Source of the DNA: Selaginella moellendorffii
Taxonomy: Eukaryota > Plantae > Lycopodiophyta
Direction: 5' to 3'
Assembly (NCBI RefSeq): GCF_000143415.4
Contig: NW_003314389.1
Location: 1 to 37,609, forward strand
DNA: 37,609 nucleotides
Made by a program: the position numbers and the translations under genes. A model generated the notes under the pieces. The model worked only from the letters and a program-made list of their open reading frames with translations. It made no database searches and was not told the DNA's origin. This document shows, piece by piece, positions 1-37,609 of this stretch; position 1 is the stretch's first letter; the number at the start of each line of letters is the position of its first letter.

Positions 1-133
1 AAAGAACATTAACACATTTGTGCATTTATGCAATTTTTCAATTAAATATGGAGGATTGTCATTTGCTCAATACATATGATTTCAATTTTAAGAGTAGGAA
101 TATACTTCACTCAAAGGTATATTATATTTTAAA

Positions 134-159
134 CTAGCAGGGAACCCAGCTCCGCTGGG
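134..159 (-). mobile_element. Helitron 3' terminus (hairpin + CTAG)
   Basis: Minus strand reads CCCAGC-GGA-GCTGGG-TTCCCTG-CTAG|T: a GC-rich hairpin 7 nt before CTAG followed by T, the canonical Helitron 3' end. It lies downstream of the minus-strand RPA gene. Confidence 0.9.
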
Positions 160-791
160 ATAGTTAGATGCTAATTCTAAAAAGAGAACAATTTATTAAA
201 TCTTGCTTAAGTTCAATATGTAACAAGCACTTGGTTTATTTAGTTTTTACTAAGTGATTGCAACCAAACACTATTTCTTAAATGTTTAACTGGAATAGAA
301 TAATACAAGCTTGGACTCAAAGCTTAAAAGAATTATTCAACACATGAAGAGGTGGCTCAATCATATTCCTCAATTTGGTATATTATTTGGGCATTCCAGA
401 GGTAAGAGTAGTTAATGGGATGGTATGGTAAAGGGTTTTTTGGTATAGAATGGCTGGTTTTGCATTTGCAAGCAAGCGATGTGTATTGAAGTATAAATGA
501 CTGTATTTTCTGGTGGTCTATGTGTTTGTTCATTATAACATGCTAAATTCTGATACAGTTGATGCATTTGTCATTTATTGTCCACTTGAGAATCATGTGT
601 TGTTGTTCTTTCCCTTTTTTAGTTTTTGTATCTTGACATTCCTTTCTTGCTACAGATAACCATCAAACAGAGCTGATGTTTGCTAGGAGGTGTGTTTTAT
701 TTTATTTGTTTTTGCAAGTTCCATGTAACTACAAAACAAAACACAGATAAATATATCAACGTGTAAAAGATTAGAATGGAATCTGCATACC

Positions 792-2605
792 TTAGGTGTC
801 AAGTCCAAGTATATAGAACCTTAGCTTCTCCATGTCTTGGTATTTTTCAAGCTTGCTCCGGATTTTGAATTTGTAAATCTTTGAGCGGATACCATCGATA
901 AGTAGTGAAAATGCAAGGTAGTTCTCATCTCGCATTGTAGCTAGTTCCTTTGCTGACATTCCCACTATTTCCTGTGCAGCCTCTTGAAATGCAATGGCCC
1001 ACACATGACTGCTACTATCCTCGATGCACATCTTTAGAGCATACTTGAACTCCAGACTCAAAATTGCAATAATTGCAGAACCAACCATCTGCTGTTCGGG
1101 TAGTTTTTTTGCCACATTGCCGTGCATTCACGACATTGATGCATGCATTATAGTAAAACTCATCTGTCTTCATTTCCTTCACAGTAGCTATCACTCTATA
1201 GATAGGGGAACTCTCTAACACCTTTAACTGCATGTTTGATATCTCTGATAAAGTAGTGGTGCAGCTAACAGTCTGTCTGGATGATGAAGTGCTCAAATGT
1301 ATGAAGTTAGTGACATTGTAGTACAATGTCATCCATTCTCTCAAATCAGCCACTGCTTCCATTTCCGGTTCAATAAGAATGGTGCTCACACCAATTGCTG
1401 AAAGTGATTTACCATTGTAGTCTGATACTTTTCCACCCTTGACACATATTATTGGCTGAACTCCACTGTCTATCCGCTCCTGTATATATGAGCCCTCTTC
1501 TTCTGCTTTTAAATCCCAGAGACATAGATCAACACTGTGGCCTGAATCATCACCTAGACACAATGTTCTCTTCTTCACAAAAGTTCCACTGTCACGAGAT
1601 GTTACTGTAATTGTACCAATCCATATTACGATACCAACCACATCGACAAAAGAGTCCCTTTCCTTCTGACACGCACTTAATATGCTTGTTTTTGCCAAGA
1701 CAATTCTTGGGAACGTTGCATCCTCATCCAAAGCTGTAAACACCATACCTTTGTTAGCCTGAATCTCCCATGTCACTTCAAATGGTGTGTATGCCTGATT
1801 GGAACGTCGTATTCCACCACTACCAGAAAATGAATACACTGTACCCTGTACAATCTTATCTGACAAAACCAAGGCACAATCATCGGAGCCAATAATTCTA
1901 ATCTCTGTTCCCTGGACATCGACAACGTCAAATGACATTATGCATCCAGATCTTTTCGTGTTGAAATGTATCAACTTGTTCTTGTGTGTGACTCTTGCAC
2001 GGAAGGACCACCTGTAAGAACGGTCACTGATTTCTTTGATGAACACCTCTTTTATGACGGCCTTTTTTGAGCTCTCTCCCTGTATCAAAGGGAACAAATT
2101 GAATAAACTGGTTTAGACGTGAAATACCTTTTCCATGGACTCCTGGGCTCGTTTTTGACCCTGGCAAGTTCAATTGTAGCAGTTATTTTAGAATTAAAAC
2201 CAAAGAAAGGACTTACCACTTTCATATCTTGAAGGATAGGGTTTGAGTGTGTGCGCTTCCATACTCCACCATCCAGGAAGCATGCATCCGAAACAATCAA
2301 TGACCTACAGAATATTTTGGTGTTTAAAATGCTCTGTCAAAAGGAAAATACACTTACTGTTTCCCATTTGTCTCAAGGAACGCGTAGTCCAGGAATTTTA
2401 CAAATGAATTCAGACGGGCACCACATGAATCTATTAAACTTGAAACTCGGTGTGATGCAATTGCCTCGAGTATTTCTCTGTCATCCGTGACAGAGAACTT
2501 CTTGGTCAGAGCACCAGGCTTTGAATCTATATTCGTCACACGCAACACGAGTTCCTCTTTCGAATTTTCTTTGACCCTTCTGATCCCATCATCTGTGCAC
2601 TTCAT
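792..2605 (-). pseudogene. RPA1: Helitron-associated replication protein A 70-kDa subunit (RPA1-like), one frameshift near 1050
   Basis: N-terminal OB exon (2358-2605). GT-AG introns at 2305-2357, 2161-2216 and 2080-2127 keep the frame. DBD-A/B motifs RWSFRARVTHK, FVDVVGIV and DDSGHSVDLCLW. DBD-C zinc finger FYYNAC..CGKK..WFCNYC. The C-terminus (KYALKMCIEDSSSHVWAIAFQEAAQEIVG) lies in a different frame. Confidence 0.92.
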
Positions 2606-2781
2606 GATTGTTCACGATAGGGTTTCTCCGTGATATCTGCTATATAATGTTCACATTTATCAAACCGTTGGCAACGTTGTTATCACTGCCTTGATGCATA
2701 TGCATTGGTTGAAATAATAAAATTTATTCTTGTATTAGTGGGAAAAAAGATTACGACTTTATCTTCCTCCTCCCTCTCCAG

Positions 2782-3235
2782 NNNNNNNNNNNNNNNNNNN
2801 NNNNNNNNNNNNNNNNNNNNNNNNNNNNNNNNNNNNNNNNNNNNNNNNNNNNNNNNNNNNNNNNNNNNNNNNNNNNNNNNNNNNNNNNNNNNNNNNNNNN
2901 NNNNNNNNNNNNNNNNNNNNNNNNNNNNNNNNNNNNNNNNNNNNNNNNNNNNNNNNNNNNNNNNNNNNNNNNNNNNNNNNNNNNNNNNNNNNNNNNNNNN
3001 NNNNNNNNNNNNNNNNNNNNNNNNNNNNNNNNNNNNNNNNNNNNNNNNNNNNNNNNNNNNNNNNNNNNNNNNNNNNNNNNNNNNNNNNNNNNNNNNNNNN
3101 NNNNNNNNNNNNNNNNNNNNNNNNNNNNNNNNNNNNNNNNNNNNNNNNNNNNNNNNNNNNNNNNNNNNNNNNNNNNNNNNNNNNNNNNNNNNNNNNNNNN
3201 NNNNNNNNNNNNNNNNNNNNNNNNNNNNNNNNNNN
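2782..3235. other. Assembly gap (others at 5793-6018, 13282-13381, 21953-22052, 31775-31973, 34133-34232, 35801-36133)
   Basis: Runs of N. Three are exactly 100 N and are probably of unknown size. Confidence 0.99.
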
Positions 3236-4733
3236 CCTTTTGTTACCAAGGTTTTAAGGACCAAAGAGGATTACAACGCCCACGGAAACGGATTGCGTCC
3301 AGATAAGCACAAAATTGTGTCTGATGCATCTTCCAACACTCGAATTCCAGCTACACTTGCTGGTTATGAACGCAACTACTGAACACCATTTTGATCCATA
3401 GCAAAACAGTTTGATCTTCGTTTATTTGTAGTGTAGAAACTTGATGCATTCTTAAGCTTTTATAGGGCAAGCGTGTGCGAAGGGAAACAACTCCCAGGAA
3501 AAACACTTTCCTTTTCTTTTTTTTTCATCTGATTCTTCGTCTGAAAATCAGACGAATCCAACCAGCTCCAACCAGCTGCTCAAAGCATGCGATCCAATAA
3601 GCCAGACAGTAGGGCATGCATGTGAGTTGGCCTGCGTAATCTCCATTTCCCGGTGGCTGTCTTGCACGGTTAAGGAAACCTTTTCAAAAATCTAAAGGCT
3701 GAAGATAACAGGTGTTAGAACCCAGCGACAAGTAAAAGATCCACACCTGATTCCGATGTAACTCTCGAACCACCCTCGTCCTACCCCAGCCGTTAAGCTG
3801 GAAGAGACAAATGGTACGTGAAAATTCAGTCGGGCATCATAAAGAATGTCTACTCCACCACCCTGGTACCCCGTGTCAAATGCTCGACCTGTAGCAGCAC
3901 CAGACATAAACAATCATACAAAATTGCTGTTGCTATCTGTATGGCTTGTTGTGGACGGTAGTCCTTGTACTGCTGCACCTCTTCCGCTCTCATCCATGTA
4001 CACTGATTGAACTGTGTCAGTTATCTCGCATTTTCTTCCATATTGTATCGCTCTTCCTCCTGGTTTCCTCATGGTTGCTAGTGTATGACTGTGATAATCG
4101 TCTTGTGCTGGATGATTTTTCTGCACAAAGAATGCTTGTTTCCGTGTCTTGTATGCTAGAAGTTGATGTTGTGTAATCCAGAAACACAAAAGTCAAGTGT
4201 AAGCCTTTTTTTTATGCAGGTTCCAAATGATTGTAATTCAGCAGAGCAATATTTCTATCTACCAAGTAGAGTAATGGGAACTATTGCAAACCATCGTTGA
4301 AGAGCTGTAATATTTAAAAATTACGATGCAAAAGCCAGTGCTACTTTTTCAAAGCTAAGAAATTGGTTCCCTTTCAACAAAGTTTGCTGCTGGGTTTTGC
4401 CTTTAAAGCAGAAGCTGGTGTGCCAAATCCAAACCCTTCACACTCACCCGAGGAGAGGAACTATGTCATGTGGTCTGTTACACAGGTGGAGCTCGTCCAT
4501 ACGTACATGGACTTCCTCTTCCATGGGGGCTGCTATCTGGTTCGGCTGGATGAGCTGTATTATTTGGATTTATTTAGTTTATTTTCTGGCAATTTGAAAT
4601 TTTTTTTATACCATCAAATTAATGATGAGAGGACCATAGTATAGATTAAAACTTTTTTCTCAATCTATTTTTTAATATCTGTAAGACATGATGTTTTTCC
4701 TTTTTCTCAATCTCATTTTAATATTTGTCATGC

Positions 4734-7547
4734 TCATTGAATAGCCCACCGCTTGATAAGACTTATCATTCCGTTCAGCTGTTGAATCTGTAATAATAAC
4801 AAATACAGCTCAAAAAATACAAAATCATCTGAGAGGGATTAGAGGAAGATCAAGTACATTCTTTTGGGTTTTCAGCAACTGCCATTTTTAGATGTGCCTC
4901 CGCTCTGAAATGGAAATTTAAAGTCAGAAATAGATACAATTCATACGTACTTCAGTGATAGTTCCCTCAATGTAGCTAGTTTAGGAAAGTCATGTATTGG
5001 CTGAGCATCTTTCAGTGTGGAGGTGATCTCAGTGTCTATTTTTTTTCTAAATAGAAACTCTGCCATTTGTGATTTTACATTCTGGAAATCATCAGATTTT
5101 GAGTTAGCTTAAATTTAATTTATGTTTCTCACAAATTTACACCAAATACCTTATCTATTTCATTAACAAAGTGAGATTCCGATGCCTTTGTTGCTTTTCT
5201 TTGAAAATGTTTGGTGTCCTCGCAATCTTAGGACAATGATTAGCATTGTGAATATATTTTAGCAAAGAAACATCATTCTTGTGTTAAAATGTTCTACCGT
5301 GAAGATGTTCTATTTGTTGTTCATTCTGAAATTGGTATAAAGTTTTTTCTTTATGCGTCATGTTTTTTTTCTCGGTAGCAAAAGCAACATCAGCAACTAG
5401 TCTATCAATCTGCTTTTTCTGAAAGTCCTTCCTGTGTAGAAAAAGAACTTAATAAAAAGGTATAAACAAGCAAGCCAACCATAATCTTTTCTGCATTATT
5501 TGCAGTTGATACTCTAATTGTTGAACAATAGGTGTTCTTTCAAATCCTTGTTTATCATGAGTGGGCGCCACAAAGTTTGCTTCCAAAACTCCTAAATAAT
5601 GTTAAAGAATGTATCAAAGATCAATAGTAGAATAGTAAAACTTGCCATAGACACCTCGCCCTTGTTTTCATGATGAATTCCATATTTTCCAAAAGGGCTG
5701 TCATATATTAAATGAGAAAAATGATCTTTTTGAATGATTGGTTACCTTAATAAGTCGGTTTTTGTGGTAGACATTAAATCCTTGTATATCTANNNNNNNN
5801 NNNNNNNNNNNNNNNNNNNNNNNNNNNNNNNNNNNNNNNNNNNNNNNNNNNNNNNNNNNNNNNNNNNNNNNNNNNNNNNNNNNNNNNNNNNNNNNNNNNN
5901 NNNNNNNNNNNNNNNNNNNNNNNNNNNNNNNNNNNNNNNNNNNNNNNNNNNNNNNNNNNNNNNNNNNNNNNNNNNNNNNNNNNNNNNNNNNNNNNNNNNN
6001 NNNNNNNNNNNNNNNNNNTATATACCTGCAAACCTGAGTGGATGAGAAAGTGTATTTTAAATTTTTTCTTACCCGTAATGAACTTTTGTACAGGAAAAAG
6101 TGTTTAATACTGGAATATTTTTTTGCCATTTCACATTGTATGTCATGTTGACCATTTCTAATTCAGATATCCTTGATGGGTGTCAGAAAAGTAAAATTTT
6201 AAAATATAAAACATACATGAGGATCAGATTTGAAGTCTAGTTCAATTTGTTGCTCGTCATTCTCCCATAGATTATAGATAATTATTCTTGTCCCTTGGTC
6301 ATTAATTTTCTTGAACTTGAATAGTAGAGACACATAACTTAAGATTATTGATCTAGAGTACCTACTTGGCTATGAATAGATCCTTCATTTTGATAAGGAC
6401 TCCATTTAGTGATTACGTCCATACGAATTTTCCAATCTTGATGTGTACATTTATGGATCTCTTTTAACTCAAGCCCATTTCCTTCATAATCCAGCTGCAA
6501 ATATGAACAATGTGATGTATACACATCTAAGAGAATTTGGAATTATAATATCTTGCTGCACTGTATCACGGAGAAAGCTATAAGAGAGTAATCCCACACT
6601 TTGAATAAATCTGTACACAATGTTAAATAAAGTGGCGAAAAATATGGCAGTCAACTCTTATACCTGTCACCTACTGCAGTGTTTGATTTTGAAAATACAA
6701 TGACATTTGCACCAAGGCGCATTGTACTTGTCTTGAAACCATTTCCATCTGGTAGTATAAATAATATTAAAAAATGTAAAAAAAAAGATGGCACTTACAT
6801 TGTCCAATTGTTCTACTGGTTGTGTCATTTACAGAATACCCAAAGGACATACATTGTCGCAAATGATCAAGAGTCATTCCACCACCATTGTCTAAATTAA
6901 CAAATACAATGTTACTTGCATAAAGAAAGAAAAAAGGAAAAAAAAAATGTCTTACAAACCTTCAAACAGAAGCATTGGCGTGCCATTAACTGGATTCTTG
7001 AGAACATCTATGTTGGCAAATGTCACTCCATTTGTTGTCTGGTCGAGTGCATTATCAAGCAGCTTTGCTATTGCTGCAAAAAGTGTAAGATCATGCATTG
7101 GAAAGAAAAGAGGAACAGTGATATGCCTATTTGAATTACCACCAAAAGCCCACTTGTGGCTTCTTGCGTTAGAATGAAGGAATTTGGGATGCATTCGTAC
7201 GTGGTCCATTCCAGCTACAAAACCACGTAATGAGTTACTTCCTTAAAAGGCAGTCATAATGAGCAAGGACCTGGCATTGTTTGTGCATTAGAACCATCGT
7301 AATTTCCTGCTTTCCAAAACTGGGAACATTGTCTTGGCTGCTGTGTACAAACAACTGTTTTATCATTCTGTGCGGCATCCCCCTGAATTGGGAAAAACTC
7401 AAGAAAGTCGGCAGGCATGCACTCAATTTTAGGTTTCTTGTACTGGTTGCCGGCAACACCAGCTCTTTTCTTTCCAAAATTGGTGGACTTGTTTAGAATC
7501 AGACAGGGATTGATGCCTCTGGCAGTGAGCTCTTCGTCCCCTCCCAT
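4734..7547 (-). pseudogene. MORC: Microrchidia (MORC4/5/7-like) GHKL ATPase, multi-exon, near full length, at least two in-frame TGA stops
   Basis: Spliced translation gives, in order: [164 protein letters not shown]. Stops at 6163-6165 and 5668-5670. Part of the gene lies in gap 5793-6018. Both ends are approximate. Confidence 0.95.
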
Positions 7548-8384
7548 CCTTATGTGGGCCTTCAAGCACTCAATGATACAGTTTGAGAATGCAAAAGTTA
7601 CAGAGATTCAGAAACAGTGCAACTAAAGAAACGTGCGTAACATATAGTCTGGTGTCGTTTTGTTGAGCACACATATACCTAGATGCATAATGCCCTGTCA
7701 CGACACAATTTTATTTTCTAATTGAGTTTCAAGTGTGGTCTTTTGAATGCAACCTATTCTGTGACCACACACCAATCAAATTCATTTCTAATCTTTCCAA
7801 TTAAAGACACATGGGTATCATAATCATTACAAACAACTGTTCACTGTTCATTTTTACACTGCTTGCTGATCATTTGTTTCTAAAGTCTTACAATCTTGTC
7901 ACTGATAGCAGTCCTATTTTCACTCTTGCAAAGAGATGGAATTCCAATTGGAATAGTATGTATTCTCCATTCGAGTGGGATGGCCGTTCCTGAAACATTT
8001 TTTTTTTTCTGTGAAAAGTATGGTGCAATACCTCAGCCAAGCTGGGAGACAACAGAGCCTAGAGGGCATGTATACAAGTATTAGTTACTGGGTTTGTGTT
8101 TTTCTGGTAACTGAATATCATGCACCACTACAAGATTTGAAGTCCATGTTGTGAAACTTTAGAAGCAACTTTGTTTTTTGCTGGATCCTTGGATAAGCTG
8201 TGATCATTTCCAGCACAACTCAATCATCAATTTGATGGTATGTACTGTTTTAAGGACATATTGAGTTTTTTAGAACAAAAAGAATGTGCAGCCAGAAACT
8301 TCTCTTAGGCTTTCAACTGCCTAGGTAAAATGGAAATCTTATTTTCTTAAGAGCCAATCATGCTGACTTTTGATGGGCATCTGC

Positions 8385-9310
8385 AGTGGTTTTTTGAGCA
8401 GTGGGAGTTGGAAGTGAAGGGAATTATATGCTGGCTGGGTGAGTTCTACCTTTTCAAAGTCAGTTGATAAAATTATAAACTACAAATTAACTTTATAAAC
8501 GATAGAGTTCTACTTCTTCCGTTATGTTTTCAGAGGTTTTTACATGCAAATGAAAGACCGCTAGGTTGCTATGCTGGATTGGATTGCCAGGTGCGGTCAG
8601 GCAAGAGAAACAGGTCTTGTCCCCACATTCACGTGCAACATTCCTCTTTTTTCTTTCCTCTGCTACCTGACCGCTTCTCTGTTTTGGGCTGCTCCCAGAT
8701 TCGGGTTGGAGTGATCGAGCAAGATGGATCCATTAGAGTTAATCAGAGCTTCACTTTTGACATCAAGGATCCAAATGTACAATTTTTGCAGCTTTGCAAT
8801 TTTTTTCTACTGACGAGTTTGGGTGGTTGGGCAGAATGCAGTTCTGCTGTTACACGTTGTTTCTAAGACACGTTTTGGAGGAGAAGACTCGCTTGGGATT
8901 TCTACGGAAGTTCGTGTTGCTGATCTTCTCGTTAAAAAGGGAGGTCTGAGGAAGGTGTCTTTTCTCCTTGTGCCACCTTATTGCTCTTTTTCATTTCAGG
9001 TGGTCAAGATGGAAAAACCAAGTGGTATGATCTTTCTGGGAAGAGATTAATGCCGGGGAAGGTGATCAGTCTGTTCGCTTGACTTTTAAAAATGTTCGTT
9101 GTTGTCGTGTATTTGCAGGTTTTAATGGACTTAGATGCAAGAATAGCTGAACCCGAGCATGATATCAGTGTTTTCTTGGGTACATGGAATGTAGGAAACG
9201 CAAGACTGGTATGTCAGCTATAATTCTGGACCAATTTGCTGATCTTTGGCAGCTCAGGCTGTGGATTTGTCATCGTGGCTTATTACAAAGAGCAAGCATG
9301 CTGAATTGCT
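8385..9310 (+). pseudogene. Captured multi-exon fragment of a C2-domain + inositol polyphosphate 5-phosphatase gene
   Basis: Spliced: LEVKGII..IRVNQSFTFDIKDP..LLLHVVSKTRFGGEDSLG..VADLL..KWYDLSGK..GKVLMDL (C2-like). This is followed by EPEHDISVFLGTWNVGNA..DLSSWL, the start of a 5-phosphatase catalytic domain, and then truncated. Confidence 0.75.
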
Positions 9311-9840
9311 CTAAGAAACCTTTACTTCTTCTTGGTACATGTCCATTTCATTTGAGGATTCAAAAAGTGCAGTGTCACCTCCTTTCCTTTGTTAAAAAAT
9401 ATAAATAAAATACAAGAGATCTTTTCCAGTGTTCATCAAGGGGAATTCGTTTTCATTTTGTCATCAAAAGAAAACTTAGTATCAAGAAGGTAGAGCAAGC
9501 AATGGGCAGAGACTGACCACCACAATTCCTATAAGCCCGTGATTGGAGTTCGTTAATGATATCAACATTGAAGCCACGTAACAAAGGTAGTGTGGGATTA
9601 AACTTGCAAGCTTGGTCCGAATTTGTTTTGAAGCAGGTTCATTCCAGTTCAAAACCAAGTCATCCACGTTTCATAGACATTCTAACCTTTGATGTCAATC
9701 TAATAGAAATTGGTTAACTTAAGTACAGAGTTTTCATTACCAGCGTAAAGTTGATATACACAGTTGTAAGGTTATGGTTTATATAACCATTTTATTTTGA
9801 GGAGCACTTGCATTTTTTATTTACTCCCAGTATAAGCCCT

Positions 9841-11935
9841 TCATTTTTTGGATGATGGTGCAAAACCAATTACATCATTAGATACATCTAGCAGAAACCT
9901 CCCCACGGGTGGATGTTTTATCATTTGTGTCTTGACATGTGTCGAATCCTTTTTCCAGCTCGTAAGAATTGGTTCTTTAGAACCGTAAAGATGATCAACT
10001 AAGTATGATGGAATGTTAATATCCCTGGTCATATTTTCCACGTGTATCTTCCCCTTTAAAGTCATAAGCTGTTTCACTGGGCCAACATACTTGCACACAG
10101 CACACACTGCAGTGTCTTTAGATGTTCTTTGTGTCACATGAGCTGCAAACGGTATGGATAAAAATAGGACGCAGCCTATCTATCTCAAACCATCCTGGCA
10201 CCTGTAATTGATTTGATGTCTGTTTTAGCATGTATTATATCTCATGTGGCTTACCCCATTACAACATATAGCAAGACTCCGGTATAAGGCTGTTAAAAAA
10301 TGGTTCTTTGCTGGATCAAGTATGCGTGTGACGATAGTCATTCCAGAGACATTCGCTCTTTTAAATACACCATCTCCTTGTAAGTTTATAAAGCACCGGC
10401 TAGGAGCAGTTTCCGAAAGGAATTCATTTAGCATCTCTCTGAATATATATATATTGCTTGCTAGGAATTTTACCTGGCATAAGTAAAATTGGGATCTATC
10501 AGTAATAGAATAAGTAAGTAATTATTCTATTACAGTTAACGTGTCGCTGGAGTCTCCATTGTCTGCAACTGTGATCTCAGCAGTATTATGTGCTAGGCTG
10601 TTGACCTTAATCATGACAGCTTCAATAGATCCAATTGAATCACGTCCCCTATGCATGTTAGTAAACTCTGCTATGCTTATTGTGGGCACAGAAAGTCGCA
10701 ACAAAGGAGGACTGTGCTGGAATTCTTCAACTATGGTTGTGTCCATGATCTTCAGAGTAAATCCCCATGTCCCCCTATCATATTTTGGGACTGTGGGGAT
10801 AACTTCAAAACCATACAACTTGAGCCATTTTCCTCTGGTAAATTCCTGTGCACGTTTCTTTGCTACTTCGTGGAACATCCATACAGTAATAGTTTCAGTG
10901 CCACCAAAGTCAGTCATGTCTACACGCAGTCGATTGCCTCCATGCACAATGCCTCGTTTGAGACCATAGCTGTTGAGTGTATACCCTGCAAACATTAACG
11001 TGCTTGCACTCTCGTCAATGCCAGTTATTTTGATTGCTGATGAGATTTCCATATGTTGGAGTTGCTTGATGTTTGTAATTTGTTGTGTTTCCATAGAAGA
11101 TAAAGCTACAAGATTTTATCGAGGTTAGTAATTCTACAGTTTGTTTTCTAAATTACCTTGACCAACCGAAACATTAGCTGTATATGCAATGGAGTCTTCC
11201 CTGTGCGTTTCTTCATGAGGTGTTTCATCTTCGTTTGAAACATATTTCACATTTAATTATTCTTAGCTAAAACATAACATACCTCCATCAGTAGCTAATG
11301 CTCTTGATTTCAGACAATCTAATTGTTATTAAAAAAACATAGAAAGTAAAAGAAATGTTTGGATGGACTTTAAAATAACTTTTTTTTTGCAATTTGTACC
11401 TTCATTAACAACGCTGGTGTCTTCCTGACATGGTTCTGTAACATTGAAAAAAGAAAGATTGCAAGTGTTTAGAAAAAATAGTAAAGTCAATTTTTTTTGC
11501 TTTGTAACCTTCATCGATGATGGCAGTATCTGCCTTTTTTGATTCCGATTGGTCTGTAGGAATTTAAAAACTTTTAGGAAAACAAAAAAATGAAAACTAA
11601 AGAACAAGTGTAATATTGTTCTACCTTTTCCTTGCATATTCTCAATTTCCATCTCACATGGTTCATTTGGTAGAGCAACTCTAATAGGTGCTTTGTGTTT
11701 TCTTCTTTGAACCTCAGCTGTGCATTCTTCAATGCAATCCCTGGAAATTCAGGCAAACTAATAACGAAAATACCTTCTTCAACATCATTTATCGGAGGAA
11801 TTGTGGTCAATGTGTCTTTAAGCCTCTTTCGATTGCTCTTCTTGGTGCCTTTGAAGGTCCAAGCACTTTAAAAATAGCTTTGGAAATGTGTGTACAAACC
11901 AAGAGTGTCTCTTTCCATCTCTTTATCGTTACCTG
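9841..11935 (-). pseudogene. Second, highly divergent RPA70-like tandem OB-fold protein with C-terminal CxxC..CxxC zinc finger; frameshifted
   Basis: The 190-aa ORF 10522-11094 has a DBD-A/B-like pattern (RVDMTDFGGTETITVWMF..A..F..G..L.GFEV...KY....L.I...TIVEE; SIAEF; ITVADNG..LT). The last exon has CSSC...CAVC split by a frameshift near 10120. Several short upstream GT-AG exons extend to about 11935. Confidence 0.65.
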
Positions 11936-12179
11936 ACCTAAAAATAAAACCCTCTTTTAAAATTAATAATATTTGGACAAATGTGAAAGGTATCTAGAGA
12001 GGGCAATTCATTAGACGATCAACAAATGAGTTCAGCAGTTGTTATCTAGGTGGATCACTCGGGTGAAAGGAAGGATATTGTATTTTATGGCTGAGATACA
12101 CTATAATGAGGTATATGGTCAATACTTTGGCCCGAACTAAATGTATACTTTGGCTGAATATTGTATTTTATGGGTGAGC

Positions 12180-13278
12180 ATTGTGTACATCAGCCCAGTT
12201 TGCGGCGTTGCCAATTGGCCGCTTCATGGCTGCACTATTGCCCACCAGGGTCTACTACACGGGCTCAGGGTTTTTCACTCAATCCAGGGCTCTTCATCAA
12301 GAAGGAGCGTCTTCATCACCATCTTCACCAATGTTGGCTCTGCAGTTGGGAATGGTGGTGTTTGTGCGGTCTTCATCATCGACTTACCATAACTTCCTAC
12401 AGGATGAAGTTCCATTTCTACAATGAGCTCTTGCTGGTGATCACCACTCAGGTAAGAAAACAAGCTTTTCTTGCTTGCTTTCCTTTGAAGTGTTTTGGTC
12501 GAAGTCAACTTGGATGGGCTGGTCTTTTGCGAAAGAATCTGGTGGAGCTACTATCTCGCGTGATTATATCATGAATACTATCTTGCGTGTTCGACAGGAC
12601 TTTGCATGACAAGGTAAGCGTTAAGGACCTGTCAAGGATCTAGTTCTTCCTCTCCTTTGTCTTTGCGTACTACGCACTCCCGTGCTACTTCCTCAGCATT
12701 CTCTCCTCCATCCCTGGGTTTGCTGGGCCTTCTCCATCTCGGTCCTGGCACAGCATCTCAGGTTGGGCTTCCAGAAGCTTGGCCTCGACTGGGATCTGCA
12801 CAGAAATCCTCTTGTCCTCTATTCTTCATCATCGCAAACGTCATCATGGGCTACATATCCTTATTGCTTACATAATGTTGTCAGCTTACTAATGGACCAA
12901 CTTCTACAATGCCAAGAAGTTTTCAAACTTCTCTAGCTACCTGTTTACGTCTAAGGGCCAGTTCTACGACATACACATGGACATGGAATTTTTTGAGTCT
13001 GTAGTTATTTGAACAAAGATCATGGTTTCTATCCATTGTCTCAATAAAGTGATTTTGACTTCAGAATTATGCTTTTACATCAGCTTTCCTTTCAAAGCTA
13101 TTTCTAAGAGTTCCATGGCATCTTTAAACGGATTGTAGTCAAAAATTACTTCAGCATGATTTGGATCAATTTGCATCGCTATTCCTTCTAGTCGAATTGG
13201 ATGCCATTCTCTAGGATTTATTTTCTGATGTAAATCCGTTAGTCTCTCTAGGAGCTTTTCCGACATGTTTCGATTCAT
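12180..13278 (-). pseudogene. Heavily degraded long reading frame of unknown origin
   Basis: More GC-rich, coding-like stretch. The frame containing ORF 12275-12508 extends in both directions through several TGA/TAG stops. No motif recognised. Confidence 0.3.
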
Positions 13279-13546
13279 GCGNNNNNNNNNNNNNNNNNNN
13301 NNNNNNNNNNNNNNNNNNNNNNNNNNNNNNNNNNNNNNNNNNNNNNNNNNNNNNNNNNNNNNNNNNNNNNNNNNNNNNNNNACTGCATTATACCGTTGGT
13401 TTTTGTTGTATAGATCCTCTGGATCTCATTTTTCTTTGGAAGCTCATTTCTTTTTCTAACTATTTTGCTGCTTAATTTTTCAGCTATGACAACCGCCAGG
13501 CCTGTGAAGTTAGTTGCCAGTTTCGGAATTCAATAAATGTTAATGT

Positions 13547-13896
13547 TCAATAATTACCTGAAGTGACATCTTCATTTCTATGGAACTTGCGGAAACGTCG
13601 AATTTTTCTTTCATATTCATCTATGAGCCTAGAACAGCCTTGTCTTGTGTCAAAACCATAAATATAATCTTCTGGTGCACATCCCATGACGTTTAGATAT
13701 CTAACCTGTTTATCATTAGGATAGAACCTACAGAAAAGAGAACAATATGAATCATACATCAAAGTATAATATCACACCTTTGGTTTATTTTTGTGTCACG
13801 ATTCCATTTTCGTTCTTTTGCCTTGTCATTCAAACTTTTCAGTGCTTCTTCCCATTTTTCATCTTCCCCCATTTGTATCTCTTGTGCTTCACTCAT
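13547..13896 (-). CDS. Small spliced orphan gene (5' exons), hypothetical protein
   Basis: ATG at 13896: MSEAQEIQMGEDEKWEEALKSLNDKAKERKWNRDTKINQR, then a ~50-bp GT-AG intron, then FYPNDKQVRYLNVMGCAPEDYIYGFDTRQGCSRLIDEYERKIRRFRKF, with no stops. The 3' end is unresolved. Confidence 0.5.
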
Positions 13897-14641
13897 GTTG
13901 CCGCTATGACCTAGATATGTAAGTACATGTCTTTTCATTTTTCTTACTTATGACACGTCATCTGCTGCATACGTTACAGTTTGGACAGTGTATGTTTAAG
14001 TTTTTGACATTGTCTAAAGTCGTAAAGTTATCATCAACATGATTGAAGCTTTGCAATTTTTTTTTACAGATGAATGGTCTTGTTTGGATGCTTTACATTC
14101 TTTGATCGGAATATGGTGGTTCTGGTATATAGCAGATTCTTATATATTAATGTTTCTGTAATAACATATTGTTCTTAAAAGGCTGGTATTCGTAGTAGAT
14201 TTCTTGCAAGCTCTGGTGAGAGTAGTGAGCTTTGTTACAATAAAAAGATGTAGATGTTCACCTGTTGTGGCATAGCAGTTTTTAGGTTTCTGCTAGCTCA
14301 GTTCTTAATTAATATAGTAGTACATGTTTTATACATTTTAATTAATAAATTTTATGTTAATTATTTAATATTTGAATCTATATTCGTCATACCTAACACT
14401 AGTTGCTCAATCAAATTTTATTTGGGCTTTTCTGTTCCCATTCTCAATGTTCTTCATGATCTTTCATGCTATAAATAGGTATATATATTTATTAAATATA
14501 AATATATGCTTGTTTATAGGATGATTAATTCCACATATACTTGCTATAAGGAACATGATGTTAACATTAACATATTTAGACGTAAAATAAGGGTTAAAAA
14601 TAATTAAACATAAACTAAGGTTTTAAAACACATCTCCTAGG

Positions 14642-15215
14642 ATACATCACCACTATTTGGTGGTAATACTCCTACCTGCTTCGGTGATAGCGCTCTATTG
14701 CATGTAATTATGCTACAGTGCATTGTCAAGTGAGCCGTGAGACTACAATTGAATCGGAGTGCCCACGCTCATCATGGGAATGGCCACCACACTTATCTCC
14801 GTGATATATTCTTCAGAGTCTTTGACCACTTTCCTGTCTTTGCCAGCTCCTCATCGCAAGGAAGGTAACATTAGAGCAAGGTTGTGATTTTTCTACTCAA
14901 TTCTTCTTCCAGAAGCTCCTTTGCAACCTTTGCTCTCAAAGGGAGATTTCAAAAACAGCAACAAACTAAGCAGCACTGGATCTGAGCACGACTTCAACGA
15001 AGTAAAGAAGCTGTCCCAGCACCGTCTTGTCACGTACATCTACTCATTCTTTTATCTTTTTGCAAGTATCTACTTGGCTATGTTGCTCACTAGACCGGGA
15101 TGCTATTAACGTTGGCTAGCTTTCAAAATGGGTCCAGATTGGCACAATGTGGTTCACAGCGGCACTATACATTTTGTTGCTCATAGCTTCACTCATTTTT
15201 TCAGCGCTGTTATAT
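14642..15215 (+). pseudogene. Captured C-terminal fragment of a Serinc (serine incorporator/TDE) membrane protein gene
   Basis: LLPASVIALYCM*LCYSALSSEP*DY, LIMGMATTLISVIYS, VTYIYSFFYLFASIYLAMLLT, INVG*..WVQIGTMWFTAALY. One intron. Several stops and deletions. Confidence 0.88.
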
Positions 15216-15306
15216 ACATATCACATGGGCTGTTCCTTCATTTCCCTTTTTTATCTTATAAAAAACATAAGCATGAAGCATCACTTGTTTCTTTTTTCCT
15301 ATGAAT

Positions 15307-15600
15307 CTACAGTGGTGTTCTGCTTCCAGGGTCTTTATCAATTTTTTGCACTGAAGCAGTGAGATTTCCATCTTTATCTATGTTTATAGTGGATATGTCT
15401 CCGATTTCACTTCCATGATTCTTTAAGAATATCTGCCAGTTTGTATTGGTCTCAAATATGTTGTCGTTTTTTGTACCAGAGCACAGTTTGAACATGAATT
15501 CAGATGTTTCATCGAACACACAGATAATGTTTTGATTGTTGCAGCGGAAACAGTCTTCCGTAGTTTTTCTTGTCAATTCGTTTGGAAACTCCTAGTGGTT
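15307..15600 (-). CDS. Possible B3-like DNA-binding domain fragment
   Basis: RKTTEDCF..ICVFDE..FMFKL....N....NWQIFLKNHGSEIGDISTINIDKDGNL resembles the B3 pattern W..FVK.NGL..GD.I.F..D..G.L. Confidence 0.45.
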
Positions 15601-15738
15601 TTCAAATATTTTTTTCTACAAATTATAAAATACAACACGCATACATACCATCAACAAAACGCCTTTGCAGAAGTGGAAAGGACGAAGAATGAATGAAAAA
15701 TTCATTCTATTTGACCTAAACCTAACTACCAGTTTCAC

Positions 15739-17147
15739 ATGGAAAAGAACTTTGTTCCCCCCAATCTACCCAGAGATGTAGTTTTCAGAATTGCAGAAAG
15801 CAATGGCTTTTGTAGCGCAGTTTTTTCATGTGTAGCTAAAGAATTTTACATGGAATTTCAAAGTGATAGAATTTGGCAATTGCATTGTGAACAGGATTTT
15901 TCTGTCTACATGTGTACAGATTACGAAGGTAGACACTGCAGAACGTACAAGGTTTGTATTTTCACTTATTTGCTTAAAACAAATGTCAAACTTTGCTACA
16001 GGAAACTTACAAGAGTTGGTTCAATGTGTTCAAACGCTACAATTATAATATTACCTCTGTAACCAGAAAGTTGTGCCTTAAAATACGAAGCTTCCTCAGA
16101 TTTAAAGGTTTTGAGTACATGTCAACCAAAGGTTTACCAAATAACGTCATAAATGAAGCGGAGGCAATTTTGAATGTCAACCTTCCAAATTCTTTAAGAT
16201 GTCTACTGCTTTCTATGGATGGTCAGCCTGAAAATTGTATCATCAGTGGTTTACAGCATCAAGAATACAGATGTTTTATTGGTACTTATTGGACCTGCAA
16301 TACATTTATATGCTCGAAATTACTTTCACTCCGAGAGATTTGCTTGTTCACCATAGACTTGAGATTATCTGTGCCTTGTTTCCCTGCTAACTTGGTATCA
16401 TTTGGTTGCTCGTTGGATGCTTCAAAAATTTACTTTATAAATGTTCATTCAGGTAATGTAAACTGAACGTTAAAGAAGTCTCATTAGTAATTGGCTGAAC
16501 AGGTGATATTTTCATAACTTCAAAAGATTTCAGACTCAATTCTGAAGTTATGCTGTGTACACCTATATCTGTTTGTGGTGAGATGTCACTCATTTGCTGG
16601 CTTGCAAAGCTTTCATCTAATCTGCATACTGGAAAATCTCGTTTAATTCAAAACCCCATTAAAGCTATATTTCAAGGTGGTTTGGCAGCAAATAGACTGT
16701 ATCATGTAAGGCTTTACCAGTTTGTTCTTTGCTAATTCATTGTGTCTATGTCCTTTAGCATGGTTGTGTACCAATACCGAAGTTGTCATCCTTTGCTAGT
16801 GATGAGTTTACATATGTAGCATTTATATGCATAGATTCAGAATACCTCTCGCTGTACAACAACATATACCTTTGTGCATCACACAAGTCAAAAAGTAATG
16901 TTAATGATACTCTTTTGCACAAATTTAGCATATGGTTTGGTTCTCAAGAGGTAAGCATCTTTACTTGGTATTATATAGATGATAAATTAGTGTACAGGAG
17001 TATTGCTATGATGGAAGAACATATGGTGTCATGACTAAAACATTTACATTGGAAGTTCCACTATGCACTGTGTGGGTTGCATGCAAGTCGAAATCAGAAA
17101 CTTTGACTAAATCCCTGGATGTATCTTTTTTGGATTATATGTTTTAA
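15739..17147 (+). CDS. Divergent SKIP16-like F-box protein (F-box + SMI1/KNR4-like + degenerate ApaG region), apparently intact, ~402 aa
   Basis: Exons 15739-15951, 16002-16452, 16503-16705, 16759-16950 and 16998-17147 are joined by 47-53 bp GT-AG introns into one stop-free frame. Motifs: LPRDVVFRI..SCVAK..SDRIWQLHCEQD, YKSW...F..Y, EAEAILNVNLP..LR.L....DGQ, LLSLREI, KIYFINVHSG, LICWL, and terminal DYMF* (cf. SKIP16 DYIF*). Confidence 0.8.
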
Positions 17148-17228
17148 AGCAGTTACATTATCGTTTCATAATATTATATTCACTTTGATACTCCTCTCCC
17201 ATTTAGTATTGTCTCTCTTTGACCTAAA

Positions 17229-17456
17229 ATGGAACAGAAGGCCCATAAATGTCCTTTTGGCAGCTCTGTTTGCACGAGATACGAGGATTGCTTGCTCTGT
17301 GGATTCCAGAATTGTGCAAAGTCATATAAGATTTGTAATTCATTCAAGCGATGTGAATATTGTTTGTTTAAAAAAGCTGTTCTGAAATTTCAAGATCAGC
17401 ATGGAGTCCAAGAGAAAGATGCTTTGAAGGAAGTTTCAAAAGCTTGGAATTCGTAA
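17229..17456 (+). CDS. 75-aa Cys-rich hypothetical protein with HMG/YABBY-like C-terminal helices
   Basis: Intact ATG-stop ORF with 8 Cys (including CLLC and CEYC), then LFKKAVLKFQDQHGVQEKDALKEVSKAW. Confidence 0.4.
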   Translation: MEQKAHKCPFGSSVCTRYEDCLLCGFQNCAKSYKICNSFKRCEYCLFKKAVLKFQDQHGVQEKDALKEVSKAWNS

Positions 17457-17851
17457 CTAAAAATTTGCAAGTATCATGTAATCACCAAAGTCATCAAACC
17501 ATGCTCATTGGCTTTGGCAACTAATTCATTTTATGTTCTAGCTTTTTCTTGGGGACGATTTACCAACTACTACATCTATTTGACATTTCTTCCCAACTAC
17601 ATCACATTTTTCTGGAGTTTTGTCTGTGGCATTTGATTGTTACCTGTCCAACACCTCGATTTGATGGTGAGTAACCTTTACCTTGCAATAGACTGTAGTG
17701 ATTGGACATTGGCTCCTATCGCAAACCACCCCAATTTGAGCTGTTAGTAGTTTCTGTCACAACAAATAAATCTGTAGCATGTGGATTTGCCCATCAAGGA
17801 GAAGTGGTGCCAAGAGAACCCGGGCAGTGTATACCAAGCTCCAAGTGAGGC

Positions 17852-20800
17852 TTAGAAGCAAGCTCGTGAATGTGTTATTAATGTATTGAATAGAAATGAT
17901 TTTCCTGTTCCTCCTACATCATCGATAGAAAATATTTGTGGTTCATTTTTATCATCCAATGCTTTACATACTTTGTCAAAGACATATTGTTGATCTTTAT
18001 TCAGTAACAATTTGTTTCTTTCAATATCTTGGTATTCAAACATTTCATTCTCATATATGTTGGTTCTTTCTTTATTATTTTCTAGATATGTAGTACATGA
18101 TATAGTAATATCATAATCTGAAAGGCATTTCCCATGTTGTTCTAGTAAAAGAGACAACTCTTGAAGTGCATGTGCATATGCTACATCCTCATCATTGTAT
18201 TTACGTATTAAATCCTCACACATATCTACTTTGTATTTATTCCATAATTTTTTAGGATCATTAACCTCACAAAAGAGACACATTATTCCAAATAAATATC
18301 TAATTTTAGAAGGCATTTGAAATGTGAGAGACTCCTCTAGACATCTATCCCATTCTTGGTCATCCTGTAATAATCCCATCGTTTGTGCAACTTCTCGATA
18401 GCTATCATATTGTATGTTTTTCCAATTACGTAAATGTTTAAAACTTGTTGCACCTTTATTATACAACAATAATAATCGCATATAAAATCGTTCACTATCT
18501 TTCGGTGGTACAGTGTACATTCTACCTATAACTTTCCAACCTCGTTGTCTTTTTACCCATGTTTTGTTTTTTGCATTCCAACTATACCATTCCGGAATTT
18601 CTGGATATGTTAAAGTTCTTGCAAATTCATCTCTTTTATTCAATTCAAACCATTCAGTAAGTTTTGTTCTATGACCTTTCTCTAATGCAATTTCTTCTTC
18701 ACCTTCATTGAAGTAAACACTTTGCAAATTTGGTAAGTGCACATCTAATCTTTCAATTGAATGTGATCTTCCATGTAAATCATATCCAAATAACCTCCAC
18801 ATTCCTTCAGCAGTTGATACATAACGGCAATTTTTGAATGCATTTATTTCATTCCAATCAAGAATATTCTCTTTCTCTGTGTTTCCTTCTTTGTGAAAGT
18901 GTATCTCTGCACAATCATGGCCTTTATATATATATTTAAAAATATATTTCACACTTTTCACAGTTGAGCAAACCTCTACATTAATATGAGTTTTATATTT
19001 ACGCAAAAGATACTTACTATAAGGAACAACAAACCTATTATCAATTTCATTATTTTTAATGTAGATTTTATGACTATCATAACGTCTTTTATACTCTGGG
19101 AATTGGCCACTGATATTTTTTGTCTCTTCATAGTAATCTCATGGATATCGAGATTTACATTCACCTTTTTTGTAACATGGACTTTCAGGAAATCCAGGAC
19201 CACATGGACCATGTATCATATGTTTTTTCACAAGTTCATACAATTCAGGATCACTGTTTGGGTCTGGTATTTCTGCACTAACAATGTTGTCTACATCATC
19301 TACGGTTTTGATTTTATTCTCATTTTTAAGAATTACAAGTAGATGACAATGTGGTAGTCCTCGTTTTTGGTACTCAATTACATACACATATGCATTAACT
19401 TTTCCAAATATTTCTTCTTTGTATATGTCATCTATAAGTTTTTGTTTTTTAGCATGGAAAACACGTGCTACCAAATCTGGTCTGTCTGAAGAACTTTGTC
19501 CTAGTAATAAATTCTCAGTTATCTCTTGCCATTTTGGGTTACACGTCATCGTAATAAATAAATCAGGTTTTCCATATTTTCTTACTAAGCTCATAGCGTC
19601 TTGATAATTTTGATTCATATTTCTCGGTCCACCGATAAATCCTGATGGCAAAATCACAAGTTTTCCAGCATGTATCCCTTGTTGTTCTGCTCTGTTTATA
19701 ACAAAATCAGAAAGACCTCCGTATGCTTCAGCTCTTAATTCTCGTTGATGGTTTTTTATCCAATCAAGACGACCACCCTCTACTTTAGTGTACATGTCAA
19801 CCATGTATTGTTGGGATAATTTTCCACCCATTAAAACCGAATTAAATTCAATAATCTTAATACTATCTCTTATTAAACCACGAATAGCAAACTTGTAGCG
19901 ATAATACTCCATCATTGTTATCTTAGTTTTTTTTAAAGACAAACCCTTGTCTGTGTATTTTAAATCTGGTGACCAGCCTTCATTTCCATTTGGAAAAAGC
20001 AGTGGATATACCATAGGATCACAACATGATGTCACAATTGATATCTCTTGCATACTTTCACCTTTCGGATGTATTGCAATACTACAGTTAAATGGAGGCT
20101 CCCCAGTAGGGTTTGTAAACACTGCAGGAACTTCATTTGAATTTGGTGCATTATATCTTCTTGGATCTATTGTATTTTCACCTTTTATATACATTACAAT
20201 ATTATGTAGTCCATTATTTATATTTGAACTTGTCATATGAAGCTCATCTTCCACATCTTTTAGCATTTTAAATGCCTTTGCATATGGATTAATTTCTCGT
20301 AATAAAGCATCTAATTCATTCATCAGTGTTGTATCACATTTACTGTTATATTTACTTTTCATTCTTGTTTCTGTAGCTTCTAGTGTGTCTAAAATATAAA
20401 GTTGAGAATATTTTGCATCATGACCTTGCTTAGGACGGAAACTGCCAATTGAATGATATACTTGTCCATGAATTTTGAAATAATATGGTCCATTGCCAAT
20501 CAGTTCATCAATATTTGCCCCCATAGATGCAAATGCCAAAGCACTATTATAATTTCGAATTAATTCTTTGAATTTTCCTCATTGGTCTGTTCCATCTAAT
20601 AATTTACAAATCAGTTCAGGGAACTCATTTTGTTTTTCTATAGACACACGTCCACCATGACAGCATTGTGATTGTGTTACTGAAGCAAAAAGAAAAGCTT
20701 TACAATAGTCACAATGTTTGTCCATGAGTCCAATATAATCTACTTTACATTTACCGTCTATGTTGTTTTGCAAGAGTCCTAAATGTTTAGTGTTTTCCAT

Positions 20801-21055
20801 GCTCTCGGTTTCATTTCCAAGATTTACTTCATTAACAGGTAGGGTAATAATTTCAAAAGTGTTTCTAAAAGTCTTTTCTATGGGTATCAATCTTGGAATT
20901 GTTGGGGGTTCTTCAAAGGATACCAGGTTTCTCACACTTACATCCATGCTTCTATTCATATATAGAGATGAATTCAAAGTTGTTGAACTTTTTTTTATTA
21001 TACAGCCTTCATGTAAAATTAGATCACATGTTTTCCTCTTTCTTTTGCCGCCCAT
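17852..21055 (-). pseudogene. Helitron Rep/helicase (HUH Y2 Rep + start of PIF1 helicase), two in-frame TGA stops, truncated just after Walker A
   Basis: ORFs 20579-21055, 19139-20539 and 17852-19006 share one frame, with stops at 20579 and 19139. Zn finger CDYC..CCHGG. Rep motifs PDLFITMTCNPKW, YVIEYQKRGLPHCHLL, HMIHGPCG and KYIFKYIYKGHD. GGTGKSFL is followed by loss of homology. Confidence 0.97.
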
Positions 21056-21559
21056 TGATCTGTAGGAGATTTTACAATCTCTTTTAGAAAATAGAAGCTT
21101 AGACAGCGTGTGCAGGCTCTAGATGGTGAAAATAAGTAAATAGACTAATAGCCAAACCACAAGAAAATAGAAGCACACTGAAACAAAGTGCTGGCAGAAG
21201 CACAGCTCCTTAATATGATGCTTGGGGTCCCTATACTTTGGAGCAGAACAACATTACAAAGCCGGGAAAAACAAAGCTCAGGAAACATAGAAACAAAATT
21301 ACCTCTTGACAAATGCGAAAGCAACCTAATTGTGTAGTCCTTTTTTCTATGATTTGAAACAGTTTTTCTTAGCCTACGTGTCTGTTTAGGTACACTCTCG
21401 AAAAGCCTTTGACAGTAAAGAGTTTTGCCACAGCTTTTTCTGTCAATCATTTTTTCATTTGGGGCAGAATCATTGCACTTGGGGATAAAAAATTACAGAG
21501 TCATACCGATATGATAGCCCGGGTTAAAAGATTACAGAGGGTGAATCTCTTTTGGCAAG

Positions 21560-21935
21560 ATGACCGGGGAAAAACTCAGTATCATGGCTCTCTATGGTGG
21601 CACGATGGCAAGCTTGAGCAGGCAAAGTACAAGAGGCCCATGTAAATGATGTGAAACTCCATGGTGATGGGCTTTGCTCTCTAGACAAGGACGGGAAGCT
21701 CTAGAGCTCTTCCATGCCATGGCCTTGAAATAGGAGGAGATCGCTTTCGTGAACGTGTGGCAGTACTTGGAGTCTGCAGCCATGGCTTGAATCTCACTGC
21801 AGATCGCTTCAGCAGCATGTGTTTGCAAGGGCCGGGAAGCTGAAGGATTCCAAGGGGATGCTGGGCAAGAGGAGTGAGAGAGTCTGCTGGTAGCTTGTCG
21901 AATGTACTGGGATCTAAGCACTGCTTTGCAAACGG
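21560..21935 (+). pseudogene. PLS-class pentatricopeptide-repeat (PPR) gene fragment
   Basis: GKLEQAK, *NSMVMGFA, GREALELFHAMAL, IAFVNV..LGVCSHG and ESLLVACRMY, across frameshifts and stops. Confidence 0.75.
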
Positions 21936-22744
21936 CACAGGAGTTTGGTGGTNNNNNNNNNNNNNNNNNNNNNNNNNNNNNNNNNNNNNNNNNNNNNNNN
22001 NNNNNNNNNNNNNNNNNNNNNNNNNNNNNNNNNNNNNNNNNNNNNNNNNNNNGTATAATTGGGAGATGTTTTGATATATTTGAGTGTGTATTTCTTTAAA
22101 AGGAGTGGAAGCTTTAAAGACACAGCTTTTCAAAACTTGGTTTGTTTTTTTTTCTTTCTTTCTTTCTTTCTATTCTTGTTTTCATCTCTCATTTTTTTCA
22201 AAACATCAAAGGCCTACATATGAATGAATGATTGTTTTGGAAGTTAGCTGTATCGTTCTCTTGTGCTATTTGACACATTTCTTGTCGCCATTTCCAATGG
22301 GGCTTTTGCAAATGCAGGGGTAAGCTGTAGGTGTGTGTCTGACCTCATCTCCAGATAATGTAAATGCCGGAGAATATTTTTTTTGGTGTGTCTGCTCTTG
22401 GATCCAATGCTTGTGAAGGCGCTTCCGTTTTTCTTGCTCATCTGTCTCACGCTCACTGAATAATCATCCTCTGACACCTTAAGAACGCATTAGCAGTTGA
22501 TCCACACAACAAAACAAAAAACGGTGCTATTGCAAAAATCTAGAGACAATGTGATCCCAGAGCCAGCCAACGCAGATCCTAGGCTCTGCCCTTGATGCTC
22601 ATGGCAATCCGCTGCAATTGGAGGGAAAAGAGAAAAAACTCAGTTAAAACTGAATCTTACAAGTACAAAACCAAACAAAGAAAAATGCTACCTGTACACT
22701 GGTTTGGAGAGCTTGATCAACGTATTTTAGTGGTTGTTTCTCAT

Positions 22745-23000
22745 TTGAAGAGTTCCCCTGCAGGATAAAAGTCTTTTGCTAAGCAAACATGAGTCGTAAT
22801 CTGCAAGGAAAAAGTCAATTTAGAAAGCAAGATCAATTCCCGAATCTCTCTTTCAGCACATGCGCAATTAACCTGTTCAAAAGATCAGTGCAAGTTTAAA
22901 GTCAGAAATATCACATTGTTTCTGCTGATTATGACGCTCTTATCCATGCTCTTCATGGCAAATACTGGCAGGAACCTTTCAACTCTACTAAATTTACACT
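22745..23000 (-). pseudogene. Phototropin/AGCVIII kinase-domain fragment
   Basis: SVNLVELKGS, FAMKSMDKSVIISRN, intron, VNCACAEREI, then TTHVCLAKDFYPAGELF. This matches phototropin subdomains I-V (VHLVELKG..AMKAM..NRNKVHRAC.ERE..THVCLITDFCPGGELF). Confidence 0.8.
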
Positions 23001-24748
23001 TGCATCACAAAAAGGCTTTTTAATCCCATATATAAGAAACGACTATGAAAAAACTCACCTTCCTGTGTCACCAAAACCAAGGGATTTGACAGGCCGAAAA
23101 TGGTGGAGTCCGTTTATCACCACTAGTTTGAATCTGCTTTTAAAACAAGCAAGAAAACTGGAGAAGTCATCAGACTAAACATGCACTCATGAATCTTTCT
23201 AATAGCATCCCAAGAGTTTAGATAAACGACTTTAGAGAGTTTAGCCCAAAGGTCGTTGGTTGTCTTGTCTGGACACGAGCAAAAGAAAAAAAAATCTTGA
23301 ACTCCCAAACAACCCTCTGTTACTCGCCCCTGCACAACAAGAACAAGTTAGCCACAGAGATCAAGTGAAACGAGAGATCATTTTAAAACCTAGAGCCATA
23401 TGCACGCTGGGAATCTTGTTGCAAGCCCTTGACGCGACAGGATGAGAGATCCAGGAGCACCAGGCAGTCTCTTCGTTGCTTGATCATATATGAGCTGCCC
23501 AAGCACGTACTCCTTGTTGTACATAATAAGAGGCAGTAAAATATGCACATGTAAAGAAGCACTGAGAATATGCATACATCTGAACCAGGTCTGCAGCTGC
23601 ATCATGTCTTGACAACACTGTCACCTCCAAACCTCACAGCATATCTCTGGCCTAAAGAAATCGTCAACAAGAACAACACAAGAAAGAGAAAACGTACCAT
23701 AAAATTTGCAGTCTCTTGATCTTCCAAAGTCGTATCAAACAATGACATGACCACTGAGTGGGTATATTGTATGGCACACACAACATGGCGAACAGGAGGG
23801 ATTGTACACTTGCATCACAAAAAGGCTTTTTAATCCCATAAATAAGAAACGACTATGAAAACCTTGCCTTCCTGTGTCACCAAAATCAAGAGATTTGACA
23901 GGCTGAAAATGGTGGAGTCAGTTTTGCGCCACTAGTTTGAATCTGCATTTCAAACAAACAAGAAAACTGGAGAAGTTATCAGACTAAACATAGGCTTATG
24001 AACCTTTCTAATAGCATCCCGAGAGTTTAGATAAACGACTTTAGAGTGTTTAGCCCAAAGGCCGTTTGTTGTCTGGACACGAATAAAAGAAACAAAATCT
24101 TGAACTCCCAAACAGCCCTCTGTTACTCGCTCCTGCGCAACAAAAACCAAGTTAGCCTCAGAGATCAAGAGAAATGAGAGATCAGCCATTCGCACGCTGG
24201 GAATCGTGTTGCAAGCCCTTGGCGTGACAGGGTGAGAAATCCGGGAGCATCAGCCAGTGGGGAACTCGTCACAGAGCTGGAGATCGTGTTCATCAGACTG
24301 TCCGCCATTGACCTGTGCATGTGTCGCGAATGGCGTTGAACAGTCAACGATCCAGCCTTTTGCTTCTGCCACCAAAATCAAGAGATTTGACAGGCTGAAA
24401 ATGGTGGAGTCAGTTTCTCACCACTAATTTGAATGCATCCCGAGAGTTTAGATAAACGACTTTAGAGTGTTTAGCCCAAAGGTCGTTGGTTTTCTGGACA
24501 CGAGCAAAAGAAAAAAAATCTTGAACTCCCAAACAGCCCTCTGTTACTCGCTCCTGTGCAACAGAAACCACGTTAGCATCAGAGTTCAAGAGAAATCCGG
24601 GAGAAATCCGTGACAGGGTAAGAAATCCGGGAGCATCAGCCAGTGGGGAAGTTGTCACAGAGCTGGAGATCGTGTTCTTCAGACTGTCCGCCATTGACCT
24701 GTGCGTGTGTTGTGAATGGCGATGAACAATCAACGATCCAGCCTTTTG
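22995..24748. repeat. Three diverged direct repeats of ~0.4-0.55 kb (cores start at ~23070, ~23878, ~24370)
   Basis: CACCAAAA.CAAG.GATTTGACAGGC.GAAAATGGTGGAGTC, GAGTTTAGATAAACGACTTTAGAG and AATCTTGAACTCCCAAACA.CCCTCTGTTACTCG each recur three times. Copies 1-2 share an extra 5' block and copies 2-3 share an extra 3' block. Confidence 0.92.
23480..23720 (-). pseudogene. ATXR3: ATXR3/SDG2 (H3K4 methyltransferase) C-terminal fragment
   Basis: W.RDML*GLEVTVLSRHDAAADLVQMYAYSQCFF and MYNKEYVLGQLIY match the ATXR3 motifs WLRDEVRNLP..RHDAAADLIHIYAYTKCFF and TYGENYCLGQLIFW. It sits between repeat copies 1 and 2. Confidence 0.78.
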
Positions 24749-24785
24749 CAAAGGGTACGCACACTCCCGCCACTGCTTTCACCAC

Positions 24786-24790
<5 letters not shown>

Positions 24791-24862
<72 letters not shown>
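24791..24862. repeat. (AG)36 microsatellite
   Basis: Seen directly; ~230 bp inside the putative 5' end of unit 1. Confidence 0.99.
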
Positions 24863-24867
<5 letters not shown>

Positions 24868-24884
24868 AGCTCACAATCTGCTCG

Positions 24885-25235
24885 ATCGCCCTAAAAGATT
24901 CACTTGATTTGGAGGGTCATCAAATTCAAATTTTAAAAGTTGCCACCCCTTGGAACTTTGATCTATGCCATCTATTTTAAGTTTTTGAATTTGAACCGTT
25001 AGATTATAAGTATATTCAAAAATAATATTCTAAAAATGGAATAAAAGACGCTGGATGCCATATGCCAATAGCACGTTTAAATAAGGGAGTACTAGCAAAA
25101 GTCCCAGCTACGCTGGGAGCATCATGTTTATTCCTGATGTTTTAGTAATTTCAAAGAGTTGTAATTGTAATTGTAATTTTTAACATAATCATTATTATAG
25201 CATACATAATTAAACATAATATAATATTTATATTG
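24885..25235. repeat. ~350-bp junction segment repeated at ~36276-36620
   Basis: Highly similar sequence from ATCGCCCTAAAA through GAACCGTTAGATTATAAG, GGGAGTACTAGCAAAAGTCCCAGCTACGCTGGGAGCAT and ATAATATTTATATT. Confidence 0.95.
25092..25118 (-). mobile_element. Helitron 3' terminus (unit 2)
   Basis: Minus strand TCCCAGC-GTA-GCTGGGA-CTTTTG-CTAG|TACTC. Confidence 0.9.
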
Positions 25236-26124
25236 AAAGTCCCTTTTACATAATTTATGCTTAATATATAAATTATTGTTATATTATAACATGCTATATT
25301 ATAATGTATATATAATTTTTTGTTTTTTAGTATCATGATTTTTATGTATTAAAATATTATAGAATAAGTTATTAATATCTTAAATCATAATTTATAGTAT
25401 AATTTGTGTAACCAGAAGCCCATGCATGCATTGTCATAAAGTGTGGAATACAAATAGATTTCCTACTCTATCTACATGATCAACAAGAAATAGATGTGAC
25501 TCACTCTTATTGTCTAATGCTAGCTTCCAATAGTGCTGGCTGGATGGTGTCACCCTAATAACTTGGATATGAGCATACATCACTTTTTTTTCTCTGTGGC
25601 AAGTTGGCACATTGTGGCAGCATTACATCTTGAATCTCTGTCAGATCCTCATCACTATCAAGCTTCAAAAAAGCTAATCAGCTCACTACCCTGGCCTGAA
25701 TTACCCTAATGTCTGGCTAGATAAAGAAGATATATCTTAGCCCACATATCAATGTAGAGTTCAAATGGCCAGTCCCGCATGTAGAGCTTTTGCATTGGAA
25801 ACAATTTTCCAAAGATATTTGTCATCACAACGTCTGCTTTCCATTGAAAAAAAATGCGAAGGAGAAGAACATGATAATGCATTGAGAGAAAAAATACAAG
25901 AAACAACCTTGTGTTTCTTTCAGTTAGATTCACTGTTTGTTTCAGAGTTCAAGTAAAAAAGGTTTCTCACGAAAAGAATAGCAGATTGTATAATTTATGA
26001 TGTTGAAGTGTTCAGAGTACATCCACACTTTCATACTTTGCATTTATACATTTTTATAAGTAACTAAAATTTATTTTCTTATATAATACCTGCAGTCAAA
26101 AAAGTTATATGTGTATTAATACTA

Positions 26125-26300
26125 AATTATAATAGTGCATTAGCATTTGCATCAATAGGTGCAAACATTGAAGAGGTTGCAGTAGGTGACCCTTATTATT
26201 TTAAAATACATGGACAAGTTTATCATAATATTGGTTTATTCACAGTTATATATTTTAGATACTGCTCAAGTAACAGAAATAAGTATGGTAAATAAGTATT
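26125..26300 (+). pseudogene. Inverted fragment of a Helitron Rep gene
   Basis: NYNSALAFASIGANIEEVAVGDPYYFKIHGQVYHNIG..QLYILDT, homologous to the minus-strand RepHel at ~20350-20555 (NYNSALAFASMGANIDELIGNGPYYFKIHGQVYHSIG..QLYILDT). Confidence 0.9.
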
Positions 26301-27805
26301 GAAATAATAAATCAGTGATATGATTTGTGATTTTTTGAGAACATTTGCTTGTGCTTCATCAGCATTTCACTTGACAAGTTCTTGTCAACTCATCCATGAT
26401 GTTTTGCATTTTATCTAACACTTATTTTGCTTTTACTTTTGATTGTTGCCTACTTGACGGTTTGTTTGCATGGTTGGTTGTGTAGAATTTATTGTCTTTA
26501 TCCATCTTCCTCTTGCCACTTTTTATGCTTAGAAACTTAATACATACATAGGTAAACTTCATGTTTATGTTAAGCATTAGTCCTTAATTCTTACCATCAC
26601 ATCTCACCATTGTGGAGTTATCATTCTCCATCTCTTAAAAAATTTGGAGAGGTATTTTTTGAATCAACCTAACTTCTTTTGAGCCATCCATCAAAACTCT
26701 TATTCAGTTTCTATATAATAGTTGTGCTAACAGTGCATATACACGTGACTTAGATAGAAAATAAAGAGATAGTTTGAATTCAAGTCTCGGCAATAATGAA
26801 GCTCCTACAAAGCACAGAACTCATATGCTCACGCTTCACACACTTAAGCATATCCATCGCCACCTTTTGATCATCTCTCCAAGTCCTCGTGAACTTTACA
26901 GGCACTAAGCAGTCACTAAGAAGTGAATGACATTCTCTTGATGAACCTATCTGCATCTTGTATTAGTTTAGTTCTCTTGAGAAAGTCTCCCACAGTACGT
27001 GCTCGTGTGATAAGTCCACATTATCCACATTCTCATTATCATCAGGGTCATACAAGAGTGGAAGTGCCTGGAAATTTAGAAGCAGAGAAAACATTGTTCA
27101 AGTTATTACTTTCTGATCATTCCCAGAGGAAATAAGTGAAGAGTTAGGCAGCACACTGAGTACAAGAATCACCAAATCTGTGATCCATACGCCACAAATA
27201 GTTGAGAACCGTATGGAACTGTTTGTAGGACTTTCCCAGAGGCTCATTATGCGAAGCCAATGTTGTTGTTGTCCTTGTGTTCTCCACCACATCATGTGAA
27301 GGAAAGACAGAGACAAATAGGGATCATCATAACAATCTCGAGGCTACCCCACCATGTGGAGATGATTCCAGTGGAGTGGTTCCATAAAGCTTCTCGATCT
27401 AGGCCCCAAGAACATGTTATATTGAAATCCCTAGCAATGGCACTACCACAGAGAATGCTACCGTCCCAACTCCATGCTCAAGCCCTGGAAGAATGCGTGA
27501 AGCCCTATCTTCCGGCCTGCTATGAGAGTTCTAAACAGCACGGGAGGGATTTTTTTTGGTGGGTTCCTCTTCGCAGTGAATGGATTCTCTTTAGTGAGTG
27601 TGCAGTTCCATGTGCTGATATCAGTAGCACTAAAGAGGAGGAAAATTCTGTATTGGGACAGCGAGCATAACTGCGAGTGTGCGCTCATATTTACATGATT
27701 CTGAGTCTGCGCAAGCGTGGAATTTAAGTAAGCTTTTGCAAAAGTGACCGTGAGTGATATGGTGTAAGCTTTGTATTGCTTACTTGTTGCTTAGTGCTTC
27801 AACAG

Positions 27806-28015
27806 GAATACCAGAGGAGAAGAGACATCTTGTGACAGGCCAACTCTAGGCTCCATGGTTCATGTGGAGTACACAGCCTGATTATGTAGAGGAGCTGTTG
27901 ATATAAATGTAGAGAAGCAAGGTGACTTTGAGCTTGAACTGAGCAGTGGGCTTGTACTTGGCCTTCTCGACACATATGTTACTGTTATGTGTGTTGGTCA
28001 GAGTGCTCACTTAGA
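27806..28015 (+). pseudogene. Fragment resembling the FKBP/PPIase-like domain of HEN1
   Basis: GEETSCDRPTLGSMVHVEYTA*L....VEKQGDFELELSSGLVLGLLDTYVTVMCVGQSAHL resembles HEN1 PS.GSLV.ISY.V.L..LLE..EFEFEIG.GAV...LE.VV.QMSVGQSA. Preceded by a CAG acceptor. Confidence 0.55.
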
Positions 28016-28549
28016 GCAAAGAGGGAAAGACATTTGCTATTTTTTGTAGCCAGTCAAGGGTAGGAGACACCTTATATATAATGTAGTATTACAACACAAA
28101 TACAATTGAATCTGGCACCACTTCACTTAATTTGTCCTCAGACATGTGATGCTAATAGTAATTGGATTTGTACAGCACCATGTCCTTGTAGAGAAACGCA
28201 TGGTCATCATTACCACTTCTAGAGCTGCTGCTCTGGATCACTGCCACCACGTTGAAGCTCACCTTGCCATTCAGAGATGGCTCCAAAGTGATAGAGCAAA
28301 CCAGGACCTCATCAATCGGGTGATGACGGACCCTGTAAGATCTTCATCCCTGTCCCTCGTGAGATCTTCGTCCCTGTCCCTCGCACTGCCCTTCTCACCT
28401 GGCTGCTACGTACATGTGACTGATCCCAAACTGGTGGAGGATTCTCATGGCCTTGAGATCTTCTCACTGGTGATGCTGCTGCTGCTACTGCTGTGATTCA
28501 GACTCCAAATCTCCTCTCTCTCTCTCCAGCCACTGCTGTCGTTGATCAG

Positions 28550-29105
28550 ATAGCGATATGTAGTGGAGCTTAAATTTTGTATCCTGGATCCACACGAGAA
28601 TGACGTGATAGCAAAGAGCAAGACTTACCTGTAGCATTAAGTCGACTCTACCATTGGGACTTCTAGATAGCCTTTCTGTCACCATACTGCCGTAAAAAGC
28701 TGTGACAAAACCATACCCCAACCGAAGAACTTCCTCTAGCTTTGATAGCAAAACTTACAAAGCACTATGTTTACCTGTATCCCAAGATATTCACTGACTT
28801 TCTCCAAAAGGAATAGATATCAGAGGTTCCACTCTGTAATCAAGACGAAAGGATAAATGTAAACACTGCTAACACAGCAGTATATTGATACCTGTAAGTG
28901 ACAGGATCATATGGGTGAAATATGTTTGTTCATCATTTGCCTGCATGCTGGCTTTTTTTCTTCAATGCCTTCATCTTCCCAGTACTCATGACCTGTTCTT
29001 TTGCAAACACATTCAACTTACGTTGCAAAGACTGTAAATCACATACATACCCATTTCCAAAGCATTCATTGTGGAGACTCAGAAACAGTGACAACTGCAA
29101 AAAAT
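28550..29105 (-). pseudogene. SGR2: SGR2-like DDHD-domain phospholipase A1 C-terminal fragment
   Basis: Exons: FFAV..LFLSLHN..GNG | GHEYWEDEGIEEKKPACRQM..NIFHPYDPVTYR | VEPLI | YGSMVTERLSRSPNGRVDLMLQ | DTKF..YI. There are internal deletions and frameshifts. Confidence 0.88.
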
Positions 29106-29463
29106 GCGAGAAAGAAACTTATCAACAGTGAAGAATCAAGGAGCTCGCTCTCCTTGTTTCGTTCCTAATGCTGCAAAGTGACACGAGAGAGAGTTAGACA
29201 TGAAACCCTCAGATATGAACTGTTATAAGAGAGTATTCCATCATGTCCTTCAAGCCAGTTTTTTTGTGCTTGACTGCCAACATTTCCTCAAGAGAACTTG
29301 TCATAAACTGAAGAGCACCATGTATGGCTGTCCCATATGACTATCCATGTACAGACTACAGGGTTTATAGCGCTGCAAAATAGAAATCCCTCTCAATGCT
29401 TTAAAAACGCAAAACTGAAGAACAAGGAAGCAAACCGTGGACGAAAATTTCTATTTTTTCTCT

Positions 29464-29656
29464 TGGTTCCAGCCTCAAGGTCCTGGAACAAACAGGAACT
29501 TTAAGCCTCGAAAGAGAATAGCGAAGAGCAAGAGAGTGAAAAACCTTGATTCCAGTCGTGGTTCCAGCCTTGAGAACCTGGAACAAACAGGGACTTGAGA
29601 GACCCGAAAGAAGAATAGTGACAAGCAAGAGAGTGAAGAACCTTGATTCTAGTCGT
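29464..29656. repeat. Two tandem ~95-bp imperfect repeats
   Basis: TGGTTCCAGCCT..CCTGGAACAAACAGG.ACTT..CGAAAGA..GCAAGAGAGTGAA.AACCTTGATTC.AGTCGT occurs twice. Confidence 0.9.
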
Positions 29657-30452
29657 CAATGACAATGTGAATCCCCTCATTGTCTGAGACGTCGTCCCTG
29701 TCGTAGCTCCATCCATCATAGCCTCTTCGCCTTTCACTCCCAATCCTCGTCGCATTTCCGAGCAGAGCACGTCGATCTGCCAAATGCACCTGCGCAGGCG
29801 GATGCTGGTGGATTTGTTCCCCGCATAAGTCTGGAAGGCGTCGATCCTGTTCTCACTGATCATCGAGCACAACTATGGCGACACAGAGAAAGCCGTGAGC
29901 CTCTCAAACCTTTGCAAATGGAGAAACAAACACAACCTTGTTGTAATAGGCTGGAGCTTTCAGCCGCTTAGGATAGTTATCCAGTGCTGTTCCCAGGACT
30001 TCTTCCGGAGCTGCCAAAAACGAACGCATTAGAGTTTTTTCTAGTGTCTAAATCGAAGGAACTCACTCAAAGGTGTTGGATAAGGAACAAATGCGGGTTG
30101 CGGCTTTTGGTAGGAGGTTTTTGGTCCCTCGCCAGGCTCGATGCCACCGTTGCTGCGATTAATATCTTGGTCATCCTGGAACATCTCAAGTTAGAATTGC
30201 AGGGACGACAATAGGGGGGTCGAGACTCTTTTACCAGATGATATTCTGCGTTAGTACTTTTTCCATAAGTGCGACTCGTTTCTTCACGAACTGGATAATT
30301 CTCCTGTTGAAGAACGCTTTGGCGTTGGTTAAATGATTGTCATTTTCTGGTGCGTGAGCTTTTGAACTCGAGAATGAACCAACCAGTGGCATCATGGACA
30401 GCTGACTGTAGCCTTCTAAATCGTTCCATCAAACACACACACACACTCACAG

Positions 30453-30456
<4 letters not shown>

Positions 30457-30510
<54 letters not shown>
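30457..30510. repeat. (AG)27 microsatellite, preceded by short (AC)n
   Basis: Seen directly; ~200 bp inside the putative 5' end of unit 2. Confidence 0.99.
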
Positions 30511-30513
<3 letters not shown>

Positions 30514-30707
30514 CTTCCCACAAGCGATGATCGATGCTCTCTCCTTGTGGTCACGCACCCTAAAAGACAATTGAAAATTTTTATGATCTCAAAAGTCACG
30601 ACTTTACATTGTCTAATCTCAGTCGTTAGATTTTGGCATATGCCCAGAATAAGTGTCCCCAGTATATGCTATTATTATACGGGCTCTTTTGTTTAAATAT
30701 ATGAGTA

Positions 30708-33700
30708 CTAGCAGAGACCCCAGCTCCACTGGGAGATATAGCATACCCAAGATCTTCTTTTCTAATTTTACAATGTTAAAAATTTTGATTATATACAAGT
30801 TCAAATGATATTATATCAATTGTTATAAGATATAATTTCTTTCTCTTGATATCAATTGTTTAAATGCAAAAGACTGGCATTCTGGCCATGCACAGCTCTA
30901 CATGACTCAATGCCATACAACTCCATACCATTGGGATGCCTTTGAAGGAAGACATCACTCGAGCTCTTCAGTCAACTTTACTCCTGGTTTCAACAAGACA
31001 CAGGTGGCCTTGCATCCACAAACAATGAGCTCCTCCTGTACAAGTGCCTCTTTATGGGGCAAAACCATCACAAAAAATGAATAAAAGCATTTCAACCCTT
31101 TTACCATGTGTTTTAATCTAGGCAGTCATTTGAAAGTGATCAAATAGTAACTGCCCAAGTCCTCCAAGTGAGAATGGAATTGAGAGATAACATATAATAA
31201 GTAAAGAAAAGATTCTTAATCAGCAAATCAGCAAACATGACAACAGATGATGTACCTGCTGACAAATCTTGCAGATGGTGTCCTCTTTTTTGTTGCACCA
31301 GTGCTACACATGCGTTTGATGAGCACACTACCAAACACAAAAGAGAGAAAAAAAATGAGGAAGAGCCAGAAAATTGCTTAGAACTCTCAGACCACATATT
31401 ATAGAAAATTATAAGATTATTAAGATCTAGAAAATTTCAGTTCAATCATAAAATTAAAATTAAATTATTAAACACAGCAACTATCTAAAGGAGAACATGA
31501 TTATCAACAAACATAGATTATAAGACATATTAATATATTTTATAAACATAGATCTAGCACTTAAATAATAATATTGTTATATTTTTTTATGGTACTATAA
31601 TTAATAGAGTATAATAACATTATCACTGCTAGATTATATATATTAATCTATATATGTGGTCTTAGAACTCTCAGACTAAGTATTTCAGTCTTCAAGATTA
31701 GCATTTTCTACAACATCCATCTTACATTATGTAAATATCATATAATAGTGTATTACAGAGTTCAGTAGTTATAANNNNNNNNNNNNNNNNNNNNNNNNNN
31801 NNNNNNNNNNNNNNNNNNNNNNNNNNNNNNNNNNNNNNNNNNNNNNNNNNNNNNNNNNNNNNNNNNNNNNNNNNNNNNNNNNNNNNNNNNNNNNNNNNNN
31901 NNNNNNNNNNNNNNNNNNNNNNNNNNNNNNNNNNNNNNNNNNNNNNNNNNNNNNNNNNNNNNNNNNNNNNNNNAAAATCATTTTTTATTGTCATTAAATT
32001 TGAATTTGATGTTTTTATTGTCTTTATTTAAAAATGCACAACCCTAAATACATCTACAGGATTGCTGTCATGCTTTAAAAGCAATTAAATTTTCACAAAA
32101 CCAAAGAATCATAGACTACCAAAAAATAATAGATTAGTTTAGAGAAATTATAATGTTAATTGCATACTGAGTTAAATTCTTTTTATGTGAACTATAATGA
32201 TGCCTCTAACATTCACACTTTACTAAATAAAAATAGAATTTCTATTATATATCTGGTTTAACATTTTAAAACATACATAAATAAATCTATCTAGCTTGCT
32301 ACCACGTTTTGTTTTATTTGAGAAAACTCTGGAATTTCAACATTTTGGGAGGTCATCCTACTCTAACCCTAAGATATTAAACCCCCCGAGTATCCTAATA
32401 CCCTTAACCAATTGGAATAAAATGTGCACTTTTATTTAAAAATCCTTTCCCTTTATATTTAATTTTCTATATATCATCTTTCAAATTATTCTTTTTTGTT
32501 GCATATAATCCACCATACTTCTTTTGTAAGTTTACACCCTCATGAATGAAAGCTTATAACCATCACTCTCCTAAGACCCGTGCTCTCTTGCCATAGCAAG
32601 GATCCCAGCTCTGCTGGGAATGTATCTTGGTTGGTGAACTTACTATTTTAAATGCATACAAGGTTAATTTGTCAAGAATTTACTACCATCCATATTCATT
32701 GTATCGTGCATTTGTTATATCATTATGATTTATTAGTTGGTGGAACTGAAGATGGTTTGGAATATTTATCATCTGGATGTCATGCCATAAGAGATAGCAA
32801 TGAGTAGTTTATTTCAATGATAGACAATTATTAGTTTGTCTATACATTTTATATATTTCATAAAGCAGTTTTAAGTCATTTTAAGACTGTAGTGTGGAGT
32901 CAATTAAATATAAGTATGTAGCATCAAGTGTTTTTAATTTTCATTTTGCTGTTAATTGTGTCAAAGTTTTTGCTTTAGTTGTGCATGTATAAAGGACCTA
33001 AGGTTGTATTTCTTGTTTACCTTTCTCCTTATATACTAAGAGGTTTATGTTCTTATATGATAGATAAACAACCTTTTGGGCTCCTCTGTGCTGTTGTAGA
33101 AATAATACTTACAATGACAAATCACGAAAGATAAGGAAACATAAAATAAAATATCATCAAAGATAGAAAAACTATTTCAAGAAAATTTTACATAAGAGAA
33201 ACCTTATAGATCTTCTTAAACTAATATTCTCTTTTGTCTTCATCCAAAGATAATAATTGCATTATAAAATGTTTGTATTAAGACAAACATGCAATAATGC
33301 TTCATGATAAATCTATGCATTCATGTCTATTATATGACATGGCATTTAATATGGTATAAGATATCTCATACATATACAAATATCAAATCCATATCTTAAT
33401 AATATCTCAAAAATTACCAAAGTCTTTTATATTTTTAATCAGTCTTGCTCATAATCTTACTTAAATCTACCAGCATCTTTACATGGGTTTTATCTAGTCT
33501 CAATATTGACCAAATGATTTATTTCTATAGTTAAAACATATGGTTTACATAAGTCTTTTGATCTTGCTCTAGATTTCTTCTACATTTGTATTATCTCAAT
33601 CCCTATCAAAACATAAGGAAAATATCATAATAATAACATACATAGTTAAACATAATATAATCTTTATATTAAAAATCCCTTCTACAATTCACTCTATCAC

Positions 33701-36475
33701 TTACACACATCATAACATAACAAATATAACTCATAACATTATATCACATTTAAAATTCTCTTTGTTGAGTGAAGTCTTCTATTCTAGTCTTGTACTGTAT
33801 TTTCTATTGTATCTACTATATACCATCTTTGCACAACAAAATTATGTTTAATTTTAAGAATATAGTATTGAATCAATAAACTACTCTTTGTTCTGTAAAG
33901 GTTTTGTTCTATAGAACAATGAGTATGCTGAAATATTTTCAGGGAGATATATCATACCCAAGATAAATAGATCTTCTTTTTTAATTTTTCAATGTTAAAA
34001 TTTTTGATTGTATGCAAGGTTAAATTTATGTTAATTTTGCAACTATTCATCTCCAGAGAAATGGAAAATAATGCAATTAGATAATAATGCAAATGTTTGG
34101 GAAGATAAGATCATATTTTAATCATCACTAAANNNNNNNNNNNNNNNNNNNNNNNNNNNNNNNNNNNNNNNNNNNNNNNNNNNNNNNNNNNNNNNNNNNN
34201 NNNNNNNNNNNNNNNNNNNNNNNNNNNNNNNNAAAAAAAAATGTATACTACCAAACATAATAGGTTAATTTTGGGAAATTATAATTTTGATTGCATATTG
34301 AGCTAAAGTGTTTTTATCTGAACTGTAATAATACCTTTAACATTAATTTTTACTTAACTGTAATATTGCCTCTAAATTGCAAAGTTTACTAAAGAATAAT
34401 AAAATTTCCATTATATATTTGTTTTTACATTTAAAAATATACTTAAAGTAGATATAATGTTCATCTTAAGAAAAACCAGTAATAATAATTTATGATAAAG
34501 CTATGGACTCCAATAAAAAATAAATTACTATTAACTTATCCAACACTACTCACTAATAAGCAATTATATAAAGGTGAACATGATCACATATTAATATAGC
34601 TTATAAAATTATTATTGTTTTAAACATAAACATGGATCTAACACATTACTATGAAAATATTAATATTCATATGTATTATGTATTATATAAGAAAAAATTA
34701 GGAATTCGCTATTTCAATTTATATTTCTAATTTAGAGAAAAATATTGTAGTATTAAGTATGCCATTTGTGAGTAAAGTGCTACCATTGCATTTTATTCTT
34801 TACTTTATTTTATTAAAACATAAACTTTTGATACTTAAATTTTAAACAACTTAAAAACAATTATATAATTAGATATCATACTAATATATAATAAAACTTT
34901 AATAACATTTATTCTATGATTGAAATAATACCACCTGTATTATTGGTTTATAACACAAATGTAACATCTACTTATCAAAACATTTATAAAAATAATGTTT
35001 TCTTTTATAATTTATATTAATTTTAAAATGAATGTTGTAGAAAACTCTACTCTTGTTGACTAAATATGATTTTTAAAATTATTTACAATTAAAATAACTA
35101 ATGACATTTTTTTCATTTTCTTTAAGTATATTCATGTTTTGGATATTTACCTTATCAACACTTTCTCTGTATAGAAAAGATAAATTAGTTTATAATATAA
35201 TTACTAATTTATATTTCATAACAATAACACTCTTTTATTTTAGTACTTGCTTCAAATACTCCACTATCTGGTTTTAAACTAAAATATATATAGTCTAAAT
35301 ATTTTTTTTATTAATATTCAAATCCACCTTTCAGTATTTTTTTTATATATTTGTCATCTTGTAAAAACCATCTATAACACTTAATTTGTTTTGCCACTAT
35401 TTACATCTCTTGGAGTTAAAAAATAAAAATTCTAAATAACACACCTTGTTCAAAAGTCCTAAATACAAACTTTTAGGAGTATCATATAATTTCGTTTGAG
35501 AAAAATATTTTTATATATATATTTGAAGAAGGTGGGAATATATTTATATTATAAGTGGACTTAGCATATATAACAAAAGCAACCGTCATGGTAAGTTAGC
35601 ATCTTTTATCAAGTTCTAAGATGGAGAGAAAAGTATTACCAAGTCCCAACTGGATGCTACGACGGAAGAGTTTCCATCCAGGAAAATAGCAACACCTTAC
35701 AATCTCCGTTTGGGGATGCATCAGCTCTCATTAAAAACACTGGATATTTCAATTGGCTCCAAAACTGTAAAACAGTTGTAAATCACAAAATTTGTGAACC
35801 NNNNNNNNNNNNNNNNNNNNNNNNNNNNNNNNNNNNNNNNNNNNNNNNNNNNNNNNNNNNNNNNNNNNNNNNNNNNNNNNNNNNNNNNNNNNNNNNNNNN
35901 NNNNNNNNNNNNNNNNNNNNNNNNNNNNNNNNNNNNNNNNNNNNNNNNNNNNNNNNNNNNNNNNNNNNNNNNNNNNNNNNNNNNNNNNNNNNNNNNNNNN
36001 NNNNNNNNNNNNNNNNNNNNNNNNNNNNNNNNNNNNNNNNNNNNNNNNNNNNNNNNNNNNNNNNNNNNNNNNNNNNNNNNNNNNNNNNNNNNNNNNNNNN
36101 NNNNNNNNNNNNNNNNNNNNNNNNNNNNNNNNNGACACAGGAACGCCACCTGTTTACTCCTCCCATTTTCTCCTTGGCCTCGTTCTGGATGAAGGCCCGG
36201 TCCTCGAGGATGGCAGCATCCATGCTCTTTTTGCAGCGATGCTCCTCTCGCCCCATGTTTGCCCCAATCTGCCCAATCGCCCTAAAAAATTTCACTTGAT
36301 TTGGAGCGTCATTAAAATCACATTGAAGCGTTGCCACCCCTTTGGCACTTGATCTATGCCATTTATTTCAAGTTTTTGAATTTGAACCGTTAGATTATAA
36401 GTATATTCAGAAATAATATTCTAAAAATGGAATAAAAGACGCCGGATGCCATATGCACGTTTAAATAAGGGAGTA
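30708..36475 (-). mobile_element. Non-autonomous AT-rich Helitron unit 3 (3' end at 30708)
   Basis: Minus strand CCCAGT-GGA-GCTGGG-GTCTCTG-CTAG|TACTC at 30708-30733. The other boundary is the 36475/36476 junction. Three gaps inside. Confidence 0.65.
32593..32619 (-). mobile_element. Internal degenerate Helitron 3' terminus
   Basis: Minus strand TCCCAGC-AGA-GCTGGGA-TCCTTG-CTAT: perfect hairpin with the same spacing, but CTAG has become CTAT. Confidence 0.75.
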
Positions 36476-37609
36476 CTAGCAAAAGTCCCAGCTACGCTGG
36501 GAGCATTGTGTTTATTTCTGATATTTTAATAATTTCAAAGAGTTGTAAGCGTATTTGTAATTTTTAACATAATCATAATTATAAGATATATAGTCAAACA
36601 TAACATAATATTTATATTAAAAATATCTTCAACAATTGACTCCATCACCAACAAACATCATAACATAATAAATATAACTCAGTACATTATATTATATTTA
36701 AAATTCTGATTGTTGACTGAAGTCTTGGATATTCTATAAATGGAATTTCTCACTGTGGGATCCCATGGCCAGATGAGTCATTTTTATTAACTAATTTTTT
36801 CTTTTATTTGAAATCTCTATATAATTGATAAAAATCTTATTATTTGATGATTTATTAAACTATATAATTTCTCCTCTTAATAAAGTATGTGTTACTTAGG
36901 TACACTCAATTATAATTATGTTAAAAATATATTTAATATATATTTAAAAACTAACTTAAAGTGCATACAACTTTTTAATTTAAAAAAATATAAACATTGT
37001 TATGGAGTTTCTCTTTTCATCATTTGAGACTGAAAGTTTTGGAATTGCATAATAATAAGTGAAAGACGTTAGCTTTATGTGTTATATTTTCTTTTAAAAA
37101 CTTTTAATATTTTACATATTTATCATTGATACTCCCTTTTTACATAATATTTATATTCATGCATTTTGAGATTAATATTTAAAATAGAAAGTATTCTATT
37201 ATATATCATAAACATTAATTCTGTATTTAGTTTTATAAATCTAAAATAATATTATTATTTATTTATATTCATGCTTTTATATTTAAAATTAAGGCTTTAT
37301 AACACTGTCATGAATGCTGAAACTTTATGATGTTAAATGAATGGTAATGTTTTACTCTATACTGGGGTAGAGTAGGGTTTGATGATATATAATCTTGTCT
37401 TTATGCTAGAGCTATAATATATCAGAAAATTCATGAATGGTATATAGATAGGTTTAATATCATATAATTAAAATTCTGTATATGGTCCATGTACTAATGT
37501 TGTCTCAATCATATTTATACCTTATTATGTTTTTCATGTATAAATGCAATGTAGGATAAAGTGGTAGAAAATTTATGATATTATATAAAACCTAGACTAC
37601 ATCTTAGCC
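36476..37609 (-). mobile_element. 3' portion of Helitron unit 4 (runs off the window)
   Basis: CTAG at 36476-36479 and hairpin at 36486-36502, identical to the unit 2 terminus. Confidence 0.85.

What the first reader, a model, noticed from the sequence alone, without database searches (positions are those of the whole stretch)
134..25091. Gene-rich giant Helitron with two classes of cargo: whole diverged genes versus shredded host fragments
Seen: RPA70, MORC, the RPA-like gene, the SKIP16-like gene and small orphans are long, keep their introns and have no or few lesions. The 5-phosphatase, Serinc, PPR, kinase and ATXR3 pieces are short partial fragments, most with stops or deletions. Inference: the first class could be an accessory toolkit of a large Helitron lineage (ssDNA binding, chromatin ATPase, ubiquitin-ligase adaptor), analogous to host-manipulation genes of DNA viruses.
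Basis: partly seen in the sequence, partly recalled or inferred. Interest (0 to 1): 0.8.

Follow-up and report, generated by a model that had tools for sequence, protein, structure and literature searches.

The report
Spikemoss Helitron carrying conserved cargo genes
This 25-kb stretch of the spikemoss Selaginella moellendorffii is one broken copy of a multi-copy rolling-circle transposon (Helitron) family whose lineage kept several extra genes readable for a long time, including a copy of the host's transposon-silencing gene MORC7 and an F-box gene, alongside short scraps of other host genes.

Summary
Window 134-25091 (minus strand) is one Helitron of Selaginella moellendorffii. Five other loci on other scaffolds are colinear with it at 90-98% identity. 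Four of them stop at the same hairpin+CTAG 3' end as the window, and the four flanks I aligned all differ.

- **Gaps:** paralogous copies bridge three of the four gaps.
- **This copy is dead:** RepHel has two in-frame stops and lacks about 2 kb of helicase.
- **Whole genes confirmed:** RPA70; an OB-fold RPA-like gene; an F-box/SMI1-KNR4 (SKIP16-like) gene; and exons 1-13 of host MORC7 with all 12 intron positions kept.
- **MORC:** 71% amino-acid identity to the host gene, dN/dS about 0.15-0.2. No stop is shared between copies; each copy decayed on its own. The C-terminal third is unrecognisable.
- **Conservation across families:** a distant Helitron family (RPA70 49% identical) carries intact homologues of the F-box gene, its B3-like neighbour and the RPA-like gene, but no MORC in the 22 kb fetched.
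- **Fragments:** ATXR3/SDG2 is confirmed and Serinc is weakly supported. The 5-phosphatase, PPR and kinase pieces were not found.

Recurrence and long-term selective retention are supported. Host manipulation is untested. The scan already noted the MORC-carrying Helitron family on other DNA of this genome.

The parts
134..25091 (-). One defective copy of a large Helitron family of Selaginella moellendorffii (about 25 kb, including about 880 N).
   Evidence: Colinear at 90-98% with L001, L002, L003, L004 and L006 on other scaffolds. Termini located.
134..162 (-). 3' terminus: hairpin CCCAGCGGAGCTGGG, a short spacer, then CTAG, followed by a flanking T.
   Evidence: Homology with L001, L003, L004 and L006 stops at window base 133/134, and the flanks aligned (window, L001, L002, L003) all differ. 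The L002 terminus is truncated.
25070..25091 (-). 5' terminus TACTCCCTTATTTAAAC. It directly abuts the CTAG of another Helitron's 3' end at 25092.
   Evidence: The same break point is seen at window 36475 and at L004 19275, where the upstream sequence differs.
17855..21118 (-). RepHel remnant: one frame of 1088 codons with 2 in-frame stops. HUH (GLPHCHLLV), YxxxY and Walker A motifs are present, and the frame is then truncated.
   Evidence: Helitron_like_N E 2e-61, and only PIF1 profile positions 2-46 are present. Motifs and stops. L004 has about 2 kb more, encoding the PIF1 core and the Pif1_2B domain.
1018..2611 (-). RPA70-like gene (ssDNA-binding OB folds), a standard plant Helitron gene. 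The main ORF is 1018-2112.
   Evidence: REPA_OB_2 E 2e-19. 100% identical to SELMODRAFT_430315, and 7 paralogous gene models are 88-98% identical.
5479..7538 (-). MORC7-derived gene, exons 1-13 (GHKL ATPase plus S5 domain). Exons 10-11 lie in gap 5793-6018. This copy has 2 stops, a 17-bp loss of a splice donor and an E-to-K change in the N-box.
   Evidence: Gene models on the paralogues carry HATPase_c_3 and Morc6_S5.
9844..11115 (-). Second, RPA-like OB-fold gene (two exon ORFs: 10525-11115 and 9844-10179).
   Evidence: DUF223 E 0.045 and tRNA_anti-codon OB fold E 0.09. Atlas 0.95 to OB-fold, DUF223 and REPA_OB_2 clusters. 64% and 52% identical, stop-free homologues in the distant family L007.
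15715..17031 (+). F-box / SMI1-KNR4 (SKIP16-like) gene. Four exon ORFs: 15715-16059, 15978-16463, 16499-16732 and 16759-17031.
   Evidence: SMI1_KNR4 E 1.7e-4. Atlas 0.93. F-box profile against GID2 at E 1e-3. All four exons are 41-47% identical and stop-free in L007.
15310..15591 (-). Small conserved ORF, possibly B3-like, adjacent to the F-box gene.
   Evidence: B3 E 0.023 only. 39% identical homologue in L007 with the same position and orientation relative to the F-box gene. The PDB profile search found no B3 domain.
14888..15106 (+). Short Serinc-like fragment (profile positions 344-387 of 434).
   Evidence: Pfam E 0.0015, below the curated cut-off. Present in L002 and absent from L007.
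23386..23601 (-). ATXR3/SDG2 C-terminal fragment. It lies in a locally duplicated block, 22992-24750.
   Evidence: SDG2_C in 2 ORFs of 21.1-25.0 kb, best E 1.4e-7. This ORF scores E 0.0037. Duplications. The block is shared with L003.
8471..9405 (+). Orphan ORFs matching a 152-aa gene model called on the paralogues.
   Evidence: Gene models on L001 and L002 have no Pfam hit. No Pfam hit here either. No homologue in L007.
11320..12856 (-). Orphan region matching a 392-aa gene model called on L001.
   Evidence: No Pfam hit. No homologue in L007.
13282..13381 (.). Assembly gap whose continuity could not be tested.
   Evidence: No fetched copy covers 12857-14121. The apparent absence in L002 is itself a 100-N gap.

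Best explanation
Window 134-25091 (minus strand) is one dead copy of a Helitron family of Selaginella moellendorffii with at least six copies.

**What the family carries**
- The rolling-circle machinery: RepHel and an RPA70-like ssDNA-binding gene.
- A stable cassette of accessory genes: a second OB-fold RPA-like gene, an F-box/SMI1-KNR4 (SKIP16-like) gene with a small neighbouring ORF, and the first 13 exons (ATPase plus S5 module) of the host silencing gene MORC7.
- Short scraps of host genes (ATXR3/SDG2, probably Serinc) and orphan ORFs.

**Shown**
- The cassette moves as one unit.
- The F-box, neighbouring-ORF and RPA-like genes pre-date the split of two Helitron families and stayed readable.
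- MORC was captured as genomic DNA in the Selaginella lineage. It then evolved about 3-7 times faster than the host gene while remaining an open frame until the last burst of copies. Each copy has since decayed separately, at least in part through CGA-to-TGA changes.

**Inferred**
- The accessory genes were selected because they helped the element.
- Most plausibly the OB-fold proteins coat the single-stranded transposition intermediate.
- The MORC module, which has no recognisable C-terminal third (the host protein's linker and coiled-coil-like tail), and the F-box adaptor may interfere with or redirect host chromatin silencing or protein turnover. This would be similar in spirit to transposon-borne anti-silencing factors and viral F-box suppressors.
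For: **Organism and copies**
- RPA70 ORF is 100% identical to SELMODRAFT_430315, with paralogues at 88-98%.
- Colinear copies: L001 (window 133-12856), L002 (148-16214), L003 (24793-21684 joined to 8556-134), L004 (21439-16020 joined to 2244-133) and L006 (a degraded 3' part).
- Shared 3' end with unrelated flanks in the four copies aligned.

**MORC**
- The host gene has 19 exons.
- The Helitron copy keeps exons 1-13 with the same 12 intron positions.
- Over 466 codons: 71% amino-acid identity, dN 0.18, dS 0.94-1.21.
- It is sister to host MORC7 with support 1.0. The host branch is 0.043 and the Helitron stem 0.29. Tajima counts against the three nearest outgroups are 39-42 versus 10-13.
- Stops differ between copies and several are CGA-to-TGA.
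- In a neutral simulation, P(no stop) is 0.0008 at 12.5% nucleotide divergence.
- Catalytic motifs: AELLDNALD in L001-L003, and DNGGGM in the window, L001 and L003.

**Cross-family conservation**
- In L007 (RPA70 49% identical), the homologues are stop-free over their aligned stretches: F-box exon 41%, SMI1 exon 45%, the next two exons 47% and 44%, the neighbouring ORF 39%, the RPA-like exons 64% and 52%.
- Third codon positions are 35-50% identical against 50-81% at the first two positions. dN is 0.26-0.57, well below a saturated dS.
- SMI1 exon, window versus L004: dN 0.018, dS 0.118.
Against: - Every sampled copy is broken, including RepHel here.
- No expression or small-RNA data could be obtained.
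- dN/dS between close copies is no clearer than in non-coding control frames, which ranged from 0.2 to 3.6.
- The MORC C-terminal third is unrecognisable, so it is not a whole gene.
- The domain calls for SMI1-KNR4, F-box, B3 and DUF223 are all weak or below curated cut-offs.
- Both AlphaFold models were unusable.
- No host SKIP16 sequence could be fetched for comparison.
- The L007 locus holds no Rep within its 22 kb, so its status as a Helitron rests on RPA70, the hairpin+CTAG end and the cassette.
- The 5' end of the full-length type was seen in only three places, each next to another Helitron end.
Confidence: 0.8

Rival explanations
1. The cargo genes are passive passengers. They were captured by chance, like the fragments, were never of use to the element, and look intact only because the captures were recent.
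For: - All copies carry lesions.
- Fragment capture by plant Helitrons is commonplace (review PMC13317346).
- dN/dS between close copies is not distinguishable from the non-coding controls.
Against: - MORC differs from its host source by 29% of residues, with dS about 1, yet no stop is shared over 466 codons and both coding indels are in frame.
- The F-box, neighbouring-ORF and RPA-like genes are stop-free over their aligned stretches at 39-64% identity in a second Helitron family, with a coding pattern of codon-position conservation.
Confidence: 0.12
2. The 25 kb is not one mobile unit. It is either a mis-scaffolded or nested mosaic, or two or more tandem Helitrons joined by read-through of an internal 3' end.
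For: - There are four N gaps.
- Head-to-tail Helitron junctions are frequent here: window 25091, 30707 and 36475; L004 12212 and 19272; L006 11289.
- Gap 13282-13381 and the stretches 12857-14121 and 21440-21683 are covered by no other copy.
Against: - The order on both sides of three gaps is the same in gap-free paralogues.
- The deletion derivatives L003 and L004 join distant parts of the same 25 kb at clean break points and still end at the same 3' terminus.
- No internal hairpin+CTAG end lies within 134-25091.
Confidence: 0.06
3. The MORC-like and F-box genes are host genes, or host-domesticated genes, that merely sit among Helitron debris.
For: NCBI annotates the paralogues as ordinary proteins, and the clustered search groups them with 'MICRORCHIDIA 7'.
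Against: - The same genes lie in the same order between the same transposon termini at loci with unrelated flanks.
- The true host MORC7 is a separate 19-exon gene, flanked by an HSP33-domain gene and a PPR gene.
- The copies decay independently.
Confidence: 0.02

Closest known systems
Canonical plant Helitrons encoding RepHel plus RPA-like proteins (Kapitonov and Jurka; summarised in PMC9033089)
   Same: - Rep with HUH and two tyrosines.
- PIF1-type helicase (seen in the paralogue L004).
- RPA70-like OB-fold genes.
- 3' hairpin followed by CTAG, with a flanking T.
- Multi-copy family with internal-deletion derivatives.
   Different: - The 5' end reads TACTC..., not TC..., and sits directly against other Helitrons' 3' ends.
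- The element is unusually large, about 25-27 kb.
- It carries further conserved genes beyond RPA.
Gene-fragment capture by plant Helitrons and Pack-MULEs (review PMC13317346)
   Same: The ATXR3/SDG2 and Serinc scraps are short, partial and carried along passively. This is the classic pattern.
   Different: The MORC, F-box and OB-fold genes are multi-exon, were retained for a long time and show coding constraint. The review mentions neither MORC nor F-box cargo.
Fungal DNA transposons, Helitrons included, that carry a TET/JBP dioxygenase (PMC12730594)
   Same: A DNA transposon lineage keeps a captured enzyme of the host's epigenetic machinery as a lasting accessory gene.
   Different: - Different kingdom and different enzyme: a demethylation-pathway dioxygenase versus a GHKL chromatin ATPase.
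- Here the captured gene is a partial copy of a silencing factor, not an eraser of the silencing mark.
VANC anti-silencing factors of VANDAL (Mutator-like) elements in Arabidopsis (Fu et al. 2013, cited in PMC13317346)
   Same: A transposon-encoded accessory protein proposed or shown to counter host silencing of its own family.
   Different: VANC is unrelated in sequence and its function has been shown by experiment. No function has been tested for the Helitron genes here.
Arabidopsis F-box protein SKIP16 (my own knowledge: F-box plus SMI1/KNR4 plus ApaG domains)
   Same: An N-terminal F-box-like exon followed by an SMI1/KNR4-like exon.
   Different: No ApaG domain was detected. Both domain matches are weak. 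No host orthologue could be fetched for a direct comparison.

Membership tests
Helitron (rolling-circle transposon) | Rep domain with an HUH motif and two catalytic tyrosines | tested here: met
   Helitron_like_N E 2e-61. GLPHCHLLV and VKYIFKYIY are present in the frame.
Helitron (rolling-circle transposon) | PIF1-like helicase fused to Rep | tested here: inconclusive
   In the window only PIF1 profile positions 2-46 and Walker A remain. The paralogue L004 has the PIF1 core (E 1.5e-24) and Pif1_2B (E 1.5e-17) in the 2 kb missing here.
Helitron (rolling-circle transposon) | 3' end with a short hairpin followed by CTRR, inserted before a T, with no target-site duplication | tested here: met
   Hairpin plus CTAG, then T, in the window, L001, L003 and L004; the aligned flanks are unrelated.
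Helitron (rolling-circle transposon) | 5' end beginning with TC, after a host A | tested here: not met
   The element begins TACTCCC directly after another Helitron's CTAG. Other junctions carry (TCA)n between the two ends. This is a non-canonical or still unresolved 5' end.
Helitron (rolling-circle transposon) | Multiple dispersed copies sharing termini and internal sequence | tested here: met
   Six loci on different scaffolds at 90-98% identity.
MORC (GHKL ATPase) family | GHKL ATPase motifs (N-box ExxxNAxD and DxGxG) | tested here: met
   AELLDNALD in L001-L003, and DNGGGM in the window, L001 and L003. The window copy has E-to-K and L002 has G-to-D. HATPase_c_3 is recorded on the paralogue gene models.
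MORC (GHKL ATPase) family | MORC S5-fold domain | tested here: met
   Morc6_S5 E 5e-12 on 5452-5601(-).
MORC (GHKL ATPase) family | C-terminal coiled-coil region, as in full-length plant MORCs | tested here: not met
   Host residues 493-758 give no credible match in any of the four copies. The one weak match carries a stop shared by all four.
RPA70-like proteins | RPA OB-fold DNA-binding domains and the C-terminal domain | tested here: met
   REPA_OB_2 E 2e-19. Rep_fac-A_C scores 28.0 bits against a cut-off of 28.5 on the ORF. Both domains are recorded on the gene models.
SKIP16-type F-box proteins | F-box | tested here: inconclusive
   A two-sequence profile matches the F-box of GID2 at E 1e-3. 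Pfam gave no hit on the exon.
SKIP16-type F-box proteins | SMI1/KNR4 (SUKH) domain | tested here: inconclusive
   Pfam E 1.7e-4 at 22.6 bits, below the 25.4 cut-off. Atlas 0.93, with all top hits SMI1_KNR4. The PDB profile search found nothing.
SKIP16-type F-box proteins | C-terminal ApaG domain | tested here: not met
   No Pfam hit on the downstream exons 16499-16732 and 16759-17031.
ATXR3/SDG2 histone methyltransferase | SET domain together with the SDG2 C-terminal region | tested here: not met
Only short SDG2_C pieces were found. There is no SET motif in any frame.

The most novel reading that the evidence does not exclude
A lycophyte Helitron lineage maintains a counter-defence toolkit. 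It would consist of a MORC7 ATPase/S5 module without the C-terminal tail, acting as a decoy or poison subunit of the host's MORC silencing machinery, together with an old F-box adaptor that sends a host factor to the proteasome. This would be the transposon equivalent of viral silencing suppressors.
Probability: 0.25. Interest if true: 0.85.

Novelty: new variant of a known kind. Interest (0 to 1): 0.6.

Why it matters
Helitrons are known for shredding and shuffling host genes, and their only accepted accessory genes are RPA-like. Here a Helitron lineage shows two clearly different fates of cargo in one element.

- Several multi-exon genes were kept readable over long evolutionary distances. 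One of them derives from MORC7, a host factor that silences transposons.
- These genes sit beside ordinary decaying scraps of other host genes.

If the retained genes act against host control, this would be a plant DNA-transposon counterpart of the VANC factors and of the fungal transposons that carry TET/JBP. It would also give a direct handle on how MORC-based silencing can be evaded. Even without that, it gives a clear internal contrast for studying what decides whether captured DNA is kept or lost.

Tried and rejected
1. **Reads.** The second try used an N-free stretch. I then stopped, so there is no read-level test of the gaps, of copy number or of expression, and read laying was not used.
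2. **Homologue searches.**
   - The search for homologous proteins with the 162-aa SMI1 exon returned nothing because of its length filter, so no host SKIP16 was obtained.
   - With the Rep ORF it returned only proteins of 263-838 aa, mostly animal Helitrons at 45-49% identity and no Selaginella model. This is probably a length artefact, and I draw no conclusion about horizontal transfer.
3. **Structure.** AlphaFold single-sequence models of the RPA-like ORF and the SMI1 exon had pLDDT 31 and 34. They were too poor for a fold search, so none was run.
4. **PDB sequence searches.** Searches with the RPA-like ORF, the SMI1 exon, a MORC exon, the B3-like profile and three ORFs of the neighbouring element gave nothing useful.
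5. **Look-ups by exact product.** These failed for P0001, P0002, P0006, P0008 and P0012.
6. **Pfam.** Scans of about 190 ORFs of 40 aa or more found no kinase, PPR or 5-phosphatase. A motif scan of all six frames found none either.
7. **A correction.** I first read L002 as lacking 11040-14121. That stretch coincides with a 100-N gap in L002, so it is not a deletion.
8. **dN/dS between near-identical copies.** I rejected this as evidence, because non-coding control frames ranged from 0.2 to 3.6.
9. **Spliced models.** Exons were searched one by one by reference. Exon-wise alignment columns were combined only inside local scripts, for the dN/dS and tree calculations.

Full report
**What the window is**

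The RPA70-like ORF at 1018-2112(-) is 100% identical to a Selaginella moellendorffii protein. Seven further gene models of that species are 88-98% identical to it. The window is therefore spikemoss DNA from assembly GCA_000143415.2.

On the minus strand there are:
- a Rep domain (Helitron_like_N, E 2e-61);
- the very start of a PIF1 helicase;
- an RPA70-like gene.

On the minus strand the copy at 145-159 is followed by CTAG ending at 134. At 25092 another such 3' end is followed directly by TACTCCCTTATTTAAAC, starting at 25091.

**Is it one element, and does it recur?**

Using the paralogous RPA70 gene models as handles, I fetched five related loci from other scaffolds.

| Locus | Scaffold | Matches window | Identity |
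|---|---|---|---|
| L001 | GL377606 | 133-12856, colinear | 96-98% |
| L002 | GL377600 | 148-16214, colinear | 95-99% |
| L003 | GL377711 | 24793-21684 joined to 8556-134; gap-free deletion derivative with a clean break point | 95-98% |
| L004 | GL377586 | 21439-16020 joined to 2244-133 | 91-95% |
| L006 | GL377566 | degraded 3' part, ending at window base 133 | 90-96% |

- The window, L001, L003 and L004 end at the same hairpin+CTAG followed by T, and L006 homology also stops at base 133. In the alignment of the window, L001, L002 and L003, everything beyond that point is unrelated. The L002 terminus is truncated.
- The 5' break point at 25091 recurs at window 36475 and at L004 19275. There the upstream sequence is a 3' end of a different subfamily.
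The gene set recurs in order, and the region is not a mosaic.

**The gaps**

| Gap | Length in window | Length in paralogues | Where it lies |
|---|---|---|---|
| 2782-3235 | 454 N | 465-485 bp | upstream of RPA70 |
| 5793-6018 | 226 N | 226 bp | holds MORC exons 10-11, which are in frame in the paralogues |
| 21953-22052 | 100 N | 261 bp (L003) | 5' region |
| 13282-13381 | 100 N | not covered | inside 12857-14121 |

- No fetched copy covers 12857-14121. The apparent absence of this stretch from L002 is itself an N gap.
Contiguity across the last gap, copy number and expression therefore remain untested.

**State of this copy**

- RepHel is a single frame of 1088 codons (21118 to 17855) with two in-frame stops.
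- Its HUH, double-tyrosine and Walker A motifs are intact, but it stops just after Walker A.
- L004 has about 2 kb more at this point, encoding the PIF1 core and the Pif1_2B domain.
- The window copy is therefore a dead, non-autonomous copy. The full-length form would be about 27 kb.

**Class 1: the "whole" genes**

*RPA70.* This gene is confirmed, but it is standard Helitron equipment (PMC9033089).

*MORC.*
- The nearest protein in a library of 1.8 billion representatives is the host's own MORC7.
- The host gene has 19 exons.
- The Helitron gene keeps exons 1-13 (residues 6-492: the GHKL ATPase and the S5 domain), with all 12 intron positions unchanged. This shows capture of genomic DNA.
- Residues 493-758 are not recognisable in any copy.
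- Over 466 aligned codons, identity is 71%, dN is 0.18 and dS is 0.94-1.21.
- In a tree of plant MORCs the Helitron genes are sister to host MORC7 with support 1.0. The host branch is 0.043 and the Helitron stem 0.29.
- Relative-rate counts against the three nearest outgroups are 39-42 changes unique to the Helitron against 10-13 unique to the host.
- The lesions are private to each copy, and several are CGA-to-TGA changes:
  - the window has two stops, a 17-bp loss of a splice donor and an E-to-K change in the N-box;
  - the other copies have different stops or a frameshift.
- The common ancestor of the copies therefore had an open, catalytically plausible gene.
- A neutral simulation gives a probability of 0.0008 of escaping all stops, even if only half the observed nucleotide divergence fell on the Helitron branch.
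- I conclude that the gene was under relaxed purifying selection inside the Helitron lineage. If dS is split evenly between the two branches, omega on the Helitron branch is about 0.25-0.3. That figure is an inference, not a fitted model.

*RPA-like gene (9844-11115).* It has only weak Pfam OB-fold hits. It has Atlas feature scores of 0.93-0.95 to OB-fold, DUF223 and REPA_OB_2 clusters.

*SKIP16-like gene (15715-17031, plus strand).*
- It has four exon ORFs.
- The SMI1_KNR4 match falls just below Pfam's cut-off and is supported by the Atlas.
- The first exon, as a two-sequence profile, matches the F-box of GID2 at E 1e-3.
- No ApaG domain was found.

**The strongest evidence for a toolkit**

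L007 (GL377583) carries an RPA70 only 49% identical to the window's, and a 3' end of the same type. It holds homologues, stop-free over their aligned stretches, of:
- all four exons of the F-box/SMI1 gene (41-47% identity);
- the small neighbouring ORF, possibly B3-like (39%), in the same relative position and orientation;
- both exons of the RPA-like gene (64% and 52%).

It holds no MORC, Serinc or orphan homologue within 22 kb.

Third codon positions are near random (35-50% identical), while first and second positions are 50-81% identical. dN is 0.26-0.57 against a saturated dS. These figures are comparable to those for RPA70 itself, which is what co-inheritance would predict. These genes therefore pre-date the split of two Helitron families and were kept as genes. 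MORC looks like a later addition specific to the window's family, although the 22 kb fetched of L007 cannot exclude a copy further away.

**Class 2: the fragments**

- An ATXR3/SDG2 C-terminal fragment is confirmed. Two ORFs match, best E 1.4e-7, and one of them is 23386-23601(-). It lies in a locally duplicated block that L003 also carries.
- A Serinc piece is weakly supported (E 0.0015) and is shared with L002.
- I found no trace of the claimed 5-phosphatase, PPR or kinase pieces.
- The fragments belong to the family, not to this copy alone, but they are absent from the fetched part of the distant family.

**How it most likely works**

*Shown:* one mobile unit with a fixed cassette; long-term coding constraint on the accessory genes; and recent, independent decay of all sampled copies.

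*Inferred:*
- The OB-fold proteins serve the single-stranded intermediate.
- The MORC module, which has no recognisable C-terminal third (the host protein's linker and coiled-coil-like tail), and the F-box adaptor act on host chromatin control or protein turnover.
- I put about 0.25 on a true anti-silencing role.

**Comparison with what is known**

- Full-text searches found no paper describing a transposon that carries MORC.
- A 2026 review of gene capture by plant transposons mentions neither MORC nor F-box cargo.
- The nearest precedents are fungal transposons, Helitrons among them, that carry TET/JBP dioxygenases (PMC12730594), and the VANC factors of VANDAL elements.
- Within this scan, other windows of the same genome had already been noted and followed up as Helitrons carrying a MORC7 copy, and one note describes a fixed cassette with F-box and B3-like genes. 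My results agree with these notes but were derived independently.

**Limits**

Exons were searched singly by reference and combined only inside local scripts.
- Several domain calls are weak.
- The 5' end is non-canonical, and it was seen only next to other Helitron ends.

Noticed in passing
window 25091/25092, 30707/30708, 36475/36476; L004 12212 and 19272; L006 about 11277-11289: Helitron 5' ends (TACTC...TATTTAAAC) sit directly after the CTAG of another Helitron's 3' end. The two are separated by zero, one or four copies of TCA. This suggests either insertion targeted at resident 3' ends or junctions derived from concatemers or circles, with a slipping (TCA)n spacer.
   Followed up: partly
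window 25092-30707 (minus strand): The upstream neighbour is another element, about 5.6 kb long, with the same kind of ends. It holds an inverted 112-bp Rep fragment at 26115-26226. Its stretch 26362-27836 is 70-81% similar to DNA next to the RPA-like gene of the distant family L007.
   Followed up: no
window 19142-20578 (-): Within the search's length limits, the best matches to the Rep ORF are animal Helitron proteins (sea urchin, nematodes, Hydra, Daphnia, rotifers) at 45-49% identity. No plant protein appears in the top 120. This is probably an effect of the length filter and was not pursued.
   Followed up: no
protein P0134 (XP_024521937, annotated 'MICRORCHIDIA 4', 160 aa, on a 342,514-bp scaffold): This short gene model is made of pieces of several MORC7 exons, about 86% identical to the host gene over its first 81 residues and 62% over a second stretch. 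It is closer to the host gene than to the Helitron MORC. It may be a separate, shredded capture of the same host gene.
   Followed up: partly
window 22992-24750 and 24791-24863: The 5' region of the element holds nested local duplications (units offset by about 390-1230 bp, 86-94% identical) that include the ATXR3 scrap, followed by an (AG)36 microsatellite. L003 shares this layout.
   Followed up: partly
L007 10001-12082 versus 8796: In the distant family, the RPA70 gene lies about 1.2 kb from the 3' end, as it does here, but on the opposite strand relative to the element's other genes. The RPA-like gene also sits on the other side of the F-box gene.
   Followed up: no

Follow-up and report, generated by a model that had tools for sequence, protein, structure and literature searches.

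Why would a transposon carry a gene that acts against transposons? MORC is a factor by which plants silence transposons, and a MORC gene is found within a transposon in the DNA analyzed here, a stretch of 37,609 nucleotides from Selaginella moellendorffii (contig NW_003314389.1), which we call the window. The gene runs on the minus strand from position 7547 to about 4675, inside a Helitron of about 25 kb. The explanation that we favor, and consider probable, is that it is a decayed capture of the host gene MORC7, that a Helitron family carries it as cargo beside its RepHel gene and an RPA-like gene, and that it was a selected accessory gene encoded by the element.

The carrier can be delimited at both ends. 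At its 3' terminus (134..159, minus strand) a hairpin, CCCAGC-GGA-GCTGGG, is followed by CTAG; the element ends at position 134 and the next base is T. Hairpin, CTAG and T are common to three copies, those of the window and of two other loci (L002 and L003), whose flanks are unrelated and AT-rich; the terminus of L003 is that of the window, and the one of L002 has a small deletion in the hairpin. These three copies thus have the signature of Helitron insertion: a 3' hairpin, then CTRR, beside a T and without target duplication. The 5' end (TACTCCCTTATTT..., 25074..25091, minus strand) abuts the CTAG that closes another Helitron at its 3' end, and the same 5' end adjoins a (TA)n flank at a further locus, L001. 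With respect to the expected 5' TC, the sequence shared by the window and L001 starts with TACTCC, whose first base may be either the element's own or flanking DNA. Further Helitron ends are present within the window. A candidate for an internal 3' end between RepHel and MORC, a hairpin-like match at 8032-8046, was rejected: it has one mismatch, no CTAG follows it, and the sibling copies are collinear across it.

The genes of the carrier are also those of a Helitron. The RepHel open reading frame (17855..21118, minus strand; Helitron_like_N, E 2e-61) has two in-frame stops and breaks off where the PIF1 helicase begins. At this position L002 has about 1.9 kb extra, with PIF1 (E 8e-37), and the window copy has a helicase deletion. 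Hence, both parts of a Helitron RepHel were found, the HUH Rep in the window and the PIF1-type helicase in the sibling L002. Downstream of MORC lies an RPA-like accessory gene (795..2611, minus strand; REPA_OB_2, E 2.3e-19; Rep_fac-A_C, E 1.3e-17), and the same gene follows MORC in L002 and L003. An earlier reading of the window, made from the sequence only, had placed MORC between two RPA-like genes. The downstream one is clear, whereas the upstream open reading frame (10525..11115, minus strand) has weak OB-fold similarity in two sub-threshold matches (DUF223, E 0.045; tRNA_anti-codon OB, E 0.09), and no similarity was found between it and the downstream RPA gene. That reading was right that MORC is oriented like RepHel and the 3' end of the element, all three being on the minus strand.

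Is the gene truly part of the element? The same gene order occurs at three other loci (L001, L002 and L003), where MORC is accompanied by RPA or RepHel over up to 19 kb and the flanks are different. L002 and L003 are collinear with positions 130-19185 of the window, to which they are 96-98% identical, and share its hairpin-CTAG end. L001 is an older deletion derivative that retains the Helitron 5' end, the start of RepHel, and MORC. The comparison of these four copies bears out the expectation of a multi-copy, mobile gene whose copies lie beside RPA or RepHel within Helitron termini. The gene is not a single-copy one syntenic with a host locus, host MORC7 being found among PPR, HSP33 and SRP54 genes, nor does it lie outside the element, as is seen from the collinear siblings with their shared end and unrelated flanks; the sequence-only reading had named both as grounds for abandoning it. 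Two more gene models were noticed: a fifth copy (P0161) and a MORC7-like fragment of 160 aa (P0002).

An assembly gap (5793..6018) lies within the gene and the window contains further Helitron ends, so that one might think that the MORC locus of the host itself, or an assembly chimera across the gap, lies between Helitron insertions. We see scarcely any chance of this. The position of host MORC7 and the three loci repeating the order of the element rule out a host locus beside Helitron insertions, and no Helitron terminus separates RepHel from MORC, since the match at 8032-8046 lacks the CTAG. Judging by the siblings, the gap begins in exon 10, most of which it covers, and extends through intron 10 over the first ~40 nt of exon 11. 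The siblings have exactly 226 bp at its position in L002 and L003, which is the length of the gap, and 221 bp in L001. Furthermore, contigs of an independent sequencing run (X1) enter the gap from both sides, with 27-30 of 30 letters matching the siblings. Given this agreement, the sequence very likely continues across the gap without a shift of register.

The structure of the gene confirms that a multi-exon MORC with GHKL and S5 motifs in order, as initially proposed, is real, on the evidence of domain matches, the exon map of host MORC7 and the conserved splice sites. Exons 1-10 (6019..7547, minus strand) encode the GHKL ATPase and the start of S5, with intron positions matching those of host MORC7: exon 1 at 7547-7271, exon 2 at 7214-7140, exon 3 at 7073-6960, exon 4 at 6891-6799, exon 5 at 6748-6664, exon 6 from 6610 to about 6537, exon 7 at 6494-6366, exon 8 at 6315-6217, exon 9 at 6171-6073, and exon 10 from 6025 into the gap. 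The end of S5 is encoded (5480..5829, minus strand) by exons 11 (in part, to 5746), 12 (5697-5646) and 13 (5591-5480), the last with a Morc6_S5 match of E 5e-12. Exons 14-18 (5431-5298, 5226-5150, 5081-4951, 4904-4858, and 4787 to about 4675; 4675..5431, minus strand) correspond to a diverged linker, with splice sites predicted from the host map. This host-like splicing puts the end of the open reading frame near 4675, and not at 4734, where the gene had been thought to end. In the sibling gene models, some parts of which are mis-spliced, HATPase_c_3 is above the Pfam cut-off (P0155 and P0156) and so is Morc6_S5 above its threshold (E 6e-26 in P0155), and a sibling model matches the MORC3 ATPase structure with E 6e-39 over residues 14-331. 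The GHKL motifs (N-box E/N/D, G1 DxGxG and G2 GxxGxG) follow in order in the consensus and in the siblings. A 96-aa single-exon piece taken alone gave only weak matches in a Pfam scan and a PDB search.

The end of the protein is different. The C-terminal tail, which had been described as helical, does not preserve a coiled coil: compared with the host, 68 nt are missing from exon 16 and 29 nt from exon 17, exon 18 is shifted by +1 and contains a stop when read in the host frame, and exon 19 could not be recognized. Exons 17 and 18 are therefore out of the host frame and the C-terminal coiled coil, as found in plant MORCs, is lost; none of the young copies has it in frame.

Where did the gene come from? 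The sequence comparisons indicate that genomic DNA of the host MORC7 locus was taken up together with its introns. Each of the 13 introns that separate exons 1 to 14 is still present, with a position and size matching host MORC7, which rules out an origin as a retro-copy. S. moellendorffii MORC7 (XP_024528529.1) has the same N-box, G1 and G2 motifs and S5 domain, with 66-70% identity to the sibling models in the ATPase region; the Helitron version differs from it in being multi-copy, AT-rich and CpG-depleted, with the coiled coil of the tail off frame. A Helitron-specific clade, which had been suggested as something to look for in a MORC tree, is present and is sister to host MORC7 with support 100/100. 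The Helitron branch is much longer than that of the host (0.90 versus 0.11) and has more polarized amino-acid changes (63 versus 20), so that protein-level change was 3-8 times faster on the Helitron branch. The consensus has a GC content of 38%, versus 50% in the host coding sequence, and a CpG observed/expected ratio of 0.46 versus 1.02; such an AT-rich, CpG-poor composition would be expected after a long stay in methylated transposon DNA. No captured host DNA flanking MORC7 was found, and no closer MORC was present among 1.84 billion representative proteins or in length-limited searches.

Helitron capture, as in maize, Brassica and bats, is the copying of host genomic DNA, with its introns, within the termini of the element (PMC4224331, PMC11986588). 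Our case resembles these captures of plants and animals, since it consists of intron-containing host DNA inside Helitron termini. What a Helitron captures is typically a short fragment or a chimera, and its decay begins immediately. Here, by contrast, 18 of the 19 host exons were taken, and neither the frame nor the splice sites were lost during a synonymous divergence of about 1.

The copy in the window is nonetheless a pseudogene, and its damage was understated when it was said to have few lesions. A private TGA nonsense codon lies in exon 9 (6163..6165, minus strand), where L002 and L003 have CAA, X1 has CGA and L001 has TAA. Another, in exon 12 (5668..5670, minus strand), is equally private, the siblings and the X1 contigs having CGA. 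A private deletion of 17 bp (6536..6537, minus strand) removed the last bases of exon 6 and the donor of intron 6; the X1 contigs and the siblings keep these 17 bp. In the N-box of the GHKL domain, the codon of the catalytic Glu is replaced by AAG (Lys; 7063..7065, minus strand), whereas L001, L002 and L003 have GAG and an X1 contig agrees with GAG at 7065. One could see in this change a designed "dead ATPase," which is ruled out because it is private to the window copy. With two in-frame stops, a lost splice donor and a catalytic Glu changed to Lys, the window copy is unable to produce a MORC protein. It is not an intact expressed gene, and neither RNA reads nor transcriptome contigs speak for its expression: three raw RNA-seq runs, which had no positive control, gave 0-2 partial reads, and none of 15 S. 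moellendorffii transcriptome assemblies contains the sampled words of the Helitron MORC. L001, L002 and L003 are likewise broken, by mutations that differ from copy to copy, so that none of the four copies whose DNA was examined is intact.

The young copies descend from an ancestor in a better state. Its open frame of ~645 codons, spliced as in the host, retained the ATP-binding motifs but had no in-frame C-terminal coiled coil. The consensus is open across exons 1-14 (523 codons), and no stop interrupts exons 15-18 of the window copy. Compared with the host, the consensus has dS ≈ 1.1 and dN/dS = 0.19, and all four coding indels are multiples of 3. Its splice dinucleotides are canonical at 25 of 26 positions, the remaining one being a strong GC donor; private losses of splice sites number about seven over the four copies.

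These signs could have been inherited. The gene could be a neutral passenger, captured fairly recently from an unsampled, diverged MORC7-like donor (a lost paralogue, or another Selaginella by horizontal transfer), which never served the element. The death of all four copies and the failure to find RNA in the three raw runs and 15 assemblies fit such a history. So does the comparison of L001 with the young consensus, in which exons have diverged by 7.0% and introns by 5.8%, i.e., exons are not more conserved. Moreover, the constraint on the long stem could partly be older than the capture. Still, we regard this explanation as unlikely. The Helitron branch, 3-8 times faster than that of the host, is unlike that of a normally constrained orthologue, the consensus was already AT-rich and CpG-depleted, and neither the search of 1.84 billion representative proteins nor the length-limited searches revealed a closer MORC. 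Changes within the Helitron lineage also argue against it. Polarized changes are 13 nonsynonymous to 16 synonymous on the stem of the young copies, versus 48 to 10 on the branch of the dead L001 (Fisher p 5e-4). In a codon branch model, omega is 0.23 on the internal branch, 0.75 on the terminal branches and 0.235 on the stem from host to Helitron. The internal value differs from 1 with p 0.013; its difference from the terminal rate has the direction expected of an element-encoded gene but is not significant (p 0.07), in a test with one internal branch that, because there are four copies, rests on 29 polarized changes. The internal branch has no stop, frameshift or splice loss, whereas the terminal branches, which look neutral, carry many.

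Hence, signs of past purifying selection on an element-borne gene, as the sequence-only reading had supposed, are present in these four copies (an open consensus, its dN/dS, the splice sites and the internal omega), and dN/dS is not near 1, the value that it had named as speaking against selection. We infer that purifying selection kept the gene readable and spliceable while it was borne by the element, which would make it an accessory gene of the element and not dead cargo. Helitron-specific changes at invariant columns (20 of 173) were left out as a test of constraint because they did not separate cleanly from the rate of variable columns. At 20 positions the consensus has lost a residue shared without exception by the host and 19 other plant MORCs; the ancestral Helitron protein may therefore not have functioned as a MORC.

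Could the cargo act through RNA? Small RNAs directed against the element would then also strike host MORC7, penalizing the silencing of the element. Such "camouflage," a form of epigenetic conflict, has been described as an idea for captured plant genes (PMC13317346; bioRxiv 10.1101/777037), and it would gain from a donor that is itself a silencing factor. We consider it quite improbable, since the longest exact coding match between host and Helitron is 20 nt, so that cross-targeting must now be minimal, and since a role at the RNA level leaves the open frame, the in-frame indels and an omega below 1 unexplained.

If the gene was an accessory gene, what could it have done? Its product would be a tail-less MORC, with the ATPase head and the S5 domain. 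Upon ATP binding, it could pair head-to-head with host MORC7, and the missing coiled coil would block the chromatin-compacting, silencing cycle of host MORC around the element. In such a mechanism, which we propose tentatively and regard as possible though doubtful, the Helitron lineage would keep a truncated host MORC as a dominant-negative weapon against MORC-dependent silencing of the element. A role as a DNA clamp aiding the replication or transposition of the element, which the sequence-only reading had put forward beside a decoy and a poison subunit, is a less likely proposal. Other accessory genes of DNA transposons bear on host epigenetic silencing, such as VANC of the VANDAL (Mutator-like) elements and the TET/JBP dioxygenase genes of fungal Helitrons and other DNA transposons (PMC5735166, PMC10398659, PMC12730594). 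These differ from our case in that they are not copies of host silencing factors, the anti-silencing role of the Helitron MORC being a hypothesis. Our literature search found no published link between MORC genes and Helitron cargo.

Finally, what was captured here is a nearly whole host silencing gene, compared with the quickly decaying fragments typical of Helitrons. Should the constraint prove to result from the small number of copies or from recent capture, this would be an unusually complete yet ordinary Helitron capture. If it is real, the Helitron MORC would be a natural tail-less variant for the study of MORC dimers. It would also mean that transposons can recruit parts of the host silencing machinery as accessory genes, VANC and TET/JBP having no such host counterpart.

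In the window, the MORC gene is part of a larger element whose features follow one another on the minus strand: the 5' end at 25091, abutting the hairpin-CTAG of another Helitron; the Rep/helicase (RepHel) ORF (21118-17855; Helitron_like_N, E 2e-61, plus the beginning of PIF1); an upstream ORF with weak OB-fold similarity only and no Pfam family above threshold (11115-10525); the multi-exon MORC gene (7547 to about 4675), whose motifs lie in order in stop-free pieces; a clear RPA-like gene downstream of it (2611-795); and the hairpin and CTAG of the 3' terminus (159-134). Two sibling loci in assembly GCA_000143415.2, L002 and L003, are collinear with window 130-19185 at 96-98% identity and share its hairpin-CTAG end, beyond which each has a T and unrelated flanking DNA. 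An older deletion derivative from that assembly, L001 (87-91% identity), has the start of RepHel joined straight to MORC and shares the 5' end of the window copy, there adjoining a (TA)n flank. The collinear loci, common termini and unrelated flanks therefore bear out the proposal of the sequence-only reading that the MORC gene is cargo of a Helitron, and this Helitron is mobile and multi-copy.

The window copy itself is defective and non-autonomous, because its RepHel carries two in-frame stops (20579-20581 and 19139-19141) and lacks, at 17793-17862, about 1.9 kb present at L002:1324-3218, a segment that holds most of PIF1 (E 8e-37 in L002). Between RepHel and the OB-fold ORF, on the plus strand, lies a gene (15715-16463) in which an F-box-like ORF precedes a weak SMI1_KNR4/SUKH match (E 1.8e-4). 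Since this gene is likewise present in L002 and L003, it is another whole-gene cargo of the same Helitron. The counterpart of the OB-fold ORF in L003 is annotated with a 501-aa product (L003:5172-7530). The 5' end of the element seems to begin with TA, the canonical start being TC. An identical junction, in which a hairpin-CTAG 3' end is fused directly to TACTCCCTTATTTAAACG, occurs twice (25091-25117 and 36475-36501), which suggests head-to-tail Helitron arrays or recurrent insertion beside a sibling's end. Sampled words of window 6020-7600 were recovered from run X4, labelled as a different organism, B (26%), and from three air-metagenome runs, X11-X13 (11% each), so near-identical copies exist outside the reference sample.

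Among 1.84 billion library representatives, the closest full-length protein is S. moellendorffii MICRORCHIDIA 7 (host MORC7, XP_024528529.1), which marks the genome as that of this species or of a very close relative. HATPase_c_3 and Morc6_S5 both exceed their Pfam cut-offs in the sibling gene models, Morc6_S5 matches exon 13 of the window copy (E 5e-12), and one sibling model aligns with the MORC3 ATPase structure (E 6e-39). Judged by its gene structure, the Helitron MORC is a capture of genomic DNA: the host gene has 19 exons, the positions of introns 1-13 are kept at similar lengths, and exons 14-18 are still recognisable. A retro-copy origin is ruled out by these retained intron positions. 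The host gene is neighboured by PPR, HSP33 and SRP54 genes, and no host flanking DNA was found alongside the captured MORC. A Helitron-specific clade, which the sequence-only reading had proposed looking for, was recovered by maximum likelihood when the copies were placed among MORCs of lycophytes, ferns, mosses and seed plants: they group together (100/100) as sister to S. moellendorffii MORC7 (100/100), with a stem of 0.90 on the Helitron side versus 0.11 on the host side. When amino-acid changes were polarised with 19 outgroups, 63 fell on the Helitron side and 20 on the host side. S. moellendorffii also has a gene model for a 160-aa fragment, named MICRORCHIDIA 4 (XP_024521937.1). Over exons 2-3 it shares 86% identity with host MORC7 and is nearer to this host gene than to the Helitron copies, so it may have arisen by a duplication or capture of its own.

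All four copies examined are damaged. In the sequence on either side of an assembly gap, the window copy has private lesions on the minus strand: two TGA stops, one in exon 9 (6163-6165) and one in exon 12 (5668-5670); a loss of 17 bp comprising the end of exon 6 together with the splice donor there (6536/6537); AAG, encoding Lys, at the codon of the catalytic Glu (7063-7065); and Asp to Asn in GADVIVF (about 6705-6707). Wherever checked, these sites are intact in the siblings and in the contigs of X1, an independent DNA run. The gap of 226 N corresponds to exactly 226 bp in L002 and L003 and 221 bp in L001, where the siblings have intron 10 with most of exon 10 before it and about 40 nt from the start of exon 11 after it; X1 contigs enter it from both sides, with 27-30 of 30 letters at their free ends agreeing with the siblings. 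The equal length and matching ends make it very likely that the two sides are continuous and in register. Four stops interrupt L003, in which the intron-13 donor and the intron-15 acceptor are lost as well; L002 combines two stops with the loss of two acceptors, and L001 shows six frameshifts in addition to several stops. Lesions are often C to T or G to A (e.g., CGA to TGA, CAA/CAG to TAA/TAG), the pattern expected of deamination. The C terminus is disrupted in all young copies (window, L002 and L003) by losses of 68 nt in exon 16 and 29 nt in exon 17 and a +1 shift in exon 18, and exon 19 is not recognisable in them. Exons 15-18 read through in the window copy with host-like splice sites, and the frame so spliced reaches a stop near 4675, outside the host coiled-coil frame.

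The consensus of the young copies tells of an earlier state. It is open over 523/523 codons of exons 1-14, its four indels against the host coding sequence (-9, -12, -12, +9) all keep the frame, and introns 1-13 have canonical dinucleotides at 25 of their 26 splice sites, the other being a GC donor in strong GCAAGT context; about seven splice sites have been lost privately among the four copies. Against the host, dN is 0.21 and dS about 1.12 (saturated), giving an omega of 0.19. The consensus is AT-rich (38% GC versus 50% in the host) and CpG-depleted (coding o/e 0.46, versus 1.02 in the host and 0.17 in L001), in keeping with a gene that has long been carried in methylated transposon DNA, and this speaks against very recent capture. 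Differences between L001 and the consensus, polarised with the host, give 41 nonsynonymous and 10 synonymous changes plus 7 stops on the dead L001 branch, versus 13 nonsynonymous and 16 synonymous on the stem to the young copies (Fisher p 5e-4), where no stop, frameshift or splice loss was found; under neutrality, given the transition bias observed, a share of ~0.26 would be synonymous. A custom-written codon branch model gave omega values of 0.235 for the host-Helitron stem, 0.75 for terminal branches and 0.23 for the internal branch (internal = 1, p 0.013; internal = terminal, p 0.07; four copies). However, exon divergence from L001 to the consensus is not lower than intron divergence (7.0% versus 5.8%), which counts against selection, as does the sample of only four copies. 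The past purifying selection put forward by the sequence-only reading is supported by the open consensus and the low omega values and not by the exon-intron comparison; on balance it is likely in the element lineage, though not proven. Current activity, sought in RNA-seq coverage, found no support. Three 2026 runs of the species, without a positive control, gave 0-2 partial reads per ~9 million records each, sampled words of the gene were absent from all fifteen further S. moellendorffii transcriptome assemblies, and within this material the present-day copies appear to be silent.

Full-text literature searches returned no report of a MORC gene as cargo of a Helitron or any other transposon; the nearest known cases are the ordinary capture of genes by Helitrons and the factors with which transposons counter silencing, for example VANC and transposon-borne TET/JBP. 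What could such a protein do? The ancestral form carried the ATP-binding motifs together with the S5 domain but lacked an in-frame coiled coil, and 20 of its residues differ from those invariant in 19 other plant MORCs and the host. The case for an RNA-level "camouflage" role is weakened by the shortness of exact matches to the host coding sequence, which reach 20 nt at most. A part in replication of the element, as a DNA clamp, is less probable than the head pairing considered next. In MORC3 and MORC2 structures, the ATPase heads of MORCs dimerise on ATP binding and the coiled coils constitutively. Since MORCs pair through their heads, a paralogue that lacks the tail and shares 66-70% identity with host MORC7 could enter unproductive head dimers with it. 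Such dimers, a tentative and rather improbable proposal, would weaken the MORC-dependent silencing of the element that encodes them.
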